A stretch of 64,000 bases of DNA, from NCBI GenBank assembly GCA_963752285.1, contig CAVVXN010000005.1, positions 1,312,001 to 1,376,000 of the forward strand, in the 5' to 3' direction. How positions within the stretch are numbered: position 1 is the stretch's first letter; every line of letters starts with the position of its first letter. This document shows positions 1 to 64,000 of this stretch, in pieces. This DNA is from an uncultured Planctomycetota bacterium (lineage in GTDB: Bacteria > Planctomycetota > PLA2 > JAEUHO01). The notes under the pieces are model-generated. The model did no database searches and was not told where the DNA came from. It saw only the letters and a program-made list of their open reading frames with translations. The position numbers were made by a program, and so were the translations under genes.

Positions 1-196
1 CGTTCAGGGCCGCCCCGGGGAGGTCCTCCGGTGCGGGCTCGACGATCTCGAGGGCCTCGTTCTCCTGCAGCTCGTTCTCGATCAGCTCGCGGAGGTCCAT
101 CGCGGGCAGCTGCAGGATCTCGATCGACTGGATGATCTGCGGCGCGAGTCGCAGCTGCTGGGACAGACGAAGGTTGAGACCTACTTCCAGTCGCAT
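1..196 (-). CDS. rpoN: RNA polymerase sigma-54 factor, N-terminal part (runs off window start)
   Basis: Manual translation MRLEVGLNLRLSQQLRLAPQIIQSIEILQLPAMDLRELIENELQENEALE matches the sigma-54 region I / activator-interacting motif; follows recR. Confidence 0.9.
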   Translation of the reverse strand, partial: MRLEVGLNLRLSQQLRLAPQIIQSIEILQLPAMDLRELIENELQENEALEIVEPAPEDLPGAALN

Positions 197-251
197 GAGG
201 TGCTCATTCTACCGCGTCGGACACCGAAACGGCAACGTGCCGGGCCCTCCG

Positions 252-902
252 TCACGTCCGGGCGCGCCGGACGTCGCCGGGTCGGTCGGGTCCCTTCTCG
301 ACGTCCTCGACGACCCGTCGCCCCTCGAACGCCTCGGCGAGCACGGCCGCGCTCTGGTACTCGATCTGTCCCCCCGTCGGAAGACCGCGCGCGAGACACG
401 TGACCTTCACGCCCAGGGGGAGGAGCGTCCGCTCGAGAGCGCGCGCGGTGCCGTCTCCCTCCAGGTCGGGGTTCGTGGCGATGCAGACCTCCTCCACCCC
501 GCCCGAGGACACGCGCGCCGCGAGCGCGTCGAGGTCGAGGTCCTCGGCCGACACGCCCTCCAGCGGAGACAGGCGGCCGCCCAGCACGAAGTAGAGGCCC
601 GGGAACCCGCCCGCGTCCTCCATCGCCGTCTGGTCGCGCGCGGTCTCGACCACCATCAGCAGGCGGGCGTCGCGCGCGGGGTCGTCGCAGGTCGCGCACG
701 GGTCGCGCTCCGACGGCGCGCGGCACCGCCCGCACGGTCGGATCTTCGAGCGCGCCGCGCGGATCGCGTCCGCGAGCTCGAGCGCGCGCGCCTCCGGGAC
801 GCGGATCAGGTGGTGCGCGAGGCGCTCCGCGCTCCGGCGGCCGATGCCCGGCAGCCGTTCGAGCTCCGCCACGAGACGCACGAGACTCGGCGGGGTCGTC
901 AC
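252..902 (-). CDS. recR: Recombination mediator RecR
   Basis: LPGIGRRSAERLAHHL HhH, CxxC..CxxC zinc finger, TOPRIM ATNPDLEGDGTA, LARGLPTGGQIEY; GTG start overlaps dnaX stop (GTGA). Confidence 0.95.
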   Translation of the reverse strand: MTTPPSLVRLVAELERLPGIGRRSAERLAHHLIRVPEARALELADAIRAARSKIRPCGRCRAPSERDPCATCDDPARDARLLMVVETARDQTAMEDAGGFPGLYFVLGGRLSPLEGVSAEDLDLDALAARVSSGGVEEVCIATNPDLEGDGTARALERTLLPLGVKVTCLARGLPTGGQIEYQSAAVLAEAFEGRRVVEDVEKGPDRPGDVRRART

Positions 903-2500
903 GAGTCGTCCTCGGCGTCGCCGCCGCCGGCGTCCACGTCGAGGAGCCGGCCGCCCGTCTTCTCCGTGACGCGTCGGATCGCCGGGTGCTCGTGGGGTCT
1001 CGGCGTCGGCTCCGCGGGCGCGGCCGCCGCGCGGCGGACCTCGGTCAGGACGTAGGGGAGCTCGCGCCCCCACGCCTCCCGCGCGAGGCCGCGGAAGGCG
1101 CGTACCGCCTCGCGCCGTCCGAGCGCGGAGCGGGCGAGGTGGTCGTCCGGGTCCACCTCGAGCACGACGCGCTCGTCGTCGAGCGCGGCGGGCACGGCCC
1201 GCGCGAGCGCCGCGGCGAGGCGTCCGTCGTCGCGGCCCGCGGCCTCGACGAGCCGGTCCCATCCCGCGCGCACCGCCCCGATCCCGAGCGGTACGGGGCC
1301 CGTCGGACGCGGACCGGACGGCGCGACGGGCTCGCCAGCGACCGGGGCGGACGCGACGGACGCGGGCGGCGGCGCCTGGGCGACCGGGTCCCGGTCCACA
1401 GCGCCGCGCGGCGCCTGACGGAGCGCCTCGAGCAGACCGTCGAGGTCGCGCGCGTCGGGCAGCCGCGCCAGCTCGACGGCGGCCACCTCGAGCACGAGCG
1501 GCCCGTCGGCGCCGGCGCGGAGGTGCGCCCGCTTCTCGAGCAGCACGTCGATCGCGCGCGCCGTCGCGGCGAGCGAGCCGCCCTCGCCGCGCGCCGCCCG
1601 CGCGAGCGTCGCGCGGAGGGCCTCCATCCACTGGTCGAGCAGCACGCCGGGCTTCGCGCCCGACGCGAGGCACCCGTCCACCGCGTCGAGCGCGCCCGCG
1701 GCGTCGCCACGTCCCACCGCCCCTTGGAGGGCCTCGAGGAGGCGGCCGGGCGCGCGGCCCGCCAGCGCGTCGAGGTCCGCGCGCGCGAGGCGCCCCGACG
1801 GCGAGGCCGAGATGAGCTGCTCGAGCAGCGACTCCGCGTCCCGCAGCCCACCGAGCGCCGCGGCGGCCACGTCGTCGAGGAGGCCCTCCTCGGCCTCCAC
1901 CCCCTCGCGGGCGGCCAGGTCGGCGAGGCGGGCGGCCATCGCCGGCGCGTCGATGGGGCGGAACTCGACCCGTTGGCAGCGGCTCCGGAACGTGTCGGGG
2001 AGCTTGTGCTCCTCGGTCGTGCAGAACAGGAAGACCACGCCCTCCGGCGGTTCCTCGAGCGTCTTCAGGAACGCGTTGAACGCCGGGAGCGAGAGCATGT
2101 GGACCTCGTCCACGATCCAGATGCGGTGGCGCGACCGGACCGTCGCGTAGCCGACCTGCTCGCGCAGCCGCCGCACGTCCTCGACGTGGTTGTTCGACGC
2201 CGCGTCCATCTCGACCACGTCCAGGTCGTTGCCGCTGGCGATGTCGCGGCAGGAGGGGCACCGGCCGCACGGCTCCGGCGTCCCGTTCGCCGTCTCGGCC
2301 TCCGCGCAGTTCAGCGCCTTCGCGAAGATCCGCGCGCTCGTGGTCTTGCCGACGCCCCGCGGGCCCACGAAGAGGTACGCGTGGCCGACGCGGCCGGACG
2401 TGATCGCGTTCTCGAGGATGCGGGCGACGTGCTCCTGCCCGACGAGCTGCGAGAACGCCTGCGGCCGGTACTTGCGCGAGAGGACCTGATGGTGGGACAC
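899..2500 (-). CDS. dnaX: DNA polymerase III subunit gamma/tau
   Basis: SRKYRPQAFSQLVGQEHV, Walker A GPRGVGKTT, DEVHML, KTLEEPP, SRCQR; GTG start at 2500. Confidence 0.95.
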   Translation of the reverse strand: MSHHQVLSRKYRPQAFSQLVGQEHVARILENAITSGRVGHAYLFVGPRGVGKTTSARIFAKALNCAEAETANGTPEPCGRCPSCRDIASGNDLDVVEMDAASNNHVEDVRRLREQVGYATVRSRHRIWIVDEVHMLSLPAFNAFLKTLEEPPEGVVFLFCTTEEHKLPDTFRSRCQRVEFRPIDAPAMAARLADLAAREGVEAEEGLLDDVAAAALGGLRDAESLLEQLISASPSGRLARADLDALAGRAPGRLLEALQGAVGRGDAAGALDAVDGCLASGAKPGVLLDQWMEALRATLARAARGEGGSLAATARAIDVLLEKRAHLRAGADGPLVLEVAAVELARLPDARDLDGLLEALRQAPRGAVDRDPVAQAPPPASVASAPVAGEPVAPSGPRPTGPVPLGIGAVRAGWDRLVEAAGRDDGRLAAALARAVPAALDDERVVLEVDPDDHLARSALGRREAVRAFRGLAREAWGRELPYVLTEVRRAAAAPAEPTPRPHEHPAIRRVTEKTGGRLLDVDAGGGDAEDDS

Positions 2501-2505
2501 GGTCG

Positions 2506-2564
2506 GGATCCTACCCGGCCACTCCCCCCCCAGCGGGCGGCCGCCCTCGACGCGGGTAGGATCC
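2506..2564. promoter_or_regulatory. Back-to-back TAGGAT -10 boxes forming a 12-bp inverted repeat (divergent promoters for dnaX and the 2591 gene)
   Basis: GGATCCTACCCG at 2506-2517 is the reverse complement of CGGGTAGGATCC at 2553-2564; each contains TAGGAT facing its gene. Confidence 0.5.
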
Positions 2565-2590
2565 GGCCGGTCCCCGCGGAGTCCCGGATC

Positions 2591-3094
2591 ATGGCCGTCT
2601 GGAAGGTCGCTCGGCTCGGTCGCGCGTCGTCCCTCACGGGCGAACCGTTCGGGCCCGACACCGACGTGGTGACCGCCCTGTTCGGGACCGAGGAGGAGGT
2701 CGGGGAGGACCGCGTCCGCGGCACGGGCTTCGTGCGCCGCGACTACCTCGCTGCGGAGGCGACGCCGGAGGTGCTCGACGGCGCGTACTGCGTGTGGCGC
2801 ACGCGGACGCCGCCGGCGTCGCCGGACGCCGAACGCCGCCTCGACCTCGACATGGCCCGCGAGTTCCTGGAGCGTCTCCTCGCCGACGCCGAGGAGGAAC
2901 GCGCGCCGGTGGCCTTCGCCCTCGCGCTCATCCTCGTTCGGAAGCGCCGCCTCCGGCTGGTGTCCGAGGGCGAGGGCGCCCTGGAGGTCGCCTGGCCGCG
3001 CACGGACGCGACCTTCCACGTGCCCGCACCGGTCCTGACGGAGGCGGACACCGAGGCGCTGGAGCAGGAGCTCCGGCGGCTGTTCGCCCTCTGA
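2591..3094 (+). CDS. Conserved hypothetical protein (PVC-type)
   Basis: GGAG SD then ATG; protein-like composition with FVRRDY, CVWRT and FALALILVRKRRL segments. Confidence 0.75.
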   Translation: MAVWKVARLGRASSLTGEPFGPDTDVVTALFGTEEEVGEDRVRGTGFVRRDYLAAEATPEVLDGAYCVWRTRTPPASPDAERRLDLDMAREFLERLLADAEEERAPVAFALALILVRKRRLRLVSEGEGALEVAWPRTDATFHVPAPVLTEADTEALEQELRRLFAL

Positions 3095-3107
3095 GCGGCG
3101 GTCCGGC

Positions 3108-3989
3108 TCAGAACTCGATCTTCGTCTTCCCCTCCAGCGCCTCCTCGGCCTTCCGGCGGACGAAGGGGTCGGGGTCCTGCCGCGCGGCCTCGAGCGGCGC
3201 CCGGGCCGCCTCGTTCTTGTGGATCGCGAAGCCGAGGCCCTTCGCCGCGGCGCCGCGGTCCTGCCACGTGGCGCCTTCCCTCACCATGCGGCCGAGCGCG
3301 GCCACCGCGTCGTCGGTCGCGATCGCGCCGAGCGCGTACGCCGCGTACGTGCGCGCGCCGGGGACCGCGGACGAGAGGACGGCTCTCGAGGCGAGCGTGG
3401 GCACCGCGGGCGCGCCGATCGCCGCGAGGACCTGGGCGGCCTGCTGCCGGGCGATGTCGTCGATCTCGAAGTAGGTGAAGGTCTTGTGGAGCGGCTTGTT
3501 CGGGTTGTCGGGGTTGAAGACGTCTACGGTCAACGGCTCCTTCAACGGCCACCGCGCGGTGACGAGCGGCTCCGCGAAGTACGCGACCGCCGGCTCCCCC
3601 ACGTGAGCCGCCTCGTACGCGACGCGCGTCACCTCCGCGCGCTTGCCGAGCCGCGAGGCGCTCCAGAAGTAGCGGAACAGGTTCTCCGAGAGCACGTACG
3701 GCGCCGCGCCGCCGTACGACAGCCACGCGTCGCGCTCGCTCGGCCACCGGGGGTCCTTCGTGAGGAAGAGGCTCCACGCCCGCCGGAACCGCGCCTCCTC
3801 CTCGGGCGTCATCTTCGACGCGCGGACCATGCGGTCGTCCGCGACGCTCGTGACGGAGGACGGCGCCCCGGCCGCCGCCGTCCCCGGCGGCGGCGCCGCG
3901 CGGGGTCCGGATGAGCACGCGAAGAGGGACGCGGTCCCCGCGAGGAGGAGGGCGACCCGGACGCGGAGGCGAAGCGCAGGACGTTGCAT
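3108..3989 (-). CDS. HEAT-repeat lipoprotein (alternative GTG start at 4016)
   Basis: Lipobox LFA-C; HEAT-like units ARQQAAQVLAAIG, ARTYAAYALGAI, DRGAAAKGLG, VRRKAEEAL. Confidence 0.8.
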   Translation of the reverse strand: MQRPALRLRVRVALLLAGTASLFACSSGPRAAPPPGTAAAGAPSSVTSVADDRMVRASKMTPEEEARFRRAWSLFLTKDPRWPSERDAWLSYGGAAPYVLSENLFRYFWSASRLGKRAEVTRVAYEAAHVGEPAVAYFAEPLVTARWPLKEPLTVDVFNPDNPNKPLHKTFTYFEIDDIARQQAAQVLAAIGAPAVPTLASRAVLSSAVPGARTYAAYALGAIATDDAVAALGRMVREGATWQDRGAAAKGLGFAIHKNEAARAPLEAARQDPDPFVRRKAEEALEGKTKIEF

Positions 3990-4023
3990 GGCCCGACGAT
4001 CGCGTCCGGCCGTCACGACTCCG

Positions 4024-7000
4024 TCAGGGCACGCGCGCGAGGTACTCGGCCCCGGCCACCTCGGGCAGGTCGGCGAGGCGCGCCAGGAGCCCGTCGTCGG
4101 GGGCCACGGCCCAGGACGGGCCTGCCTTGACCCGGGCCACGGTCCCGGGCTCCGGAGGGAACTCGAGCACCAGCGGCAGCGCGCCGGGCGCCCCGCGCAC
4201 CGTCTGGTGGAGGCGGTCGAGGACCGCCTCGTCCGCCTGCCGGAGCCGCACGAGCACGCCCTCCGCGAAGCGACGCGGCGCCTCCTCGACCGGGACGATC
4301 GCGTCCACCTGGATCGAGGGCGTCTCGCGGTTCTGGTCCACCTTGCCCTCGACGACCACGACCCGGTCGTCCTCGACGAGGTCCTGGAGCTCCGTGTACG
4401 CCCGCGAGAAGACGACGCACTCGACGGTGCCGCCGAGGGTCTCGAGCTGGAAGAACGCCATGCGACGCCCTTCGTTGCGCCCGCTCTTGACCACGGAGGT
4501 GCGCGTGCCGCGGAGCATGCCGCCGAGCCGGACGAGGGTCCGGTCCGGCAGGTCGCCGAGACCGAGGACCGTGGCCGTGGACAGTCGGCGCAGCCGCTCC
4601 GCGTTCGCCGCCAGCGGGTGATCGGTCGCGTAGAAGCCGATCACCTCCCGCTCCCACGCCATGCGTTGCGCGTCGGGCCAGGGCGGGACGTCGGGGTAGT
4701 CCGGGTCCTTGGCCAGGTCGAGCGCGGAGCCGCCGAAGAGCCCGAGCTGCCCCGCCGCGCGGTCCTCCGACCGCTCGTGCCCCAGGCGCTGCGCGCGGTC
4801 CAGCACGGCGAACACCTGCGCGCGCGTCGACCCGCCCGCGTCGAACGCGCCGGCCTTGACGAGGGCCTCGAGCGCCGCCCGGTTCACCGCGCGCGGATCG
4901 ACCCGTTCGCAGAGGTCGAAGACGTGACGGTACGGGCCGTCCCCCCGCCCCGCGACGATGGCCTCCGCGGCAGCGTGTCCCACGCCCTTCACGGCGGAGA
5001 GACCGTAGCGGATCGCGTCGCCCTCGACCGTGAAGTCGCACTCGGAGCGCGACACGTCCGGCGGAAGGATCTCCATCCCCATCCGCCGCGCTTCGTCCAC
5101 GTACTCCGTCACCTTGTCCATGTCCACCATCTCGCAGGTGAGGAGGGCGGCCATGAACTCGCGCGGGAAGTGACGCTTCAACCACGCCGTCTGGTACGTG
5201 ACGACCGCGTAGGCCACGGTGTGGCTCTTGTTGAACCCGTAGCCGGCGAAGTGCTCGAGCTGGGCCCAGATCTCCTCGGCACGCCCGCGCTCGAGCCCGC
5301 GCGTGACGCACCCGTCCACGAACTTCTCGCGGAACTTCGCGAGGAGCTCGGGCTTCTTCTTGCCCATCGCCTTGCGCAGGTTGTCGGCCTCGGAGAGCTC
5401 GAAGCCGGCGAGCACGTTCGCGACGCGCATCACCTGCTCCTGGTACACGACGACACCGCGCGTCTCGGAGAGGATCGGCTCCAGGTCGGGATGGGGGTAC
5501 GTGACGGCCTCGCGACCGTCCTTCCTGTCGATGTACATCTCCATCATCCCGGAGCCCATCGGCCCCGGCCGGTACAGCGCCACGATCGCCGTCAGGTCGT
5601 CGAAGCGCTCGGGTCGGATGCGGCGGAGGAGGTCGCGCATGCCGGACGACTCGAGCTGGAAGACGCCGAGCGCCTCGCCCGCCGAGAGCATCGCGAACGT
5701 CTCGGGGTCGTCGGCCGGGAGTCGGTCGAGGTCGGGCGGCTCGCGACCACCGCGGCGGATGTTCTCGAGCGCCTTCGCGATGATCGTGAGCGTGCGGAGC
5801 CCCAGGAAGTCCATCTTGAGCAGGCCGATCTGCTCGAGGACGTCCATGGAGAACTGCGTCGTCAGGTCCTTGCCCACCCGATAGAGCGGGACGTACTCCT
5901 CGAGGGGGGCGTCCGCGATCACCACGCCGGCGGCGTGCTTGCTCGCGTTCCGGTTGAGCCCCTCGAGGCGGAGCGCGATCTCGATCAGCTTCGCGTACGC
6001 GTCGTTCGACTCGACCTCCCGGCGCAGGTCCGGGTCCGACTCGAGTGCGTGCGCGAGGCTCGCCTTCGGACCGTTCGGCACCCGCTTGGCGAGCGCGTCC
6101 ACGTCGCGAAGCGGAACGTCGAGCACGCGTCCGACGTCCCGGATCACGGCCCGCGCGGCCATGCGTCCGAACGTGATGATCTGGCTCACGCGGTCCGGCC
6201 CGCCGTACTTCTCCTGCACGTACCGGATGACCTGCTCCCGCCCGTCCTTGCAGAAGTCGATGTCGATGTCGGGCATCGAGATGCGCTCGGGGTTGAGGAA
6301 CCGCTCGAACAGCAGGTCGTAGCGGAGCGGGTCGATCGACGTGATGCCCAGCGCGTAGGCCACGATGGAGCCGGCCGCGCTCCCGCGCCCCGGGCCCACC
6401 GGGATCCCCTCCCGCCGCGCGTACGACACGAAGTCCCACGTGATCAAGAAGTAGGGCACGAAGCCCATCTGCTCGATCACGCCCTGCTCCATCCGGAGCC
6501 GCTCCGCGACCCGGTCCGGCAGGGGGTCCCCGTAGCGCCGCACGGCGCCTTCCTGGCAGAGGCGGCGGAAGAAGAGGACGTTGTCCTCCCCGTTCGGCGC
6601 CTGGTACGCGGGCAGGTGGAGCGTGTCGAGGTCGAGCGCGAGGTCGCAGCGCGAGGCGATCTCCTCCGTGTTCCTCGCCGCGACCTCGAGGTCGTCGAAG
6701 ATCGAGTACATCGGCTCCGACGCGCGGAAGCAGAGAAGGCTCTCCTGCTTCAGGCGCTTGGCGTCCTTCAGGGTCTTCCCCATGCCGATGCACATGTGGA
6801 CCTCGTGCGCCGGCGCGTCGTCCTCCTGCACGTAGTGAACGTCGTTCGTGGCGACGACGGGGATCCCCAGCTCGCGTCCGAGCGCGAGGAGGACCTGGTT
6901 CACCTTCTCCTGGCCTTCGCAGCCGTTGCGCTGGAGCTCCAGGTAGTAGCGGTCGCCGAAGACGTCGCGCATCTCCCCCGCCGCCTTCCGGGCGCGCGCG

Positions 7001-7461
7001 ACGTCGTCGTGCCGCGCCCAGTACGAGGGCTCGCCGGAGAGACACGCCGACTGCGCGATCAACCCCTCGCCGAGCTCGGAGAGGAGCTCCTTGTCGATGC
7101 GCGGCACATAGTAGAAGCCCTCGGTGAACGACCGGGTGCTCAGCTTGATGAGGTTGCGGTAGCCCGTCTGGTTCTGCGCGAGCAGGATCACGTGGAACGC
7201 CGCGACGGGGTTCCTCTCGCGGTCGAACCGGGAGTGGGGCGCGAGGTACGCCTCGATCCCGACGAGCGGCTTCACACCCTGCTGGCGGCACTCCCGGTAG
7301 AACTCGATCGCGCCGCAGAGGTTGCCGTGGTCGGTGAGCGCGAGCGCGGGCTGCGAGAAGCGCGCGGCGGCACCGACGAGGTCCGGGATCTTCGCGGCGC
7401 CGTCGAGCAGGCTGTAGTCGCTGTGGACGTGGGTGTGGACGAAGTCGCGCGGCCGAACCAT
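4024..7461 (-). CDS. dnaE: DNA polymerase III alpha subunit
   Basis: FVHTHVHSDYSLLDG PHP start, GPGRGSAAGS, PDIDIDF catalytic motif, GYGFNKSH, C-terminal OB fold; SD GGAGAGG. Confidence 0.97.
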   Translation of the reverse strand: MVRPRDFVHTHVHSDYSLLDGAAKIPDLVGAAARFSQPALALTDHGNLCGAIEFYRECRQQGVKPLVGIEAYLAPHSRFDRERNPVAAFHVILLAQNQTGYRNLIKLSTRSFTEGFYYVPRIDKELLSELGEGLIAQSACLSGEPSYWARHDDVARARKAAGEMRDVFGDRYYLELQRNGCEGQEKVNQVLLALGRELGIPVVATNDVHYVQEDDAPAHEVHMCIGMGKTLKDAKRLKQESLLCFRASEPMYSIFDDLEVAARNTEEIASRCDLALDLDTLHLPAYQAPNGEDNVLFFRRLCQEGAVRRYGDPLPDRVAERLRMEQGVIEQMGFVPYFLITWDFVSYARREGIPVGPGRGSAAGSIVAYALGITSIDPLRYDLLFERFLNPERISMPDIDIDFCKDGREQVIRYVQEKYGGPDRVSQIITFGRMAARAVIRDVGRVLDVPLRDVDALAKRVPNGPKASLAHALESDPDLRREVESNDAYAKLIEIALRLEGLNRNASKHAAGVVIADAPLEEYVPLYRVGKDLTTQFSMDVLEQIGLLKMDFLGLRTLTIIAKALENIRRGGREPPDLDRLPADDPETFAMLSAGEALGVFQLESSGMRDLLRRIRPERFDDLTAIVALYRPGPMGSGMMEMYIDRKDGREAVTYPHPDLEPILSETRGVVVYQEQVMRVANVLAGFELSEADNLRKAMGKKKPELLAKFREKFVDGCVTRGLERGRAEEIWAQLEHFAGYGFNKSHTVAYAVVTYQTAWLKRHFPREFMAALLTCEMVDMDKVTEYVDEARRMGMEILPPDVSRSECDFTVEGDAIRYGLSAVKGVGHAAAEAIVAGRGDGPYRHVFDLCERVDPRAVNRAALEALVKAGAFDAGGSTRAQVFAVLDRAQRLGHERSEDRAAGQLGLFGGSALDLAKDPDYPDVPPWPDAQRMAWEREVIGFYATDHPLAANAERLRRLSTATVLGLGDLPDRTLVRLGGMLRGTRTSVVKSGRNEGRRMAFFQLETLGGTVECVVFSRAYTELQDLVEDDRVVVVEGKVDQNRETPSIQVDAIVPVEEAPRRFAEGVLVRLRQADEAVLDRLHQTVRGAPGALPLVLEFPPEPGTVARVKAGPSWAVAPDDGLLARLADLPEVAGAEYLARVP

Positions 7462-7602
7462 GCCCTCTCCGAGCGCGCGCGGCCGGGCCGGCCGGCCCTC
7501 GGGGGCGACCCGGCCGGCGTCCCGCCGTCGTCCGGGGCGCACCGGCCCCGAGTCGGCTGCGGGTCCGCGCGAGCGGGCGGATCGTAGGCGCGGGGTGGGA
7601 CA

Positions 7603-7644
7603 GGCCCGCCGGCACGGGCCCGCCGGGACGGGCCCGCCGGGACG
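7603..7644. repeat. Three tandem 14-bp repeats GGCCCGCCGG(C/G)ACG
   Basis: Units at 7603-7616, 7617-7630 and 7631-7644, intergenic upstream of dnaE. Confidence 0.8.
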
Positions 7645-7653
7645 GGTCCCGTC

Positions 7654-8472
7654 CTACCGGTTCATCTGGATCTGGCGCTCGAGGCGAACGTCCCCCACCA
7701 CCAGCCACCCCTCGCGACCCGCGGTGATCAGGTCGTCGTCGGGCCGGAACTCGTCGCCGGGGCGCAGGAACGTCATGTCGTACACGCGGCGCTCGCGCAC
7801 CTCCCAGTACTCGACCTTCGGAGCGGGGATCCCGCCGTCGCCCGCGGCCTTCTTCATCGCGGCCCGCATCTCTCGGTTGCGCTCGACGTACCCCACGTCC
7901 TGGATCACCACGCCGGTGTCGATCGCCTCGGTCTCCCCGCTCTCGGGGTTCGTGATCGTGTACGTGGCGCCCGAAGGCGTCTCGACCTTCACGTCGTACC
8001 GCTCGACCTTGTAGATCGCCACGGGGTCGGCGAGCCCGAGCACCTGCACGTGCACCTCGTCGTACAGCGGGTCCAAGGGACCGAAGATCGCCACCGCGTC
8101 GTACGTCTGGCCGGGGTCGATCTTCCCGGTCGTGGACGCGACGGAGACGAGCTGGTCGTCGTTCTCCTGCTCGCGGATCGCGTCCAGGGCCTCGTCGTGG
8201 CTCGTGGCGACGACCACCTTCTTCGTATCGGTGATCGCCTTCACGAGGGGAACCCAGTGCCGCGCGAAGGCGGTCGGGTTCGTGACCTTGAGCCGGATGT
8301 AGTGATACGTCGTCCGCGCGCCGGTCGGGCTCTCGACCGTCACGATCCGGAGCGGACCGTGGTCGAGCGTGAGCGTCCAGCGGAGCGACTTCTTCTGTCC
8401 GACGTCGTCCGCCCGGGCGACGCCCAGCGAGAGGAGGGTCAGCACGCCGACGAGGGTCCAGACCGGCTTCAT
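7654..8472 (-). CDS. Secreted hypothetical protein, probably planctomycete-conserved
   Basis: Signal peptide MKPVWTLVGVLTLLSLGVARA; SD GGAGG; beta-rich body ending FLRPGDEF. Confidence 0.75.
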   Translation of the reverse strand: MKPVWTLVGVLTLLSLGVARADDVGQKKSLRWTLTLDHGPLRIVTVESPTGARTTYHYIRLKVTNPTAFARHWVPLVKAITDTKKVVVATSHDEALDAIREQENDDQLVSVASTTGKIDPGQTYDAVAIFGPLDPLYDEVHVQVLGLADPVAIYKVERYDVKVETPSGATYTITNPESGETEAIDTGVVIQDVGYVERNREMRAAMKKAAGDGGIPAPKVEYWEVRERRVYDMTFLRPGDEFRPDDDLITAGREGWLVVGDVRLERQIQMNR

Positions 8473-8573
8473 GTAGGGAATCCTCCGGGAGGGGGACGCC
8501 GTCCCGCAGGGCGGAACATACCGTCCCCGCCGTCCGGGAGGCAAGAACTAGCCACCGACGGGGGCGGCCCCCG

Positions 8574-9269
8574 TCACTCGGACGACATGCACTTCAGGTC
8601 TTCGGACCGGGCGTCGTCGCCCAGGAAGGGCTCGACGTCCCCGTCCACCTCCTCCGGGCCCGCCTGCATCCCGAGGTCGGACCAGTCCTTGAACTGGGCG
8701 CTCCCGTCGGTGAACGCCATGATCAGGCCCTTGGGGTGGTGGAGGTTCCCGTCGTCGTCGTCGCAGACGAGCGGGACGACCATGCTCTCCTTGTCGGGGG
8801 TGATCCGACACTCGTCCCGGGTGTTCAGGCGGCCGGCGTAGGAGGTGAGGTCCTTGAAGTCCCCGGTGCCGCTCTTGAGCGACTGGAGCGTGATGTCCTT
8901 GTAGCGCTTGGCCCCGTCGATCTGGACCTTCTCCTGCCAGGTGTACTTCGTGTCGCCCGGCGAGAAGAAGACCTTGAGGTTGTCCGGACGCCGGGCGTCC
9001 ACCTCGCCGGTCGCGACCAGGGAGAGCAGGAAGTTCTTCCCGTCGAACGGCGGCCAGGCCCGCTTCTGCTGGGACTGCCCGGAGAGGAGGAGGGCGAGGC
9101 CCCGGACGTTGCTGAGGCTCTCGGTCCGGCGCCCCTGCTCGCGGACGTACGGCACGCCGACCATCACCATCCCGGCCAGGACGACGATGATCGACATCAC
9201 GACGAGGATCTCGATGAAGGTGAAACCGGACGGGCGGGCCTTCGTGCGCGCGGGCTCTGCACGTTCCAT
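8574..9269 (-). CDS. Prepilin-type N-terminal cleavage/methylation protein with H-X9-DG motif
   Basis: GFTFIEILVVMSII prepilin site; HPKGLIMAFTDG (H-X9-DG) near C-terminus; SD GAGGAG. Confidence 0.88.
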   Translation of the reverse strand: MERAEPARTKARPSGFTFIEILVVMSIIVVLAGMVMVGVPYVREQGRRTESLSNVRGLALLLSGQSQQKRAWPPFDGKNFLLSLVATGEVDARRPDNLKVFFSPGDTKYTWQEKVQIDGAKRYKDITLQSLKSGTGDFKDLTSYAGRLNTRDECRITPDKESMVVPLVCDDDDGNLHHPKGLIMAFTDGSAQFKDWSDLGMQAGPEEVDGDVEPFLGDDARSEDLKCMSSE

Positions 9270-9372
9270 TCAGCGCTCCTCGGCGGGGATTTCTCGACGG
9301 TGGTGTGCGGGTCGGGCCGCGCGGAGCTCGTGTTCACGAGCGGTGCGAGGACCTGTCGAAACGGCATGATAA

Positions 9373-9387
9373 ACAACCCGCGTGCCG
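9373..9387 (-). promoter_or_regulatory. Candidate sigma-54 (-24/-12) promoter for the prepilin gene
   Basis: Minus strand CGGCAC-GCGGG-TTGT versus consensus TGGCAC-N5-TTGC, about 100 nt upstream of the ATG; -12 is GT rather than GC. Confidence 0.3.
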
Positions 9388-9559
9388 ATCTCCCGTCCAA
9401 TCGGCCCGGTCGCCCCCAGACCCCGAACGTCTCGGCTCGGCGGCCCGTGGGGACGCCGGGGCGCGTCCGCGTCGCGCGATGCGCGGCCTCCGCTTTTCGG
9501 TCACACGGTTTCCACCGGCGCCGGCCGGGAGACGCCCGCGTGAGGTCCGGGGCTCTCGT

Positions 9560-10729
9560 TCAGCCGCGCGCGCTGGCCGACTCGACCTCCTGGCGGAGGG
9601 CGGCCGTCCGGTCGGTCCGCTCCCACGGGAACTCCGGTCGGCCGAAGTGCCCCCCGACGGCCGTTCGACGGTAGATGGGCCGGAGCAGGTCGAGGTCCTG
9701 GATGATCCCGTAGGGGGTCAGCCTGAACACCTCGCGGACGGCCCGCTCGAGGACCGGCTCCGGCGCGGGGGTCCGCCCGAAGCCGCGGGCGCGGACGCGG
9801 AGCGACACGGGATCCGCGACCCCGATCGCGTAGGCCAGCTGGACCTCCACCTCGTCGGCGAGGTCCGCGGCCACCACGTTCTTCGCGACGTACCGCGCCA
9901 TGTAGCAGGCGCTCCGGTCCACCTTGCTCGGGTCCTTGCCGCTGAAAGCCCCCCCGCCGTGGGGCGCGGAGCCGCCGTACGTGTCCACGATGATCTTGCG
10001 CCCCGTGAGCCCGGTGTCGCCCTTCGGACCGCCGACCGTGAAGCTCCCGGTCGGGTTCACGTGGAGGACCGTACGGTCGTCGAGGAGCCCCTCGGGAAGG
10101 AGCGGCAGCAGGAGATCGTGCACGTCTTGCGCGATCCGGGCGTGGGACACGCCCGCGTCGTGCTGGGTCGAGACCACGACCGTGTGGACGCGCCGGGGCC
10201 GATCGTCCTCGCCGTACTCCACGGTCACCTGGCTCTTCCCGTCGGGACCGAGGTACGGGAGGGTGCCGTCCTCCCGGAGCCGGGTGAGGCCCCGGGTCAG
10301 CACGTGCGCGAGGTGGATGGGGAGGGGCATCAGCTCGTCCGTGTCGCGGCAGGCGTACCCGAACATCAGCCCCTGGTCGCCCGCGCCCTGGAGCTCCGGG
10401 TCGCCGCGGTCCACGCCCTGGGCGATCTCGGGGGACTGGTGGCCGAGCGCCACGAGCACGGAGACGTCGTCGGCCGGGAACCCGTACCGGGGGTCCCCGT
10501 AGCCGGCCGCGCGGATCGCCTCCCGGGCGACCTCCTGCACGTCCACGATGGCGCGGGAACGGACCTCGCCCCCCACGAGGCAGAGGCCGTTGGTCACGAA
10601 CGTCTCGCAGGCGACGCGGGCGCCCGGGTCCGCCCCGAGGTGCGCGTCGAGGACGGCGTCGCTCACGGCGTCGGCGAGCTTGTCGGGGTGTCCCCCCGTG
10701 ACGGATTCCGATGTGAAGAGATAGGACAT
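9560..10729 (-). CDS. metK: S-adenosylmethionine synthetase
   Basis: [50 protein letters not shown]. Confidence 0.97.
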
Positions 10730-11054
10730 GCGACGTGGCTCCCGTGGTCGCGGGGGATCCTAAATCCGGCCCGGGACGGCCACATGGACAAAGTGCGCCG
10801 TTCGGGTCCGCCGCTTGCGTAGGCCCTCCCGCCGAGCTCGCGCGGACCGTGGACCGCGGTCCCGTAAGCTCGGGGGACCGCGGGACCCGACGTCGGCGTG
10901 CCGGACGCGTCCGCCACGGTGGCGGTCGCGACGTCGGGCCGGGCCCGCGGACCCTCGTTTCCTCGTACGACCGCACGCGAACCCGCGACCGGGGGGCCGA
11001 CCGACGTCCCGTCGGCACGGGCGCGCGTGCCCCCCCCGAAGGGAGGACCCCGAG

Positions 11055-11426
11055 ATGACCGCGCCTCGCACCTTCCGGCGCGCCGCGCTCGCGCCGCTCG
11101 TCGCGCTCCTCGTCCTGGCGCCGATCGTCGCCGCCTGCGGCGGCGGCCACCACCACGACGTGTTCCTGTCGGGCAACGTGTTCGTGGACAACCTGACCGA
11201 CACCACCGCGCCCGAGGACTGCGAGGGGTTCTTCCTCGCGCCGTCCGGGGGCACGTTCACCGGAAACCTCCTCTCGGGCCCGTTGCCCGCCGGCTCGACG
11301 GAGTTCGTGGGATCCTTCACGGAGGGCTTCTACGACGGCGAGGCGGACATGGAGTTCGGCGACGTGATCCAGTGGTTCGACGTCTTCGTGGCCGGGAACG
11401 ACGACACGTACTTCGAGATCTACTGA
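11055..11426 (+). CDS. Small acidic lipoprotein
   Basis: SD GGAGG; signal peptide with lipobox VAA-C followed by GGGHHHD; beta-rich, Asp/Glu/Phe-rich mature part. Confidence 0.8.
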   Translation: MTAPRTFRRAALAPLVALLVLAPIVAACGGGHHHDVFLSGNVFVDNLTDTTAPEDCEGFFLAPSGGTFTGNLLSGPLPAGSTEFVGSFTEGFYDGEADMEFGDVIQWFDVFVAGNDDTYFEIY

Positions 11427-11435
11427 CCGCGGACG

Positions 11436-14162
11436 ATGACCTCGCGCCGACGCGTCCTCCTCGCCCTCGCGACCGTGCTCGCCCTCGGCGGAGCCGCGTG
11501 GCTCGTCGGGACGCGAGACGCTGCGCCCCCCCGGCCGGAGGGCGCAGCGCTCGTCCGGCCCGGCGCGCCCTTTACGGGCGCGGCGCGCGCCGAGGCGGCC
11601 CCGGGCGAAGCGGGCGGTTCCCCGACGGCGGCCGACCGTTCCGGGGCGCCGGCCCGTTCGGACGGGCGCGCCCGGGTTCCACGCGTCACCGGGCGCGTCG
11701 AGGACGAGCGGGGCGTGCCGGTCGCGGGGGCCGAGGTCCGCGCGGAGGCGCTCGACCCGCGCGCGCTCCGCGGCGGCCTCGCGGAGCACGGCGACGCGCT
11801 CGGCCACGCCACGAGCGACGCGGACGGACGCTTCGAGGTCCCGGTGCGCGAGGCGGGCTGGTCGAGGATCCGCGCCGAGGCCGCGGGCCACGGGACCGCG
11901 GACGCGTGGGCCGCGGGCCCCGGCGCGTGGGTCCTCCTCACGCTCCCCGACCCCGGGACGCTCGACGTCCGCGCCGTGGACGGCGACGGCGCGCCCGTCG
12001 CGGACGCGCACGTCGACGCCTGGATCGGCAGGACGCGCCTCGCCGGCACGACCGACGGGGACGGGACGTGGCACGACGAGACCGTCCCACCCGGCAGCGC
12101 GAAGCTCCGCGCGACCGCGCCGGACGGACGGGAGGGCGAGGCCGGCCCCGTCGCGGTCTCGCCGGGCGCGAGCACGCACGTCCTCGTCGTCCTGGCCCCC
12201 GCCGTCGCGCTCGGCGGACGCGTGGTGGACGCGAGGAGCGGGCTCCCGGTCGAGGGGGCCGAGGTGGACGTCGCGCGGCCCGGCCGGGGCGTGTCCTTCG
12301 GCACGACCGGGCCCGACGGGACGTTCGGACCCGCCGTCGCGGGTCCCGCGGGCGCGCGCGTCCTCGTCGCCGCGCGCGCACCGGGCCGACGCCCCACGCT
12401 CCTCCCCGTCGTGCTCGCGGCGGGCGCGCCCGCGATGGAGGTCCGGGTCCCGCTCTCGGAGGCCTCGGACGTCGCGGGGCGCGTCGTGGACGACGAGGGC
12501 CGGCCGGTCGCGGGCGCGCGGGTGACGACGACCTCGGACGGCGTGCTCGACCGCGCGCCGCCGGGGGTCACGACCGACGAGCAGGGGCGATTCGCGCTCC
12601 CGCCGCCCGGTCCGCCCGCACCCGGCCGCCGCGTCTCGATCGTGGCCGAGGGGCCGGAGGGCCGGGCGGCGCTCTCGCTCCGCCCCGACGAGACGGTCTC
12701 GGACGTGGTGCTCGTCCTCGTGCCCGGCGCGACGGTCCAGGGACGGGTCGTCGACGGCGAGGGCCGTGCGCTCGCGGGCGTCGTGGCGCGCCTCGAACCC
12801 GTCTGGGGACGCCTCCCCGACCGCGGGCGCCCGGGCGCGCGGACGTCGCTGCTCCTCTCGATGAGCGGGTCCGACGCGGGGTTCCCCACCGCCTCGACGG
12901 ACGCGGAGGGTCGCTTCGAGGTGCGCGCGGTGCCGCGCGGCCCGTACGACGTCCGCCTCGCGCGGGGCGCGCTCGAGGGCCGCGGCGGCTCGGGCCCGGT
13001 CGAGGTGGAGGGCGACCTGGATCTCGGCACCCTCGTCCTCGGCTCGGGCCGCGCCCTCGAGGGTCGCGTGCTCGACCTGCACGGCGCCGGGATCCCCGGC
13101 GCCCAGGTGGACCTCGCCCCGGCCGCCCGCCCCGACGCGGACCCCGCGCCGGACGACGGCGCCGGCGACGGGCGCCCGGCGGCCCGGGCGGCGGACCTCC
13201 CGCGCCACGCCACGACCGGCGCGGACGGGAGCTACCGCGTGCTGGGCGTCGGGCCCGGCACGTGGCGCGTCACGGCGCGCCGCGCGGGGCTCGCTCCGGA
13301 CGCGACCGAGGTCGAGGTCTTGGCAACTGGCCCCTTCGCCGGGCCCGCCGACCTCGTGCTCGAGGACGAGGCGACGGTCGAGGGCGTGCTCTCGGAAGGC
13401 GACGCGCCGTTCCGCCGACCCTTCGAGGTGGTGCTCGAGGCGGAGGGGGGAGGCCGACGCCGCGTCGGTCCCGTCGCGTTCCGCTCGCCCGAGGGCCGCT
13501 TCGAGGTGGACGGGGTCCCGGCGGGGTCCTGGCGCGTGCTCGCCCGGACCTTCGACGGACGGATCGCGCGCCCGCCGGAGCCGCTGGACGTACGCGCGGG
13601 CGGACGGTGGCCCGTGCGCCTCGAGCTCGAGCGCGCCGCGTCGCTCACGGGCCGGCTCCGCGGGCCCGACGGCGCGCCCGTCGCGGCGGGCCGGGTCACG
13701 CTTCGCCGCGAGGCCGACGGGACGCGGCGGAGCGCGACCACCGACGCGGCCGGCCGGTTCGAGGTCGCGGACCTCGCGCCGGGGTCTTGGCGCGTCCGCG
13801 CGACCGGGCGCGGCGGCGCGCCCGTCGAGACGCTCGTCGTCCTCCCCTCGGGCCCCTCGCTGCCGGTGGACCTCGCCCTCGCGCGCGGTGGCGCGTTGGA
13901 GGTCTCGGTCACGGCCGCGGGCGGCGGTCCCGTGCCGGGTGCGTTGGTGCTCGTGCGGCCGCCCGAGGACGCGATGCTCGAATCCGCGAGCGGTGCGCGC
14001 ACCGACGCGCGCGGCCGGCTCCAAATCGACGACCTGCCCCCCGGGGACCTCGAGGTGGTGGCGATCGCCGCCGACGGCCGCCGCGGCGGGTCCGCCTGTG
14101 TCGTCTCTGCGGGCGGGGTCGCGACGGTCGCGATCGAGGTGGCGCCGACGACCGGGCGCTGA
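11436..14162 (+). CDS. Carboxypeptidase regulatory-like domain repeat protein, N-terminally anchored
   Basis: N-terminal hydrophobic segment; repeated GRVVDxxGxPVAGAxV ... TDAxGRF beta-sandwich units. Confidence 0.85.
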   Translation: MTSRRRVLLALATVLALGGAAWLVGTRDAAPPRPEGAALVRPGAPFTGAARAEAAPGEAGGSPTAADRSGAPARSDGRARVPRVTGRVEDERGVPVAGAEVRAEALDPRALRGGLAEHGDALGHATSDADGRFEVPVREAGWSRIRAEAAGHGTADAWAAGPGAWVLLTLPDPGTLDVRAVDGDGAPVADAHVDAWIGRTRLAGTTDGDGTWHDETVPPGSAKLRATAPDGREGEAGPVAVSPGASTHVLVVLAPAVALGGRVVDARSGLPVEGAEVDVARPGRGVSFGTTGPDGTFGPAVAGPAGARVLVAARAPGRRPTLLPVVLAAGAPAMEVRVPLSEASDVAGRVVDDEGRPVAGARVTTTSDGVLDRAPPGVTTDEQGRFALPPPGPPAPGRRVSIVAEGPEGRAALSLRPDETVSDVVLVLVPGATVQGRVVDGEGRALAGVVARLEPVWGRLPDRGRPGARTSLLLSMSGSDAGFPTASTDAEGRFEVRAVPRGPYDVRLARGALEGRGGSGPVEVEGDLDLGTLVLGSGRALEGRVLDLHGAGIPGAQVDLAPAARPDADPAPDDGAGDGRPAARAADLPRHATTGADGSYRVLGVGPGTWRVTARRAGLAPDATEVEVLATGPFAGPADLVLEDEATVEGVLSEGDAPFRRPFEVVLEAEGGGRRRVGPVAFRSPEGRFEVDGVPAGSWRVLARTFDGRIARPPEPLDVRAGGRWPVRLELERAASLTGRLRGPDGAPVAAGRVTLRREADGTRRSATTDAAGRFEVADLAPGSWRVRATGRGGAPVETLVVLPSGPSLPVDLALARGGALEVSVTAAGGGPVPGALVLVRPPEDAMLESASGARTDARGRLQIDDLPPGDLEVVAIAADGRRGGSACVVSAGGVATVAIEVAPTTGR

Positions 14163-14201
14163 GGGCGCGCGTCCGCACCGGGGCCGACGCCGCGGTCGGT
14201 G

Positions 14202-15647
14202 TCACCGGTCCCGGCGCACGATCGCCGCGAGCCACGGCCGGAGGACCTCCACGGTGCGCGTCGTGGCGCCCTTGCTCGCGCGGACGGCCTCCTTCGCGCG
14301 CCGTCCGACCTCCGCGGCGGCGGCGGGGCTCTCGAGCCACCCCTCCAGGGTCGCGGAGACGCCCGCCTCGTCGGGCGCCACGACGAGACCGCCGGCCTGT
14401 TCGAGCATCTCCACCTCGCCCCGGAAGTTCACGTACGAGGGCCCGATCACGGTGGGCTTCCCGAGGCTCGCGGGCTCCATCACGTTCTGGCCGCCGTGCC
14501 GGACGAGGGTTCCCCCGACGAACGCCGCGTGGGCCAGCGCGTACGCGCCTTCGAGCTCGCCGACCGTGTCGAGGAGCACCACGGCCGCGGGCGGGACCGA
14601 CGCGCCCGCCTCCAGGCGGCTCCGCCGGACGACGTCGAGCCCCTCGCGACGCACGTCGGCCTCGACGGCGTCCGCGCGGGCCGGGTGCCGCGGCGCGAGG
14701 AGCAGGCGGAACGGGCGGCCGCGCTCCGCCAGGCGGCGCGCGATCCGCGCGAGCGCGCGCTCCTCTCCGGGGTGCGTGCTGCCCGCGACGACGAGCGGCC
14801 GGCCGTCGGCGAGGTCGAGCGCGCCGATCCGCGTCGGGAGCGCCGACTCCGCGCGGAACGGCACGTTGTCGAGCTTCATGTTGCCCGTCACGTGGATCCG
14901 CGCGGGATCGACGCCGACGGCGGCGAAGCGCTCCGCGTACGCGTCGATCTGCACGCACACGGCCGCGAGGCCCCCCAGGAGCTCCCGCGCGAGGGGCCGG
15001 ACCCGGCAGAACCGCCGGCACGAGCGCTCGCTCATCCGCCCGTTCACGAGCACCACGGGGATCCGACGCGCGTACGCCGCCGAGAGGAAGTTCGGCCAGA
15101 GCTCGCTCTCGACGAGGAGGACGAGGTCGGGGCGCAGGCGGTCGAGAGCGTTTTGGACGATCCACGACAGGTCCGGAGGATAGAAGTCCACGCGCCGGTC
15201 GCCGTAGCGTTCGTGGGCGACGCGCCGCGCCGTGTCGGTGCTCACGGTGAGCACCGTCTCGAGGCCCGGGACCTCGCGCTCGAGGGCCTCGACGAGCCGC
15301 GCGGCCGCCTTCACCTCCCCCACCGACACGCCGTGGACCCAGATGCACGGGGCGTCCGACGCGCGGCGCCGGCGGCGCCGGAACCGCTCGGGGAGGTCCT
15401 TCGCGTACGCGCGCCACCGCGCGCGGGTCTTCTCCTGACGGAGGTAGCGACCGAGGGCGTACGGCGCGAGCAGCACGACGAGACCGCCGTACACCGCGTC
15501 GAGGATCCAGTGCCGCACGCGCGCGGGGACGCGGGCGAGCGCCGCGCCCGACCGCGCGGGGGGCACGGCGGACGGCTCCGGACGGCGCCGCGGCGGCGCC
15601 TGCGGCGCGGTCGAGAGGACGGGGTGCGCGGCGGCGCCTTCCCCCAT
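14202..15647 (-). CDS. waaA: 3-deoxy-D-manno-octulosonic acid (Kdo) transferase; true start may be GTG at 15518
   Basis: IWVHGVSVGEV, ESELWPN, NGRMSERS, TGNMKLD, AGSTHPGEE, APRHP, DTVGEL, GGQNVMEPA. Confidence 0.93.
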   Translation of the reverse strand: MGEGAAAHPVLSTAPQAPPRRRPEPSAVPPARSGAALARVPARVRHWILDAVYGGLVVLLAPYALGRYLRQEKTRARWRAYAKDLPERFRRRRRRASDAPCIWVHGVSVGEVKAAARLVEALEREVPGLETVLTVSTDTARRVAHERYGDRRVDFYPPDLSWIVQNALDRLRPDLVLLVESELWPNFLSAAYARRIPVVLVNGRMSERSCRRFCRVRPLARELLGGLAAVCVQIDAYAERFAAVGVDPARIHVTGNMKLDNVPFRAESALPTRIGALDLADGRPLVVAGSTHPGEERALARIARRLAERGRPFRLLLAPRHPARADAVEADVRREGLDVVRRSRLEAGASVPPAAVVLLDTVGELEGAYALAHAAFVGGTLVRHGGQNVMEPASLGKPTVIGPSYVNFRGEVEMLEQAGGLVVAPDEAGVSATLEGWLESPAAAAEVGRRAKEAVRASKGATTRTVEVLRPWLAAIVRRDR

Positions 15648-15649
15648 CG

Positions 15650-18241
15650 TCACGCCGAGAGGCCGTGGCACTTCTTGTACTTCTTGCCCGACCCGCAGGG
15701 ACACGGGTCGTTCCGGCCGATCTTCGGCTCGCTCCGCCGGATGGGGGCGACGGGCCCCTGGAAGCCGGGGGGCGGGCCCTCGCCGTCCGCGGCGGAGCCG
15801 CCGCCGAGCGCGTCGGACACGCCCGTCCCGCGCTCCTCGGGCGTCTGCGCCTCCGCGCCGCTCCAGCGGTCGTTCAGGAGGTCCTCGGCCTGCTTCGTGA
15901 GCCGGACCTTCAAGAAGCTCGAGGTGACCTGCTGGCGGACGGCGCGGAGCATCTCGCCGAACATCCGGTGGCCCTCGATCTTGTAGGCCACCTTCGGGTC
16001 GATCTGGCCGTAGCCCCTCAGCCCGATGCCGGTCTTGAGCCCGTCCATCGCGTGGAGGTGGTCCTTCCAGCGCGCGTCCATCGCGTCGAGGAGGAGGAAG
16101 CGCTCGATGAAGCGCATCGTGTCCTCGCCCTCCTCCGCCTCGCGACGGCGCCACGCCGACCGCACGTGCTCCACGACCCGGTGGATCGAGGCGTCGAGGT
16201 CCTGCGGATCGACCGCGTCCGCGGGTACGGGGACGCCGAAGTGCTTCGTGCACCACTCCGCGACGGACCCGGGGTCACGCGTCTCGGGCGGGGCCTGCTT
16301 GCCGAGCACGCTCACGACCTTCTCGTCGGTGACGCTCTCGATGAAACGCTCGAGCACCTCCTTCTGGTGCGCGACGTCGTTCTCGAGCAGGCTCTGCCTC
16401 AGGCCGTAGACCTCCTTCCGCTGGATGTCCATGACCTCGTCGTACTCGAGCAGGTTCTTGCGGATCTCGAAGTTGCGCGCCTCGACCTTCTTCTGCGCCT
16501 TCGTGATGGCGCGCGTCACGAGGGGCGCGGTGATCGCCTCGCCCTCCTTCATGCCCATCCGCGTGAGGAACCGCGCCACCCACTCGGGGGCGAAGATCCG
16601 CATCAGGTCGTCCTCGAGGCTCAGGAAGAACTGGCTCGAGCCCGGGTCGCCCTGGCGGCCGGCGCGGCCGCGGAGCTGGTTGTCCACGCGCCGCGACTCG
16701 TGCCGCTCGGTCCCGATGATGTGCAGGCCGCCCCGGTCGGCGACGCCGGGACCGAGCAGGATGTCCGTCCCGCGGCCGGCCATGTTCGTGGCGATCGTGA
16801 CCCGGTCCATCTGGCCCGCGCCCGCGACGATGTGCGCCTCGCGTTCGTGGTGCTTCGCGTTCAGGACCTCGTGCTCGACGCCCCGCCGGCCGAGCATCCC
16901 CGAGAGGAGCTCGGACTTCGCGATGCTCGTCGTGCCGACGAGGATCGGGCGTCCCGTCCGGTGGACCTCCGCGACCTCGTCGACCACCGCGCCGTACTTC
17001 TCCTTCTCGGTGCGGTAGATCATGTCGTCCTGCTCGGCGCGGATGAGCGGACGGTTCGTGGGCATGTCGAGGACGTCGAGCTTGTAGATCTGCCAGAACT
17101 CGCCCGCCTCCGTCATGGCGGTACCGGTCATGCCGGAGAGCTTGTCGTAGAGACGGAAGAAGTTCTGGTACGTGATCGTGGCGAGGGTCTGGTTCTCCTC
17201 GCGCGGGTGGATCCCCTCCTTCGCCTCGACGGCCTGGTGCAGACCGTCCGACCAGCGACGACCCTCCATGAGACGACCCGTGAACTCGTCGACGATGATG
17301 ATCTCGCCGTCCTTCGCCACGTAGTCGCGGTCGCGCGCATAGATGTGGTGCGCGCGCAGCGCCTGCTCGAGGAGGTGCGGCCAGTCGCTCTCGCCGGCCT
17401 CGTAGAACGAGACGCCCGCGATCCGCTCGGCCTTCTCCTGGCCCTCCTCCGTGAGCACGCACTGGTGCTCCTTCTCCTTGATCTCGAAGTCCTCGCCCGG
17501 GACGAGCCGCCGCGCGACCTGATCGGCCTCCTCGTACTGGGCCCGGTCGTCCTCGGACGGCCCGCTGATGATGAGCGGCGTCCGCGCCTCGTCGACCAGG
17601 ATCGAGTCCACCTCGTCCACGATGGCGTAGTGAAGGCGGCGCTGGACCTGGGACTCCTTGCGGATCTTCATGTTGTCGCGGAGGTAGTCGAAGCCGAACT
17701 CGCTGTTCGTGCCATACGTGACGTCGGACCGGTACTGGGGGATGCGCTCCTCGTTCGACATGGGCGCCTGGATCGCCCCCACGGTCAGGCCGAGGGCCTC
17801 GTACACCGGGCGCATCCAGTCGGCGTCGCGACGGGCCAGGTAGTCGTTCACCGTGACGAGGTGGACGCCCTGGCCCGCGAGCGCGTTCAGGTAGACCGCG
17901 AGCGTCGCGACCAGGGTCTTGCCCTCGCCGGTCACCATCTCGGCGATCATGCCCTGGTGGAGGGCCCAGCCGCCGATCAGCTGCACGTCGTAGTGCCGCT
18001 GCCCGAGCGCGCGCTTGCTGGCCTCCCGGCAGGCCGCGAACGCCTCGGGGAGCAGCTCGTCCAGCGTCGCCCCGTCCCTCAGGCGGCCGCGGTACGTCTC
18101 GGTCAGGGCACGGAGGCCCGCGTCGTCCAGGCGCTGCATCTCGGGCTCGAGCGCGTTGATGCGCTCGACGATCGGGAGCACGCGCCGGATGACGCGGTCG
18201 CTGCGGCGCCCGAACAGGGCCTGGAGGAGCTTGTCGATCAT
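15650..18241 (-). CDS. secA: Preprotein translocase ATPase SecA
   Basis: [54 protein letters not shown]-terminal [18 protein letters not shown]. Confidence 0.98.
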
Positions 18242-18343
18242 GCGATCCCTGGGAGTCCGCGGGCGGGAGCCGCGGGAGAACGGACGAGCGTAGCAGTCCC
18301 CTGGGGCGACGCCAGCCCGGCGAGCGGGCCCCTCGCCGCCTCC

Positions 18344-19306
18344 TCAGGTCGCGTCGCGGGGATCCTCGAGCGTCCCGATCACGTCCCCGACGCGGGTCGC
18401 CCCGAGCGCGGCGACGCGCGGCGCGAGCCCCTCGAGGACCTCTACCGCGGCGCACGGGTTCACGTAGTTGGCGGTGCCGACCTGGACCGCGGTCGCCCCC
18501 GCGACGAGGAACTCCATCGCGTCGTCGGCCGTCGAGATGCCGCCGATCCCGATGATGGGCGCGCGGAGCGCGCGCCAGAGGTCGCGCACGATCCGGAGCG
18601 CGATCGGCTTGATGCACGGGCCGGAGAGCCCCCCGACGCCGCGGCCGAGCACCGTCTTCCGCCGGCGCCAGTCGATCGCCATCCCCACCACGGTGTTGAT
18701 CGCGCTGATCGCGTCCGCGCCGGCCTCGAGGGCCGCCTCGGCGACGGGTCGTGGGTCGGTGACGTTCGGCGAGAGCTTCGCGAACAGCGGCCGGTCCGTG
18801 ACGTCCCGCACGCGGCGCACGACGTCGCGCGCGGCGTCGGCGGTGGTGGAGAAGTCGAGGCCGCCCGCGACGTTCGGACACGACATGTTGAGCTCGAGGG
18901 CGGCGATGCCGTCTTCGCGCTCGAGCCGCGACGCGAGGTCCGCGAAGCCCTGGCGGTCCTCGCCCGCGATGTTGATGACGACGGGCGTCCCGAGGGTCCG
19001 GAGCAGCGGGAGCACCTCGGCGCAGTAGGCCTCGACGCCCGGGTTGGGGAGCCCGATCGAGTTGAGGAGCCCCCCGGGCGTCTCGGCGAGCCGCGGCGCG
19101 GGGTTCCCGGCGCGCGGCGCCTTGGTGATCGTCTTCACGACGACGAAGCCGAGGCGGCTCACGTCGTAGAACGACTGGAACTCGAGCCCCTTCCCGTACG
19201 TTCCCGAGGCCGTCCCCACCGGGTTGTCGATCCGGAGGGACCCGATCCGCACGCCGAGGTCGACGTCGTCCGGCGCGGACGGGAGGGGGCCCCGGGGGTC
19301 GCTCAC
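18344..19306 (-). CDS. pyrD: Dihydroorotate dehydrogenase (family 1B catalytic subunit)
   Basis: TASGTYG, GNPAPRLAET, NSIGLPNPG, ELNMSCPNV, AKLSPNV, GGLSGPCIKP; GTGA overlap with lspA. Confidence 0.93.
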   Translation of the reverse strand: MSDPRGPLPSAPDDVDLGVRIGSLRIDNPVGTASGTYGKGLEFQSFYDVSRLGFVVVKTITKAPRAGNPAPRLAETPGGLLNSIGLPNPGVEAYCAEVLPLLRTLGTPVVINIAGEDRQGFADLASRLEREDGIAALELNMSCPNVAGGLDFSTTADAARDVVRRVRDVTDRPLFAKLSPNVTDPRPVAEAALEAGADAISAINTVVGMAIDWRRRKTVLGRGVGGLSGPCIKPIALRIVRDLWRALRAPIIGIGGISTADDAMEFLVAGATAVQVGTANYVNPCAAVEVLEGLAPRVAALGATRVGDVIGTLEDPRDAT

Positions 19307-19860
19307 CCGGGCCTCGCGACGTCGCCCGCCGCGCGGCGCGCCGCCCGGCGGCGTCCGAACGTCTCCTCCCAGAGGATCGTGGCGACGCCGACGACGATCA
19401 GGCTGTCCGCCAAGTTGAAGTTGGGCCACTCGAACCGGCCCACGTAGACGAGGAGGAAGTCGCGCACCTTCCCCCACTGGTGGCGGTCGTACAGGTTGCC
19501 GAGCGCGCCGGCGAGCACCATCCCGAGGCCGACGTGGAGCAGGACGCTCGTGCGTCGCGTGGCCAGCAGCCACACGAGGAGGGCCACGGTCGCGAGGATC
19601 GTGAACAGGAGGATCGGGTCGGTGTGCCCTCCAAAGAGCCCGAACGTCACGCCTTCGTTGTACGTCCCCTCGAGCGCGATGAAGTGCGGGACGATGTCGA
19701 TTCGCCCGAACGGTCCCGCGCCGGGCGACGGGTTCATGTCGAGGAGGCGCGCCATCCACGCCTTCGTCACGAGGTCGCCGGCGACGCCCGCTACGAGGAT
19801 CGCCAGGGCGAGGACCTTCAGTCGGAGGAGCCGCCTCCGCTCGGTCCCGGGCTCGCTCAC
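19303..19860 (-). CDS. lspA: Lipoprotein signal peptidase II
   Basis: DLVTK, NEGVTFG, GALGNLYDR, VRDF, WPNFNLADSLI with TM segments. Confidence 0.92.
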   Translation of the reverse strand: MSEPGTERRRLLRLKVLALAILVAGVAGDLVTKAWMARLLDMNPSPGAGPFGRIDIVPHFIALEGTYNEGVTFGLFGGHTDPILLFTILATVALLVWLLATRRTSVLLHVGLGMVLAGALGNLYDRHQWGKVRDFLLVYVGRFEWPNFNLADSLIVVGVATILWEETFGRRRAARRAAGDVARPG

Positions 19861-20363
19861 GCCCCCCCCTGACGCTCCTCGAGCTCCTTTTGCACCACGC
19901 AGAGTCGCGCGTAGGGCACGGCGTCGAGACGGCCCTTCGCGATCCACGGGCACGTCGGGCAACGGTCGGGCGACCCCTCGACGGGCTGGGCGTCGGCGCA
20001 CGCCTCGCAGAGGCCGTACGGGAGCTCGCCGCGGCCGTCGATCTTGTCCAGGGCGTCCATGATGTCGCGATAGAGCTCGGACTCGCCCTCGAGCAGGGCG
20101 AGCGAGAAGTCCTGGTCGAAGTTGTCGGTGCCGTGGTCGGCCATGTGATCGACCGAGTAGTCCTGCCCCGACGACTTGAGCGCCTCGTCGGCGAGCTTCT
20201 GGCTGCTCTGCAGGATGCGCGCCCGCAGGTGGAGGAGCGCGTCGCGGTACCGCCGGAGCTCCGCCTTCGTGGGACCGCCCTTGGGCCAGCGGCGACGCGC
20301 TCCGTTCGAAGAGGACGGGGCGCGGTCCGGGGTGGCTTCCGGATCGGACTTCTTCGGCGGCAT
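19857..20363 (-). CDS. DksA/TraR family C4-type zinc-finger regulator
   Basis: Coiled coil with HMADHGTDNFDQDF tip, YGLCEAC, RLDAVPYARLC; SD GGAGG; upstream of lspA. Confidence 0.88.
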   Translation of the reverse strand: MPPKKSDPEATPDRAPSSSNGARRRWPKGGPTKAELRRYRDALLHLRARILQSSQKLADEALKSSGQDYSVDHMADHGTDNFDQDFSLALLEGESELYRDIMDALDKIDGRGELPYGLCEACADAQPVEGSPDRCPTCPWIAKGRLDAVPYARLCVVQKELEERQGGA

Positions 20364-20586
20364 CGCCCCTCCGTGGTGTCGGAGGCCGCGCCCGCGGCGA
20401 GACCGATGGACGTGGCTCCGGCGTAGAAGGCGCGGGAGCATACCCGTGCCCATTGGGACGGTCAATCCGCGCGATGGGCGCCTGGAAACCGGGTTCTGCG
20501 CCTCGGGTGGACGCGTCCCGAGGACCGCGCCGCGCCCCGGCGCTCAAGGTCCGTCGCCCCGCGACCGTTCTCCTCACTGGGGGCCC

Positions 20587-21486
20587 ATGCGACGTCACCG
20601 CATCGACGATCTCGCGCGCGCGTGGCAGGACCACCTGGCCGTGGAGCGCGGGCTGTCCCCCCACACGCTCGCGGCCTACCGGCGGGACCTCGCCTCCGTC
20701 CTCGAGGGCGCGGGCCTGTCGGACCGTGTTCCCCCGGCGCGCCTCGACCGCGACGCGGTGCTCCGTTGGCTCTCCCGCGCGCGCCGGGCCCGCGCCGCGC
20801 CCGCGACGACCGCGCGACGCCTCGCGGCGCTCCGTTCGTTCGTGGCGTTCCTCAACAGCGAGGGGGCCCTCGAGCGGGACCCCACCGAGGGCGTGCTCCG
20901 TTCGCGCGCCCCCGCGCCCCTCCCCCGCGTGCTGTCCCCCGACGCGGTGCGCACGCTCCTCGCCTCGATCGACGGCGGTCGCGCGATCGACCTCCGGGAC
21001 CGCGCCTTGCTCGAGGCTCTCTACGCGACCGGCGCGCGCGTGGAAGAGGCGTGCGGATGGCGAGACGACGACCTCCGGCTGGACCGCGGCGTCGTACGCT
21101 GCTTCGGCAAGGGAAGAAAGGAGAGGTGGGTGCCGCTCGGCGCCCCCGCCGCGCGCGCGGTCCAGCGGTGGCTGGCCCAGGGCCGACCGGCGTTCGACCG
21201 CGGCGCGTCGGCCCACGTGTTCCTGTCGCGAGGCGGACGGCCTCTCGACCGCCATCGCGTCTTTCGGATGCTCGGCGCGCGCGCCGCGCGGGCGGGGCTC
21301 GCGAGCCGCCCTTCGCCCCACGTCCTCCGCCACTCGTTCGCGACGCACCTCCTCGCCGGCGGCGCCGACCTCCGCGCGGTGCAGGAGCTCCTCGGCCACG
21401 CGAGCGTGAAGACGACGCAGGTCTACACGCACGTCGAGTCGGACCGGCTGAAGGCGGTCCACCACAAGCACCACCCCCGCGGCTGA
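20587..21486 (+). CDS. xerD: Tyrosine recombinase XerD-like
   Basis: ERGLSPHTLAAYRRDL, LYATGARVEE, GKGRKERWVP, SPHVLRHSFATHLL, LGHASVKTTQVYTH. Confidence 0.88.
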   Translation: MRRHRIDDLARAWQDHLAVERGLSPHTLAAYRRDLASVLEGAGLSDRVPPARLDRDAVLRWLSRARRARAAPATTARRLAALRSFVAFLNSEGALERDPTEGVLRSRAPAPLPRVLSPDAVRTLLASIDGGRAIDLRDRALLEALYATGARVEEACGWRDDDLRLDRGVVRCFGKGRKERWVPLGAPAARAVQRWLAQGRPAFDRGASAHVFLSRGGRPLDRHRVFRMLGARAARAGLASRPSPHVLRHSFATHLLAGGADLRAVQELLGHASVKTTQVYTHVESDRLKAVHHKHHPRG

Positions 21487-21528
21487 TCCGGCCGGAGGCG
21501 CCCCGGCCGGGGCGTACGATCGACCGGG

Positions 21529-23367
21529 ATGAGCGCCGCCTCCGCCCGACTCGAGACGCTTCGGGCTCGCGCCCGGCGGCTCCCGACCGGTCCGGGCGTG
21601 TACGTGTTCGAGGACGAGGCGGGCCGCGTGCTCTACGTCGGCAAGGCGTCCAACCTCCGGACGCGGGTCGCCACCTACCTCCGCGGCGGCGACGAGCGCC
21701 CCCTCGTCCGGCTGCTCCTCCGCCGGGCCGCCGACGTGCGGGTCGTCAGCACGGGCACGGCGGAAGAGGCGCTGCTCTACGAGAACACCCTCATCAAGAA
21801 GGAGAAGCCGCCCTACAACCTCAGGCTGAAGGACGACAAGTCGTACCTGCTCGTCCGCGTGGACCGGAGCCACGCGTTCCCCCGACTCTCCCTCGTGCGC
21901 CGTGTCAAGAAGGACGGCGCGCTCTACCTCGGCCCCTTCGCGAGCGCAAAGGGGATCCGCCGCACGCTCCGCTTCCTCCGCACGATGTACCCGCTCCGCT
22001 CGTGCTCGGACCGAGAGCTCCAGCAGCGGACCCGTCCTTGCCTGTACCACCAGATCGGCCGCTGCGCGGCGCCGTGCGTCGGCCGGATCGACGAAGCGTC
22101 GTACGCCCGGCTCGTGGAGGAGGCCGTCGCGGTGCTGCGCGGGCGCGGGCGGGCGATCGCGAAGCGGCTCCAGGAGGACATGGCCGCGGCCTCGGCGGAC
22201 CTCCTCTTCGAGCGCGCCGCGGTCCTCCGCGACCGGCTCGCCGCGCTCGATGCGTCGCTCGAGCGACAGGACACGGTCCACGTGGACGGGCAGGACCGCG
22301 ACGTCGTGGCCCTCGCCGCGGCGGGCGGCGTCACGATGGTCGCCGTCTTCTACGTGCGGGACGGGCACGTCACGGCGACGCGCGCGCTCCCCCACCGGAC
22401 GACCCTTCCGCGTCGCGAGGTCCTGACCACGTTCCTCTCGCTCTTCTACGCGAACGGCAAGATCGTCCCGCCCGAGATCCTCGTCGGCGAGGAGCCGGTG
22501 GACCCGGAGGGCCTCGCGGAGGCGCTCTCGGCGGTGCGCGGCGCGCCGGTCGTCGTCCGGACGCCGCAGCGGGGCGCGGCCCGCGCGCTGCTCGACCTCA
22601 CCCGGCGCCACGCCGAGGAGGCGCTCGCCGAGCACTCGGCGCGCGCGAAGGAGGCGCACGCGGCGCTGGAGCGGCTGGCCGAGGTGCTCGACCTCGCGGG
22701 GCCCCCGGAGCGGATCGAGGGCTACGACCTCTCCCACTGGATGGGCGCGGAGCCGGTGGCCGCGATGTCGGTCCTGGTCGGGGGCGTCGCGGATCCGTCG
22801 CGATACCGTCACTTCGCCGTCCAGGGGGCCGCGGGCGGCGACGACTACGCGGGCATGCGGGAGGTCCTCGTACGGCGCTTCGCGCGGGGCGAGGCGCTCG
22901 GCGCGTGGCCCGACCTCGTGATGGTGGACGGCGGCCGCGGGCAGGTCGAGGCCGCACGTCGCGCGCTCTCGGACGTGGGCGCGCCGCCCGTCCCGGTGGT
23001 CGGGCTCGCGAAGGCGCGGCCCGAGAGGGGGATCCCCGACGAGCGGATCGTCCGGCCGGACCGCGCGGCGCCGGTGATCCTCCCGCCGACCGACCCCGCG
23101 CTCCGCCTGCTCGTGAAGGTCCGCGACGAAGCGCACCGCTTCGCTGGCCGCTACCAGAAGAAGCGCCGCCAGATGGCGATGGCGGAGGGCACGCTCGACC
23201 ACCTCAAAGGGATCGGGCCCGCGCGCCGCCGCATGCTGCTCCAGCGGTTCGGCTCGATCGCGGGGCTCCGCGCGGCGTCGTTCGAGGACCTGGCCGCCCT
23301 GCCCGGCATCGGCGCCCACCGCGCCCGCCGGATCCGGGACCGTCTGGCGGAGGCGGGCCCGGCCTGA
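21529..23367 (+). CDS. uvrC: Excinuclease ABC subunit C
   Basis: GIY-YIG PGVY..LYVGKASNLR, CLYHQIGRCAAPC, UVR coil, IEGYDLSH, DGGRGQ, RDEAHRFA, C-terminal HhH. Confidence 0.96.
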   Translation: MSAASARLETLRARARRLPTGPGVYVFEDEAGRVLYVGKASNLRTRVATYLRGGDERPLVRLLLRRAADVRVVSTGTAEEALLYENTLIKKEKPPYNLRLKDDKSYLLVRVDRSHAFPRLSLVRRVKKDGALYLGPFASAKGIRRTLRFLRTMYPLRSCSDRELQQRTRPCLYHQIGRCAAPCVGRIDEASYARLVEEAVAVLRGRGRAIAKRLQEDMAAASADLLFERAAVLRDRLAALDASLERQDTVHVDGQDRDVVALAAAGGVTMVAVFYVRDGHVTATRALPHRTTLPRREVLTTFLSLFYANGKIVPPEILVGEEPVDPEGLAEALSAVRGAPVVVRTPQRGAARALLDLTRRHAEEALAEHSARAKEAHAALERLAEVLDLAGPPERIEGYDLSHWMGAEPVAAMSVLVGGVADPSRYRHFAVQGAAGGDDYAGMREVLVRRFARGEALGAWPDLVMVDGGRGQVEAARRALSDVGAPPVPVVGLAKARPERGIPDERIVRPDRAAPVILPPTDPALRLLVKVRDEAHRFAGRYQKKRRQMAMAEGTLDHLKGIGPARRRMLLQRFGSIAGLRAASFEDLAALPGIGAHRARRIRDRLAEAGPA

Positions 23368-23430
23368 CGCGTGCCTCCCTTCCGGGCCCCGGAGCCGGGT
23401 ACGCTCGCCGCACCGGACGGGAGGGACCTC

Positions 23431-24396
23431 GTGACGCGTACGGACCCCGAGGCGACCGCGTGGCCCGCGCTCGACTACGCCGCCTCCGCCGACACCCTCG
23501 CCACGCTCCATCTCGTCACGCAGATCGCCGGGAAGGTGCGCCTCGTCCTCTCGCCGTGGACGAACCACGCCTGGCACGTCCCCCTCTACGTCACCGCGCG
23601 CGGGCTCACCACCTCGCCGATCGCGCACGGGACGCGCGTCTTCGAGATCGACCTGGACCTCCTCGACCACCGTCTCGAGATCCGCACGAACGACGGAGGC
23701 ACGCAGGGCTTTGGGCTCGGGCCCCGGCCCGTGGCGGAGACGTACGCGGAGACGATGGAGGCGCTGAGGCGGCTCGGCCTGCCGGTCGCGATCCACACGC
23801 GGCCGTGCGAGATCCCCGACGCGATCCCGTTCGAGGAGGACCGCACGCACGCGGCGTACGACGCCGCCGCGGTCCGGCGCTTCCACGGCGCGCTCGTCCA
23901 GGCCGACCGGGTGCTCAAGCGCTTCCGCGCCGGCTTCACGGGCAAGGCCAGCCCCGTCCACTTCTTCTGGGGGAGCTTCGACCTCGCGGTCACGCGGTTC
24001 TCGGGGCGGCCGGCGCCCACGCACCCGGGCGGCGTCCCGAACCTGCCCGACTGGGTGGCGCGGGAGGCGTACTCCCACGAGGTGAGCAGCGCGGGCTTCT
24101 GGCCCGGGAACGCCGCGCACCCCGAGGCGGCCTTCTACGCGTACGCGTACCCCGAGCCCGACGGCTTTGCCGACACGGGGGTCGCGCCCCCGGGCGCCGG
24201 ATACGACGCGACGCTCGGCGAGTTCCTCCTCCCCTACGAGGAGGTGCGGAGGGCCCCCGACCCGGACGCCGCCCTCCTCGCGTTCCTCGAGAGCACGTAC
24301 GACGCCGCCTCACGCCTCGGCGCGTGGGACCGCGAGGCCTTCCGGCTCGGCGACCCCCGGGTCCGCTTCGCCGGGTCCGGCCCCGCCCCGGGATGA
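23431..24396 (+). CDS. DUF5996 (Ava_C0101-like) family protein
   Basis: TLHLVTQIAGKVRL, NHAWHVPLYVTARGLTT, SPVHFFWGSFDLAVTRFSGR, REAYSHEVSSAGFWPG. Confidence 0.85.
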   Translation: MTRTDPEATAWPALDYAASADTLATLHLVTQIAGKVRLVLSPWTNHAWHVPLYVTARGLTTSPIAHGTRVFEIDLDLLDHRLEIRTNDGGTQGFGLGPRPVAETYAETMEALRRLGLPVAIHTRPCEIPDAIPFEEDRTHAAYDAAAVRRFHGALVQADRVLKRFRAGFTGKASPVHFFWGSFDLAVTRFSGRPAPTHPGGVPNLPDWVAREAYSHEVSSAGFWPGNAAHPEAAFYAYAYPEPDGFADTGVAPPGAGYDATLGEFLLPYEEVRRAPDPDAALLAFLESTYDAASRLGAWDREAFRLGDPRVRFAGSGPAPG

Positions 24397-24442
24397 CGGG
24401 CGCGCGGGGCACGGGACCCTCGTGCGGCCCGAGAATCCGCCC

Positions 24443-24670
24443 GTGGGCATCGGCGACCTGTCCTCCGGAGCGCTGTTCACCGCGCTCGTCGTGAGCTGCG
24501 TCGGGATGGGGATCTTCCTCTACGGGAAGCGCGAGCGCCGCTGGCCCCAGCTCGCCGCGGGCGTGGTCCTCATGGTGTTCCCGTACGCGGTCCCGAACGC
24601 CCTCCCGATGATCGGCATCGCGGTGGGCGTGATCGTCGTCCTCTGGTTCCTCGTCCGCGCGGGCTACTGA
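24443..24670 (+). CDS. Small integral membrane protein
   Basis: Three hydrophobic segments; GMGIFLYGKR..LMVFPY pattern. Confidence 0.7.
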   Translation: MGIGDLSSGALFTALVVSCVGMGIFLYGKRERRWPQLAAGVVLMVFPYAVPNALPMIGIAVGVIVVLWFLVRAGY

Positions 24671-24678
24671 GGCGCGGG

Positions 24679-27600
24679 CTACCGAGGCGCGGGCGCGTCC
24701 GCGCCGGCCGGCGCCGGCCTCCGGGTGAGCGCGTGGTACGCGACCGGGATCACGACCAGGGTGAAGAGCGTCGAGGCCACGATCCCGAAGATCAGCGCCC
24801 ACGCGAGGCCGCTGAAGATGGGGTCCAGGGTGATCGGCCACGCGCCGAGCATCGCCGCGACCGCGGTCAGGAGGATCGGCCGGAGGCGCTGACGGCCGCT
24901 CTCGAGCACGGCCTCGCGGATCGGCATCCCGTCGCGCGCCCGCGCGTGGATGAAGTCGATCAGGATGATGCCGTTCCGGATCACGATGCCGGCCAGGGCG
25001 ATCATCCCGATCATGCCCGTCGCCGTGAACCAGACGGGGCTCTGGTATCCCCCGACCACGTGACCCGCCACGTGGTTGAGCAGCCAGAAGCCCGGCATGA
25101 TCCCGATCAGCCCGAGCGGGATCGCCGCCATCACCACCAGGGGCATCACGAACGAGTGCGTCTCGAGGACGAGCAGCGCGTAGATGGCGACGACCGCCCC
25201 GAAGAACGCGAGGCCGAGGTCGCGGAAGACGTCCAGCGTGATCTTCCACTCGCCCTCGCCCGTCCAGCGCGCCTCGATGCCGTCGCCGAGGGGCCGGGCC
25301 GCGAGGTCGTCCTGGATCTTGAAGATCACGTCGGCGGGCGCGCGTCCCGCGACGTCGCCCAGGACGAACACCACCCGTTCCAGGTCCTTGTGGGTGATCG
25401 TGGCGTCGTCGGTCACCTCGACGAAGTGCCCGATCTCGGCGAGGGGGACGAGCACGCCGCGGCCCCCCTTCACCTGGAGTCGCGAGAGCTCCTCGGGGCC
25501 GCTCCGCTCCTTCCGGGAGAGGACGAGCCGCAGGCGGAGCGGCTGGCGCTCGCCGGGCTCGTGCACCGTGGCCGGGGCGTCGCCCGAGAGCGCGAGCCGA
25601 AGCGTCCGTACCACGTCCACCGTCGCCACGCCGTGGAGCGCGGCCTTCTCCTTGTCCAAGACGAAGTCGTAGCGAGATCGCTCCGCCTCCGCCACGACGT
25701 CGGTGTCCACGACCCCCGACATCGCCCGGAGGCGGGCCTCGACGTCGCGCCCGGCCGCGACGAGGTCGCCGTAGGCGCGGCCGACGGGACCGTGCACCTC
25801 CGCGACGAGCGTGGAGAGCACGGGCGGGCCCGGCGGCGTCTCGACGATCTTCAGCCGCGCGCCCGCGCGGTCCGTGATCGCCTCGAGGTCGTGGCGGATC
25901 CTCAGCGTGAGGTCGTGCGTCTGCTGCGTCCGCCGGCCCTTGGCGACGAGGTTTACCCGCACGTCCGCGAGGTTCGGCGCCCTGCGCAGGCCGTAGTGGC
26001 GAACGAGGCCGTTGAAGTCGATCGGGCTCGAGGTGCCGACGTACGACTCGAGGTCGGTCACCTCGGGCACCGTGGCGAGGTACGCCTCCACCTCGCGGAC
26101 CAGGCCGTCGGTGTGCTCGAGCGTCGCCCCCTCGGGCAGGTCGAGCACGACCTGGAACTCGCTCTTGTTGTCGTACGGCAGCATCTTCAGGGGCACGTGC
26201 CCCGCGAGGACGATCTGGGCCGCGAGGCCGAGGAGCGCGAGGATGCCGACGAGCATCCCCCAACGCGCGGCGCGGTGGTCTATGAAGAACGCGACGCTCC
26301 CGCGGTACACACGCTCGAGGACGTTGGGCCGCCCGGCCGTGCGGTGCCCGCCCGCCTTGCCGTAGAGCGGCTTCAGGAGGTAGTAGGCCATCCACGGCGT
26401 GACCGTGAACGCCACGAGGAGGCTCATCAGCATCGCGATGGGCACGTTCAGCGCCATCGGACGCATGTACGGGCCCATCATGCCGGTGATGAAGAGCATG
26501 GGGAGGAACGAGAGCATGACCGCGACCGTGGCGAAGATCACGGGGGGCCGGACCTCGTTCACCGCCAGCAGGACGGCCTTCAGCGGCGGAACCTTCTTCT
26601 GCCCGAAGTGGCGGTGGATGTTCTCGACGTCCACGATCGGGTCGTCGCAGACGAGACCGAGCACGAGCACCAGGGCGAAGAGGGTCACGCGATTGATCGT
26701 GTAGCCGGCGATCAGGTTCACGAGCAACGTGAGCGCGAACGTGATCGGCACGGCCGCGGCGACGATGAGCCCCTCCCGCCAGCCGAGTGAGTACGCAACG
26801 AGACCGATCACGGTGAGGATGGCGAGCGTCAGGTGCCCGAGCAGCTCGTTCACCTTCTCGTTGGCGGTCTCGCCGTAGTCGCGCGTGACGAGCATCTCCA
26901 CGTCGTCGGGGAGGATCTCGGTGGCCAGCGCGCGGGCGCGACGCACCACGTCCTCGGCCACCCAGACGGCGTTCGTCCCCTTCTTCTTGGAGAGTGCGAG
27001 GGTCACGGCGGGAAACGGCCGGCCCGCCTCGACGCCGCGCTCCTTCGCCTCGGCCGGTCCGAAGCGGACCCGGGTGTAGGTGCTCGCCTCGGCGGGGCCC
27101 TCCACGACGTGGGCGACGTCCGCGAGGTGCACGGGACGGTCGCCGTAGGCGCCCACGACGAGATCCTCCACCTCGTCCTTCCCCCCCACGAACGGCCCCG
27201 CGACCACCGGCATCGTCCGGTCGGCGCGGTCGAAGGCGCCCGCCGGCAGGGAGGCGTCGGCGCCCGCCAGGGCGCGGGAGACCTCGAGCGGCGACAGCCC
27301 GTGGGCCGCGATCGCCTCGGGGTCGAGCTCCACGCGGACCTCGCGCGGCCGCCCGCCCACGACGTCCGTGCGCGAGAGGTCCGGCACCGGGTCGAGCCGG
27401 GCGGCGAGCTCCTCGGCCACGCGCCGCAGCTCGCCGGAGGCCGCGGACCTCGACCAGAGGGTGAGCGTGACGATCGGGACGTCGTCGATCTCGACGGGCT
27501 TCACGATCCAGCCGGTGACGCCCGGCGGGACCACGTCCTTGTTCGCGTCGATCCGGCTCTGGATGCGGACGAGAGCCCGCTCGCGGTCCTCGCCCACGAA

Positions 27601-27915
27601 GAAGCGGACGGTCACGATCGCGTGGTCGCGCCGCGACATCGAGTACACGTGCTCGACCCCGTCGATCTGCCACAGGAGCTTCTCGAGCGGCGTCGCGACG
27701 AGCTTCTCGACCTCCTCCGCGCTCGCGCCGGGATAGTGGACGAGGACGTCCGCCATCGGCACGACGATCTGCGGCTCCTCCTCGCGGGGCGTCAGCATCA
27801 CCGCCACGAGGCCCGCGGCGACGGCCAACACCAGGAGCAGCGGCGCGATCGGTCCCTCGACGGAGGCCCGGACGAGGCGCTGGACCAGACCTTCCTCGCG
27901 GTCCTGGGCCATCAC
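24679..27915 (-). CDS. RND efflux transporter permease (AcrB/AcrD/AcrF family)
   Basis: TPREEEPQIVVP, GLVCDDPIVDVENI, GIVIRNGIILIDF, RLRPILLT; about 12 TM segments with two large loops. Confidence 0.93.
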   Translation of the reverse strand: MMAQDREEGLVQRLVRASVEGPIAPLLLVLAVAAGLVAVMLTPREEEPQIVVPMADVLVHYPGASAEEVEKLVATPLEKLLWQIDGVEHVYSMSRRDHAIVTVRFFVGEDRERALVRIQSRIDANKDVVPPGVTGWIVKPVEIDDVPIVTLTLWSRSAASGELRRVAEELAARLDPVPDLSRTDVVGGRPREVRVELDPEAIAAHGLSPLEVSRALAGADASLPAGAFDRADRTMPVVAGPFVGGKDEVEDLVVGAYGDRPVHLADVAHVVEGPAEASTYTRVRFGPAEAKERGVEAGRPFPAVTLALSKKKGTNAVWVAEDVVRRARALATEILPDDVEMLVTRDYGETANEKVNELLGHLTLAILTVIGLVAYSLGWREGLIVAAAVPITFALTLLVNLIAGYTINRVTLFALVLVLGLVCDDPIVDVENIHRHFGQKKVPPLKAVLLAVNEVRPPVIFATVAVMLSFLPMLFITGMMGPYMRPMALNVPIAMLMSLLVAFTVTPWMAYYLLKPLYGKAGGHRTAGRPNVLERVYRGSVAFFIDHRAARWGMLVGILALLGLAAQIVLAGHVPLKMLPYDNKSEFQVVLDLPEGATLEHTDGLVREVEAYLATVPEVTDLESYVGTSSPIDFNGLVRHYGLRRAPNLADVRVNLVAKGRRTQQTHDLTLRIRHDLEAITDRAGARLKIVETPPGPPVLSTLVAEVHGPVGRAYGDLVAAGRDVEARLRAMSGVVDTDVVAEAERSRYDFVLDKEKAALHGVATVDVVRTLRLALSGDAPATVHEPGERQPLRLRLVLSRKERSGPEELSRLQVKGGRGVLVPLAEIGHFVEVTDDATITHKDLERVVFVLGDVAGRAPADVIFKIQDDLAARPLGDGIEARWTGEGEWKITLDVFRDLGLAFFGAVVAIYALLVLETHSFVMPLVVMAAIPLGLIGIMPGFWLLNHVAGHVVGGYQSPVWFTATGMIGMIALAGIVIRNGIILIDFIHARARDGMPIREAVLESGRQRLRPILLTAVAAMLGAWPITLDPIFSGLAWALIFGIVASTLFTLVVIPVAYHALTRRPAPAGADAPAPR

Positions 27916-29054
27916 TCAGCCTCCGGGCGCCCGATCGTCTCGCCGCCCTCCAGGCCCGAGAGGACCTCGACGCCGCCTTCCACGGGCCGGCCGGTCGTCA
28001 CGTACCGGCGGACCCAGCGGTCTTCCACCCTCAGGATCACCGTCTCGACCTGCCCGACGCGAAGCGTCGCGTCCACCGGGATCCGCACGATCGCTCGCTC
28101 GCCGAGGGGCACGCGGAGGCGCCCGAACATGCCGGGGTGCACGCCCGGCGTGGGCGGGATGTCCACGCGCACGAGGAAGGTGCGACTCTGGGGGTCGGCC
28201 GTCGGGAAGATCTCCGAGACGGTGCCCGTGACGGTCTTCCCGGCGCTCGGGATCTCGACCGAGTAGGCCTTGCCACGCTCGATCTTCGAGATGAGGCCCT
28301 CGCGCACCTGCGCCTCCAGGCGAAGCTCCACGGGGTCGAGCACCGAGAGGAGGGTGCGGCCGGGCCACGCGAGGTCGCCGGGCTCCACCGCGCGCATCGC
28401 CACGACGCCGTCGATCGGGCAGTGGATCTGGGCGTGACCGAGCGCCAGGTCGGCCTCCGTCACGGCCTGCCGCGCGCGTTCCACCTCGGCATCGGCCGCG
28501 TGGATCGCCGCCTCCGCCTCGGCGACGCCGGCCTGGGCCTGTAGCAGGCCCGCCTCGGCGTTCTCGAGCTGCTCCGGCGTCGCGGCCCGGTCGCGCACGA
28601 GGCCCTCCACGCGGTCATAGTGCTTCCTCGCCTGCTCGAGCACCGCGTCCGCGCGGGCCCTCGCCTGCACGCGGCTCTCGCGCGCCGCCTCGGCCTGGTT
28701 CTGGACGTCCGACGCCTGCTCGCGGCGCGCCGAGAGCTCGCGGTCGTCGAGCTCGACGAGCACGGACTTCGCCGTGACGAGCGCCCCCGCCACGGCGTGG
28801 ACGGCCTTCACGCGCGCGGTCACCTGCGCGGCCACGTCCACGCGCGTCCGCGACCCGACGGTGCCGACGGCCTCCTCGAAGGTCGGGACCGTCACGCGCT
28901 CCGCGGTCGCGGTCCGCGCAGGCGCGGGCTCCCCGGCCGGGGCCGGCGCGCGACCCGGCGGAACCTGCTCGCCGTGGAACGTCCCCATCGCGTAGAGGAC
29001 GACGCCCGCGAGGAGGGCGAGGAAGAGGACCAGGCTCACGATCTTCTTCAGCAT
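27912..29054 (-). CDS. RND periplasmic adaptor (membrane fusion protein)
   Basis: N-terminal TM, alpha hairpin, IHCPIDGVV lipoyl half motif, ADPQSRTFLVR, PGMFGR. Confidence 0.92.
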   Translation of the reverse strand: MLKKIVSLVLFLALLAGVVLYAMGTFHGEQVPPGRAPAPAGEPAPARTATAERVTVPTFEEAVGTVGSRTRVDVAAQVTARVKAVHAVAGALVTAKSVLVELDDRELSARREQASDVQNQAEAARESRVQARARADAVLEQARKHYDRVEGLVRDRAATPEQLENAEAGLLQAQAGVAEAEAAIHAADAEVERARQAVTEADLALGHAQIHCPIDGVVAMRAVEPGDLAWPGRTLLSVLDPVELRLEAQVREGLISKIERGKAYSVEIPSAGKTVTGTVSEIFPTADPQSRTFLVRVDIPPTPGVHPGMFGRLRVPLGERAIVRIPVDATLRVGQVETVILRVEDRWVRRYVTTGRPVEGGVEVLSGLEGGETIGRPEAE

Positions 29055-29069
29055 GGCGAGCCTCCCGGC

Positions 29070-30569
29070 TCAGCGCCCGGCCTCGAGACCGAGCCGACCG
29101 AGGGCGCGGCGCACGTCCACGACCGCGCGGTTCCAGTCGAGGCGCGCGCCGATGCGGCGCTGCCGCGTCCGGGTCCTCTCCTGCTCGGCCTCGAGGTAGC
29201 GCGTGATCGTCGCGCTGCCCGAGCCGTACTGCTTCTCCACCAGGTCCAGGGTCTCCTCCGACGCGCCGACGGCCTTGCCGGCCACGTCCAGCCGCGCGCG
29301 CGCCTCCTCGAGGCCGAGGAGCGAGCGCTCCACGTCGAGCGCGACGTCGAGGATCGTCTTCTGGTCCTGGGCCTCGAGCCGCGCGAGCGCCGCGCGCGCC
29401 CCCGCGAGGGACGCGTCGCGACGGCCCCCGTCGTAGAGGTCCCAGGAGACGGCGAGCGACACCCACCAGTTGCTCGAGAGACGGAGCCCCGGGTCGTCGC
29501 CGAACCACCGCGCCTGCAGGTCCACGGAGGGGAGCCCCGCGCGCTTCGCGCGCTCGACCTCGATCCGCGCCTGGCGGACGCGGCTCCGCACGCCTCGGAC
29601 CTCCGGCCGCTGCCGGTACGCCTCGACGAGCGCCGCGTCGAGGCTCGCGGGGAGCCCGGTCTCGTCGAGCGAGACGGGCGCGAGCACGAGCGTCGCGTCG
29701 GCGGGCAGCGCGAGGAGGCGTCGGAGCGTCGCGAGGGCCACGCGGCGCGCGACGTCCGTCCGGATCCGATCCTCCTCGGCCTGGGCGAGGCGCACCTCGA
29801 GCGAGAGCTCGTCGCTCTTGAGGACGACGCCGCGGTCCACCTTGGCCTTCGTCTCGGCGACCTGCGCCTCGACGGTCTTGACGCTCGCCTCGTCCGCGAC
29901 GAGGAGCTCCTCGGCCGCCTTCGCCCCGAGGTACGTGGTCACCACGCTCTCCGCCAGCTCGTTCCGCACGGCTTCGCGCGCCGCGCGCTCGGCGTTCGCG
30001 CCCGCCTCCGCGGCGTACTCGCCGAGCCGCCGGCGTCCGCCGTCCCAGAGGTTGTAGCGGAGCGTCGCGCCGAGCTCGAAGTTGCCGAAGGCCCCCGGGT
30101 CGTTGAAGTCGGTGAAGCGGTCGAACGTCCGCGCGTCGATGCGCTTGAAGAGGTAGCTCGACGGCGCGTCGCCCGCGAGCACGCTGGCGTCCACCGACAC
30201 GGACGGGCGCTTCTGTGCGCGCGCCCCCTCGAGCGTCGCGAGCGCGCTCTCGACGCTCGCCTCCGCGGAGTGGACGTCGGGGTTCCTCGCCATCGCCACG
30301 CGGATCGCGTCCTCGAGCGTGAGCGGCCCGTCGGGCAGGGCCGAGGCGGCCGGAGCGCACCCTCGAAGCGGCGCGGGGGACGTGGGGACGACGAAGTCGT
30401 CTCGACGCGGCGTCCGGAGCTCCCGCGCCTCGGGGACGCGGCAGGACGACGCGGCCGCCGCCAGGAGGACGAGACAGACCACGCGAACGGGCGCGGCGAA
30501 GGACGCCCTCGGCGTCGCCCTTCCCGCTCGGGACGCGCCTTCCCCGCCTCGTTCGTCCGGAAGCGCCAT
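29070..30569 (-). CDS. TolC-family outer membrane efflux protein
   Basis: LTLEDAIRVAMARNPD, two OEP repeats (YNLWDGG, WDLYDGG), KQYGSGSAT; SD GAGGAGG. Confidence 0.9.
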   Translation of the reverse strand: MALPDERGGEGASRAGRATPRASFAAPVRVVCLVLLAAAASSCRVPEARELRTPRRDDFVVPTSPAPLRGCAPAASALPDGPLTLEDAIRVAMARNPDVHSAEASVESALATLEGARAQKRPSVSVDASVLAGDAPSSYLFKRIDARTFDRFTDFNDPGAFGNFELGATLRYNLWDGGRRRLGEYAAEAGANAERAAREAVRNELAESVVTTYLGAKAAEELLVADEASVKTVEAQVAETKAKVDRGVVLKSDELSLEVRLAQAEEDRIRTDVARRVALATLRRLLALPADATLVLAPVSLDETGLPASLDAALVEAYRQRPEVRGVRSRVRQARIEVERAKRAGLPSVDLQARWFGDDPGLRLSSNWWVSLAVSWDLYDGGRRDASLAGARAALARLEAQDQKTILDVALDVERSLLGLEEARARLDVAGKAVGASEETLDLVEKQYGSGSATITRYLEAEQERTRTRQRRIGARLDWNRAVVDVRRALGRLGLEAGR

Positions 30570-30802
30570 GACGACCTCCTCGCGGACCCGCCAGGGCCCA
30601 GCGGTCGGAACGACATCGGACATCCGGCCCGCAGAGACGGGCGCCCGGGAAGCAGAACAGGCCCGGGACGGCGCCATCCTACGGCGTCCCGGTCCAATGT
30701 CCCGGTCCGGCCGGGGTGCCGGTCGCCGAGGTCGCACGCGTCCGCCGTTCGCCGTCCGCCGTCCGCCGGCCACCCGCGGCCGGCCTCCGGCCGCCGGCCG
30801 CT

Positions 30803-31234
30803 CTAGCCGCCGTGGTGCGCGATCGGGAAGAGCGCGATGGCCTCGCACATCTCGTGCTGCGTGCGAGAGAGGTGGTGCATGAGGTCGTCCAGGCAGACGA
30901 TGCCGACGAGGCTCCCTTCGGGGCCCACGATCGGCAGCCTGCGGATCTGGGCCTCGCGCATCAACGTGGCCGCCCGGAGCGGCTCCTCGGTGTCCGAGAC
31001 GCACGTCAGCGGCGCGGACATCACGGACTCCGCGGAGAGCGAGGCGGTCGCGCGGTCGGTCGCGAGCACGCGGACGACCAGGTCCCGGTCGGTGACGATC
31101 CCCACCGGACGGCCGTCCCGCACGACGACGACGGAGCCGAGGCTCTTCTCCTTCATCATGCGCGCGATGTCGGGGACGGGCGTCGAGGGCCCGACCGTGA
31201 TCACGCTCCGGGTTCCGATCGTGGTGAGACTCAT
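30803..31234 (-). CDS. CBS-domain pair protein
   Basis: VGIVTDRDL and IRRLPIV..LVGIVCLDDL; SD GAGGAG. Confidence 0.9.
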   Translation of the reverse strand: MSLTTIGTRSVITVGPSTPVPDIARMMKEKSLGSVVVVRDGRPVGIVTDRDLVVRVLATDRATASLSAESVMSAPLTCVSDTEEPLRAATLMREAQIRRLPIVGPEGSLVGIVCLDDLMHHLSRTQHEMCEAIALFPIAHHGG

Positions 31235-31296
31235 GGGGACGACTCCTCGTGCACGGGGTCGATGGAGCACGACCGTCACGGCACGGCGACGGCCGA

Positions 31297-32310
31297 TCAG
31301 ACGACCGACGCGACGCGGGCGCCTGGAGCGAGGCGCAGCGCGTCGCGCCGGGCGACGTCGGAAGGGAGGACGAACGCGGCGGTCGCCGCAGCGTCGGCGG
31401 CGAGGCACGTCGGCGCGACGATCGTCACACTGTGGAAGGCGGCCTGGCGGGGCGCCGCGGTGGCCGGGTCGAGGAGATGGTGGTAGCGGCGGCCGGCGTA
31501 CGTGAAGCCCCGCTCGTAGTCCCCCGAGGTCGCGACGGCCTCGTCCCGGACCTCGAGGCGCCCCACGAGGCCGTCCGGGTCGTTGGGGTCCTGGATGCCG
31601 ATGCACCAGGGATCGCCGTCCTCCGACCCGCCGATCGCGACGAGGTCCCCGCCCACGTTCACGAGGGCGCCCCGCGCACCACGGCGACGGATCGCGGCGG
31701 CGGCGCGGTCCACGCCGTAGCCCTTCGCGATGCCGCCGAGGTCGATCCGCGCGGCGCGGTCCGTGAGGCGGACGGCGGGCCGGCCGCGCCACGTGTCCAC
31801 GTCGAGCGCACGCCAGAGGCCGCGCCCCGCGAGGGGCTTCCAGGCCTCGGCGGGCGGCGGCGCGGCGCGGTGCTCCACGTCCCACGCCTCCGTCGCCTCG
31901 AGCAGACAGGGGTCGAACGCGCCCCGGCTCCCCTCGGCCCAGCGGATCGCCTCGCGCAGCACGAGGGCCGTCTCGTCGCCGACGAACACGGCCTCCCGCG
32001 TCGCTCCGAGGTTCGCGCGGCCCACGTCCGACCGGGGGTCGAACCTCGACATCGTGCTCTCGACGCGGCGAAGCGCCGCGATCGCGTCCTCGAGGGCGGC
32101 CTCGGCGACGTGCGGGTCGTCGTGCACGACGGCGAGGTCCGCGAGCGTGCCCATGATCGGGATCGTCCGACGCGCGAGCGGCCGGCCACGACGACGCAGG
32201 GCCACGGGAACCGAGAGCGCGACGAACGCGCCGACGCCGAGCGCCAGCACGTCGCGGCGACTCGGACCGCGCGCGGCGCACCCGGGGCGGGGGTCAGGAC
32301 TGGAGGTCAT
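31297..32310 (-). CDS. apbE: FAD:protein FMN transferase with twin-arginine signal
   Basis: SRRDVL Tat motif, MGT, IDLGGIAKGYGVD, ATSGDYER, HHLLDP, ADAAATA. Confidence 0.93.
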   Translation of the reverse strand: MTSSPDPRPGCAARGPSRRDVLALGVGAFVALSVPVALRRRGRPLARRTIPIMGTLADLAVVHDDPHVAEAALEDAIAALRRVESTMSRFDPRSDVGRANLGATREAVFVGDETALVLREAIRWAEGSRGAFDPCLLEATEAWDVEHRAAPPPAEAWKPLAGRGLWRALDVDTWRGRPAVRLTDRAARIDLGGIAKGYGVDRAAAAIRRRGARGALVNVGGDLVAIGGSEDGDPWCIGIQDPNDPDGLVGRLEVRDEAVATSGDYERGFTYAGRRYHHLLDPATAAPRQAAFHSVTIVAPTCLAADAAATAAFVLPSDVARRDALRLAPGARVASVV

Positions 32311-32494
32311 CGGTGGACTCCTCGGACGGGGCGGACGCGCGCGCGCAGCCGGCGCAGCCGCCGGAGCGGGCCTCCTCGCAGTCCCGGCGCGCGTCGCAGC
32401 CCGGCCCGTCGTCCGGCGACCCGAAGCGGTGCTGGATCCAGACGAAGCCTCCGAAGAGGGCGCCGGTCACGACGATGGCGACGAGCGGGCTCAC
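32294..32494 (-). CDS. Small single-TM Cys-rich protein (66 aa)
   Basis: GTG start overlaps rnfA stop (GTGA); stop overlaps apbE start; TM followed by C-x5-C-x7-C-x2-C. Confidence 0.7.
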   Translation of the reverse strand: MSPLVAIVVTGALFGGFVWIQHRFGSPDDGPGCDARRDCEEARSGGCAGCARASAPSEESTDDLQS

Positions 32495-33072
32495 GACGCC
32501 GTCCCCAGGCCCGCGAAGCCCATGAACGCGAGGGAGAGCGTGCCCGCGATGATCAGCGTGAGGGCCGTCCCCCGCGCGATCGAGGGGACGTCCGCGAGCT
32601 CGGTGGTCTCTCGGATCGACGCCATCAGGACGAGCGCGAGCGTCAGCCCGAGGCCGGCGCCGAGCGCGTAGAAGAGGCCCTGGACCAGGGTGTAGTCGTA
32701 CTTCGTCGTCTGCCAGAGCGCGAGGCCCAGGATCGCGCAGTTGGTCGTGATGAGGGGGAGGTAGATTCCGAGCTGGCGGAACAGGGTGGGGCTCAGCTTC
32801 TTGATCGCCATCTCGGTGATCTGTACGAGCGAGGCGATCACCACGATGAACGAGATGAGCCGGAGGTAGGGCGCGGCGCGGAGCACGGTGTTGTGCAGCG
32901 CCCAGGCGCACACCGAGGTCATCGTGAGCACGAAGATGTTCGCGAGCCCCATGCGCAGCGCCGTCGCGATGCGCGACGAGACGCCCATGAAGGGGCAGAG
33001 CCCCAGGAAGAGCATGAGGGTGAAGTTGTTCACCACCATGGCGGAGAGGAGGATCCAGAGGAGACCGCCCAT
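32491..33072 (-). CDS. rnfA: Rnf electron transport complex subunit A
   Basis: VNNFTLMLFLGLCPFMGVS, LGIYLPLITTNCAILG, LSLAFMGF. Confidence 0.95.
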   Translation of the reverse strand: MGGLLWILLSAMVVNNFTLMLFLGLCPFMGVSSRIATALRMGLANIFVLTMTSVCAWALHNTVLRAAPYLRLISFIVVIASLVQITEMAIKKLSPTLFRQLGIYLPLITTNCAILGLALWQTTKYDYTLVQGLFYALGAGLGLTLALVLMASIRETTELADVPSIARGTALTLIIAGTLSLAFMGFAGLGTAS

Positions 33073-33770
33073 CACGGAGCCCTCCCGTCGAGCGAGCCCG
33101 CGCCGAGCGCGGCCCGCACCGCCTGGGGCGCGTCGGCGTCCGCCGCGTCCGGCCCCTCCGCGGGTCCGCGGGCGCGCGCCCGCCGCCACGCCGCGAGACC
33201 GAGGAGGAGGAAGCCGAGCGTCAGGAAGCCGCCGGGCGGCAGCTTCATGATGACCCAGGGCTGGTAGCTCGCGCCGAAGAGCGAGACGCCGAGGAACGTG
33301 CCGTTCCCGAGGACCTCGCGGAACGTGCCCATCAGGAGGAGCGCGATCGTGAAGCCGAGGCCCGAGCCGATCGCGTCGAGCGCCGCGCGGCCGACCGGGT
33401 TCCGGGCCGCGAACGCCTCCTGTCGGCCGAGGATGATGCAGTTCACGACGATCAGCGAGATGAACGCGCCGAGCGCCTTGTGGATGTCGGGCACCGTGGC
33501 CTCGAGCCCCATGTCGGCCACCGTCACGAAGGTGGCGATGATCAGCACGTACGTCGAGATGCGGACCTCGTGGGGGATCCACCGCTTCAGGGACGACACG
33601 AGGACGCTCGACCCGAGCAGTACGAAGAAGGTCGCGATGGCCATGGCGAGGCTGTTCGCGACCGTGTTCGTCACGGCCAGCGTCGGGCACAGGCCGAGGA
33701 GCTGGACGAGAACCGGGTTCTCGCGCCAGATGCCCCTCACGAGGTCGGCGGAGGCCGGGCGGGCGGTCAT
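33072..33770 (-). CDS. rnfE: Rnf electron transport complex subunit E
   Basis: GIWRENPVLVQLLGLCPTLAVT, LIVVNCIILGRQEAFA, LPPGGF. Confidence 0.95.
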   Translation of the reverse strand: MTARPASADLVRGIWRENPVLVQLLGLCPTLAVTNTVANSLAMAIATFFVLLGSSVLVSSLKRWIPHEVRISTYVLIIATFVTVADMGLEATVPDIHKALGAFISLIVVNCIILGRQEAFAARNPVGRAALDAIGSGLGFTIALLLMGTFREVLGNGTFLGVSLFGASYQPWVIMKLPPGGFLTLGFLLLGLAAWRRARARGPAEGPDAADADAPQAVRAALGAGSLDGRAP

Positions 33771-34492
33771 CGCGGAACCTCCTTCCCGGGGCCCGGGGCG
33801 GTCGGCCCGGACGGCGACGCCGGGTCCGGCCCGCCGCCCGGGTGCGCCGCGAGCCACGACGAGAGCACGGGGTCGAGGCGCTCGAGCGCGCCCCGGACGA
33901 TCCCGACGACGGCCCGGGACGAGATCGTCGCGCCCGTGATCATGTCCACCGCGTGCGTGTCGCCGTTCGACTCGCCCTGCTTGACGCCGTGGATCGGGAA
34001 CTCCTTGCCCTCGAACTGCGCGGCGAAGTGCGGGTCCTTCTCGATCGAGTCGCCGAGGCCGGGCGTCTCCTTGCTCTCGAGCACCTTGAGCCCCCGGATC
34101 TTCTTCGTCGTCGGGTCGTACCCGACGATCAGCCGGATCTCGTCCGCGTACCCGTTGGCGCCGGCGACGATCGCGAACCCGACGGGCTTCCCGGCCGCGT
34201 CGAACCCGAGGTAGACGGGCTCGAGCGTCTTGGGGTCGGCGCCGGGCGGCGGCTCGGCCGAGAGGTCGGCCCCGCGCACGTAGAGCGTCGTGGAGCGCGC
34301 GGGCGCGCCGAGGACCTCGCCGATCGCGGCCTTCAGCATCTCGGCCTTGTGGGCCAGGATCGCGGGCTGCGTCGCCTGGTACACGAACACGAGGAGGCCG
34401 CCCGCGACCGCCCCCGCCAGCGCGAGCGTCGCGACGAAGCGCCAGCTCGGCGTCTCCGGGCGCACGGACGGGGCGGCGTCGCCGGGACTCAC
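33767..34492 (-). CDS. rnfG: Rnf electron transport complex subunit G
   Basis: N-terminal TM, GYADEI, ETPGLG, FMN site DMITGATISS. Confidence 0.93.
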   Translation of the reverse strand: MSPGDAAPSVRPETPSWRFVATLALAGAVAGGLLVFVYQATQPAILAHKAEMLKAAIGEVLGAPARSTTLYVRGADLSAEPPPGADPKTLEPVYLGFDAAGKPVGFAIVAGANGYADEIRLIVGYDPTTKKIRGLKVLESKETPGLGDSIEKDPHFAAQFEGKEFPIHGVKQGESNGDTHAVDMITGATISSRAVVGIVRGALERLDPVLSSWLAAHPGGGPDPASPSGPTAPGPGKEVPR

Positions 34493-35535
34493 GACAGGAT
34501 CCTCGCGGCGCGCGTCCCGAAGACGCGCGGCTGCGTGGCGCGGTTGATGAAGGGCACGAGCGCGTTCATGAGGAGGATCGAGTACTGCACCCCCTCCGGA
34601 AGCCCGCCCCACAGGCGGATCGTGACGACGAGGAACCCGATCCCCACCCCGAAGACGACGCAGCCGCGGTGCGTGACGGGCGACGTGACCATGTCGGTCG
34701 CCATGTAGACGGCGCCGAGCGCGAGCCCGCCGGAGAGGAGCATGAAGCCCGGGCCGGGGAAGCGGTCCGGACCGAGAAGGTGGAGGACCCCCGAGAAGAG
34801 GCCGACGGTGGCGAAGATCGCCACGGGGATGCGCCAGTTGAGCCGGTTTCGGAGCGCCAGGTAGAGGCCGCCGAGGAGGATGAGGATCGCCGAGGTCTCG
34901 CCGAGCGAACCGCCGGTCGTGCCGAGGAGGAGGTGCGCGAGGTCCGTCCCCTGGTGCTGGAACTTCATGAGGCCGAGGGGCGTCGCCGCCGTGGTGCCGT
35001 CCACGACGTGCGGCGCCATCAACGGCAGCGCGAGGTTGTCGCCGCGCAGCCGGAGCCAGTCGGAGATGCGCTCGAAGGAGAAGGCGGAGAACCGGCCCCC
35101 CGAGACGAGGTTCGCAGGCCACGTCGTCAGCGCGACGGGGAACGCGGCCTGGAGGAACGCGCGCCCGACCAGCGCGGGATTGAAGGGGTTCTGGCCGAGG
35201 CCCCCGAAGATCAGCTTGCCGAAGCCGATGCCGAACACGCCGCCCACGAACGCCATCCAGAGGGGGACCCCGGCGGGGAGCGTCAATCCGAGGAGCAGGC
35301 CCGTGATCACGGCGGAGCCGTCGCCGAGCGTGCCGCGCCGCCCGAACGCGCGCTCGGTCAGGAGCGCGCCGAGGGTGGCCGCGGCCAGGACGAGCACCGC
35401 GCTCGGCCCGAAGAACCAGATCGAGGCGAGGATCACCGGCACGAGGCTCAGGACCACGGACCACATGATCCGCGGCGTGCTCTCCGGCGAGCCGAGGTGG
35501 GGCGAGGCGGTGACGAGCCAGCGGGGCGATCTCAC
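34489..35535 (-). CDS. rnfD: Rnf electron transport complex subunit D
   Basis: SPH start, DGSAVITGLLL, FGGLGQNPFNPALVGR, FMN site DGTTAATPL, GSLGETS, YMATDMVTSP. Confidence 0.95.
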   Translation of the reverse strand: MRSPRWLVTASPHLGSPESTPRIMWSVVLSLVPVILASIWFFGPSAVLVLAAATLGALLTERAFGRRGTLGDGSAVITGLLLGLTLPAGVPLWMAFVGGVFGIGFGKLIFGGLGQNPFNPALVGRAFLQAAFPVALTTWPANLVSGGRFSAFSFERISDWLRLRGDNLALPLMAPHVVDGTTAATPLGLMKFQHQGTDLAHLLLGTTGGSLGETSAILILLGGLYLALRNRLNWRIPVAIFATVGLFSGVLHLLGPDRFPGPGFMLLSGGLALGAVYMATDMVTSPVTHRGCVVFGVGIGFLVVTIRLWGGLPEGVQYSILLMNALVPFINRATQPRVFGTRAARILS

Positions 35536-36941
35536 GACGGCGCTCCCGGGGCGACCGGCGCGGACGCCGGGGCCGGCGCGGCGCCGCCCGACGCCGCGGG
35601 CGCCGGGGCCTTCGCCTGTCGCACGCGCAGCGCCGTGCGCGAGGCCTGGAAGAGCTGGCTCAGCGGGATGTGGGAGGGGCACACGTACGAGCAGCAGCCG
35701 CAGAGCATGCAGTCGGACAGGTGGTGGCCCGCCATCTCGTCCTCGCGGCCCGCGAGGGCGAGCTGGCCGAGGATCTGCGGGTTCAGGAACACGGGGCACG
35801 CGTCGAGGCAGTGTCCGCACCGGATGCACGGGTACGTCTCGGGGCGGCGGACCTCGCCCTCCACGAGGACGACGATGCCCGTGGTGCCCTTCGTCACGGG
35901 CGCGTCGAGGTTCGCGATCGAGGCGCCCATCATGGGCCCGCCGTTCACGACCTCGCGCGCGTCCTCGGTGAGCCCGCCGCTCGCGTCGAGGAGGTCGCGG
36001 ATCTTCGTACCGACCGGCACGATCCAGTTCCCGGGCCGACGGACGCCGTGGCCCGTGACCGTCACGATGCGCTCGATCAGGGGCAGCCCCGTCTCGAAGA
36101 CCTCCGCGATCGTGGCCACCGACGCGACGTTCTGGACGATCACGCCCACGTCCATGGGAAGGCGGCCCGTCGGCACGCGGCGCCGGAGGAGGGCGTCGAT
36201 GAGCATCTTCTCGGCGCCCTGCGGGTATTTCACGGTGAGGCCCACGATCTCGACGTCGAGGTCGGTCGGCCGCGTGGCCTTCATGCGTTCGAGCGCGTCG
36301 GGCTTGTTCTTCTCGATCCCCACGATCGCGCGCGGCACGCCGAGACAGCGCATCATCAGGCGGATGCCGAGGTGCACCCGCTCGGGAAAGTCCACCATCG
36401 TCCGGTGGTCGGTCGTGAGGTACGGCTCGCACTCGCAGCCGTTGATCACCAGCGTGTCGATCGACTTCCCGTCCGGGGGCGACAGCTTCACGTGGGTCGG
36501 GAACGCGGCGCCGCCGAGGCCCACCACCCCCGCGTGGCGGACCGCTTCGACGGTCTCCTCGCGCGTCAGGCGCTCCCAGGCCGGGACCAGGCGCGGCCTC
36601 GGCGCCTGCGCGGACCAGGGCTCGACCTCGATCCGGACCGAAGTCTCCATGGAGCCGTCCGGGTGCGGCCAGAGTCCGACCGACACGACGCGCCCGGACG
36701 CCGACGCGTGGATCGGCACGGAGACCCAGCCGTCGGCCTCGGCCACGACGTCGCCGCGCTCCACGCGGTCGCCCTCCCGGACGATCGGCCGCGCGGGCCG
36801 GCCCGCGTGCTGTCGCACGGGGAGGACGACCTCCGCCGGGAAGGGCATGCGACGCACAGGCAGGTGCGCCGTCAGCTCCTTCGCCTCGGGCGGGTGGACG
36901 CCGTGCCGGAAGCGGGGCTTCGTGTGGTTCGGCTTCGCCAT
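35532..36941 (-). CDS. rnfC: Rnf electron transport complex subunit C
   Basis: GVHPPEAK, GLGGAAFPTHVKL, NGCECEPYLTTD, KYPQGAEK, GGPMMG, CIRCGHCLDACP and CMLCGCCSYVCP. Confidence 0.96.
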   Translation of the reverse strand: MAKPNHTKPRFRHGVHPPEAKELTAHLPVRRMPFPAEVVLPVRQHAGRPARPIVREGDRVERGDVVAEADGWVSVPIHASASGRVVSVGLWPHPDGSMETSVRIEVEPWSAQAPRPRLVPAWERLTREETVEAVRHAGVVGLGGAAFPTHVKLSPPDGKSIDTLVINGCECEPYLTTDHRTMVDFPERVHLGIRLMMRCLGVPRAIVGIEKNKPDALERMKATRPTDLDVEIVGLTVKYPQGAEKMLIDALLRRRVPTGRLPMDVGVIVQNVASVATIAEVFETGLPLIERIVTVTGHGVRRPGNWIVPVGTKIRDLLDASGGLTEDAREVVNGGPMMGASIANLDAPVTKGTTGIVVLVEGEVRRPETYPCIRCGHCLDACPVFLNPQILGQLALAGREDEMAGHHLSDCMLCGCCSYVCPSHIPLSQLFQASRTALRVRQAKAPAPAASGGAAPAPASAPVAPGAPS

Positions 36942-36946
36942 GGTGC

Positions 36947-39900
36947 TCAGCGGAAGCGCTCCGCGCGCTTCACCCACTTGTCCAGGTCCCTCTCCTTCGG
37001 GTCGAGCGGGGTCCCCGGGTGGATGATCTTGACGGGGCACTTCTCCGCAGCGACCACGAGGTCGCGATAGGGCCCGCCGCGCGGGTCCTTCACGACGGCC
37101 TGCTTCTTGTCGTTGTAGGCGAAGAGGCGCCGGTTCAAGTTGACGCACTCGTGGCAGGTCGTGCAGCGCGCGGACTCGATCCACGGCTCCACGTCGAGCG
37201 TCTCGTCGGCGGGCGCCTCCGCGGTGGACGTGGCCGTCGCCGCGGGCGCCGACGGCGAGACGGCCGTCCCGCTGGCCGCCGCCACGCCGCCCGGTGCCGC
37301 GCCGGCCGGAGCCGCAGCGGCGCCGGGGGCCGCGAACAGGCCGTCGGTACCCGCCGCCACGGGCTCGAGCCCGGCCGCCTCGACGCGCGCCAGGATGTCG
37401 GCCAGCGTCGCGCCGGCGTCGCCCTGACGCAGGAGCCCCTCGGCCATGCGCCGTGCGACCGCGAGCGGGATCCGCGCCCTCAGGTCGGCGATCTTCGCCT
37501 CGTACTCCGCCTTGAGCGCCTGGAGCTTCTCCTCGTACGCCGCGGCGACCTCCCGCTCTACGAGGTCGTGGACGGGCGGCGACGCCTCGGTGCCGGCGAG
37601 CTGACGCAGGTGCCGCCACGCGTCGATCCGGTCGTCGGCCAGGTGCACGATGGACGACGAGACGAGGAGGCGCGCGAGGTGGTTCTCGGCGTCCAGCGTG
37701 TAGATGAACGGGATGGCGTCCCCACGCTCGGCGGCCGGCATCGCCACGTAGTCCGCGAACGGGACCACGTCGTCGTCGGGCCTCGCCGGCTTGAACTGCT
37801 TCTGGAAGCGGCCCTCGGTCGCGGCCCAGTCGGCGATCGTGAGCGGCAGCGTCAGGGTCTTCGCCTGGCCCTGCTCGTCCTCGTACGAGAGCTCGTACGT
37901 CGGCCAGAGGTCTTCGATCGCGGGGTTGCCGTCGAGGCTCATGCGCTCCGCGATCGAGGTCCCGGCGTCGGGGTCGTACACGAGGAGCGGGAACGCGCGG
38001 CTCTCGAGCGCGAGCTTCGCGGCGCGCATCGACGAGTAGTCGGCGAGACCGTGCTCGGGCGGGCACGGGGCGTGGAGGACGAAGAGCGCCGGGCGTCGCG
38101 CCTTCAGCCCCCTGATCACGCCGCCGAGCAGATGGCTCGGCAGCGCCTGCGAGGACTGCAGCACGTAGGCCTGGCGGTGGGCGATGCCGACGAGCGAGAG
38201 CTCCTTCCGCATCTCCTCCTTGCCCTGGTGCGCCTTCCCGAACGCCGCCATGTCGGAGACCTGGCCCGTGAACGAGCCCGTGGACGCCTGGCCGCCGGTG
38301 TTGGAGTACACCTGCGTGTCGAGCACGACGACGCGGACGGGCTTGTCGGACGCGAGCAGGCGCGACAGGTTCTGGAAGCCGATGTCGAGCATCGCGCCGT
38401 CGCCCCCCACCGCGATGATGGGCGGGCAGAGGAGGAACTCCTCCTCGGAAAAGTCGTGCCAGTCGAGGCGCGCGAAGACGGCTTCGTCGCGCTGGGCGTC
38501 GTACTCGTCCTTCGCGAGGAGATCCGCGCGGCGGACCGCGACGAAGTTGTCGGTCATCTTCCGCATGTGCCCTTCGAAGATGCCGATGGCGATCGAGGGG
38601 GCGTCCTGGAAGAGGTGGTTCACCCAGGGGAAGGGATACGGGTTGTACGGGTACGTGCTGCCCCACACGGACGAGCAACCGGTCGAGTTCGTGAACCCGA
38701 GCGACGCCCGACCCTTGCCGCTCGGCCCCTCGACGTAGCGCCACCGGAGGTCCTTCACCTCGCGGATCGACCGCACGATCCGCTCGATCTCGCGCCGGCG
38801 CTCCGGGTCGAGCGCGACCTCGGCTCCGACGCCGCCCTCGACCATCCGGTCGAGGTCGGCGTCCGAGGAGAGGAGCATCCGTGCCTTCTGGTCGAGCGTC
38901 TCCACGATCTCGTCGAGGCGCTTCACGAACGCGTGCACCCGAGGCCGCATCACCGCGTTCACGGCGGCGACCACGAGGTGGATCCCCGTCTTCTCGCCGC
39001 AGCCCATGCAGGCGCCGTCGCCGCCCACCATGGACATGTAGTTGTCCTTCTTGAGCAGGAGCGACGAGAGGATCCCGATACCCTCGTCCAGGCTCGCGAC
39101 GTCCACGAACCGGTCGTCGGTGTCCGGCAGGTGCCGCCAGAGCGACCACCGCCGGCGCAGGTCCTCGACGACCTGGTCCGTCTGCTTGATCGTGACGAGC
39201 GCGCCCGTGGGGCACACGTTCACGCAGATGTTGCAGCCCTTGCAGGTCTCGGGGTTCACGGTGACCGAGAGGAGGCCGCCCGACCCCGGCTCCGCCGACT
39301 CCGGCACGTCGAAGAACGGGGCCGTCTTCGCCAGCGGGAAGTCCTGCAGCTCGGCCGCCACCGCCTGGAACTCCTGGTCCAGGGCGTGGCGCCGCTCGGG
39401 GTCGAGGTCGAGCTTCGCCGCGACGGTCTCGTAGCTCTGCGTCAGCACCTCGGAGAAGGAGGCAAACGGCCCGCTCTTCATCACGCGGCGCGCCTCGCGG
39501 CCCAGGTGCTTCACGATGGGCTTCAGGCGGTCGTACGTGCGGCCGTTCGAGATCGTGCGGATCGCGGCGTCGAGGACGTCCTCGATGCCGCTCACGACGC
39601 CGGGAATGGCCGAGTCGGGGCACTGCGTCCAGCAGGCCGCGCAGCCCGTGCACTTCGACGCGACGAACTCCGGCACCTCGAAGCGCATGTCGGTCATGTC
39701 GCGGATCGACGACGTCGCGGCGGGGATCGCGGAGATCGCGGCGAACGGGTCGGCGATCCCGTCGGCGCCCGACTTGTACAGGTGGCAGACCTGCTCCCAG
39801 AAGCGGCCGGGGTGCGCGATGCCGTCCTGGGCCGCCGCGTCGCCGAGGATCTCGGGCATGACGGGAACGTGCCCGCTCTCCGGCCCGTCGTCGGAGAGGG

Positions 39901-42004
39901 TCGAGAGGTCGAGCGTCTTCGCCTCCGAGAAGCCGCGCCGGACGACCTCGAGGTTCTCCTCCACCACGCGCCCGCCGAGGTGACCGAACTTCTTCTTCGT
40001 CTGCGCGAGGATGCCCGCGAAGAGACGTTCCTCGTCGAGGTCGTGCTCCTTGACGAGCGAGGAGGCGCGGAAGAAGGCGCCCATGAAGGCCGCGCCCTGC
40101 ATGCGGTAACGCAGGTCCGGGTTCGTCGCGACCTCGGACGCGATCTGGAACGCGTCGAGCGACCAGACGCGGATCTCCCGCTCGCGGATCTGGCGCTGCG
40201 CGGTCCGCGGGAGCGTGTTCCAGAGCTCCTGCGGCGCGAGACTGCTCTGGATCACGAACACGCCGCCCTTCGCGAGGCCGGCGAGCGGGTCGGAGTGCCG
40301 GAACACGTTCGGGTCCGGCGAGAGGACCACGTCCACGTGCTTGAGCTCGCAGTTCGTCCGCACCGGCTCGCTCGCGAGCGTGGCGTAGAACGTGGTCGGC
40401 TGGCCCTTCTTCTCGGAGCCGTACTTCGGGTTCGCCTGGATCTGGAGGCCCAGCAGGTCCGCCGCGGTCACGGCGAGGTTCTTGCCCATCGTGATCGCGC
40501 CCCACCCGCCGACCGAGTGGATGCGGATCGAAGTGGACCCCTTCGGCAGGAGGTTCACGTCCGCACCCGGGTCGAGCGCGAGCCCCTCGAGGAGGGGATA
40601 GCTCTCGAGCAGGCGCTCCTGCCAGATCTGGAGCTTGGGGAGCCGCGTACCCTTCCGGACGAAGTCGATCCCGAGGTAGAAGAGCCGGCGGTTCGCGCCG
40701 CCCTCGAGCATGTTCTCCACGGCCGCGACCAGGTGGTTCGGCTGCAGGTCCCGGCTCCCGAGCCCGTACACGCCCGCGTAGAACTCGGGGACCTCCTCGG
40801 GCCGGCACGCCGTGACGCCCAGGTGCGGGGTCTTTGCGCGCGCGCGCCCGTTCTCGACCGCCTTGCCCATCGCCGCGCGGATCTCGCGAAGCAGCGGCTG
40901 GTCCGCGGCGAGCGGCTGGTCGGTGCGCTCGAGCACCACCACCCCCTTCTTGCCGCGGAGCAGCCGGGTCACCTGGTCCGAGGGGAAGGGACGGAACATC
41001 GCCATCTGCACCACGCCGACCTTCAGCTTCTTCGCGGCGCGCAGATGGTCGGCCACCGCCTCGGCGTTCTTCACGACGGAGCCCTGTCCGACGATGAGCC
41101 AGTCGGCGTCCTCCGCGCGATACCCCATCACGCGGGCGTAGGCGCGGCCCGTGAGCGCGGCGTACTCCTCGAACGCGCGGTCGGCGAGCTCGGCGAGGTG
41201 GTCGAAGTAGAACGGCCGCTGCGCGGCGACGCCCTGGGCGTACGCGTCCTGGTTCTGGACCACGCCGAGCATCGCGGGGTAGTCCACGTCGTACAGCTCC
41301 GGCACACGACGGCGGCGTTCGCCGAACACGAGCCGCTGGGCGGGCGTGGGCGACGGGATCTGGTCCGCCGGGTCGCCGAGGTACTCGTCCACCAGCGCGC
41401 GCTCGGGCAGGAGGACCGACTCGATCACGTGGCTCGTGAGGAACCCGTCCTGGGCGCAGATCCCCGGGTTCAGCGAGAGCTCCGCGATGCGGTGTGCGAT
41501 CAGGTCGAAGTCGGCGGCCTGCTGCACGTCCTTCGCGAAGATCTGGAAGAACCCCGTGTCGTCCACCGCGTGGTAGTCGTCGTGACCCGCGTGCACGTTG
41601 AGCGCGTGCTTGGTCATCGCGCGGCACGCGACGTTGAGCACGTACGTGAGCCGCTTGCCGACCGCCGCGTACAGCGACTCGTGCATGTACGCGATGCCCT
41701 GCCCGCTCGAGAAGTTCGTCGCGCGGAGCCCCGTCAGGCTCATGCCGGCGGTCACGGCGGCCGCGGCGTGCTCGCCCTCGGGCTCGAAGAAGATGAGCTG
41801 ACGACCGCGCACGTTGGGCGTGCCCGCCGCCATCGCCGCCGCGAAGCCCTCGCCCATCTGCGTGGAGGGTGTGATGGGATACGCGCCGGCGGCGTCCGAC
41901 GCGGCCGTCTCCATCGCGACGACGGCGCCGCTCCCGTCCGTGGCGGTCGGGACCCCCGGGTACTTCGGGGCGGCCGCGTTCGCGTCCTTCGGGCTGGTCT
42001 TCAT
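36947..42004 (-). CDS. nifJ: Large single-chain pyruvate:ferredoxin oxidoreductase with C-terminal ferredoxin
   Basis: YPITPST, gamma domain GGWGAIT..YGSEKKG, CTGCAACWTQCP and CKGCNICVNVCP, ACMGCGE, GCSSVWG, TPP motif GGDGAMLDIG..YSNTGGQ, extra CTTCHEC..KCP domain. Confidence 0.9.
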   Translation of the reverse strand: MKTSPKDANAAAPKYPGVPTATDGSGAVVAMETAASDAAGAYPITPSTQMGEGFAAAMAAGTPNVRGRQLIFFEPEGEHAAAAVTAGMSLTGLRATNFSSGQGIAYMHESLYAAVGKRLTYVLNVACRAMTKHALNVHAGHDDYHAVDDTGFFQIFAKDVQQAADFDLIAHRIAELSLNPGICAQDGFLTSHVIESVLLPERALVDEYLGDPADQIPSPTPAQRLVFGERRRRVPELYDVDYPAMLGVVQNQDAYAQGVAAQRPFYFDHLAELADRAFEEYAALTGRAYARVMGYRAEDADWLIVGQGSVVKNAEAVADHLRAAKKLKVGVVQMAMFRPFPSDQVTRLLRGKKGVVVLERTDQPLAADQPLLREIRAAMGKAVENGRARAKTPHLGVTACRPEEVPEFYAGVYGLGSRDLQPNHLVAAVENMLEGGANRRLFYLGIDFVRKGTRLPKLQIWQERLLESYPLLEGLALDPGADVNLLPKGSTSIRIHSVGGWGAITMGKNLAVTAADLLGLQIQANPKYGSEKKGQPTTFYATLASEPVRTNCELKHVDVVLSPDPNVFRHSDPLAGLAKGGVFVIQSSLAPQELWNTLPRTAQRQIREREIRVWSLDAFQIASEVATNPDLRYRMQGAAFMGAFFRASSLVKEHDLDEERLFAGILAQTKKKFGHLGGRVVEENLEVVRRGFSEAKTLDLSTLSDDGPESGHVPVMPEILGDAAAQDGIAHPGRFWEQVCHLYKSGADGIADPFAAISAIPAATSSIRDMTDMRFEVPEFVASKCTGCAACWTQCPDSAIPGVVSGIEDVLDAAIRTISNGRTYDRLKPIVKHLGREARRVMKSGPFASFSEVLTQSYETVAAKLDLDPERRHALDQEFQAVAAELQDFPLAKTAPFFDVPESAEPGSGGLLSVTVNPETCKGCNICVNVCPTGALVTIKQTDQVVEDLRRRWSLWRHLPDTDDRFVDVASLDEGIGILSSLLLKKDNYMSMVGGDGACMGCGEKTGIHLVVAAVNAVMRPRVHAFVKRLDEIVETLDQKARMLLSSDADLDRMVEGGVGAEVALDPERRREIERIVRSIREVKDLRWRYVEGPSGKGRASLGFTNSTGCSSVWGSTYPYNPYPFPWVNHLFQDAPSIAIGIFEGHMRKMTDNFVAVRRADLLAKDEYDAQRDEAVFARLDWHDFSEEEFLLCPPIIAVGGDGAMLDIGFQNLSRLLASDKPVRVVVLDTQVYSNTGGQASTGSFTGQVSDMAAFGKAHQGKEEMRKELSLVGIAHRQAYVLQSSQALPSHLLGGVIRGLKARRPALFVLHAPCPPEHGLADYSSMRAAKLALESRAFPLLVYDPDAGTSIAERMSLDGNPAIEDLWPTYELSYEDEQGQAKTLTLPLTIADWAATEGRFQKQFKPARPDDDVVPFADYVAMPAAERGDAIPFIYTLDAENHLARLLVSSSIVHLADDRIDAWRHLRQLAGTEASPPVHDLVEREVAAAYEEKLQALKAEYEAKIADLRARIPLAVARRMAEGLLRQGDAGATLADILARVEAAGLEPVAAGTDGLFAAPGAAAAPAGAAPGGVAAASGTAVSPSAPAATATSTAEAPADETLDVEPWIESARCTTCHECVNLNRRLFAYNDKKQAVVKDPRGGPYRDLVVAAEKCPVKIIHPGTPLDPKERDLDKWVKRAERFR

Positions 42005-42852
42005 CCGTTGACACTCCTCGCGAGCTCGCGCGGAGGCGTGAGCTGCGCGTGCTCGACCCAGAGGATGGCTCCCGTCGGGCACCGTGTGGCGGCCTCGGGC
42101 CGGGCCGCGTCGTTCTTCGTGTAGTCGATCACCGCGAGACCCCGGCGGATCTCGATCAGGCCGGGCGCGGCGTCGTCTACGCAGCGGCCGCATCCCGTGC
42201 AGGCCACCTGGCACTGCGCCTGTGCCTCGTCGCCCTCGAGGAGGCTCCGGCACTGGACGATCAGGTGCTGTTCCACCGGCATGATGGAGAACAAGTCCTT
42301 CGGGCACGCGTCCACGCAGTCGCCGCACGCCGTGCAGCGCTCGGGCGTCACGACCGGCAGCCCGACGGGGTTCATGTGGATCGCGTCGAACGTGCAGGCG
42401 CGGGCGCAGTCGGCCAGGCCGAGGCACCCCCACGAGCACGCCTTCCCGCCCCCCGCGACCGCGGCCGCGGCGCGGCAGGTCAGGAGGCCCGTGTAGTCGG
42501 CGCGCTGCACGGCGACGTCGCACCCGCCCGCGCAGAGCAGCCGGGCGACGCGCTTCACGGCCTCGCCCGCCTCGACGCCCAGGTAGTCGGCGACGGCCTG
42601 GATCCCCTCGGGGTTCATGTTCGTGCACTTCGCGGGCTGGGCCGCGCCGCCGACGAGCCCCTCCGCGAACGAGCGGCAGCCGGCGAAGCCGCAGGCCCCG
42701 CAGTTCGTCCCGGGGAGCAGGTCGGTCACCGCGTCGATCCGCGGGTCCTCCCAGACCCTCAGACGGCGGTTCGCCAGCGCGATGAGCGAGCCGAACACGA
42801 GGCCGACGCCGCCCAGCACGAGCACCGAGTCGAGGATCTGGGTGGGATCCAC
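42001..42852 (-). CDS. rnfB: Rnf electron transport complex subunit B
   Basis: N-terminal TM, DPRIDAV..LPGTNCGACGFAGC, several 4Fe-4S motifs; SD GGAGG before GTG. Confidence 0.93.
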   Translation of the reverse strand: MDPTQILDSVLVLGGVGLVFGSLIALANRRLRVWEDPRIDAVTDLLPGTNCGACGFAGCRSFAEGLVGGAAQPAKCTNMNPEGIQAVADYLGVEAGEAVKRVARLLCAGGCDVAVQRADYTGLLTCRAAAAVAGGGKACSWGCLGLADCARACTFDAIHMNPVGLPVVTPERCTACGDCVDACPKDLFSIMPVEQHLIVQCRSLLEGDEAQAQCQVACTGCGRCVDDAAPGLIEIRRGLAVIDYTKNDAARPEAATRCPTGAILWVEHAQLTPPRELARSVNG

Positions 42853-42860
42853 GTCGCCTC

Positions 42861-43865
42861 CTACGAGCCCGAAACCGGTCCGGCCTGCTGCAGGAGCCAC
42901 GCCGCGAGGCGCCCCGCGGGGTCGGCCGGCGGTCCTGAGGCGCCCGACGCGGGCGTGGCCGCGGTCTGCGCCTCGAGGAGACGGGACAGGTGTCGCATCG
43001 TCTCGGCCTGCTGGAACACGCTCCACGCGCCGACCGGACGCGCGGGCGCCGTCTCGGGGAGGTGGACCGCGCCGAGCGCGTTCGATGCGCCGCCCTCGAC
43101 CGCGGGGTCGTGGACGAAGCGCGCCGCACCCTCCGGCACGACGGCCGCGACGCCGGGGCCCTTCCACGCGCCGAGACCCGCGAGGCCCGCGAGCGACGTG
43201 ACCTGGGCGACGTACGTGCCCGGCGTCACGAGCCGGGCGAGCGGCGCGACCGGGCACGCGCCGCGCACGAGGAGCACGAGCTTCATCTCTCCGTCGAGGT
43301 AGCCGGCCAGACAGTCGGCGAGGAGGTCGCCTCCGTCCACGTCCACGACGAGCGGCGGGGCGATCCGGCGCTCGCCGCGGTTCCAGCGGAGGAAGGGAAA
43401 GGGGCGCGCGAGGTCCGTCGCGCCGGCCGCGTCCGGCCGTCCCGCGCGCGCGAGCTCGGCGGCGCGGGCGGCCGCGAAGGCGCGGCCCACCTCGCCGAGG
43501 CGCGCCTCGACGACGTGGTGGAGGCTCGCGCCGGAAGGCACCTCCACGCGGAACGCCGCGTCGCCCCGTTCGAGGAGGTCGGTCAGGACGCGGAACGCCT
43601 GCTCGACGATCGCCATCGCGCCGGGCTCGACGACGGCACGCTCCCGGCGCGCGACGGCCTCGAACAGGTCGCCGCGGATGCGCCCGAGGGCGAACGCCCC
43701 GAGGTCCGCCGCCCCGCCGCCCCGCGGGTCGGTCGCGTCGCCCTGCGCGTCCGTCGCCATGTCGCGGAGACGCTCGATCGTGGCCGCCAGCGCCGATCGG
43801 AACGCGCCGAGCGGTCGGCTCAGGGTCTCGAAGACGTTCGGCTCGTTCGGCTTCTCAGACGGCAT
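42861..43865 (-). CDS. Hypothetical protein resembling a degenerate PFOR TPP-binding (beta) domain
   Basis: Coupled between korB and rnfB; several segments align by eye with the beta region of the adjacent PFOR but lack the GDG..N motif and the cluster cysteines. Confidence 0.75.
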   Translation of the reverse strand: MPSEKPNEPNVFETLSRPLGAFRSALAATIERLRDMATDAQGDATDPRGGGAADLGAFALGRIRGDLFEAVARRERAVVEPGAMAIVEQAFRVLTDLLERGDAAFRVEVPSGASLHHVVEARLGEVGRAFAAARAAELARAGRPDAAGATDLARPFPFLRWNRGERRIAPPLVVDVDGGDLLADCLAGYLDGEMKLVLLVRGACPVAPLARLVTPGTYVAQVTSLAGLAGLGAWKGPGVAAVVPEGAARFVHDPAVEGGASNALGAVHLPETAPARPVGAWSVFQQAETMRHLSRLLEAQTAATPASGASGPPADPAGRLAAWLLQQAGPVSGS

Positions 43866-44814
43866 GGCGGTCGAGCTCCCCGTTCAGGATCGAGATGCGC
43901 TCCTCCGCGGTCAGCACGGGGAGGCGCCGGATCTCGTCGTAGCGCGCCCGGGTCGGGTCGCAGAAGAACAGGCCCAGGCGCACCCGCCCCGCGTCCTCCG
44001 CGAGCTCGCGGGCCCGCGAGAGGTCGTGCGGGTCGTGGCGAACCTGGTTCTTGTAGACCGACTCGGTGTCGTCGTCGCGGATCCCGTCCGCGTGGACGAG
44101 GATCTCGGTGTGGTCGGGGTTCTGCGCCGCGTCGCGGTAGATCCCCGGCGTCCACACGGGACAGCGCTGGAGGATCCGCACGAACGCGAAGCCCGGGTGC
44201 TTCCACGCGGCCTCGAGCGTCGCCGCGAGGTGACCGGGCGCCCAGTCCGCCGTCTGCGCGACGAAGGAGGCGTTCGTCACGCCGAGGGTCGCCGTGAGCG
44301 GGTTCAGCGCGGGCAGGTACGAGCCGTGGGGCTGCGTGAGGCTCGGGTGACCCTGCGGCGTCGTCGGGGACGTCTGGTTCTTGGTGAGACCGTAGATGTT
44401 GTTGTCGAGGAGCAGCGCGACGAGGTTCACGTTGTACCGGACCGCGTGGATCCAGTGGGCCGCGCCGATCGAGCAGCAGTCGCCGTCGCCCATCACCGTG
44501 AACACGTCCAGGTCGGGGCGCGCGAGCTTGACGCCGATCGAGACGGGCAGGGCGCGGCCGTGGATCCCGTGGAAGCCGTACGTCTTCAGATAGTGGGGGA
44601 AGCGGCTCGAGCACCCGATCCCCGAGACGAAGACCGTCCGCTCCGGCTCGAGCTGCTTCGCCGCGAGCAGGCGCAGCGTCGCGCCGAGGATCGCGTGGTC
44701 GCCGCATCCCGGGCACCAGCGCGCCACCGGACCTTCGTAGTCCCCGACCTCCCACGTGCGGTCGTCCTCGACGACCGCCGCGCAGCCCGCGAGGGCACAG
44801 CTCGGCTCGATCAC
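43855..44814 (-). CDS. korB: 2-oxoacid:ferredoxin oxidoreductase beta subunit
   Basis: WCPGCGD, SGIGCSSRFP, HGRALP, GDGD..NNIYGLTKNQTSPT, QRCP. Confidence 0.93.
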   Translation of the reverse strand: MIEPSCALAGCAAVVEDDRTWEVGDYEGPVARWCPGCGDHAILGATLRLLAAKQLEPERTVFVSGIGCSSRFPHYLKTYGFHGIHGRALPVSIGVKLARPDLDVFTVMGDGDCCSIGAAHWIHAVRYNVNLVALLLDNNIYGLTKNQTSPTTPQGHPSLTQPHGSYLPALNPLTATLGVTNASFVAQTADWAPGHLAATLEAAWKHPGFAFVRILQRCPVWTPGIYRDAAQNPDHTEILVHADGIRDDDTESVYKNQVRHDPHDLSRARELAEDAGRVRLGLFFCDPTRARYDEIRRLPVLTAEERISILNGELDRHAV

Positions 44815-46736
44815 GCGTCACCTCCCTTCGCGGTCTTCCCGAAGCGTTCGCGGACGGCCCGGAGGATCTGGCCCGGCCGCAGCGGCTCGCCCGGCACGCG
44901 GGTCCAGCAGTCGGCGTCCACGAGCAGCTGCCCGCGCAGGAGCCAGGCGAGCTGGCCCCGGCGACGGTTCTCGTCGTTCACGTGCGGGGCGTCCGGCTCG
45001 TCGCTGTAGTTGATCTCGACGGTCAGGACGCGGCGGTACCGCCGGCAGATGTCCTTCACCCCGGGCGGGAGGGGCGAGAGGAACGTGAGGTGCATCGACG
45101 CGACGGAGAGGCCCTCCGCCCGCGCGCGCTCGGCCGCCTCCTCGATCGCGCCGCGCGTGCTCCCCCACCCGACGATCAGCAGGTCGCCCTCGCTCGGGCC
45201 GACGACGGGCGGCGGCTCCAGCATCGACTGCAGCGTGGCGAGCTTCCGGCTCCGCATCGCGTGGGCGCGCTGGTTCACCGCGGGGTCGTACGTGACCTTC
45301 GATCCCTCGTCGTGGCAGAGCCCCGTCGCCGTGAACATCCCGCCCGGCTGGCCCGGCACGAACCGACGCGAGAGCCCGGTCGCGGGGTCCCACTGGTACG
45401 GCTTCGCACCGGGGGGCAGCGCCGACTGGTCCGGGGGCCGCGCCTGCCAGCGCTCGTCCGGCTCGGGCCGCGCGAACGGCTGCACGCCCGTGGCGAGGTT
45501 CGCGTCGGAGAGGACCATGACGACGCATCGGAACGTCTCCGCGATGCGCCGCGCGGTCACCATGCAGTGGAAGCACTCCTCGATGGTCGAGGGCGCGAGC
45601 ACCACCTTCGGCGCGTCGCCGGGCTGGCCGAACATCGCGGCGAGCAGGTCCGACTGCTCCACCTTCGTGGGGAGCCCCGTGCTCGGGCCGCCGCGCTGCA
45701 CGTCCACCAGGACGAGGGGGGTCTCGGTGATGACGGCCAGGCCGAGGAACTCGGTCTTGAGCGCGAGGCCCGGGCCCGACGTGACCGTGAACGCGACCTT
45801 GCCCGCGTACGAGGCGCCGATCGCGACCCCGATCGCGGAGATCTCGTCCTCCGCCTGGTGCAGCACGCCGCCCGTGCGGTCGAACACCTCGCCGAGGTAG
45901 TGCGACACCGAGGTCGCCGGCGTGATCGGGTACATCGCGCAGAGCTCGAGCCCCGCGGCGATGGCGCCCATCCCGATCGCCGTGTTCCCGTTCATCACGA
46001 CCATCGGCTTCTCGATCGGTCGTGACGGCACATCGACCCGGAACTCGATGTGCTCCTCCGCCCACTGCATGCCCCGCTCGAGGAGCTGTACGTTCTTCTC
46101 GTACACCGCGGGGGACTTCTTGCGGAACTGGAACGCGATCTGTTCCTTCACGCGCTGGGGGTCGCGGCCGTAGATCGTGGTCAGCAGCCCGAGCGCGAAC
46201 ATGTTCTTGCCGCGTCGCGGGTTGTCCACCACCTCGAGCGACTCGGCCTCCATCGGCACCGGCACGAAGCGGTACCGCCGCGTGCCGAGCTCCTCCATGG
46301 CCGCGGTCCAGGCCTTGACGACGTCCGGGTCGGGGTGCTCGCTCCACATCGACTCGATGAGGATCACCGCGTCCTCGGCGAGCGCGCCGAGGCGGTGTCG
46401 CGAGAGGAGGACCTGCTCGTTGAACGCGACGACGAGCTGCGCCTCGTCGCCCCAGTTCGTCACGGGGTCCGTCCCGAGCCGGATCCGGACGCCGGACGCG
46501 CTCCCCGGGCTGCGCGGCGGGGGCTGGATCTCGGCCGGGATGATCTCGACCGTCCAGACGCCGTTCCCCATCTTCGCGGAGACGGCCCCGAAGGTCTGAC
46601 CGCACTTCTGCGCGCCCTCCCCGGAGTCCGACACCACCTCCACGGTGTGCTCGGGCACGGTGATCCTCCGCGGCGTGGTCGCCTGGGGTGCCGGCTCGGC
46701 GTGGTTCGCGGTCGCGGAGGGCTGCTCTCGAGTCAT
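44811..46736 (-). CDS. korA: 2-oxoacid:ferredoxin oxidoreductase alpha subunit (gamma-alpha fusion)
   Basis: SDSGEGAQ, YPITPAT, QAEDEI, TSGPGLALK, QRGGPSTGLPTK, GWGST. Confidence 0.93.
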   Translation of the reverse strand: MTREQPSATANHAEPAPQATTPRRITVPEHTVEVVSDSGEGAQKCGQTFGAVSAKMGNGVWTVEIIPAEIQPPPRSPGSASGVRIRLGTDPVTNWGDEAQLVVAFNEQVLLSRHRLGALAEDAVILIESMWSEHPDPDVVKAWTAAMEELGTRRYRFVPVPMEAESLEVVDNPRRGKNMFALGLLTTIYGRDPQRVKEQIAFQFRKKSPAVYEKNVQLLERGMQWAEEHIEFRVDVPSRPIEKPMVVMNGNTAIGMGAIAAGLELCAMYPITPATSVSHYLGEVFDRTGGVLHQAEDEISAIGVAIGASYAGKVAFTVTSGPGLALKTEFLGLAVITETPLVLVDVQRGGPSTGLPTKVEQSDLLAAMFGQPGDAPKVVLAPSTIEECFHCMVTARRIAETFRCVVMVLSDANLATGVQPFARPEPDERWQARPPDQSALPPGAKPYQWDPATGLSRRFVPGQPGGMFTATGLCHDEGSKVTYDPAVNQRAHAMRSRKLATLQSMLEPPPVVGPSEGDLLIVGWGSTRGAIEEAAERARAEGLSVASMHLTFLSPLPPGVKDICRRYRRVLTVEINYSDEPDAPHVNDENRRRGQLAWLLRGQLLVDADCWTRVPGEPLRPGQILRAVRERFGKTAKGGDA

Positions 46737-46906
46737 GACATCTCCCGGGGACGGCGCGCGCGGCGCGCGACGGGGCGGGGCGGGGTCGCTACGGCGCGTG
46801 ACCGAACCTCTTCCCGACGCGAGACCGACGACCGGTCGTGCTCCCGGACGGCGGCGCCAAGGGGGTTCGAAGGTCGCACATGCGAGGTCGATCCCGCGGT
46901 CGGGTT

Positions 46907-46949
46907 CGTTGCGACTCATTCGCAACGGACGCTTCGAGCGTGCATTGTA
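46907..46949 (-). promoter_or_regulatory. Candidate kor-rnf operon promoter: TACAAT -10 box plus downstream palindromic operator
   Basis: TACAAT on minus strand at 46944-46949; perfect inverted repeat CGTTGCGA-N5-TCGCAACG at 46907-46927. Confidence 0.55.
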
Positions 46950-47059
46950 GGCGGTCCGGGATCCGCGCCGCAGGAATGCCGTGCGTTCACGAGAGCGCGA
47001 ACGGCGTCTTCAAACGACGTGAACGGGACGCGCCGCGCCCTTCCCCGGGGCGCGCGCGC

Positions 47060-47653
47060 TCATCCGCGATGGCGGCGTCCGAGGCGCGCGAGGAGCGCGC
47101 GCCAACCGTGCCCGCGCCCTCGCTCGGTCTCCTCGCGCCGGCGCTCGCTCGGCGTGGCGACGGTCACCACCTTGCTCTCGCGCACGAGCACCTCGACGGC
47201 GGTCGCCTTGTCGGATACAGGACCGGCGCGGTCCGACAAGGCGCGCACGCGCGGACACGGCGTCACGACGCCCGATTCCGCCCACGCGCGGGCCTGGTCG
47301 AGCGCACGCTCGACGACCTCGGCGACGTGCTCGGCCTCGAACGGCTTCAGCAGGTAGTCGAAGGCGCCCGCGTAGATGGCGGCCTTCACGCTCTCGCGGT
47401 CGCTGTGGCTGCTGACGATCAGGAACGGCACCCGCTCGTGGATGCGGGGCAGCAGCGCCTGCAAGAGGTCGAAGCCGTTCATCGTGGGCATCATCACGTC
47501 GGAGACGATCAGGTCGAAGGTCCCCTCCTCGTAGAGGTCCAGGGCCTCGGCGCCGTCGCGAGCGAGGACGGAGTGGTGCCCCTGCCGCGCCAGGAGGCCG
47601 GCGAGGGCCTCGCGGACCGCGGGTTCGTCGTCTACGAGCAGGACGTGGGCCAT
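47060..47653 (-). CDS. Response regulator receiver protein with basic C-terminal tail
   Basis: VLLVDDE, IVSDVMMP, VSSH, YLLKPF; SD AGGAGG; no recognisable HTH. Confidence 0.9.
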   Translation of the reverse strand: MAHVLLVDDEPAVREALAGLLARQGHHSVLARDGAEALDLYEEGTFDLIVSDVMMPTMNGFDLLQALLPRIHERVPFLIVSSHSDRESVKAAIYAGAFDYLLKPFEAEHVAEVVERALDQARAWAESGVVTPCPRVRALSDRAGPVSDKATAVEVLVRESKVVTVATPSERRREETERGRGHGWRALLARLGRRHRG

Positions 47654-47734
47654 GGAGTCCCTCCTGGGGGGATCCGAGTTCGCGTGGAGAGCATCGGACG
47701 GACTCGGGCCGGGGGACGGGCCCCCGACCCGAGC

Positions 47735-48250
47735 TCAGGAGGCGTCCGGGGCCTCGATGATGAAAGCGCCGGTCGTCTCGTCGCGGCGGGGCAGGAGCTC
47801 CTCCGCCAGGCGGCGTTCGCCCTCGGCCATCGCCTCGACGCGCTGCGCCCGCACGTTGCCGCCGTACAGCAGCTCGTTCAGCACGCGGCGCATCTCCTCG
47901 TTGTCCCAGGGCTTCGTGAAGAAGCGGTGGATGCGGCCCTCGTTGATCGCGCTGATCACGAGGTTCAGGTCGGCCTGGGCCGTCAGCAGGATCGTGGTGA
48001 CCCGCGGATGGCGGGCGCGCACGTCCTTGATGAGGTCCAGACCGTGGGTGCCCGGCATGTAGTGGTCGCAGATGATCAGGTCCACCTCGGGGTGGCGTTC
48101 GAGGATGCCCCAGGCCTCGGCGGCGTCGTACGCGTGCAGGAGCTTAAACGGCTCCCGTCGGAACGTTCGCTGCAACGCCCGGTGAATGGTCTCCTCGTCG
48201 TCCACGATCAGCACCGTCTTCGGGTCGTCGTGGCTCGGGTCGTGGTTCAT
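47735..48250 (-). CDS. Response regulator receiver protein with short C-terminal extension
   Basis: VLIVDDE, IICDHYMP, LLTAQ, FFTKPW; SD GGAG. Confidence 0.9.
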   Translation of the reverse strand: MNHDPSHDDPKTVLIVDDEETIHRALQRTFRREPFKLLHAYDAAEAWGILERHPEVDLIICDHYMPGTHGLDLIKDVRARHPRVTTILLTAQADLNLVISAINEGRIHRFFTKPWDNEEMRRVLNELLYGGNVRAQRVEAMAEGERRLAEELLPRRDETTGAFIIEAPDAS

Positions 48251-49595
48251 GTCGGAACTCCGATCGGTCGCGGCGGATGAAAACGGGCAACTCCACCCGG
48301 AAGCAGGCACCGCCCCCGGCCGCGGTCTCGTAGCGGATGGTGCCTCGGAGGGACTTCGTGATCTCGCTCACCAAATGGAGCCCCAGGCCGGTCCCATGGC
48401 CTGGATCCTTCGTCGTGAAGAAGGGCTCGAAGACCCGCTGGCGGATCTCCTCCGGGATGCCCGGTCCCGTGTCCTCGACGACGAAGGCGATGTGGAAGGC
48501 GTCGGCGTCCTCGGCACGGACCTGGAGGACGCCCTCCTTCTGTCCGTCCATCGCGTCGAGCGCGTTCGACGCGAGGTTCAAGAGCACCTGGAGCACGCGC
48601 CCGGGGTCCGCCAGGATCAGACGCCGCGTCTTGGCCTCGGAGCGGAACACCAACGGCGGCCGGACGCGCGTCTTGAGGATCCGCGCGGCGCCCTCGATGG
48701 CCTCGAGCGGGTCCACGGGGAGCGGCACCGCGCGACCGCCCCGCGCCATCGTGGTGAGGTCCTTCACGACGCGCATGAGCTGGCGGCACGCAAGGCTGCA
48801 GTCGTCGAAGACCTCCTGCAGCTCCCGGGCCTCTCCCGCGCCGTCCTTGCCCTCGGCGACGGCGCGCTGCATGTCCTCGAGGATCTCGCGCGCCGGCTCG
48901 ATGCTGTTCGCGATGGCCGCCAGCGGGTTCTTCATCTCGTGGGTGATGCCCGCGGAGAGCATGCCGAGGGTCGCGAGGCGGTCGTTCGCGCGCAGCACCT
49001 CGCGCGTGGCCTTCAGCTCCTCGGTGCTGTGCTGCAGCTCGTCGGAGGTGTGGCGCAGCGCCTCCTCGACCTTCGCCTTCCCCTGCGCCTGCGCCCGCGC
49101 CGCGTGGGCGAGGTGGCTCATGAACAGCGCGACGACGAAGAAGAAGGCGAGGTGCGCGAGCGTGCCGAGCGAGAAGAGATCCGACGGTCCCGCCCCCCAC
49201 CGCGTGATCGTCGCGAACGCGACCGAGACGAGGATCGCGTTCACGAGCGCTGTGCCCACCCCCTCCAGGATCGCCGCGAGGAGCACGAGGCTGAGATACG
49301 CCGCGAGGAACCCAGGAACCGGCGCCCCGCGGATCACGACGAGGACGCCGACCGTCACGACGTCGAGCCCGAGGACCAGGCCGAGGAGGGTGCGCGAGCG
49401 CGCCCGGCGCCGCGGCCGCACGAGCGGGACCGAGAGCCCGTACGCGCCGACGAGCAGCCAGTAGAGCGCGCGGTGCCCGGGCGCGGCGCCGAGCCCGAGC
49501 AGAACGAGCCCGACCGCCGTCAGCGCGCGCAGCGCGCCGAGCACGGGACCCGGCTCGCTCGGCGTACGGGGCGTGGGCTCGCCGGCCGCCGTCAC
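48144..49595 (-). CDS. Membrane-bound sensor histidine kinase (NtrB-like transmitter)
   Basis: 5-6 TM segments; H-box AGITHEMKNPL, N-box QVLLNLASNALDA, G1 EDTGPGI, F FEPFFTTK, G2 GTGLGL. Confidence 0.92.
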   Translation of the reverse strand: MTAAGEPTPRTPSEPGPVLGALRALTAVGLVLLGLGAAPGHRALYWLLVGAYGLSVPLVRPRRRARSRTLLGLVLGLDVVTVGVLVVIRGAPVPGFLAAYLSLVLLAAILEGVGTALVNAILVSVAFATITRWGAGPSDLFSLGTLAHLAFFFVVALFMSHLAHAARAQAQGKAKVEEALRHTSDELQHSTEELKATREVLRANDRLATLGMLSAGITHEMKNPLAAIANSIEPAREILEDMQRAVAEGKDGAGEARELQEVFDDCSLACRQLMRVVKDLTTMARGGRAVPLPVDPLEAIEGAARILKTRVRPPLVFRSEAKTRRLILADPGRVLQVLLNLASNALDAMDGQKEGVLQVRAEDADAFHIAFVVEDTGPGIPEEIRQRVFEPFFTTKDPGHGTGLGLHLVSEITKSLRGTIRYETAAGGGACFRVELPVFIRRDRSEFRHEPRPEPRRPEDGADRGRRGDHSPGVAANVPTGAV

Positions 49596-51649
49596 GACAC
49601 CGCCTCCTCGACGGACCGCGTGCCCATCTCGCCGATGCCCGGTGGGAGGTCGATCCGAAGCGTCGAGGTCTCCCCGTCGCGGTCGGCGACCAGGTCGGCC
49701 CCGGCCAGGCGCACCTCGGACGCCAGCTCCTCGACGCCCGGGCACGCCTCGCACTCGCCCTTCCCGGGGGCCCAGATCTCGATCGAAGGGCGCCCGTCGT
49801 GACGACCCACGTCGAGGATGAACGACGCGGCGCCGCACTCGGCCACGTGCGTGAGGAGTCGGAACAGCCACCGGACCAGCTCCCCCGTCGGGATCCCGCA
49901 GGCCACCCGCCCGTGCTCGCGCACGACGGGCGGCGACAGGTCGGGCACGGCGACCGAGAGGTGGCGTACCGCGTCCCGCACCGCGGCGCCGACGTCGGTG
50001 CGTACGGCGGCGAGGCGATGCGTGACGGCCTGACCGAAGAGCGAGCCCACGAGCCCCGCGATGCGTCGCGCGTCGGCGCGGGAGTCGCCCACCGCCTCCC
50101 CGACCTCGGCGAGGTCCTCGGCGTCCACCGGCGTTCCGATCGACCACCGTTCGAGGGACTCGGCGACGAAGTCGAGCGTGGCGATCATCGCGCCGAGAGG
50201 GTTGTTGATCTCGTGCGCGATGCCGGCGGCGAGGCGATGCACGCCCTCTTGCCGCTCGCGGTCGAGCATGCGCCGCTCGCTCTCGAGGGCCGCGCGCTTC
50301 GCGATCTCGAGCTCCTGGGTGCGCATCCGGACCCGACGCTCGAGAGACTCCTTCTCCTCCCGGAGCGCCTCCGTCCGCTCGGCGACCGTCTCTTCGAGCC
50401 GGTGGTTGCCCTCGCGGAGCGCCGTGATCGCCTCCATGCGCGCGACCGCGAGCCCGAGGAACTGGAGCGCGGTGGGAAGCACCCCGCCCACGTCCGGGGG
50501 CAGGCCGACCTGGCGGGGTCCGAGGAGCAGCAGCCAGCCCGTGCGGGGGCCCGCGACGGGGAACGAGATGAAGAGCCCCCGTCCGCCCGCGGCATCGCCC
50601 GGCAGCACCGCGGTGACGCTCTCGTCCACGGGCACGGGCAGGGCGACGGGCGCGCGCTCCTCGAGCTCCCGGGCGACGCGGTCGAGGAGCCGGGAGTCGG
50701 ACTCGACGCCGCGCGTGCCGTGCACCCAGCGCCGACCGTCGCTCCGGGGCAACGCCAGCCAGCCCGTGGTCGCGTCGAGGTTCATCACCAGCCGGACGAG
50801 CAGCCCGCGCGCGAGCGTGGGCACGTCGTCGGCCGCCGCGCACACGGCGCCGATCTCGATCAGGAGACGGCGGAGCGACCGCTCCCGGTCGAGCTCCTTC
50901 AGGTCCGCCTCGCGGACCTTCATCCAGTGGACGACCTCCTTGTCGGAGGCAGGCGCCGGGGCCTCCCACGGGAGCGGCGCGGGGGGATCGGGCTCGACCG
51001 CGGTCTCGGGGCGGAATCGCTGGCCGACCTTCGACGCGTACCGCGCGGCGTCCGGGTCGTCGCGCCCCGGCGGGAGGGCGCGCGACGCCGCGCTGGCGAC
51101 GAGCGTCGGCAGGACTTCGAACACGTCGTCCGCAACGCGCACGCCGACGCAGCCGGTCGGCGCGGGCCCCGCGTCGGCGAGCCAGGGCGGAAGGAGCACC
51201 CCGCCGAGCGGCACGTCGGCCGCGTCCCGCACGAGGACCGCGAGCGGCAGGTCCGAGGCGGGCGGACCGACGTGCGCGAGGTGGCCGACGAGCTCGCGCC
51301 ACGACGCGGCGGCGGCGGAGCGGGCGCCGGGCCCCGCGGGGAGCACGAAGAGCAGGAGATCGGTCTCGGCGAGCAGGCGCCGGCGGAGGTCCTCGAGTCC
51401 GGACGAGTCCCCGGCCGTCAGGCAGTGGAGCCGGAGCTGATGCAGGCCGTGAGGGGGCAGGTCGAGGAAGGCGTACTCGACCTGGCCGGCCGCGTTCGAG
51501 CCCTCCTCGAGGCGGACCCTCCCGCCGCGCGAGGGGGCCTCGCAGGCCGAGTGGATGCGGGCGAGGAGCGCGCTCTTCGCGGAGCCCGGGGGCCCCCAGA
51601 GCACGAGCCTCAAGTGTGCCCGTCCATCACTTGCCTCGACGCGTGCCAT
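49592..51649 (-). CDS. MglA-like degenerate GTPase - GAF - HisKA - degenerate ATPase fusion protein
   Basis: N-terminus colinear with MglA (LVLWGPPGSAKS, LRLHCLT, LLAETDLLLFV); GAF-like middle; LEETVAERT / LERRVRMRT coil; H-box AAGIAHEINNPL; no N, G1 or G2 boxes. Confidence 0.75.
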   Translation of the reverse strand: MARVEASDGRAHLRLVLWGPPGSAKSALLARIHSACEAPSRGGRVRLEEGSNAAGQVEYAFLDLPPHGLHQLRLHCLTAGDSSGLEDLRRRLLAETDLLLFVLPAGPGARSAAAASWRELVGHLAHVGPPASDLPLAVLVRDAADVPLGGVLLPPWLADAGPAPTGCVGVRVADDVFEVLPTLVASAASRALPPGRDDPDAARYASKVGQRFRPETAVEPDPPAPLPWEAPAPASDKEVVHWMKVREADLKELDRERSLRRLLIEIGAVCAAADDVPTLARGLLVRLVMNLDATTGWLALPRSDGRRWVHGTRGVESDSRLLDRVARELEERAPVALPVPVDESVTAVLPGDAAGGRGLFISFPVAGPRTGWLLLLGPRQVGLPPDVGGVLPTALQFLGLAVARMEAITALREGNHRLEETVAERTEALREEKESLERRVRMRTQELEIAKRAALESERRMLDRERQEGVHRLAAGIAHEINNPLGAMIATLDFVAESLERWSIGTPVDAEDLAEVGEAVGDSRADARRIAGLVGSLFGQAVTHRLAAVRTDVGAAVRDAVRHLSVAVPDLSPPVVREHGRVACGIPTGELVRWLFRLLTHVAECGAASFILDVGRHDGRPSIEIWAPGKGECEACPGVEELASEVRLAGADLVADRDGETSTLRIDLPPGIGEMGTRSVEEAVS

Positions 51650-51721
51650 GCGGACCCCGGACGGACCCCGCCCGGTCCGTCGAAGCGCTATCGACCGGGC
51701 CCCCGAGGCGTCCCCATGCCA

Positions 51722-51749
51722 TCTTCAGAAAGCCTGAAGAAACCCTGAA
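51722..51749. promoter_or_regulatory. 11-bp direct repeat overlapping a 7-5-7 inverted repeat upstream of the signalling cluster
   Basis: GAAAGCCTGAA GAAACCCTGAA (51728-51749); TCTTCAG-AAAGC-CTGAAGA (51722-51740); AT-rich patch in GC-rich context. Confidence 0.5.
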
Positions 51750-51756
51750 CGGCGGG

Positions 51757-52953
51757 TCAGGCGAGGGGCGCGAAGCGCGCGAGGAGATAGGCCCCGACCC
51801 GTGCCGGCGTGGCCTCCCGTACCCGGTCCCGCCACGCCCCGAGGTCCACCCGCCCGGGCGGCCCGCCGAGCAGGGGCGAGAGGTGGATGCGGTCGTTCGC
51901 CCCGAGTCCGAGCTGGCCGACGAACGCGGCCGTCCGCTCTCGGTGGCGCGTCTCCACCTCACGCTCCCCGATCCCGACCAGCACCGTCAGCGATACCGCG
52001 ACCCCGGCCGCGCGCATCCCCCCTACCTCGTCCCGCACGCGTGCGAGGTCGCCCTCCTTGCCGAGCGACCGGCGGAGCTGCGGGTCCCCGGTCTCGAGGC
52101 CGATGGCCCCCTCGACGACACCGGCGGCCGCGAGCCTCCGCCACGCCGCGGCGTCCCGCCGCGGCGCGCGGTCCGGGTCGAGGAACGACGCGACGCCGCG
52201 CCGCAGCGCCCCGATGCGCGCCCGCACGCGGTCGAGCCGCCGGAGCAGGCGGTCGTCCCCGATCGAGAGCGCCGACGCGGACCCCAGGAACGCGCCGTCG
52301 CGCTCGGCCAGCGCGGGACCGAACCAGCGGACCACCCGGTCCAGATGCCGCTCGAACGACGCGGTGTCGAGCACCCGGAACGGCCTACCGCGCCACAGCG
52401 CGCAGAACGAGCACCGCGCGTTCGGACAGCCCGTCGCGGGCAGCACCACCACGTCCCGGTACCGGTGCGGGAGCAGCGCCGGCACCGACTCGGGGTACGC
52501 CCGACGGTACAGGGCCTCGTCCTCCGCGAATCGCTCCGCCGTCCACGAACGGGCGGCCTCGAGCCTGCGGAAGAGCGCCGCCCGCGCTCGCGGTCCGCCC
52601 GTAGGCGCGCGCTCCGCGTCGAGCTCGCCGCTCGGGTCGCTCGACTCGACCTCGCCGACCTCGCCGACCTCGCCGACCTCGCCGACCTCGCCGACCTCGC
52701 CGATCTCGCCGATCTCGCCGAGGAACGCCTCCACGCGGCGCCGCACGCGCTCGTGCACGCGGTCGCGCGCGTCGCGCTCGAGACCCGCGCCGCGCGCGAG
52801 ACCCTCGAACACGCGCCCGTCGAGAGCGCGCCGGTACCGCGCGCGCCCCTCGGCGAACGCGGCCCAACGACCGCTGGCGTCGAGGCGGAGGTGGAAACGG
52901 TCTTCCTCCTCCACCACGGCGGCCCAACGCGACACGTTCACGTGGAGAGACAC
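51757..52953 (-). CDS. Radical SAM protein
   Basis: ATGCPNARCSFC cluster motif, FLGSASAL, IGLETGD; candidate own GTG start 8 nt after TACCAT. Confidence 0.82.
   Translation of the reverse strand: MSLHVNVSRWAAVVEEEDRFHLRLDASGRWAAFAEGRARYRRALDGRVFEGLARGAGLERDARDRVHERVRRRVEAFLGEIGEIGEVGEVGEVGEVGEVGEVESSDPSGELDAERAPTGGPRARAALFRRLEAARSWTAERFAEDEALYRRAYPESVPALLPHRYRDVVVLPATGCPNARCSFCALWRGRPFRVLDTASFERHLDRVVRWFGPALAERDGAFLGSASALSIGDDRLLRRLDRVRARIGALRRGVASFLDPDRAPRRDAAAWRRLAAAGVVEGAIGLETGDPQLRRSLGKEGDLARVRDEVGGMRAAGVAVSLTVLVGIGEREVETRHRERTAAFVGQLGLGANDRIHLSPLLGGPPGRVDLGAWRDRVREATPARVGAYLLARFAPLA
52651..52722. repeat. In-frame 9-bp tandem repeat (CTCGCCGAC/T, about 8 copies) encoding E-(I/V)-G units
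   Basis: Five CTCGCCGAC, two CTCGCCGAT and one CTCGCCGAG units inside the radical SAM ORF. Confidence 0.9.
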
Positions 52954-54207
52954 GGCAGACGATGGTAGGCCGGCGCGGCCGCGGGTCCCCACGATGGCCG
53001 CGCCCCGCGTCACGGCGGCGCGCGCGGCCGCCCGGCCTGCCCGGCCTGCCCGCCCGCGCGCCTGCGGCGGGCTCTGGCGCTCCCGCCCTGCGGCGGGCTT
53101 ACCACGCTCCCGCCCTGCGGCGGGCTCGCGCCGCCCTCGCCGCGGCGTCTTCCCGACCGCGCGGAGCAGCCACGCCGGCCGCTCGGGCGGCTCGCGATCC
53201 TCGGGGAGGGGCTTGGGCGCGAGGAACGCGCCCGTCGCCGCGATCACGAACAGCGGTCGCCCGTCCGTGGACCAGCACCGAAGCGCGATCATCCCCAGGT
53301 CGTAGTTCTTGTGGTGGACCACGCAGCCGTCGAAGAGGTCCTTCGCCTCCCGACCGCTCCCGTCCGCGTGCGGCCTCACGTGGCACAGCTCCGCCGCTAC
53401 GCGCGTGCAGAGCCCGACCTCGCACAGGCCTCCCGAACGCCGACGGATCGCCCGGACCACCTCCGCCGGGACCTCCCGGTCCCCGGGGCGCTCTTCGGTC
53501 GGCGGAAGACGCCGCGGCCTGGGCTCCTTCCGCGTCGGGTCCCACCGTGCCCGGTACGCGTACGCGAGCACCGCCAGGAGCTGGCCGTTGTCGATCGCGC
53601 ACTCGGCCTTCTTCTTCGCGATCCTGCGGCACGCCCGCAGGTCGTCCGCGGCGTCGGGTCCCACGTGCGCGACGAAGGTCGTGACGTCGGACTCCGGCGC
53701 GACGTGACGTCGCGCGGCCAGGCGGCGTCCCACGCGACGGCGGAGCGCGCCGACGCGCAAGGACCTGGCGAGGTCGAGCCAGTCGTCGCCCGCCTCGAGG
53801 TAGCGCTCCGGGTCTACGAAGACGTCGCCGAGCAGGATGGCCGCCGCGAAGGAGATCCCGCCCGCGCGGACCTCCTCCTCCAGGCCGGGCAGGCGCTCCA
53901 GGGCGTAGCCGAGCATCAGGAGCTGACGCCCCCGCGCGCCGTCGAACCCGTAGCGCTCGGAGAGCTCCCAGGTCGAGGCGGCGCTCTCCCACACGCAGGA
54001 GCCCTGCTCGTGGAGGCGGACCATCAGCTTCGCGTAGGCGATCTCGGCGTCGCCGAGCGCGCGGCTCCGGGCCCGCAGGAGCGCGATCCCCTCGGGGTCC
54101 TTCTCTCCGCGGAGGGTGCGCCGGTCGATGCGCCGCTCGGAGATCCCGCCCTCGGAGGGGCGGCGCTCGGGGTCGCTTCGTTCGTGGAGTTCGCGTTCCG
54201 ACAGCAC
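52954..54207 (-). CDS. DUF222-like / HNH endonuclease domain protein with no stop codon before the radical SAM gene
   Basis: REVPAEVVRAIRRRSGGLCEVGLC..ELCHVRP..DLFDGCVVHH HNH-like zinc/nuclease pattern; helical N-terminus; GTG start 7 nt after TATCGT. Confidence 0.7.
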
Positions 54208-54316
54208 GAACGAAACGATAACGAATGGGGGGGACAGTCCCGGAGAGCCCGGAAATCAGGGGTCCGAGCCGGGCCGAGGTGACCGCGACGTGATCCCGCC
54301 GCGCGACGCTCCCCCC

Positions 54317-55948
54317 GTGACCCGCCCCCTCCTCCTCGCAACCGCCGCCGCGGCCCTCGCCCTCCTGGTCGCGATCGGTGTCGGGCGGCCGGGTCCCGCG
54401 ACGCTCGACGCCGCGCCGATCCCGTCCGCGCGGCCCGTGGCCCTCCCCGCTCCGAGCGACGGCCCGATGTTGCTGGGCCGGGCGACGCCCGCGCCGGCGG
54501 CGACGTCGGCCGATCCGTGGGTGGAGGACGGCGGCGTTTCTCGCAGAGACGCGTGGGTCCCCGCGTCGCCGCCTCCTCCGGTCCCCCAGGTGTTCCGGCA
54601 CGGCCCGACGTTCGTGGCGCGCGTGTCGGACGACGACGTCTCGGACGCGAGATCGGCGTGGCAGGTCCCCCTCGACGACGACGCGCACCAGCTCGTCGCC
54701 TACGACCTCGCCTCGCTCCGCCCCACCGTGGACGGACTCGACCCGCCCACGCCCGACGTCCCGACGCGGTGGTGGCGGCGGTTGGTCGAAGACGTGGCGG
54801 ACGCGGTCGGACGCGATCGGTGGACCGACGCCGACACGCTCCTCGCGTTCGACGCCGATCGCAACACGCTGTTCGTGCGCCAGGACGAGGACGGGCGGGA
54901 ACGCGTGGAGGCCGTGCTCGCCGTACGGGCCGCGGGACGGCTGTCGTTCGTGCCGCTGCACGTCGAGCTCGAGCCCGCGGACGGCACGCCACCCCAGTCC
55001 GTGGACGTGGACGTCCCCTGGGGCTCGATCGTCGAGGCGAAGCGCTCGACGGCCTGGCCGTACCTCGAGGACTACGACCTCGACGTCAGCCAGTGCGGCT
55101 GCCAGCTGTCGGATCCGATCCTCGGCGCGCTGGACATCGGCGTGGTCGTGCGCGCCTGCCGGATCGAAGAGACCGACGACGAACCCCGCCTCCAGGCGGA
55201 GATCCTGTACGCGACCGGCGAGCCTCGATCCGAACGCTTCCGCACGAGCCTCGCGGGCTGCTACGTGCCCATCGAGATCGAGCTCCCGACCGTCCCCCAC
55301 CAAGAGCACGCGCGCGTGGCGGTGCGCCGCGGTCGTCGAAGCCTGCGTCTCGAGGACGGCAGCACGGTGACGCTGACGGCCGGGCGGGAGCGAGCGGGCC
55401 CGGACGCGTCGCCCGTCGGCACGAGGTCGTTTCCCGCCGCGGACGCGCCAACCCGCCCGGCACGCGGCCCACGCGCCTTCCGGGTCGTGTGGGAGGACGA
55501 CGCGTTCGTCCCGTCGTGCGCGGCCGACCTCGTGCTGCGAGGGTCGGACGACGCGACGGCGTCCTCCGCGTTCCAGGGCTACACGATCGCCTCGCCGAAC
55601 GAGATCGCATCGCGCGCGGGGGCACCCGACGGCGACGCGTCCGCGCCGCGCCTGGGTCTCACGATCACGACCCGCGCGCTCTCCCTCGCAGGGGGGCACC
55701 TGCTGGATCTCGCGCTCGTCCGCGCCGAGGCGACCGGCGTCTCGCGGTCCGTGGAGGCCCTGTTGCCGGGGATCGAGTACGGCGCGGAGACGACGAGGAC
55801 GCTCCACCTGGCCGTGCGGGGTGTGCGCGAGGACCACCGCCAGGTGTGGGTCCCCGAGGGCGGATCGGCGCACGTCGAGGTCCGCGATCCCGACGGCCCC
55901 TCGTACTCCGTCACGTTCGTTCGCGAGGAGCCGCCGGTGCCGCGCTGA
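54317..55948 (+). CDS. Secretin-like (type II/III secretion-related) exported protein, divergent
   Basis: N-terminal signal; VAYDLASL and NTLFVRQDEDGRERVEAVL (N/NolW-like); YLEDYDLDV..DPILG..GVVVR and IELPTV resemble planctomycete secretin-like proteins. Confidence 0.5.
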   Translation: MTRPLLLATAAAALALLVAIGVGRPGPATLDAAPIPSARPVALPAPSDGPMLLGRATPAPAATSADPWVEDGGVSRRDAWVPASPPPPVPQVFRHGPTFVARVSDDDVSDARSAWQVPLDDDAHQLVAYDLASLRPTVDGLDPPTPDVPTRWWRRLVEDVADAVGRDRWTDADTLLAFDADRNTLFVRQDEDGRERVEAVLAVRAAGRLSFVPLHVELEPADGTPPQSVDVDVPWGSIVEAKRSTAWPYLEDYDLDVSQCGCQLSDPILGALDIGVVVRACRIEETDDEPRLQAEILYATGEPRSERFRTSLAGCYVPIEIELPTVPHQEHARVAVRRGRRSLRLEDGSTVTLTAGRERAGPDASPVGTRSFPAADAPTRPARGPRAFRVVWEDDAFVPSCAADLVLRGSDDATASSAFQGYTIASPNEIASRAGAPDGDASAPRLGLTITTRALSLAGGHLLDLALVRAEATGVSRSVEALLPGIEYGAETTRTLHLAVRGVREDHRQVWVPEGGSAHVEVRDPDGPSYSVTFVREEPPVPR

Positions 55949-55965
55949 GCACGGCCGCATCGGGT

Positions 55966-55994
55966 GACGACTTGAGAACCGTTCTCACGTCGTC
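55966..55994. promoter_or_regulatory. Fur-family-like 7-1-7 palindrome upstream of asnA
   Basis: TGAGAAC-C-GTTCTCA at 55973-55987, extended by GACGAC/GTCGTC arms. Confidence 0.5.
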
Positions 55995-56163
55995 GCGCGC
56001 GTCGTCCACTGCCGCACCGCGCGCGCTTGATCGCGCGACGCGAGGTCCACGCTCCCGCGCGAAAGGAGGGCCCGGAGACGCCAGCGGTAGACTCCGCCGG
56101 ATCGGGATCGACGGCGCGCACCGTTCGCGCGTCGCGAGTCGTCCCCGTTGGAGCATCGACGCC

Positions 56164-57321
56164 ATGACCACTCCTCCTCCCACTCCGTCCCCCACGGCCA
56201 AGAAGAAGGCGGACCTCGCGGGGCCCGGCGTCAGCACGTACGAGGAGGTCGCGAAGATCCTCCCGAAGGACTACCAGAGCGTCCTCACGCCCATGGAGAC
56301 CATGAAGGCGCTCTACGAGGTGAAGCGCTCGATCGAGGACGGACTCGCCCGCGAGCTGAACCTGCAGCTCGTTCAGGTCCCGCTCATCGTCGACAAGGCC
56401 TCGGGCGTGAACGACATGCTCGACCGCGACGGCTCGCGCACGCCGGTGGAGTTCGACTGCGGCCTCGGCATCTCGCCGCGGATCCGCGGACAGGTCGTCC
56501 AGGCCGCGACGAAGTGGAAGCGCGTCGCGCTGAAGCAGTTCGGCTGCCAGGTCGGCCAGGGCATCAACACCGACATGCGCGCGGTCCGCAAGGACTACTT
56601 CCTCGACCACGACCACTCCTCCTACGTGGACCAGTGGGACTGGGAGCGCGTGATCACCGCGAAGGACCGGAACCTCGACTTCCTGAAGGACGTCGTCCGG
56701 AAGATCTGGAGCGTGATCCGCACGGCGGGCGTGCAAGTCCGCGAGCACTTCCCGAAGCTCAAGGACCCGCGCTTCCCGGAGATCCCCGAGGAGCTCACGT
56801 TCCTCCACGCCGAGGATCTCCTCGAGATGTTCCCGGACCTCCCTCGGAAGGAACGCGAGACGCGCATCCTCCAGAAGCACCCCGCGGTGTTCATCGTCGG
56901 CATCGGCCATCCCCTGAAGGACGGCCTCCCGCACGAGCTCCGCGCCGTGGACTACGACGACTGGATCACCCCCACGATCCAGAAGAACGGCGAGCAGTAC
57001 CACGGCCTGAACGGCGACATCCTGGTCTGGAACCCCATCACGAAGCGCCGCCACGAGCTCACCTCGATGGGCATCCGCGTCACGAAGGAGACGCTCCGCC
57101 AGCAGTGCGAGATGGCGAAGACCGAGGACGTCCTCTCGCAGCCCTACCACCAGGCGATCCTGAACGACCAGATCCCCCTCAGCATCGGCGGGGGCATCGG
57201 ACAGGCCCGCACCTACATGTACCTGCTCCGCAAGGCGCACCTCGGCGAGGTCACGGTGACGGTGTGGCCGAAGCAGCTGAAGGACATCTGCGCGGCGCGG
57301 AACATCCACGTCCTCGAGTAG
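56164..57321 (+). CDS. asnA: Aspartate-ammonia ligase (asparagine synthetase A)
   Basis: VVQAATKWKR, HSSYVDQWDWE, RAVDYDDW, LNGDIL, ELTSMGIRV, SIGGGIGQAR, HLGEV. Confidence 0.95.
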   Translation: MTTPPPTPSPTAKKKADLAGPGVSTYEEVAKILPKDYQSVLTPMETMKALYEVKRSIEDGLARELNLQLVQVPLIVDKASGVNDMLDRDGSRTPVEFDCGLGISPRIRGQVVQAATKWKRVALKQFGCQVGQGINTDMRAVRKDYFLDHDHSSYVDQWDWERVITAKDRNLDFLKDVVRKIWSVIRTAGVQVREHFPKLKDPRFPEIPEELTFLHAEDLLEMFPDLPRKERETRILQKHPAVFIVGIGHPLKDGLPHELRAVDYDDWITPTIQKNGEQYHGLNGDILVWNPITKRRHELTSMGIRVTKETLRQQCEMAKTEDVLSQPYHQAILNDQIPLSIGGGIGQARTYMYLLRKAHLGEVTVTVWPKQLKDICAARNIHVLE

Positions 57322-57370
57322 CGTCGTCACCTGGGGCCCGCGACCCGGTCGCGGGCCTCCAGGCGCCCCC

Positions 57371-58813
57371 ATGTCCGAGCCCACCCCCCTCCTCTGGGAC
57401 GAGCCCGCGTTCGACGCCGGACCGTCCTCCACGGGCCCGCGCGGCACCCTCGAGGCGCGCCTGGGTGCGCCGCGCGAGGCGTGGGCGGCCGAGGACCTGG
57501 TCCGGTTCTGCCGGCACCACGACGTCCGGCTCGTCTCGCTCATGCACGTGAGCGCCGACGGCTCGCTCAAGGCGCTCGACTTCGTGCCCCGGAGCGACGA
57601 GCACCTCCTCGACATCCTCACCGGCGGCGAACGCGCGGACGGGTCGAGCCTCTTCGCGGGCGTCGGCATCCCCACCGACGCGTCCGACATCGTGCTCCGC
57701 CCGCGCCCGTCGAGCGCGTTCCTCCACCCGTTCGAGGAACGGCCCACGCTCGTCGTGCTCTGCGGGCACGCCGACCGCGGAGGGAACCCCCTCGCCGTGT
57801 CGCCCGACACCGTCGCCTGGCGGGCGTGGGCGAGGCTTCGGGAGGAGACCGGCCTCCAGCTCTGGGCCCTCGGCGAGGTCGAGCTGTACCTCGGCCGGCG
57901 CGCGTCCGAGGGCGAAGCCGAGCGAGCCGACGACCGCGGCTACCACGCGACGGCGCCCCAGGTCTTCGGCGAGGGGCTCCGCCGGCGCGCGCTCTTCCAC
58001 CTCTCGGAGATGGGGGTGCCGGTCAAGTACGCCCACGGCGAGGTGGGATCCATCGGCCCGGCCGACGGCGGCGGCACGGCCTGGGAACAGCACGAGATCG
58101 AGCTCGACCTGCTGCCCCTGCCCGAGGCGGCGGACGCGATCGTGCTGGTCCGCTGGGTCCTGCGCTCGCTGGCCCGCCAGGAGGGCCTGCTCATCAGCAT
58201 GGCGCCGGTCGTCGCGCCCGGTCACGCCGGGAACGGCCTCCACCTGCACCTCGCGCCGCGCGAACGCGGGGTGGACCGCGCGGGGCGAAACGCACAGGGG
58301 CGCCTCACCGACGCGTCGCGCTGGCTCCTCGGCGGGCTCGTGGGGATGGGCGACGCGCTCATGGCGTTCTCGAACCGCGTCCCCGAGTCGTTCGTGCGCC
58401 TGGCGGGCGGCCGCGAGACGCCGCGCGCGCTCACGTGGGGCGAGTTCGACCGGTCCGCCCTCGTACGCATCCCGGCGATCCCGCGCGCGGCCGACGGGCG
58501 CCCGGTCGCGGCGCCGACCATCGAGCTGCGCCTCCCCGACGGCTCCGCGCACCCCCACCTCGCGCTCGCCGGCGCCGCGCAGGCGATGCGGTGGGCGCGC
58601 CGGTGGGACGACCTCGACGCGCGCCTCGAGCGCACGTCCTCACGGGCGACGCCCGACCGCCGCGACGCGGCGGTGGTGCCGCGCTCGTTCGCCGAGGTCG
58701 GCGCGGCGTTGCGGCGGACGCGCGACGCGTTCGAGGCCGGCGGCGTGTTCCCGCCGGCGTTGATCGACGCGTACCTCGAGCGCCTGGAGGCGAACCGCGC
58801 CCCCGGCGCGTAG
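57371..58813 (+). CDS. glnA: Glutamine synthetase family protein
   Basis: DGSSL, GEVELYL, HGEVG, EQHEIE, AGNGLHLH, RLAGGRETP, DRSALVRIP, IELRLPDG. Confidence 0.82.
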   Translation: MSEPTPLLWDEPAFDAGPSSTGPRGTLEARLGAPREAWAAEDLVRFCRHHDVRLVSLMHVSADGSLKALDFVPRSDEHLLDILTGGERADGSSLFAGVGIPTDASDIVLRPRPSSAFLHPFEERPTLVVLCGHADRGGNPLAVSPDTVAWRAWARLREETGLQLWALGEVELYLGRRASEGEAERADDRGYHATAPQVFGEGLRRRALFHLSEMGVPVKYAHGEVGSIGPADGGGTAWEQHEIELDLLPLPEAADAIVLVRWVLRSLARQEGLLISMAPVVAPGHAGNGLHLHLAPRERGVDRAGRNAQGRLTDASRWLLGGLVGMGDALMAFSNRVPESFVRLAGGRETPRALTWGEFDRSALVRIPAIPRAADGRPVAAPTIELRLPDGSAHPHLALAGAAQAMRWARRWDDLDARLERTSSRATPDRRDAAVVPRSFAEVGAALRRTRDAFEAGGVFPPALIDAYLERLEANRAPGA

Positions 58814-59101
58814 CCGTAGGCTCAGCGACGCGCCGAACCGGGCGTCGGCAGCAGGCGGAGGTTCGCGGTCGCCTCGGCGCGAAGGCCCGGCGGCAGCGCC
58901 GCGTGCGAGCCGAACGTCCGGAGCACCAGCGGATGCCGCGGGTCGTCCTTCGGGATACGCCCGGTCCCGTCGATCGAGGCGGACGCGGCCTCGCGATCGG
59001 TGGCGCAGAGCCGCACCACCTCGTCCCGGAGCGCGGCGAGCCACGGGTGGGCCGCCCCCACCGCCGCCTCGTCCCCCGCGCGGGCGTCCGGGACGCGGGC
59101 A

Positions 59102-59186
59102 TGGTGCGAGAGGGGGGATTCGAACCCCCACGGGTTGCCCCACAGGATCCTAAGTCCTGCGCGTCTGCCGGTTCCGCCACTCTCGC
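59102..59186 (-). tRNA. tRNA-Leu (TAG)
   Basis: GCGAGAG/CTCTCGC acceptor stem, anticodon arm CAGGA-CTTAGGA-TCCTG, long variable arm, GGTTCGAATCC T-loop, encoded CCA; TACACT -10 at 59206-59211. Confidence 0.96.
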
Positions 59187-59292
59187 GCGGGCGCCACGGC
59201 CGGCGAGTGTACGGGCGGCGCCGGCGGCGCTCCGCGCTCCCCCCCCGCGTCGGCTTCGCGGTAGGGTGACGCGGCACGAGGAGACCCTCGCC

Positions 59293-61545
59293 ATGGCGGA
59301 CAAGGACCCTTCGGCCGGACGGCACGAGCCGCCGCTCGGGACCCGGCTCGGACGGTACCGGCTCGACGAGATCGTCGGACGCGGCGGCATGGGCACGGTC
59401 TACCGGTCGTTCGACGAGCAGACGCGCCGCGAGGTGGCCGTGAAGATCCTCCTCCCCGGCCTGCCCGACTCGCTCGTGCAGCGCTTCCTCGCCGAGAGCG
59501 AGGCCGAGGCCAAGATCCGCCATGCCCACGTGATGCCGGTCTACGACCGCGGGATCTTCGAAAAGGACCGGCACTACTTCGTGATGGAGCTCCTGTACGA
59601 GCCGATCACGCTCGCCGACGTCGTGGACCGGGTCCAGAAGGGGACGCTCGGGTCGGAGTGGCCGCGCCTCCGCCACTGGTCGAACCCGGCCCGCCTGATC
59701 CAGGACGTCCTCGTCCCGGTGGCCCGCGGCGTGGACGCCGCGAATCGCGACCACGACATCCTCCACCGCGACCTGAAGCCGGACAACGTCCTCATCGACG
59801 TCCGGACCCGCCGCGCGTACCTGATCGACTTCGGGATCTGCCATAGCGCGGGCCAGCCGGCGGAGGCCGGCAAGATCGTCGGCACTCCGCGGTTCCTCTC
59901 GCCCGAGCAGGCGCGCGGTGACCTCGACCCGCGCACGGACGTGTGGGGCCTCGGCGCGCTCATCTACTTCGTGCTCTCGGGCCGGCCGCCCATGCGCTCG
60001 TCCTCGCCGCTTCGGCGGGCGGAGCGCGACAAGCGCATCGAGGAGCTCCGGGAGGCCGAGTCGAACGCGCGCGCAGGCGGCGACACGACGTACGCGGGTG
60101 AGCTCCACAGCCGCTGCATGGACCTGCTCGCGCCGAGCTTCCGCACGCTCGACGACATGCTCGACGACGCGCGGCTCGGGCGCTACGAGGGACTCCCCGA
60201 CACGGTGCCCGCCGCGGCCCGCGCGATCGTCCACAAGGCGATGGCCCTCGCGCCCGCCGATCGCTACGAGAGCGCGGCCGACCTGGCGGACGACCTCGAT
60301 GCCTGGGTCGGCGGGGGCAACGTCCGCGCGCTCTCGGAGCAGCACGCCGCCGGCGCGGCCATGGCCGTCGCCCAGCGCACGGCGCGTCGTGCGTTGGGGC
60401 CGGCGCTCCTCTCGATCGCCGGTCTGCTCGCGGGGCTCGGTGTCGGCGCGGCCGTGTTGTCGGGCCCGACCGAGTCGGTCGTGGAGCAGAACGCCGCGGT
60501 GACGTCGGGCGTGGAAGACCTCGCGACCGAGGTGGATGGGCTCGCGGGCCACGTTCCGTCTCCCGCCGAGGGCCAGGTGATCTGGCGGTCCGTCCGGACC
60601 CGCGTGCAGGAGCTCGAGGGCCGGGCGAACAGCCTGCCGGAGGGTCCGGCCCGACGGTCCGCCCTCGCGAAGCTCGACGACATCGACCGCCGGACGGCCG
60701 TGCCCGTCACGCGCGTCTCGCGTCCGACGACGGGCACGTACGTGATCGAGAGCGTCTTCGACGGGTCCCGCGTGCCCCTCGACGCGCCGGAGATCCCGCT
60801 GGCGCCCGGCCCGTACCTCGTGCGACAGGAGGGGTCCGAGCACCTGCGCGTCCCGTTCTACGTCCCGTGGCCGATGCGTCTGCCGCCGCCCGCGCCCGTC
60901 GAGGTCACGGTGCCGACGCGCGCGGGCGCGGACCCCGAGGGCATGCGGCTCGTCCCCTCGGGCCCCCCGCTCACGGGCGAGGACCCGATCCCGACGTTCT
61001 GGATCAGCGCGACGGAGATCGGCTGCCTCGACTGGGCGGAGTGGCTCGACGAGCTCCCCGACGAGGAGCGCGACCGGCACCTCCCACCGCAGGGGTTCGC
61101 GCCGGACCCCGCCGCGCGGGGCCACTACATCCTCGTCCCCGGCTTCGAGAACCGGCCCGTCACGGGCATCCCTCCCGCGTCGGCCGCCGCCTACGCCGCG
61201 TGGCGCGCGCAGGTGTTCAAGCGGGCGTTCCGGCTCGCGACGCCGGCCGAGTGGCGGCGCGCGGCGGGCGGTGCCCTCCTCGACGCGGACGACGCGATGT
61301 TGTTCCGACCCCTCGGGGTCTCGCCGGAGGGGAAGGCGGTCCCCGATCGGTCGCCGTACGGCGTCGAGAACGCGCTCGGCGCGCCCGCCGAGATCGTGCT
61401 CGGTCCCACCGGTGCGTACCGCCTCGTGGGGAGCGGCGACCCGGCCGGAATCCCGCGCACGGCCGAGGCCCTCCGGGGGGAGGTGGAGGTGCCGGGGGAA
61501 CAGCCCGTCGCCGCCGGTTTCCGCCTCGTCCTGCCCGTCGAGTGA
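59293..61545 (+). CDS. Hanks-type Ser/Thr kinase with TM helix and degenerate FGE-sulfatase domain
   Basis: [65 protein letters not shown]. Confidence 0.92.
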
Positions 61546-61587
61546 CGCGGGCGCGCCGCGCGGGAGGCGGGCGCGCGCCCCCGCGCG

Positions 61588-62073
61588 CTACCGCGGCGCC
61601 GCCAGGACCGCGTCCCGGCGTCGCTCGAGGAGTCGCGTGCCGTCTCCCTCCACGAAGGCCTTGTACGCGACCACGCCCGCGGAGGCCGCGGCCACGAACC
61701 GATCGTGGATCTCGAGGGAGAGCGGGTCGCGCTCCTGCCAGTCCGCGCGGGACGCCTCGCCCCCGACCAGGAGCTGCACGGTCATGTCGCCCGCGATGTT
61801 CGCGAGGTCGGCGTGCACGTGCCGGGCCGTCCTCGCCGCCTCCGTGTCCGTCGGCCAGAGGACGAGGGCGACCTCCTGGACGTCGCGCGTCCAGGTGCCG
61901 TCCGAGATGCCCTCGCCGCCGCCGACCCGGTCGGCGAGGTGCCGGAGCAGGGCCGTCCCGGGCGGCGGCCCGGGGGGGGCCTCGTCCTCGTGACCGCAGG
62001 CCGCGAGGCCTACGACGGCGACGAGCAGGGCGGCGAGGAGACCGGGGAGCGAGGGGGCGCGGGACGGACTCAT
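61588..62073 (-). CDS. Hypothetical lipoprotein
   Basis: Lipobox LAA-C after a hydrophobic stretch; ATG 7 nt after TACGAT. Confidence 0.7.
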   Translation of the reverse strand: MSPSRAPSLPGLLAALLVAVVGLAACGHEDEAPPGPPPGTALLRHLADRVGGGEGISDGTWTRDVQEVALVLWPTDTEAARTARHVHADLANIAGDMTVQLLVGGEASRADWQERDPLSLEIHDRFVAAASAGVVAYKAFVEGDGTRLLERRRDAVLAAPR

Positions 62074-62120
62074 CCCGGCGATCGTACGGCGCGGGCCGTG
62101 CCGTCCCGGGCCGCCACTTC

Positions 62121-62137
62121 GATTGCAATCTGCAATC
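62121..62137. promoter_or_regulatory. Palindromic operator GATTGCA-ATC-TGCAATC between divergent genes
   Basis: Perfect 7-3-7 inverted repeat, AT-rich, about 100 nt upstream of pdhA. Confidence 0.55.
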
Positions 62138-62237
62138 ACTTGGCCCCGTCCGGGCCCAGCGTCGCTTGCGGGTCCGCCCGGGGGCCCCTATTCTCCCCGC
62201 TCCCCCGTTCGAGCGCGCCGAGCCCCGAGGAGGAGCC

Positions 62238-63359
62238 ATGCCCACCGCCCCGCCGCTTCGTCAGGTGCTCGACCCCGAGGGGAAGGCGTCGGGGAAGGTC
62301 CCCCCGGAGCTCACGAAGGAGGACTTGAAGTCCCTCTTCGCCGCGATGGTGCGGACCCGCCTCTTCGACCAGCGGGGTCTGAACCTCCAGCGTCAGGGCC
62401 GCATCGGGTTCTTCGTGCCCGGGGCGGGCCAGGAGGCGAGCCAGATCGGCGTCGGGTTCGCGATCGGCGCGGAGGACTGGATCTTCCCGTCGTATCGCAT
62501 GCACTCGGTCGCGCTCCAGAAGGGGATCCGCCCGCGCACCCTCCTCGACCAGATGTGGGGAAACCAGCGAGACCTCGTGCGCGGCCGTCAGATGCCGAAC
62601 CACTTCTCGTTCCGGCAGATCCACTGGGTGTCGATCTCGTCGCCCATCGGCACGCAGATCAGCCAGGCCGCCGGCGCGGCGCGGGCCGCGCAGATCCAGA
62701 AGGACCCGTGCGTCGCCTGGGCGTTCTTCGGCGACGGGGGCACGTCGTCGAACGACTTCCACGCGGGCCTCAACTTCGCCGGCGTGTGGAAGGCGCCCGT
62801 CGTCTTCGTGTGCGAGAACAACCACTGGGCGATCTCGGTGCCGCAGACGAGCCAGACGGCGAGCGAGACGTTCGCCCAGAAGGCGAAGGCATACGGGATC
62901 GCGGGCGTCCGCGCCGACGGCAACGACGTGCTCGCGGTCTACGAGGCCGCGCGCGAGGCGCGCGAGCGCGCCCTGGCCGGCGAGGGGCCGACGCTCCTCG
63001 AGACGGTCACGTTTCGGATGGGTCCGCACTCCTCGTCGGACGACCCGAAGCGCTACCAGGACCCCGAGCTCCTCGAGTCCTGGCGGCGGAAGGACCCCAT
63101 CGAACGCTACCGCGCCTTCCTGAAGGCGAAGCGGATCTGGACCAAGGCCTGGGAGGAGGAGGTCGTCCAGGCCTTCCAGGACGAGCTCTCGAAGGCGATC
63201 GAGGAGGCGGAGGGCACCCCGCCGCCCGGCGTCGAGACGCTCTTCGAGGACGTGTACGCGAAGATCCCCGCGATCCTCGCCGAGCAGCGGGACCAGCTGC
63301 TCGAGCAGATCCGCCGGGGCGGTGACATCGAGGACACGGGCGGCGCGTTCCCGCTCTGA
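62238..63359 (+). CDS. pdhA: Pyruvate / branched-chain 2-oxoacid dehydrogenase E1 alpha subunit
   Basis: LQRQGRIGF..GQEA, GDGGTS..ENNHWAIS TPP motif, FRMGPHSSSDDP; SD GAGGAGG. Confidence 0.88.
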   Translation: MPTAPPLRQVLDPEGKASGKVPPELTKEDLKSLFAAMVRTRLFDQRGLNLQRQGRIGFFVPGAGQEASQIGVGFAIGAEDWIFPSYRMHSVALQKGIRPRTLLDQMWGNQRDLVRGRQMPNHFSFRQIHWVSISSPIGTQISQAAGAARAAQIQKDPCVAWAFFGDGGTSSNDFHAGLNFAGVWKAPVVFVCENNHWAISVPQTSQTASETFAQKAKAYGIAGVRADGNDVLAVYEAAREARERALAGEGPTLLETVTFRMGPHSSSDDPKRYQDPELLESWRRKDPIERYRAFLKAKRIWTKAWEEEVVQAFQDELSKAIEEAEGTPPPGVETLFEDVYAKIPAILAEQRDQLLEQIRRGGDIEDTGGAFPL

Positions 63360-63389
63360 CAGCCGGTCGGTCACGGAGGGCTCGGCGCC

Positions 63390-64000
63390 ATGCCGCAGAT
63401 GACGATGATCCAGGCGATCAACGACGCGCTCCACGTCGCGATGGGCAAAGACGACAAGGTCGTCGTCCTGGGGGAGGACGTCGGCAAGAAGGGCGGCGTG
63501 TTCGGCGCCACCGCCGGTCTCTACGAGAAGTTCGGCGAGCAGCGGGTCATGGACACGCCGCTCAGCGAGTGCGGGATCATCGGGAGCGCGATCGGCATGA
63601 GCCTCTACGGCCTGCGCTCGGTCCCCGAGATCCAGTTCCTCGACTTCATCTACCCCGCCTTCGACCAGATCGTGTCCGAGGCCGCGAAGATGCGCTACCG
63701 CTCGGGCGGCGAGTGGACCGTCCCCATGACCATCCGGACGCCGTCGGGCGGCGGGATCCGCGGCGGGCACTACCACTCGCAGTCGTCCGAGGCGTACTTC
63801 GCGCACACCGCCGGCCTGCGCGTGGTCATGCCCAGCACGCCGCGCGACGCGAAGGGCCTCCTCCTCGCCTCGATCTTCTCCGAGGACCCCGTCATGTTCC
63901 TCGAGCCGAAGGCGCTCTACCGTCACGGCAAGGAGGAGGTGGAGGAGGGCTTCTTCACCGTCGAGCTGGACCGCGCGCGGACCGTGCGCGAGGGCAAGGA
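63390..64000 (+). CDS. pdhB: 2-oxoacid dehydrogenase E1 beta subunit (runs off window end)
   Basis: Manual translation [52 protein letters not shown]. Confidence 0.9.

Follow-up and report, generated by a model that had tools for sequence, protein, structure and literature searches.

A run of twelve minus-strand genes in the analysed window (the whole 64-kb stretch of DNA) joins an apparently complete Rnf complex to two different 2-oxoacid:ferredoxin oxidoreductases, and many uncultured bacteria, mostly Gemmatimonadota, have the same layout. That the oxidoreductases are functionally coupled to Rnf is strongly suggested by the synteny kept across 80 loci and by a ferredoxin domain tethered to the larger oxidoreductase (PFORL, for PFOR-like). 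We tentatively favour a single redox module, in which the interconversion of 2-oxoacids with acyl-CoA plus CO2 would be linked to NAD(H) and to an ion gradient by way of RnfB and the ferredoxin that PFORL carries. Full-text literature searches and the available text of recent reviews yielded no published account of the Rnf-PFORL-KorAB arrangement; a 2025 RNF/NQR review (PMC12174285) makes, in its available text, no mention of PFOR, oxoglutarate or a supercomplex.

Operon organization

Codon-position GC indicates uninterrupted minus-strand coding from position 46736 to 31297, in the order korA-like, korB-like, g3, rnfB, PFORL, rnfC-D-G-E-A, g11 and apbE (Table 1). The window has a GC content of about 73%, which makes raw lists of ORFs noisy; gene starts were chosen by start codons with Shine-Dalgarno-like sequences. 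All junctions are overlaps or gaps of at most 8 nt. Calculated from the coordinates, the overlaps measure 4, 11, 4, 4, 4, 4, 1, 4 and 17 nt in gene order, the sole certain gap (8 nt) separates g3 from rnfB, and the choice of rnfC start decides whether PFORL and rnfC overlap by 31 nt or lie 5 nt apart. Matches to Pfam and NCBIfam bear out the identities of ten genes; the other two, g3 and g11, match neither database. No sigma-70-like promoter was found, and the only two terminator-like matches on the minus strand lie inside rnfD and PFORL. We infer that the twelve genes form one co-transcribed expression unit. The CBS-pair gene beyond apbE is possibly co-transcribed with it and lies outside the conserved cluster; no tblastn match to its protein was found in any of the 80 PFORL loci.

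The domain matches and tight junctions bear out the gene calls and operon structure of a preliminary description made from the sequence, whose coordinates agree exactly at the apbE stop and the korA start. Its broader interpretation stands only in part: the gene calls and packing hold, whereas the membrane supercomplex that it proposed is a mere possibility here, and electrons may flow in either direction.

Table 1. Genes of the operon and the adjacent CBS-pair gene, in gene order.
Feature	Coordinates	Strand	Product	Description
korA-like	44811-46736	-	641 aa	Fused gamma+alpha subunit, two-subunit 2-oxoacid:ferredoxin oxidoreductase
korB-like	43855-44814	-	319 aa	Beta subunit binding ThDP + [4Fe-4S]
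g3	42861-43865	-	334 aa	Function unassigned; likely cofactor-less pseudo-domain-VI
rnfB	42001-42852	-	283 aa	N-terminal membrane helix, small Fe-S domain, polyferredoxin domain
PFORL	36947-42004	-	1685 aa (5.06 kb)	Single-chain PFOR-like 2-oxoacid:ferredoxin oxidoreductase
rnfC	35532-36977 (GTG) or from ATG 36941	-	481 aa or 469 aa	
rnfD	34489-35535	-	348 aa	
rnfG	33767-34492	-	241 aa	
rnfE	33072-33770	-	232 aa	
rnfA	32491-33072	-	193 aa	
g11	32294-32494	-	66 aa	One membrane helix + cysteine cluster
apbE	31297-32310	-	337 aa	FAD:protein FMN transferase, twin-arginine-like N-terminus
CBS-pair protein	30803-31279	-	158 aa	Pfam CBS x2; 17 nt 3' of apbE

Conservation of the layout

Gene neighbourhoods were surveyed for 80 PFORL relatives from one-genome-per-species contigs, the best of at least 678. 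Of the loci that could be assessed, 54 of 58 have rnfB immediately before PFORL, and 59 of 63 have rnfC immediately after it. The order korA-korB-g3-rnfB is kept in 41 of 46 loci, and rnfCDGEA in 43 of 49. Since most of the 80 related loci repeat the gene order, the arrangement goes far beyond chance. The loci carry the labels of eight phyla, with Gemmatimonadota accounting for 56 of the 80; more distant PFORL relatives, beyond these best 80 of at least 678, may differ in arrangement. The preliminary description had cautioned that similar clusters may exist in other lineages and had proposed such a neighbourhood survey. Its caution was justified: many other genomes carry a comparable cluster, and the source genome is not unique.

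Three loci labelled Acidobacteriota (L067, L073 and L076) contain PFORL without neighbouring rnf genes, and at locus L023 korAB, g3 and rnfB are missing upstream of it. PFORL thus occurs alone at some loci and does not strictly require rnf genes next to it. In the PFORL tree, phylum labels are mixed within Gemmatimonadota-dominated clades (eight label changes against a minimum of five), and the window copy is sister to a MAG labelled Planctomycetaceae. The solitary PFORL genes would suit a scenario in which the genes are neighbours only, co-expressed or co-transferred, with Rnf serving the general ferredoxin pool and the oxidoreductases using other partners; the mixed labels would likewise fit a mobile 'selfish operon'. 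We consider this scenario improbable, as a position of PFORL inside the rnf genes at the above frequencies is hard to keep without a shared function, and both a family-specific fused ferredoxin and a family-specific g3 travel with the cluster.

Two oxidoreductases, one with a tethered ferredoxin

PFORL comprises the Pfam domains POR_N, PFOR_II, POR, Fer4, TPP_enzyme_C and, at residues 1610-1662, Fer4_13. It is related to the PFOR of M. thermoacetica (6cin; E = 1.1e-79) and scores 380.9 against TIGR02176, far below the equivalog cut-off of 911.35. Its domains follow the order I-II-III-V-VI of single-chain PFORs (D. africanus 1b0p, M. thermoacetica 6cin; TIGR02176), with which it also shares the ThDP motif and the cysteines needed for three [4Fe-4S] clusters; its YPITPS and xxAxRA segments can be aligned to the M. 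thermoacetica enzyme. Seventeen cysteines reach at least 90% conservation among 51 sequences, sufficient for these three clusters and a fourth set (C1614/C1617/C1620/C1656), and the ThDP motif GGDGAM...SNTGGQ shows no variation among 41 sequences. With its cofactor motifs intact, PFORL looks active.

Compared with single-chain PFORs, PFORL is about 450-500 residues longer. In domain V, an insertion of about 125 residues separates the two ferredoxin-type Cys motifs; domain VI contains helical insertions, and a C-terminal extension of about 340 residues ends in a single-cluster ferredoxin domain. Superposition of this last domain on ferredoxin I of D. africanus (1fxr) gives a TM of 0.85 and an rmsd of 0.8 Å. 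The linker before it (residues ~1545-1605) is poorly conserved and, in a model of the extension, has a pLDDT below 50 between two confident parts, so that the ferredoxin domain is predicted to sit on a flexible or disordered tether of about 60 residues. A 2026 review of PFOR diversity lists domains I-VII and, in its available text, names no PFORL-like form.

The korA-like product contains POR (39-224) and POR_N (257-484), scores 529.3 against TIGR03710 (OAFO_sf; cut-off 482.75) and has the alpha chain of Magnetococcus marinus OGOR (6n2n_A; E = 2.7e-85) as best solved relative. The korB-like product carries TPP_enzyme_C, is closest to 6n2n_B (E = 1.8e-47) among solved structures and scores 215.2 against TIGR02177, below the cut-off of 261.9; its C34, C37, C68, C218 and GDGD motif are invariant in 33 orthologues. 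KorAB is built like M. marinus OGOR (6n2n) and Sulfolobus tokodaii OFOR (5b46), from a fused gamma-alpha subunit and a beta subunit that binds ThDP and a single [4Fe-4S] cluster. It differs from both in that its genes lie directly upstream of rnfB and are followed by the translationally coupled g3. As two-subunit forms are described as lacking domain V and having a single Fe-S cluster (PMC13768988), KorAB would need an outside ferredoxin.

Rnf complex and accessory genes

Five of the six Rnf subunits score above their NCBIfam cut-offs: RnfB (TIGR01944, 81.2; cut-off 68.7), RnfC (TIGR01945, 505.6; 245.95), RnfD (TIGR01946, 315.8; 207.05), RnfG (TIGR01947, 110.9; 102) and RnfE (TIGR01948, 231.2; 213.4). 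RnfA falls just under its cut-off (TIGR01943, 222.3; 229.3) and matches Pfam Rnf-Nqr with 186.9 bits. Pfam further assigns FeS (46-77) and Fer4 families to RnfB, of which 20 cysteines are invariant or nearly so in 33 orthologues; RnfC_N, Complex1_51K, SLBB and Fer4 to RnfC; NQR2_RnfD_RnfE to RnfD (E = 2.1e-103); FMN_bind to RnfG; and Rnf-Nqr to RnfE. Flavinylation-type motifs occur in RnfD (DGTTAAT, residue 179) and RnfG (DMITGAT, residue 183), and paired cysteines in RnfA (26 and 112) and RnfE (28 and 111). Judging from these scores, motifs and cysteines, the complex looks complete, with all six subunits and expected domains of RnfABCDGE, an ion-translocating ferredoxin:NAD+ oxidoreductase.

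The apbE product is a clear Pfam ApbE match (E = 4.2e-71), and a location of apbE downstream of rnf genes is usual. The underlying order rnfB-C-D-G-E-A has been reported from Bacteroidetes and Chlorobi (PMC3534657, citing Biegel et al. 2011). Here, it is modified by the 5-kb PFOR-like gene between rnfB and rnfC, by korA, korB and g3 ahead of rnfB, and by a Cys-rich mini-protein gene, g11, between rnfA and apbE.

A small Cys-rich ORF lies directly 3' of rnfA in most of the 46 loci in which rnfA was found. C39 and C47 never vary among 32 aligned g11 orthologues, and C33 is nearly invariant; 22 of these orthologues match PF12669 (FeoB_associated; best E = 1.6e-6), and the window g11 itself has no PF12669 match. 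In nqr operons, the structural genes are followed by apbE and by nqrM, a small gene for Fe-S maturation (PMC12174285). Similarly to the apbE-nqrM tail of the Vibrio cholerae Na+-NQR operon, g11-apbE forms the 3' end of a pump operon, and g11, like NqrM, is a small membrane protein with conserved cysteines. Yet, the gene order is reversed, and g11 has no match to the NqrM family, its orthologues matching PF12669 instead.

A probable cofactor-less relative of PFORL domain VI

The g3 gene keeps its position in related loci, and the 11-nt overlap of its start with the korB stop recurs there. Its product has 343 relatives, and all source names among the 120 listed read 'hypothetical protein'. An AF2 model (pLDDT 87.5) gives PFOR chains as best, weak fold matches. 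By hhalign, g3 aligns with PFORL domain VI, the region equivalent to the beta subunit (E = 4.6e-5; probability 69%), and with a ~870-aa paralogue, P0157 (probability 95%). It has neither a ThDP motif nor a conserved cysteine; at its C-terminus, a low-complexity linker is followed by a conserved helix, DPADKLAAWLLxQA. The alignments suggest a cofactor-less copy of the PFORL domain VI region. A KorB copy was rejected (hhalign probability 2%); the earlier label 'pseudo-beta' thus holds in spirit but not as a likeness to KorB.

Domain VI forms dimer contacts in PFORs. One possibility is a stable docking of the oxidoreductases on Rnf in one membrane assembly, in which g3 would be a scaffolding pseudo-subunit and the tethered ferredoxin would operate internally. 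Such a supercomplex would agree with the kinship of g3 to the dimer-contact domain, its conserved helix, its translational coupling to korB and the placement of rnfB beside PFORL, away from rnfCDGEA. We nevertheless regard it as unlikely, since co-expression alone also yields a conserved gene order and a tether of ~60 residues fits transient docking equally well.

Proposed redox module and direction of electron flow

In the module that we favour, the two ThDP/[4Fe-4S] enzymes would interconvert 2-oxoacids and acyl-CoA plus CO2, PFORL being most like pyruvate:ferredoxin oxidoreductase and KorAB most like 2-oxoglutarate:ferredoxin oxidoreductase. The tethered ferredoxin domain may shuttle electrons between these enzymes and the polyferredoxin RnfB, a subunit whose C-terminal domain takes electrons from cytoplasmic ferredoxin (PMC12174285). 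RnfC, D, G, E and A would couple the exchange of these electrons with NAD+/NADH to the transport of H+ or Na+ across the membrane. ApbE would flavinylate RnfG and RnfD, g11 probably assists in the delivery of Fe or Fe-S, and g3, presumably catalytically dead, may have a structural, assembly or regulatory role.

This chemistry is reversible. In a somewhat less probable reading, respiration-derived ion-motive force drives Rnf so that NADH reduces ferredoxin; PFORL as pyruvate synthase and KorAB as 2-oxoglutarate synthase would then add CO2 to acetyl-CoA and succinyl-CoA, which would serve anaplerosis, acetate assimilation or a partial reductive TCA cycle. The reductive TCA cycle has two ferredoxin-dependent carboxylations, which a PFOR-like and OGOR-like pair fits. 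A tethered carrier would, moreover, stop leakage of scarce low-potential electrons, and an NAD-linked E1 alpha/beta pair in the window could serve the oxidative direction. Against this, no ATP-citrate lyase or other carbon-fixation gene was seen within the 64-kb window, and we know of no Gemmatimonadota that use a reductive TCA-type pathway. In the aerobe A. vinelandii, Rnf does reduce ferredoxin using proton-motive force and NADH (PMC12174285).

As the E1 alpha/beta subunits encoded in the window belong to an NAD-linked 2-oxoacid dehydrogenase, 2-oxoacids can also be oxidized by a route other than the proposed module. If run oxidatively, the module would turn the oxidation of pyruvate and 2-oxoglutarate into NADH and extra ion-motive force, which NAD-linked dehydrogenase complexes do not conserve.

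Operon Layout and Genomic Surroundings

The window has a GC content of around 73%, so spurious frames crowd the lists of six-frame ORFs. Codon-position GC reveals unbroken minus-strand coding from around 46.7 kb down to 31.3 kb, and choosing start codons with a Shine-Dalgarno-like sequence at their 5' side yields twelve genes. Based on their coordinates, these genes overlap by 1–17 nt or are separated by gaps of at most 8 nt, apart from the junction between rnfC and the gene of the PFOR-like protein (PFORL), where one rnfC start gives a 31-nt overlap and the other a 5-nt gap. Ten out of twelve gene identities are backed by Pfam and NCBIfam. A single operon had been proposed here in a preliminary description of the sequence, and the coding run, the gene starts and the family identities bear out this observation, end coordinates included. 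A scan of the operon retrieved no sigma-70-like promoter, and all terminator-like matches on the coding strand lie within genes and none between them.

Genes of the operon and features in its surroundings (g3 and g11 denote the third and eleventh operon gene)
Feature	Position	Strand	Length	Remarks
korA-like	44811-46736	-	641 aa	
korB-like	43855-44814	-	319 aa	
g3	42861-43865	-	334 aa	
rnfB	42001-42852	-	283 aa	
PFORL	36947-42004	-	1685 aa	
rnfC	35532-36977 (or 36941)	-	481 (or 469) aa	
rnfD	34489-35535	-	348 aa	
rnfG	33767-34492	-	241 aa	
rnfE	33072-33770	-	232 aa	
rnfA	32491-33072	-	193 aa	
g11	32294-32494	-	66 aa	
apbE	31297-32310	-	337 aa	
CBS-pair protein	30803-31279	-		Starts 17 nt past the apbE stop
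RND efflux system				OEP, HlyD and AcrB domains; downstream of the operon
Two response regulators and two histidine-kinase-like genes	47060-51649	-		Upstream of the operon
Radical-SAM domain protein	51757-54255		832 aa	Beyond the regulator/kinase genes
CarboxypepD_reg-like repeat protein	11427-14162	+	911 aa	Seven repeats
AsnA-type asparagine synthetase and glutamine-synthetase-like gene	56164-58813			Near the kinase/FGE-sulfatase fusion
Ser/Thr protein kinase fused to FGE-sulfatase-like domain	59266-61545	+	759 aa	
E1 alpha and E1 beta	62166-63998	+		E1_dh; Transket_pyr, cut by the window end; NAD-linked 2-oxoacid dehydrogenase

Tblastn matched the CBS-pair protein encoded next to apbE in none of the 80 related loci described below. 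It may therefore be an addition specific to this lineage and could serve as a regulator that senses nucleotides. At the other end, a spacer of 323 nt separates the operon from the two-component-type genes on the same strand. The E1 alpha/beta pair lies around 15 kb away from the ferredoxin-dependent oxidoreductase genes, and its presence implies that the organism probably has both kinds of 2-oxoacid oxidation. The remaining genes are ordinary chromosomal ones (dnaE, dnaX, recR, metK, secA, pyrD, lspA, uvrC and a Kdo transferase). The GC content of the window peaks at around 80% at 12–14 kb, the site of the CarboxypepD_reg-like repeat protein.

Conservation of the Gene Order

A search for PFORL relatives in GTDB r232, with one genome per species, returned at least 678 stretches. 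The best 80 of these loci (numbered with the prefix L) were examined, in which the matches are mostly full length with an identity of 54–71% (84% for one short best segment). Layouts were counted by explicit rules after tblastn of the twelve operon proteins and the CBS-pair protein against the 80 loci. The rnfB gene lies directly upstream of PFORL in 54 out of 58 assessable loci (exceptions L023, L067, L073 and L076) and rnfC directly downstream in 59 out of 63 (exceptions L059, L067, L073 and L076). The complete upstream order korA-korB-g3-rnfB occurs in 41 of the 46 assessable loci (exceptions L023, L031, L067, L073 and L076), and the downstream order rnfC-D-G-E-A in 43 of the 49 (exceptions L033, L048, L059, L067, L073 and L076). 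A same-strand apbE is found within 6.5 kb in 31 out of 47 assessable loci, an undercount due to the identity threshold used. The operon arrangement is thus conserved and not a one-off. The preliminary description had called for a gene-neighborhood survey with the caveat that similar clusters may exist in other lineages; this caveat was justified, as such clusters are present in many other genomes among the best 80 of at least 678 loci.

Several loci deviate from this layout. In L020, apbE is placed between rnfG and rnfE. In L033, rnfC-rnfD is followed by apbE, and a search for rnfG, rnfE and rnfA found none of them. In L059, around 6.8 kb lies between PFORL and rnfC. L023 comprises PFORL-rnfCDGEA-apbE with opposite-strand housekeeping genes in place of korAB-g3-rnfB. 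Three Acidobacteriota-labelled loci (L067, L073 and L076) carry PFORL alone without rnf neighbors; an ApbE gene is located directly downstream of this lone PFORL on the opposite strand in two of them (L067:15176-15991 (-) and L073:14818-16248 (-)).

According to the record titles, in which the taxonomy labels of metagenome-assembled genomes (MAGs) are the submitters' own, the 80 loci belong to Gemmatimonadota (n = 56), Pseudomonadota (n = 6), Acidobacteriota (n = 5), Planctomycetota (n = 4), Myxococcota (n = 3), Rokuibacteriota (n = 2), Thermodesulfobacteriota (n = 1) and Armatimonadota (n = 1), with two unassigned. A FastTree phylogeny was built from 51 full-length PFORLs, leaving out 30 loci in which the gene is partial or not in a single frame. 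Phylum labels are clustered on this tree, requiring eight changes compared to a minimum of five and a mean of 13.6 after shuffling, and the sequences with other labels are nested in clades dominated by Gemmatimonadota. The PFORL of the window is sister to a protein of a MAG labelled Planctomycetaceae (support 98); its nearest relatives among the best 80 of at least 678 loci are 66–68% identical and stem from MAGs labelled Gemmatimonadales and Planctomycetaceae. Such mixed labels fit occasional transfer of the whole cluster and mislabelled bins alike.

A PFOR-Like Enzyme with a Tethered Ferredoxin

PFORL aligns over all catalytic domains with the single-chain PFORs of M. thermoacetica (6cin; E 1.1e-79) and D. 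africanus (1b0p; E 2.3e-78), and domains I, II, III, V and VI are all present according to Pfam and the 6cin alignment. Its match to the TIGR02176 equivalog, in three stretches, remains below the cut-off (380.9 vs. 911.35 bits), which by sequence makes PFORL a divergent relative of the curated PFOR equivalog and not a member. Close relatives are merely named 'pyruvate-ferredoxin/flavodoxin oxidoreductase' by JGI. The ThDP motif GGDGAM...SNTGGQ shows no variation among 41 PFORL sequences. In the 6cin alignment, the carboxylate-binding Thr and Arg positions of PFOR appear conserved; pyruvate is a putative substrate. A total of 17 cysteines are at least 90% conserved across 51 orthologues. They include two ferredoxin-type CxxCxxCxxxC sets (785/788/791/795 and 921/924/927/931) with around 125 inserted residues between them, five cysteines in domain VI (999, 1002, 1110, 1193 and 1314) that suffice for the proximal cluster, and a fourth set (C1614/C1617/C1620...C1656).

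This fourth set belongs to an extension of around 340 residues past domain VI, which was modelled from the 51-sequence alignment with a mean pLDDT of 85. The model predicts a confident beta-rich subdomain and a helix of around 50 residues (~1476–1527), followed by a linker of around 60 residues with a pLDDT below 50, which coincides with the least conserved, Ala/Pro-rich stretch and would lead into a confident terminal domain. The best structural match of the terminal domain is D. africanus ferredoxin I (1fxr; E 9.2e-4), which superposes with a target TM of 0.85 and an rmsd of 0.8 Å over 58 columns; the next matches are other single-cluster ferredoxins. For the remainder of the extension, the structural search retrieved no solved analogue. 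Taken together, the alignment, the cysteines and the model of the extension indicate that PFORL is an enzyme of the PFOR type that brings along its own ferredoxin, attached by a flexible tether.

A profile of the extension matches 2165 representatives among 1.84 billion at E <= 0.001, 1725 at E <= 1e-10 and 946 at E <= 1e-30. Within the top 150 representatives (P0124–P0273), 81 have a length of 760–900 aa and comprise the C-terminal half of PFORL, the extension and the terminal ferredoxin domain without the ThDP motifs. By regular expression, the GDG motif is missing from 80 of these 81, the terminal CxxCxxC...CP set is retained in 78, and the first residue is M in 76. One of them, P0157 (874 aa, on a 193-kb contig), aligns with PFORL 1142–1685 at 31% identity and has lost both the GDG and SNTGGQ motifs. 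Extension-bearing proteins of ~800–890 aa could have been parts of a split enzyme, an explanation dismissed by this loss of ThDP motifs in P0157 and of GDG in 80 out of 81; judged by their sequences, the 760–900-aa proteins form a large, uncharacterized group of degenerate PFORL paralogues. Neither the window nor the 80 loci encode such a paralogue, so these proteins are not part of the cluster. One source simply calls a degenerate paralogue 'ferredoxin', and some extension representatives of 1300–1650 aa lack the GDG motif as well.

KorAB, Rnf and Associated Genes

The korA-like and korB-like genes encode a two-subunit 2-oxoacid:ferredoxin oxidoreductase (KorAB). The korA-like protein is a gamma+alpha fusion scoring 529.3 for TIGR03710 (cut-off 482.75). 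The korB-like protein stays under the TIGR02177 cut-off (215.2 vs. 261.9), and its GDGD motif and C34/C37/C68/C218 are invariant among orthologues. The closest solved relatives are both chains of the Magnetococcus marinus 2-oxoglutarate:ferredoxin oxidoreductase (OGOR). KorAB scores far below the cut-off of every OGOR equivalog, and specificity for 2-oxoglutarate is putative. In a PFOR-diversity review, two-subunit enzymes are described as lacking domain V and having one cluster, and therefore as depending on an external ferredoxin (PMC13768988).

The Rnf subunits A, B, C, D, E and G are all encoded together, and the predicted activity of the complex is that of a ferredoxin:NAD+ oxidoreductase which translocates Na+ or H+. 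Five exceed their NCBIfam cut-offs, i.e., rnfB (81.2 vs. 68.7), rnfC (505.6 vs. 245.95), rnfD (315.8 vs. 207.05), rnfG (110.9 vs. 102) and rnfE (231.2 vs. 213.4), and rnfA falls seven bits short (222.3 vs. 229.3) with a strong Pfam Rnf-Nqr score of 186.9 bits. RnfG (DMITGAT) and RnfD (DGTTAAT) have flavinylation-type motifs that fit the consensus for covalent FMN attachment, and are predicted to be flavinylated. RnfE (C28/C111) and RnfA (C26/C112) share two cysteines at matching positions, corresponding to the ligands of the intramembrane [2Fe-2S] cluster in published Rnf and NQR structures. The ApbE domain scores 240 bits (Pfam cut-off 25.6) and is preceded by a twin-arginine-like signal at the N-terminus. 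RnfB has 20 cysteines conserved among 33 orthologues, enough for one small-domain cluster and four more. This supply agrees with a review according to which the C-terminal part of RnfB can hold between two and seven clusters (PMC12174285).

The position of g11 is conserved, as most of the 46 loci with a located rnfA have such a Cys-rich mini-ORF after it. The mini-ORF encodes one hydrophobic helix and then three to four cysteines. PF12669 ('FeoB-associated Cys-rich membrane protein') matches 22 out of 32 orthologues, with the window copy below the threshold. An identity as NqrM was not supported, as none of the 32 orthologues has an NqrM/DUF539 match even at E <= 10. The available text of the same review describes NqrM as required for the intramembrane [2Fe-2S] cluster and apbE-nqrM as the end of the Vibrio nqr operon (PMC12174285), an arrangement mirrored here by g11 next to apbE. 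By analogy to NqrM, g11 may have a role in Fe or Fe-S delivery.

The g3 Protein as a Candidate Pseudo-Domain VI

The g3 gene is conserved, with 42 aligned orthologues, most of which begin with MPSD/E. In the window, the first 11 nt of g3 overlap the end of korB, and the majority of the orthologous loci compared have a similar overlap. No Pfam or NCBIfam profile matches g3, a sequence search against solved structures gave nothing significant (best E 0.088) and a search of the ESM Atlas returned no usable match. In a profile search, 343 relatives were retrieved; of the 120 that were listed, all those with a source name are called 'hypothetical protein', and no Pfam domain is assigned to any of them. 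The structural model is confident (pLDDT 87.5, pTM 0.82) and predicts helices at the N-terminus, an alpha/beta region with six strands and, behind a variable low-complexity linker, a strongly conserved C-terminal helix. This amphipathic helix (residues ~310–330; consensus DPADKLAAWLLxQADL, W323 invariant) looks like a docking peptide for some partner.

The preliminary description interpreted g3 as a 'pseudo-beta' subunit. A derivation from KorB was rejected, with an hhalign probability of 2%, and g3 has neither a ThDP motif nor a conserved cysteine. A degenerate catalytic-domain relationship to the PFORL lineage is more likely. Residues 123–273 align with PFORL ~1147–1364 (hhalign against 980–1420; E 4.6e-5, probability 68.6%, 151 columns). 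Compared to domain VI of PFORL, g3 has a degenerate GDG motif, has lost the diphosphate loop and keeps none of the cysteines. By profile, residues 21–172 also match the degenerate paralogue P0157 at 244–426 (probability 95%, E 3.3e-8). A Foldseek search against the PDB gave no match at E <= 0.001; PFOR chains, with a TM of around 0.24, take ranks 1–10, 12 and 17, and OFOR beta subunits and further ThDP enzymes come after them. With moderate confidence, we regard g3 as derived from the C-terminal half of the PFORL lineage by truncation and loss of the cofactor sites, which would make it a 'pseudo-domain VI' rather than a pseudo-KorB.

Proposed Electron Path and Direction

The data directly support the gene set, its packing and conserved layout, the presence of intact cofactor motifs in Rnf as well as in both oxidoreductases, and a ferredoxin tethered to PFORL. 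The operon would encode one module that couples the chemistry between 2-oxoacids and acyl-CoA plus CO2 both to NAD(H) and to an ion gradient. The coupling path would run from the ferredoxin domain of PFORL, possibly serving KorAB as well, to RnfB; the predicted electron route is ThDP, three clusters, the tethered ferredoxin and RnfB. In the oxidative direction, the module would conserve energy that NAD-linked dehydrogenase complexes waste. We tentatively put this direction first, slightly short of an even chance and favored only slightly since nothing in the data fixes the direction. In the reverse direction, the ion-motive force would drive reductive carboxylation, an option that we regard as somewhat less likely.

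The preliminary description further envisaged a membrane supercomplex. The docking-like helix of g3 is consistent with a stable assembly in which g3 serves as a scaffold; a complex prediction for KorB, RnfB (residues 30–283) and g3, run without controls, scored 0.00 and is neutral on binding. We consider such a supercomplex unlikely. The boldest interpretation, likewise improbable, is an unrecognized respiratory entry enzyme, i.e., a membrane-bound, ion-pumping 2-oxoacid:NAD+ oxidoreductase with PFORL and KorAB docked on RnfB with the help of g3. Electrons would never leave such an assembly because the ferredoxin is covalently tethered.

Novelty and Biological Significance

In the full-text literature searched (subscription literature being outside the scope), no description was found of OFOR genes inside an rnf operon, of a PFOR of around 1700 aa with a fused ferredoxin, or of g3. 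PFOR, oxoglutarate and supercomplex are not mentioned in the available text of a 2025 RNF/NQR review (PMC12174285), nor are Gemmatimon-, extension, genomic context and neighbor in that of the November 2026 PFOR-diversity review, where Rnf features as a generic ferredoxin re-oxidizer only (PMC13768988). In their accessible parts, four further sources treat Rnf, PFOR or OGOR only separately (PMC10734482, 10.64898/2026.01.22.701106, PMC3534657, PMC6064768), one of them noting that 20 Rokubacteria MAGs carry Rnf genes, with no mention of their context (PMC6064768). All components are of known kinds; within the literature searched, novelty lies in their conserved combination, in the variant form of PFOR and in the two accessory families.

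Outside strict anaerobes, it is an unsolved question how cells produce, spend and safeguard low-potential electrons of ferredoxin. Rnf is the only pump known to interconvert ferredoxin, NADH and ion-motive force. The operon ties two ferredoxin-dependent 2-oxoacid enzymes, one of them with a built-in carrier, to this pump. The role of PFOR in aerobes is called 'enigmatic' in the available part of the 2026 review (PMC13768988). The operon offers a system for concrete tests, in which the gene set is defined, the electron path is predicted and two accessory families, g3 and g11, are uncharacterized. Gemmatimonadota are an abundant, poorly understood phylum of soils and sediments. As the cluster is common in MAGs with this label, it could alter metabolic reconstructions that annotate 'PFOR', 'Kor' and 'Rnf' separately. 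If the respiratory entry enzyme were real, it would be an energy-conserving substitute for the pyruvate and 2-oxoglutarate dehydrogenase complexes in the widespread Gemmatimonadota of soils and sediments and in bacteria that acquired the operon, and, when run backwards, it would let respiring cells make low-potential electrons for CO2 assimilation.

Follow-up and report, generated by a model that had tools for sequence, protein, structure and literature searches.

The stretch of DNA analysed here, 64,000 nucleotides from an uncultured Planctomycetota bacterium (hereafter the window), raises the question of what a 334-residue protein is doing between the genes of a 2-oxoacid:acceptor oxidoreductase and those of an Rnf complex. 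The protein, called X throughout, is encoded at window positions 42861 to 43865 on the minus strand, in an operon that runs on a single strand in the order korA, korB, X, rnfB, a PFOR of 1685 residues, rnfCDGEA, apbE and a CBS-domain gene. An earlier note, made from the sequence alone, had read X as a catalytically dead paralog of the thiamine-binding domain of the neighbouring PFOR, acting as a pseudoenzyme subunit of an oxidoreductase-Rnf module. The answer that we favour is that X is probably a non-catalytic adaptor, a cut-down PFOR domain VI that would be bound to KorA through the tip of a helical hairpin and would tie KorAB to a tethered ferredoxin and to Rnf. The features on which the argument draws are the following.

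42861..43865, minus strand: X, 334 residues, in all probability a dead derivative of PFOR domain VI
43551..43829, minus strand: X residues 13-105, helical hairpin homologous to an insertion of about 90 residues in the long-PFOR clade
43674..43712, minus strand: hairpin-tip motif, consensus ELGxFAAGRID with G56 invariant, predicted KorA-binding site
42957..43550, minus strand: alpha/beta core of X, residues 106-303, a thiamine-diphosphate-binding (PP) domain in reduced form, cofactor loops gone
43326..43337, minus strand: GDG remnant D177-G178-x-D180 of X, from sequence alignment
42885..42920, minus strand: conserved C-terminal helix LAAWLL of X, preceded by a variable linker
43855..43865, minus strand: overlap of 11 nt between the X start codon and the korB stop codon, likely translational coupling
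44811..46736, minus strand: korA, alpha subunit of the 2-oxoacid:acceptor oxidoreductase, catalytic motifs intact, predicted partner of X
43855..44814, minus strand: korB, encoding the beta subunit with its GDG and cluster cysteines in place
42001..42852, minus strand: rnfB
36947..42004, minus strand: PFOR, 1685 residues, catalytic motifs intact, with hairpin insertion, coiled tail and C-terminal ferredoxin
37589..39049, minus strand: PFOR domain VI, residues 986-1472, homologous to X
36950..37192, minus strand: C-terminal single-cluster ferredoxin of the PFOR on a low-complexity linker
31297..36944, minus strand: rnfC, rnfD, rnfG, rnfE, rnfA and apbE, start positions approximate

The 3' end of the PFOR gene (window 36950-37588, minus strand) encodes a coiled tail, then a linker rich in Ala and Pro and an additional ferredoxin with a single cluster, an arrangement kept in 46 aligned loci.

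The kinship between X and the PFOR was proposed from short matching segments, and all 12 of these exist and lie in the correct order, those of the PFOR spanning window positions 37970 to 38941. Pairwise BLASTP of X against the PFOR and against KorB returns nothing significant (best E 0.32 and 0.057), so that the match lies below single-sequence detection. Comparison of one family with the other gives a significant match: the X profile, built from 249 sequences, aligns with that of PFOR domain VI (49 or 48 sequences, taken from related loci) over 152 columns with E 3e-5 and a probability of 73.6/71.7, and its score of 46 compares with 22.4 for the reversed profile and 28.3 for the best of 40 block shuffles. 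Segments 2 to 6 fall in the register of the earlier note in this alignment; segment 1 lies outside its significant local part, and its register is recovered through a relative of X, the family Y described below. The X profile reaches a probability of at most 6.5 against the other five PFOR regions, KorA and KorB, and KorB as the parent of X was discarded at a profile probability of 0.9-2%. While the direct X-PFOR match reaches 73% only, the indirect route is stronger, with X matching the Y profile at 97.6% (E 4.6e-12, 269 columns including the hairpin; 92.6% when X enters as a single sequence) and PFOR domain VI matching Y at 100% (E 4.7e-43). A relative of 497 residues matches X at 96% and PFOR domain VI at 99.9%.

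Blind searches converge on the same domain. The PFOR is the top non-self open reading frame for the X profile in its own genome (E 0.074, weak alone), a 1700-residue PFOR is the only protein matched among 8000 longer candidates (E 0.88, weak alone), and in blind searches of two further genomes, G073 and G140, the weak X matches fall within the domain VI matches. Together with the structural comparison given below, the profiles and blind matches support the reading of X as a catalytically dead paralog of domain VI, from which it is almost certainly derived. X itself is single-copy within its genome and belongs to a genuine family: 8000 candidates yielded 227 homologs, and a search over 1.84 billion gave 618 representatives at E<=0.001. 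Searches with X found no Pfam family at E<=0.1, PF02775 included, no PorB or KorB model in NCBIfam, where only HisB appeared at E 0.008 and far below the cut-off, no informative match in a PDB sequence search and no usable match in the ESM Atlas. HisB, ribonucleotide reductase, ALIX and ATP synthase c were set aside as identities of X because the matches were too weak.

The catalytic equipment of domain VI has been lost from X by deletion. Neither NTGGQ nor its KorB equivalent occurs in any of the 249 X sequences (0/249), and the Asn-bearing loop that follows the GDG helix, YSNTGGQ in PFOR and YGLTKxQ in KorB, corresponds to a deletion of about 32 residues in the X alignment; more generally, the loops bearing the thiamine and 4Fe-4S sites appear in the alignments as deletions. 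A CxxC motif is present in 1/249 sequences, no cysteine column exceeds 31%, and 66 of the 249 sequences have no cysteine whatever. The earlier note had the GDG...NTGGQ motif and the 4Fe-4S cysteines missing; this stands for NTGGQ and the cysteines but not entirely for GDG, as the corresponding place in X reads V-D-G-x-D, with D177 in 58% of the 249 sequences and G178 in 97%, GDG itself being found there in none. Other positions are tightly held: W161, E165, R166, Q221, F250, H252 and P254 are 97-100% conserved in the 249 sequences, and the core displays conserved surface helices (L186, D191, G192, L209, R211, P215). The neighbouring PFOR and KorAB keep their catalytic motifs, both in the window and in most loci. 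X therefore shares descent and core fold with the active OFOR beta subunit and PFOR domain VI (PorB, KorB; Pfam TPP_enzyme_C; PDB 6cin, 1b0p, 9bt4), yet differs from them in lacking the NTGGQ loop and cluster cysteines, in retaining a DG remnant only, in adding the hairpin of the long-PFOR clade, and in matching no beta-subunit family of Pfam or NCBIfam. It would work as a scaffold within an OFOR and descends from domain VI, but stands outside the active beta-subunit family.

The predicted structure of X (pLDDT 89.4) begins at the N terminus with a helical hairpin, continues into an alpha/beta core and ends in a short helix at the C terminus. Foldseek with this model, a comparison that the earlier note had proposed, places PFOR at all of the first 11 ranks, but with E-values that all exceed 0.001, the best being 2.7e-3. 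In a VIA search the whole model was swamped by generic helical hairpins, PFOR being the sole row to cover nearly the whole of it, and for this reason the core (residues 105-300) was folded alone, giving a pLDDT of 91.9. Its best match is the Moorella PFOR (6cin_A, residues 830-1170; rmsd 6.1, 164/196 residues aligned) at Z 7.2, a value within the ambiguous range of the search tool, which becomes convincing through the ranking and the profile results: 6cin_A is the only chain at Z>=5 among 48,161, and ranks 2 to 30 are thiamine-diphosphate enzymes. The Foldseek ranks obtained with the core agree, again at E>0.001. As modelled, the core of X has the thiamine-diphosphate PP-domain fold. The hairpin corresponds to the insertion of about 90 residues found in the long-PFOR clade, which is absent from the Moorella and Desulfovibrio PFORs.

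X is not an isolated case. In several phyla, dead PFOR copies of about 1400, 830, 500 and 334 residues are encoded right behind the korB of a single KorAB clade, and X is the shortest member of this graded family. The best populated of the longer forms, Y, was first met in genome G140 as a protein of 813 residues encoded after korB and beyond two IS elements (two transposase-like open reading frames lie between korB and Y at L097:5179-7616, by inspection). It combines a dead domain VI with a tail and a C-terminal ferredoxin. Y homologs number 239 among 7999 candidates, and of 119 aligned Y proteins none (0/119) has the tested catalytic motifs and 118 carry the ferredoxin. Longer forms at the same place have 1264-1418 residues, with PFOR domain II detectable in two of three, and shorter forms have about 500 residues and no ferredoxin. 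One of the longest, a dead copy of 1418 residues after korB in G667 (L194:5042-9298), has two C-terminal ferredoxins. Compared with Y, at about 830 residues, X is without the extra N-terminal region, the tail and the ferredoxin.

A FastTree phylogeny of 36 sampled sequences and 262 columns separates X, the 500-residue forms and Y from active and dead full-length PFORs with a support of 0.96, the X branch being very long at identities of 16-19%, and profile scores favour Y (X-Y 99.9 vs X-PFOR domain VI 46). X does not look like a recent copy of the neighbouring PFOR, and would rather belong with an older group, the dead copies that follow korB. It may have arisen by stepwise reduction along this shrinking series. 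Homologs of full-length PFOR that have themselves lost YPITP, the cluster cysteines and NTGGQ lie between rnfB and rnfC in G140 (L097:11327-15532), and the same type occurs in L102, L110, L136, L140, L141, L183, L186-L191, L193 and L195-L198. These dead full-length PFORs mostly keep the domain V ferredoxin motifs and form a separate clade in the tree; they are likely a second pseudoenzyme, retained as an electron wire.

The question of what X binds was approached by predicting a complex of KorA (246-633) and KorB (22-319) with X (14-326) as the partner. The three-chain prediction, one of the comparisons suggested by the earlier note, passed with a score of 0.61 against 0.00 for the best of 3 controls, and the score falls to zero when KorA is replaced. 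A score of 0.61 is reached by 116/157 solved complexes and 2/215 mismatched pairs, a calibration that is only roughly valid here, as this run, unlike those behind it, used three chains and custom alignments. The runs agree in at least 85% of contacts with a partner pLDDT of at least 73. On X the contacts lie at residues 20-35 and 53-75, with the motif of the invariant G56 at their centre and residues 53-68 sitting on KorA; they involve KorA residues 382-401, 424-439, 453-457, 501-507 and 551-557, together with a small C-terminal patch of KorB (299-305). The earlier suggestion that X pairs with the KorB beta domain is not what the model gives: the hairpin tip sits on KorA and on the small KorB patch, with no beta-beta pairing. 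The interface of X is more conserved than the remaining hairpin (0.62 vs 0.40), whereas that of KorA is less conserved than the rest of KorA (identity 0.50 vs 0.73 over 69 matches), and the LAAWLL helix makes no confident contact. The modelled KorA-KorB pair looks like those of solved structures; for the contact of the hairpin tip the searches gave no such counterpart, which makes it less likely that the pass reflects memorised structures. On this modelling we consider it quite probable that X binds KorAB.

The genomic setting is strongly conserved. The best 80 of 135 X loci were examined, mostly from Gemmatimonadota but also from Rokubacteria, Planctomycetota, Acidobacteriota and others, and where the contig leaves room X is preceded by korB in 78/78 and korA in 68/69, and followed by rnfB in 78/78, PFOR in 68/69 and rnfC in 45/47. 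The 11-base overlap of the X start with the korB stop is in frame in 76/78 loci, the remaining two showing an identical overlap but a match that lies in a different frame. Broken X operons occur in long contigs, one with no PFOR or rnfC after a partial rnfB (L009), one with no korA (L032) and one with no rnfC (L074). This synteny and the passed complex prediction lend support to a pseudoenzyme subunit of an oxidoreductase-Rnf module.

Within the phylum of the window this KorB clade (membership at E<1e-125, the next match being at 1e-79) is present in 13 of 251 genomes. In every one of these the gene adjoining korB is X (9 genomes) or Y (4 genomes, in one of which a contig end truncates it). 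Two other phylum samples contain the clade in 15/201 and 21/201 genomes, and these 36 korB loci have an intact relative after korB in 32 cases, fragments in one, which is L201, and none in one, with two unreadable in the flank covered; the locus with none is L192 (G429:C1), where korAB of the clade is followed by unrelated genes with no X or Y within 14 kb. A fixed operon order cannot single out the partner of X, but variant operons can. Among 20 loci extended to about 19 kb, 12 read korAB-Y-rnfB-dead PFOR-rnfC, four are korAB-Y with no rnfB or PFOR, two have a 500-residue form (one of them with intact PFOR and Rnf), one has no relative and one is fragmented. Three genomes with korAB-Y (G293, G440, G460), searched whole as incomplete assemblies, gave neither an operon-type PFOR nor an RnfD above the cut-off; in G667 an RnfD/NqrB is present and an operon-type PFOR absent, and in G636 an intact PFOR and Rnf are on a separate contig. 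The remaining PFOR matches in these five whole genomes were classed as ordinary solely on their length and identity. In L134, the transcription of korA-korB-Y runs away from rnfB-PFOR-rnfC. Y genes are also found without korAB upstream in IS-rich metagenome contigs (e.g., L103, L109, L119, L132), and korAB, rnf and X are absent from the regions examined around distant long PFORs (G015, G045, G148 and the second copy in G117). One locus, L142 (G212), has a gene resembling NAD(P)H:ferredoxin oxidoreductases (Fer4_20 and Pyr_redox_2; 17865-19583) upstream of korA-korB-Y with no rnf following, and by eye L094 has a gene in a similar position; the gene of L142 may replace Rnf as the electron sink.

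The whereabouts of the ferredoxin suggest what the adaptor would be for. In the 12 long korAB-Y-rnfB regions the PFOR is dead and has no tail ferredoxin, while X and the 500-residue forms, from which the ferredoxin has been lost, accompany an intact, ferredoxin-tailed PFOR; L134 has a ferredoxin on Y and on PFOR alike. That a ferredoxin is carried by either Y or PFOR across most operon types points to electron delivery. Y would clamp KorA by its hairpin and hold its C-terminal ferredoxin on a flexible linker, delivering it to KorAB, which has no ferredoxin domain of its own. X would keep the clamp, its predicted hairpin tip docking on KorA, while its free core or LAAWLL helix may recruit the PFOR or RnfB, which would keep KorAB close to RnfB and to the tail ferredoxin of the PFOR. 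That X bridges KorAB to the PFOR ferredoxin and Rnf in this way we rate at slightly better than an even bet. Electrons in this genome would then flow from 2-oxoacid oxidation through Rnf to NAD+, with the energy stored as an ion gradient. No SucA match over the cut-off was found in the genome (89% complete), which fits an oxidative role for an OFOR without telling which paralog is meant; ATP citrate lyase likewise gave no match, with control genomes equally silent.

The nearest competitor is a partnership of X mainly with the PFOR, domain VI against domain VI and as the earlier note proposed, or with RnfB, which would make the KorA contact subordinate or mistaken. An operon-type PFOR is present in 11/11 relatives with X and in 9/9 of the phylum sample, and over 24 complete loci the distances of X track those of PFOR (r 0.86) and RnfB (0.82) better than KorA and KorB (0.77 each), the partial correlation with KorB being about zero, although the pairs are non-independent and the test is weak. 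The core also keeps its conserved surface helices, and the dimer interface of OFORs is built from domains I, II and VI according to the parts of the published account covered here (PMC5020499). Against this, relatives of X keep to korAB where the PFOR lies on the opposite strand, lies elsewhere or escaped detection, a PFOR of 54% identity at L093 stands without X or korAB, and the KorA contact passed its controls. We regard this alternative as unlikely in its exclusive form, and it is compatible with the adaptor if X has two binding faces. A search for fusions of X to a partner found none among the longer proteins, itself a weak test.

Less probable again is a role for KorAB-bound X in regulation, in shielding from oxygen or in assembly, without any part in routing electrons. 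Domain VII of the Desulfovibrio PFOR provides a precedent for a protective add-on (described in the parts of PMC13768988 that were covered), X has no redox cofactor motif, and the predicted KorA site (382-401, 424-439, 501-507, 551-557) need not lie on the electron path; the ferredoxin in 118/119 Y relatives, and on Y or PFOR across most operon types, argues the other way. If the old fold had acquired a new activity, catalytic or ligand-binding, this might explain the seven residues of X that are 97-100% conserved, but most of them align with conserved structural positions of the PFOR/Y fold (F, E, PP, Q, YDP), and the cofactor loops were deleted rather than remodelled, so that we think such a gain very improbable. 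Hardly credible is a decaying remnant retained only through the korB overlap: X is the shortest of a shrinking series and diverges at roughly double the rate of the genes next to it (mean distance 0.82 vs 0.33-0.40), but it has 618 representatives at E<=0.001, near-constant length and invariant motifs at both ends, the fold is confident and the gene is found in several phyla.

The adaptor that we prefer may belong to a larger design, which we put forward tentatively and at somewhat under even confidence. KorAB, X or Y, RnfB, the long PFOR and Rnf would constitute a single 2-oxoacid:NAD+ oxidoreductase assembly attached to the membrane, some of whose parts are pseudoenzymes. Dead PFOR copies would be its docking arms and the tethers of its ferredoxins, the full-length PFOR would in many lineages be a dead iron-sulfur wire, and the "PFOR" reported beside korAB in tubeworm symbionts would be a non-catalytic KorAB subunit.

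OFORs with one, two, four and five subunits are known (PMC13768988, parts covered), and the two-subunit enzymes have no domain V and use an external ferredoxin (PMC5020499, parts covered). KorA and KorB of the operon are of the same type as the two-subunit KorAB/OGOR enzymes (Sulfolobus StOFOR, 5b47/5b48; Magnetococcus, 6n2n), with motifs intact, but this clade nearly always has a third gene after korB, X or Y, whose product is a predicted KorA binder. Epsilon, a subunit in five-subunit PFOR/OGOR of Aquifex and Hydrogenobacter, is likewise an extra OFOR subunit, and its role is not known; as described in the parts of the review covered, it matches none of the seven PFOR domains, which sets it apart from X with its match to domain VI (PMC13768988). 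No subunit made from a dead PFOR domain appears in the parts of that PFOR review that were covered, nor such a dead-PFOR subunit in those of an Rnf review (PMC12174285), and a literature search whose scope left subscription journals mostly outside found no description of X or of a dead OFOR subunit.

Y is also encoded by the symbionts of Riftia, Ridgeia and Solemya (EGV52902.1, USF87609.1, OOZ39417.1), whose proteins are homologous to X over 269 columns and like X lack the catalytic motifs. In the parts covered of work on tubeworm symbionts, PFOR and Rnf genes are clustered with TCA genes and korAB, and the PFOR is treated as active (PMC6315080), while a "PFOR-like" gene has been found down-regulated together with korAB (PMC11636981, parts covered). 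From what these sources give, we infer that both genes are Y. Database names for Y include "ferredoxin", "pyruvate decarboxylase" and "putative pyruvate flavodoxin/ferredoxin oxidoreductase", and as Y and the dead full-length PFORs are annotated as ferredoxin, pyruvate decarboxylase or PFOR, these misnamed proteins can inflate pyruvate-synthase calls in metabolic maps of symbionts and MAGs. If real, X would be an unrecognised subunit of a central energy pathway, and would explain the wiring to Rnf of a two-subunit KorAB that has no ferredoxin domain; it would also represent an enzyme whittled stepwise to an adaptor, with the intermediate steps surviving in genomes.

Beyond the operon, the window holds a cluster upstream of korA (47060-51649, minus strand) with two response-regulator-like open reading frames, a histidine kinase and an open reading frame of 685 residues with no Pfam match; this signalling cluster may control the korA-X operon. 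Further on (51757-54207, minus strand) is an open reading frame of 816 residues with no Pfam match at 1e-8, in which one can make out by eye a first half resembling HNH, a short repeat of GEV and a second half with a radical-SAM-like CxxxxCxxC; it is perhaps two genes read through. On the plus strand, at 55900-58813, asnA adjoins a glutamine-synthetase-like gene.

Follow-up and report, generated by a model that had tools for sequence, protein, structure and literature searches.

A rare pseudoGTPase–histidine kinase-like fusion protein as a candidate phosphotransferase in an operon-encoded relay

The 64,000-nt stretch of planctomycete DNA that was analysed as a whole (the window) encodes a 685-aa protein, P0002 (hereafter the pseudokinase), in which a pseudoGTPase, a linker, a GAF domain, a coil, a DHp hairpin and a pseudo-ATPase domain follow one another. 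It may act as a histidine phosphotransferase resembling ChpT or Spo0B in a relay encoded by its own operon, with the pseudoGTPase as a 'frozen-switch' adaptor, a reading to which, on sequence and architectural analogy, we give about an even chance. Judged by the motifs they have lost, both enzymatic modules are disabled in this lineage, and phosphate signals are probably passed on, not made, by the protein. It is predicted to be soluble, is laid out like a class I histidine kinase and is probably dimeric. The original prediction had described the same anatomy, from a degenerate MglA-like G domain through GAF and coil to an H-box that is intact and an ATPase domain in which the N, G1 and G2 boxes are missing, and every point of it that was tested holds; the motif strings that it quoted, GPPGSAKS (residues 19–26), HCLTAGDS (75–82), RRLLAETDLLLFV, AGIAHEINNPL (with His479) and ELVRWLFRLLTHVAEC, are all present in the translation. 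The architecture had seemed unfamiliar, and our literature searches likewise found no published description of a pseudoGTPase–GAF–DHp–pseudo-ATPase protein.

By its sequence features the gene is real and conserved. It occupies positions 49592–51649 on the minus strand, a strand that the original prediction had not given, as an ATG-to-TGA open reading frame, its GC content at the three codon positions (0.80/0.53/0.93; window GC 68–81%) follows the pattern of a real gene, and three full-length orthologues (P0004, P0005 and P0006) are 39–48% identical to it at 98–99% coverage. The ATG at 51649 is favoured over a TTG 12 codons downstream, the start of the database call (P0003), because the N-terminus MARVE...GRAHLRLV is kept in P0004 and P0005.

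The N-terminal domain (residues 1–192; 51074–51649, minus strand) descends, as its sequence and structural model both indicate, from an MglA-type (group-1-like) small GTPase. When the whole protein was searched against all PDB chains with phmmer, two matches in total were obtained at E ≤ 1, the top one being Thermus MglA (3t12_A, E = 3.6e-4), with residues 7–147 aligned and 7–109 free of gaps. A profile built from 12 relatives recovered MglA at E = 4.7e-54 and 7.6e-47, followed by an Arf-like protein at 4.5e-10; in Foldseek searches with the AF2 model, MglA chains took 10 of the 12 top ranks (TMt 0.69–0.78); and ESM Atlas features of residues 1–195 gave 0.95 to MglA clusters. The MglA likeness claimed for the first ∼150 aa is thus far beyond chance, and the comparison of the N-terminus with small-GTPase folds, proposed as a check, also points to MglA.

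Because the alignment is gap-free, residue numbers in the pseudokinase equal those in the MglA paper (PMC3199381). Relative to MglA, the domain carries Gly21→Pro, Gly24→Ala, Arg53→Ala, Thr54→Ala, Gly81→Asp and Gln82→Ser, and so has lost a P-loop glycine, the intrinsic arginine finger (Arg53), the switch I threonine (Thr54) and the switch II Gly-Gln; NKxD has become RDAAD, in which the Asn and Lys are gone and the Asp (Asp142) remains. This agrees with the predicted replacement of the P-loop Gly before Lys by Ala and the loss of the catalytic Gln and the NKRD box. In the MglA paper, Q82A is reported to abolish hydrolysis and R53A to lower it strongly (PMC3199381). Lys25, Ser26 (Thr in MglA), Thr78 (the Thr of TxxGQ) and Asp142 are retained, the last in all 12 rows of alignment A2, so that nucleotide binding without hydrolysis may be possible.

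Conservation within the domain is uneven. Among the pseudokinase, P0004 and P0005 (n = 3), the invariant fraction is 0.95 at residues 41–60 and 0.80 at 71–100, compared with 0.42 overall, 0.50 in the P-loop region (residues 21–40) and a domain minimum of 0.20–0.30 on the G4/G5 side. The top-conserved stretch is the former switch I/β2 (residues 41–66, RGGRVRLEEGSNAAGQVEYAFLDLPP; 51452–51529, minus strand), whereas the nucleotide-base side drifts among the close orthologues. The P-loop (residues 19–26; 51572–51595, minus strand) differs in all five proteins of two degenerate subclades, reading GPPGSAKS in the pseudokinase and GPPCARKS, GPPCAGKP, GPAGSGTS and GTADGGAS in the others. Identity to P0004 and P0005 is 57–58% in the G domain and 34–62% in other segments, exceeded only by the DHp region to P0005 (62%); between P0004 and P0005 the G domain is the most conserved of all segments (86%). 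In the G-domain tree, a subclade stem of 1.78 substitutions per site is followed by short tips (0.07–0.39). Such values speak against a decaying gene. The conservation of the former switch face, seen in three sequences, suggests that the G domain may be a nucleotide-independent docking module, in line with the predicted use of a pseudoGTPase for localisation or partner binding.

Downstream of the G domain, a Pro-rich, poorly conserved linker of ∼45 residues (residues 193–235; 50945–51073, minus strand) carries it and is predicted to be disordered (AF2 pLDDT <50 at 214–234); its identity to relatives (12–33%) is the lowest among the segments. Residues 236–386 (50492–50944, minus strand) are modelled as an N-terminal helix and a GAF fold, with pLDDT 91.0 and pTM 0.84 for residues 236–400 (alignment A3). 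The top Foldseek matches of this region in the PDB are GAF domains (Cph2 4bwi, E = 9.2e-5, TMq 0.66; 3cit, TMt 0.62; DosS, NifA and PDE5), and no Roadblock domain is among the matches listed. Pfam gave no match in the region even at E ≤ 10, so that the predicted GAF-like region is borne out by structure alone. The signalling coil (residues 387–465; 50255–50491, minus strand) was also foreseen correctly: AF2 models one continuous helix from 387 to 501, with pLDDT up to 96.

The DHp (HisKA-like) hairpin (50000–50254, minus strand) contains the H-box AAGIAHEINNPLG with the putative phospho-acceptor His479 (codon 50213–50215). Pfam HisKA matches it with E = 2.3e-5 and 24.8 bits, slightly below the gathering score of 26.9. 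His479 is present in all 10 aligned family members, and in alignment A2 His479, Asn482 and Asn483 are nearly invariant and Pro484 is invariant. The H-box is therefore intact, as had been stated, and the pseudokinase keeps the HE..NNP box; the residue after the His varies (Asp in P0018, Asn in P0023), an acidic residue thus not being universal in the family. The domain that follows (residues 551–685; 49595–49999, minus strand) has no HATPase_c match in Pfam, and the position of the N-box Asn is His, Ser, Thr or Ala across the family. Where a relative with a real HATPase_c domain (P0045) has DTGCGI...FEPFF...GAGLGL, the pseudokinase has a gap of ∼32 columns, a deletion that spans the G1/F/G2 ATP-lid segment and confirms the reported absence of the N-box Asn and the G1 and G2 boxes. 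In the AF2 model the α/β core is retained and a low-confidence loop (630–637) replaces the lid.

A phmmer search with residues 1–200 against 1.84 billion representatives gave 44 matches at E ≤ 1e-3, among them eight rows of a ∼700-aa family that include the window's own protein; six of these rows match HisKA, the window's own protein having been scanned separately. Together with P0005 and P0006 from the full-length search, and with the window's protein counted once, these make 10 members, which by sequence form a rare family sharing the dead ATPase domain. HisKA was matched in nine of the 10 and HATPase_c in none. All MglA motifs are intact in two members (P0017 and P0029), where the Arg-Thr pair, TVPGQ and NKxD are all present; G1 and NKxD also survive in three others, making five of 10 in total. 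The outgroups P0045 and P0054 have real HATPase_c domains (89.2 and 33.2 bits), and in the full-length tree they set the root of the family with support of 100/99. Loss of the ATPase, shared by all 10 members examined, is therefore family-wide and loss of the GTPase lineage-specific, a distinction that the original prediction had not drawn. The description 'doubly catalytically dead' accordingly fits the pseudokinase, in which both modules are degenerate, but not the family.

The next gene, for a canonical membrane histidine kinase of 483 aa (48144–49595, minus strand), begins with a GTG that overlaps the TGA stop of the pseudokinase in the sequence GTGA (49592–49595), and the two genes are, from this arrangement, translationally coupled. 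The kinase matches HATPase_c (2.2e-25) and HisKA, and hydrophobic segments occupy its residues 15–166. Its DHp region is 24% identical to that of the pseudokinase over 158 aa (BLASTP, E = 3e-5) and colinear with it, including a long inter-helix connector. Inside the tail of the kinase frame starts RR1, a receiver-only response regulator (171 aa, ATG at 48250; 47735–48250, minus strand; Response_reg 1.9e-22) with the full set of catalytic residues (DD, D, T and K), and a second one, RR2 (197 aa; 47060–47653, minus strand; Response_reg 1.5e-27), likewise has its set (DD, D, S and K), is 32% identical to RR1 and carries a ∼75-aa tail that belongs to no known family. Neither has a recognisable output domain. 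The kinase orthologues P0060, P0061 and P0089 and the pseudokinase orthologues P0004, P0005 and P0006 lie on same-sized contigs (891,341, 370,143 and 6,061 bp, respectively), so that, judged from identical contig sizes, the two genes are co-located in three of three full-length close orthologues. Besides the window's own kinase we found 37 kinase orthologues, together with 176 RR1 homologues at E ≤ 1e-25; pseudokinase relatives numbered only a handful. With the 120 RR1 homologues listed out of those 176, at least 19 of the 37 kinase orthologues had a partner on a same-sized contig, including the 6,061-bp and 370,143-bp contigs; none of those listed matched the 891,341-bp contig. Since the kinase group is the larger, the pseudokinase may be an optional accessory rather than a core relay step.

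Given its motif losses, the pseudokinase would be incapable of autophosphorylation, and His479 would then have to be loaded in trans. Because the operon supplies a membrane kinase and two receiver-only regulators, a His-Asp-His-Asp relay would be the most economical mechanism: phosphate would pass from the membrane kinase to one receiver, on to His479 and finally to the other receiver, with the pseudokinase in the role of ChpT or Spo0B. For the same reason, of the 'scaffold or phosphotransferase' originally proposed without mention of these neighbouring genes, a phosphotransferase in a relay is the more specific reading and a scaffold the less specific. The G domain on its disordered linker would dock through the conserved former switch I/β2/switch II face and place or gate the relay, and the GAF domain and long coil would bring further input to the DHp hairpin. 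In those relatives whose motifs are intact, phosphotransfer would probably depend on GTP through this domain.

The analogy with ChpT, drawn in the original prediction, is apt. The ChpT paper describes a DHp His and a Bergerat-like domain whose ATP lid is replaced, with neither ATP binding nor autophosphorylation (PMC3433190). The pseudokinase shares with the dimeric phosphotransferases ChpT (Caulobacter) and Spo0B (Bacillus) a DHp-type hairpin His followed by a lid-less Bergerat-like α/β domain; the likeness is architectural, as no sequence match to either family was found and the C-terminal half matches HisKA alone in Pfam. ChpT and Spo0B also lack N-terminal sensor modules, whereas in the pseudokinase this part is preceded by G and GAF domains and by a helix of ∼115 residues. 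MglA of Myxococcus xanthus and Thermus thermophilus (group 1), related in fold and sequence family, is a single-domain switch partnered by the Roadblock protein MglB (PMC3199381, PMC4316618), whereas the G domain here is fused in cis to GAF–DHp and lacks Gly24, Arg53, Thr54, Gly81 and Gln82 as well as the Asn and Lys of NKxD. Actinobacterial conservons comprise the kinase CvnA, the Roadblock protein CvnB, CvnC and the MglA-like GTPase CvnD (PMC4316618). They too bring together a histidine kinase with a GTPase of the MglA family in one signalling unit, but as separate proteins, with an active GTPase, a Roadblock partner and no response regulator; the present locus has a fused G domain that appears inactive in its lineage and two response regulators, and no Roadblock gene was found among the 47 open reading frame translations of the window that were scanned. 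In eukaryotic pseudoGTPases a G-domain fold whose G motifs have degenerated is retained as a binding module, and Roco/LRRK2 proteins have a Ras-like domain in cis with a kinase; these are unrelated to the pseudokinase in sequence and kinase type. No published bacterial pseudoGTPase is known to us.

RetS is a pseudokinase that acts on a real kinase, and DivL reportedly lacks a phospho-acceptor His. DivL is likewise reported to be a pseudo-histidine kinase acting on a real kinase (PMC4211667). Both resemble the pseudokinase as kinase-like proteins without autokinase activity in the pathway of a working kinase, but neither is known to carry a G domain, and His479 is invariant in the family studied here. 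It is rather unlikely that the pseudokinase regulates the neighbouring kinase directly in their manner, binding it, for example through a DHp heterodimer, and taking phosphate onto His479 from the kinase's ATPase domain or blocking or redirecting its output with no receiver intermediate. Coupled and stoichiometric synthesis, as suggested by the GTGA overlap, the co-location in all three close orthologues (from same-sized contigs) and the colinear DHp regions with their long connector would suit such a role; however, at 24% identity these regions are not recent duplicates, histidine kinase heterodimers are rare, pure blocking needs no invariant His, and two receiver genes in the operon suit a relay at least equally. 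We also consider it unlikely that RR1, RR2 or both have in the protein a dedicated phosphatase or phosphate sink, whose DHp alone dephosphorylates or drains the receivers and sets the gain of an ordinary kinase–RR1 pair. The HisKA phosphatase motif, which needs an acidic residue directly after the His and an Asn four positions after it, is kept as H479-E-I-N-N483 with a nearly invariant Asn483, and the kinase–RR1 pair is far commoner than the pseudokinase, which fits an optional accessory. Yet phosphatase activity is not strictly dependent on the His that all 10 members keep, and sink and relay roles overlap in a way that sequence cannot tell apart.

A G domain that still works as a nucleotide switch with unusual motifs, so that the pseudokinase, like its intact relatives P0017 and P0029, would carry out phosphotransfer under GTP control, is very improbable. 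The four retained residues, with Asp142 in every A2 row, speak for it, but Arg53, Thr54, Gly81 and Gln82 are all replaced, including the two positions whose mutation impairs MglA hydrolysis (PMC3199381); the P-loop varies among the three closest orthologues, other members lose the Lys or the Ser/Thr, and conservation within the domain is lowest on the G4/G5 side. That the gene is a fusion relic decaying towards a pseudogene, as the loss of catalytic motifs from both modules might suggest, is scarcely credible: the 685-codon frame is open with a GC3 of 0.93, intact full-length orthologues, whose absence had been named as a sign of decay, are found on three other contigs, the G domain is the segment best conserved between P0004 and P0005, and conservation extends to His479 and the RWLFRLL helix.

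The 685-codon open reading frame (ORF) at 49592-51649 on the minus strand starts with ATG and ends with TGA, and its GC content by codon position (0.80/0.53/0.93) follows the pattern of genuine coding frames in the window, where G+C ranges from 68 to 81%. All sequence strings cited in the original prediction were found, and the coordinates were checked. The database version of the protein (P0003) has 673 aa and starts at a TTG located 12 codons 3′ of the ATG (51613-51649, minus strand). Retention of MARVE...GRAHLRLV among the orthologues favours the ATG at 51649 over the TTG as the probable start.

Pfam recognized no family in the N-terminal domain of this protein (P0002), its sole match being AAA_16 (E 0.0075). 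When we compared the whole sequence with every PDB chain using phmmer, two sequences reached E ≤ 1; the top one was Thermus thermophilus MglA (3t12_A; E 3.6e-4, residues 7-147), and MglA was the sole GTPase matched by the single sequence. A profile built from 12 aligned relatives (A2) matched MglA across the full G domain, with E-values of 4.7e-54 (Thermus) and 7.6e-47 (Myxococcus), the best non-MglA match in the PDB being an Arf-like GTPase at 4.5e-10. In a Foldseek search of the PDB with the AF2 model (mean pLDDT 74.7, about 80 across most of the G domain), MglA chains occupied 10 of the 12 top ranks (E 2.3e-10 to 1.4e-8, TMt 0.69-0.78); the remaining two were phytochrome kinases that matched the rest of the protein. 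Language-model features (Atlas) of residues 1-195 gave 0.95 to clusters named MglA. With single sequence, profile, Foldseek and Atlas concordant, we identify the domain as MglA-type, as had been proposed from its resemblance to Myxococcus MglA.

The G domain is homologous to the MglA family, yet it departs from it in four motifs and is not single-domain, being fused to 490 further residues. The HMMER alignment with MglA is free of gaps over residues 7-109, and the query numbering equals that of the MglA structure paper (PMC3199381). Instead of GxxxxGK[ST], the P-loop reads GPPGSAKS: Pro occupies the position of Gly21 (Gly12 in Ras) and Ala that of Gly24, which precedes the Lys; Lys25 is retained and Thr26 is replaced by Ser. 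The intrinsic arginine finger Arg53, which is conserved in every group 1 member of the MglA family (PMC4316618), and the switch I Thr54 have become Ala53-Ala54. The G3 motif (TxxGQ) is T78-A-G-D81-S82, so that Thr78 is kept and Gly81-Gln82 is exchanged for Asp-Ser. The G4 motif (NKxD) reads VR-DAAD, with the Asp alone left (D142, invariant in A2). In MglA, the Q82A mutation abolished hydrolysis and R53A strongly lowered it, according to the structure paper (PMC3199381). On this evidence, the earlier observation that the P-loop Gly is Ala and that the catalytic Gln and the NKRD box are gone proves right in all details.

The G domain is followed by a Pro-rich stretch (residues 193-235), which has the lowest conservation of all segments and a pLDDT below 50 at residues 214-234. 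Residues 236-400, modelled by AF2 with an 11-row alignment, gave a confident fold (pLDDT 91.0, pTM 0.84), for which the best Foldseek matches in the PDB were GAF domains (Cph2, a dual-sensor kinase, PDE5A, DosS, NifA and 3cit; E 9.2e-5 to 1e-2, TMq up to 0.67). Pfam returned nothing at all for these residues at E ≤ 10, GAF models included. We also considered a Roadblock/MglB-like middle domain, which would make the protein a cis MglA-MglB fusion, and rejected it because the structural matches listed for the confident model are GAF domains. A single modelled helix (residues 387-501) leads into the DHp hairpin, where residues 472-537 matched HisKA with E 2.3e-5 and 24.8 bits, below the gathering score of 26.9. 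Within A2, only P0033, a relative whose C-terminus is unrelated, departs from the otherwise invariant His479.

The final ∼135 residues match no family: HATPase_c was not detected in the complete sequence at E ≤ 1, nor in residues 550-685 searched alone at E ≤ 10. Aligned to P0045, a relative with a genuine HATPase_c domain (89.2 bits), the ∼700-aa family to which P0002 belongs shows a gap of ∼32 columns spanning DTGCGI, FEPFF and GAGLGL (the G1, F and G2 boxes), and the position of the N-box Asn is unconserved (His, Ser, Thr or Ala). The RWLFRLL helix motif, a late RAGG.L motif and a final LPP strand are retained. In the AF2 model, the alpha/beta core is kept and a short low-confidence loop (residues 630-637) sits at the lid position. 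The fold, the HisKA match and the alignment thus agree with the GAF-like region, the intact H-box and the ATPase domain without N-box Asn and G1/G2 boxes that had been described from the sequence. Judged by model and alignment, the protein has the architecture of ChpT and Spo0B, that is, a His hairpin joined to a Bergerat-like domain without a functional ATP lid. In Pfam and NCBIfam, its C-terminal half matched only HisKA and, far below cut-offs, kinase equivalogs, and no ChpT/Spo0B sequence family. ChpT combines a DHp with a lid-less Bergerat domain and neither binds ATP nor autophosphorylates (PMC3433190); P0002 likewise appears to pair the two domains, but it lies outside the ChpT/Spo0B sequence families.

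A word-indexed search (E ≤ 1e-3) returned eight proteins, namely P0002 itself, three full-length orthologues of 693-706 aa (P0004, P0005 and P0006; 47, 48 and 39% identity), one fragment and three generic kinases. An exhaustive phmmer search of 1.84 billion cluster representatives with residues 1-200 yielded 44 proteins at E ≤ 1e-3, of which eight, including P0002 and P0004, are of the ∼700-aa type. Two others, P0045 (758 aa) and P0054 (562 aa), carry the G domain with HisKA and a real HATPase_c. Five relatives of 347-464 aa keep every MglA motif intact. In four (P0015, P0016, P0019 and P0030), colinearity with the family extends through the GAF domain, right after which the proteins stop; P0024 is colinear with the family member P0029 over the first ∼270 residues only. 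Each of the five may be a gene call cut short or a natural protein in which a G domain and GAF occur with no phosphotransfer core. In P0033, an MglA-like domain with intact G1 and NKRD is followed by ∼500 acidic, repeat-rich residues and no kinase core, and the rest of the matches were mostly stand-alone MglA-like proteins of ∼190 aa. Fused forms were absent from a tblastn search of 72,556 plasmids with the intact relative P0029, whose one match was a stand-alone Arf-like gene of Deinococcus ficus, and from the Atlas clusters of at least 50 members, among which whole P0002 returned GAF/HisKA clusters. A pattern scan of genome contigs gave at least 618 matches; the 80 loci kept were generic kinases that aligned only within query residues 311-636 (best E 2e-10), with no orthologous locus among them.

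With P0005 and P0006 added from the word-indexed search, the family comprises ten members (P0002, P0004, P0005, P0006, P0014, P0017, P0018, P0021, P0023 and P0029). HATPase_c matched none of them and HisKA nine; Arf matched six at E ≤ 0.01, three of these above the gathering score. G1 and NKxD are intact in five members, the Arg-Thr pair in three (P0017, P0018 and P0029), and TVPGQ in two (P0017 and P0029), which have the full MglA motif set. The five degenerate P-loops each differ from the others, those of the orthologues reading ARKS, AGKP, GSGTS and GGAS. In the full-length tree, the ten members form a clade (100/99) in which four subclades, each well supported, join in a polytomy, with P0045 and P0054 outside. 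Loss of the ATP lid is therefore a trait of the whole family and came first. Loss of the G motifs is later and lineage-specific, having occurred once or twice.

The degenerate G domain is not drifting. P0002 shares 58 and 57% identity with P0004 and P0005 in this domain; the corresponding values are 45/41% for the GAF domain, 53/53% for the coil, 55/62% for the DHp and 34/34% for the pseudo-ATPase part, and the G domain is also the most similar segment between P0004 and P0005 (86%). A G-domain tree of 34 rows, in which the bootstrap had not fully settled, placed the fused family and the five mid-length proteins in one clade (100/100) and gave P0002, P0004 and P0005 a stem of 1.78 substitutions per site with tips of 0.07-0.39 beyond it. 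We take this long stem with short tips as the mark of a burst of change, then constraint. In 20-residue windows over the three sequences, the former switch I/beta2 (residues 41-60) was 0.95 invariant, and beta3/switch II/alpha2 (residues 71-100) scored 0.80, the same as the H-box (0.80); the whole-protein mean was 0.42, with 0.50 for the window at the P-loop and 0.20-0.30 on the side of G4/G5. Such a distribution, drawn from three sequences, which are few, is what a nucleotide-independent binding face built from the old switch regions would give.

The TGA of the pseudokinase gene overlaps the GTG start of a 483-aa kinase ORF (48144-49595, minus strand) in a GTGA at 49592-49595. In this neighbouring kinase, for which the database has the same call (P0056), hydrophobic segments extend to residue 166; it also has an H-box and a HATPase_c domain (2.2e-25) in which every box can be seen. 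Next on the minus strand come two receiver-only response regulators, RR1 (from the ATG at 48250 to 47735) and RR2 (47060-47653), each with the acidic pair, phospho-Asp, Thr/Ser and Lys; they share 32% identity. Besides itself, the neighbouring kinase has 37 orthologues at E ≤ 1.2e-65, the next match lying at 2.7e-38. Three of them (P0060, P0061 and P0089) are on contigs of 891341, 370143 and 6061 bp, the sizes listed for P0004, P0005 and P0006; synteny is here deduced from the identical sizes of the longest contigs. Among the RR1 homologues listed (120 of 176), P0215 and P0288 likewise have contigs of 370143 and 6061 bp, an RR1 homologue with the same contig size exists for 19 of the 37 kinase orthologues, and two homologues bear the name 'Planctomycetota bacterium'. 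A 6,061-bp contig that encodes proteins of 706, 493 and 168 aa leaves little room for anything except adjacency.

At its 3′ end, the kinase ORF continues for ∼106 nt beyond the RR1 start codon to its stop (48144-48250, minus strand). Its tail, ADRGRRGDH, is conserved in a 24-row alignment of kinase orthologues, with R466 and R467 nearly invariant. The tail apparently corresponds to the LIVDDEE region of RR1 in another frame, and coding periodicity shifts to the RR1 frame near 48271. Either the two genes overlap in a conserved way, or the gene calls share an artefact that arises in stop-poor, high-GC DNA.

Without an ATP site, P0002 would be unable to load His479 on its own. The presence of the His in all ten members argues for phosphoryl chemistry and against mere scaffolding, and the operon encodes just the four components that a His-Asp-His-Asp relay would need. 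Given the missing ATP site, the kept His and these four components, we consider the pseudokinase best read as a ChpT/Spo0B-like phosphotransferase, which is a plausible mechanism. Its flexibly tethered G domain would dock a partner through the frozen switch face, and in relatives with intact motifs docking would be GTP-dependent. A scan of 47 ORF translations of the window detected no Roadblock/LC7 (MglB-type) protein and no stand-alone GTPase.

Several rival explanations need to be weighed against a phosphotransferase. The coupled kinase might be directly regulated by P0002, or might trans-phosphorylate it, in the manner of RetS or DivL; a complex prediction with two cytoplasmic parts of the neighbouring kinase (residues 170-445) and the pseudoGTPase (residues 1-195) scored 0.00 against a mark of 0.32 in an uncontrolled run that has no bearing on binding either way. 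P0002 could also serve the two receivers as a phosphatase or sink. As for the G domain, which keeps the P-loop Lys and the G4 Asp and has lost the arginine finger and the catalytic Gln, it could still be a functional, if odd, GTPase. Decay of the gene is contradicted by the data. Returning to the phosphotransferase, we tentatively offer one joint reading, which we regard as possible and rather doubtful as a whole: the ∼700-aa proteins would be an undescribed signalling class in which an MglA-type G domain is tethered in cis to a histidine phosphotransfer core that is gated by GAF and is never the source of its phosphate. Ancestrally, the GTP state would have controlled a His-Asp-His-Asp relay, and in the P0002 lineage the G domain would have become a true bacterial pseudoGTPase. 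Following a burst of change, its former switch regions would have been fixed as a docking surface free of nucleotide, which now localizes or gates the relay via a partner.

To our knowledge, bacterial small Ras-like GTPases have so far been treated as single-domain switches, and wherever a connection between them and two-component signalling is known, as for Frz/RomR with MglA and the conservon, it is made in trans. What a G domain does after losing its nucleotide chemistry has so far been studied in eukaryotic pseudoGTPases. An MglA domain placed covalently on a histidine phosphotransfer core would directly wire G-protein to phosphorelay signalling in bacteria. Since intact, half-degenerate and fully degenerate G domains occur on one chassis, the ∼700-aa family represents a natural series for asking what such a domain does once nucleotide chemistry is gone. 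P0002 would also add an independently arisen ChpT/Spo0B-like protein that carries sensor domains, which would mean that regulation can also act on the middle step of a phosphorelay. Our search of the literature, outside subscription journals and domain-architecture databases, found no description of an MglA-kinase fusion or of a bacterial pseudoGTPase, in keeping with the original prediction that the architecture was undescribed. A 2014 census covers single-domain GTPases only, and 'Planctomycetes' is absent from its main text (PMC4316618). The nearest system-level parallel is the conservon, whose parts act in trans, whereas those of P0002 are fused (PMC4316618). The architecture is real and rare, and apparently undescribed.

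Upstream of the pseudokinase gene, a 107-nt spacer separates its ATG from an 816-aa radical-SAM protein gene (51757-54207, minus strand). Directly 5′ of the ATG lies a perfect 8-bp inverted repeat, GACGGACC...GGTCCGTC (spacer 51650-51761, minus strand), and a weak terminator-like hairpin (51744-51761) spans the radical-SAM stop. We found no sigma-70-like promoter in the spacer, and Rfam, run on the whole window, reported no riboswitch or leader near the gene. In the radical-SAM protein, the name-giving domain was seen only at residues 590-750 (28.2 bits, just below the gathering score), and the ∼580 N-terminal residues matched no Pfam or NCBIfam family. A tRNA-Gly called by ARAGORN inside this gene (52787-52863) is probably a false positive, as Rfam gave no confirmation. 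Divergent from it runs a 610-aa ORF (54116-55948, plus strand) with coding-like GC3 and no Pfam or NCBIfam match. Further along, a tRNA-Leu (59102-59186, minus strand) lies just upstream of one ORF that joins a Ser/Thr protein kinase domain to an FGE-sulfatase-like domain (59251-61545, plus strand).

Downstream of the two response regulators, a redox block occupies 32491-46925 on the same (minus) strand. It encodes the alpha and beta subunits of a 2-oxoacid:acceptor (ferredoxin) oxidoreductase, an RnfB-like Fe-S protein, a large single-chain pyruvate:ferredoxin oxidoreductase, RnfC/D/G/E/A and ApbE. A 2092-codon ORF at 36947-43225 was rejected as a single gene, being a composite of two coding frames. 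The redox block may be what the signalling operon controls.
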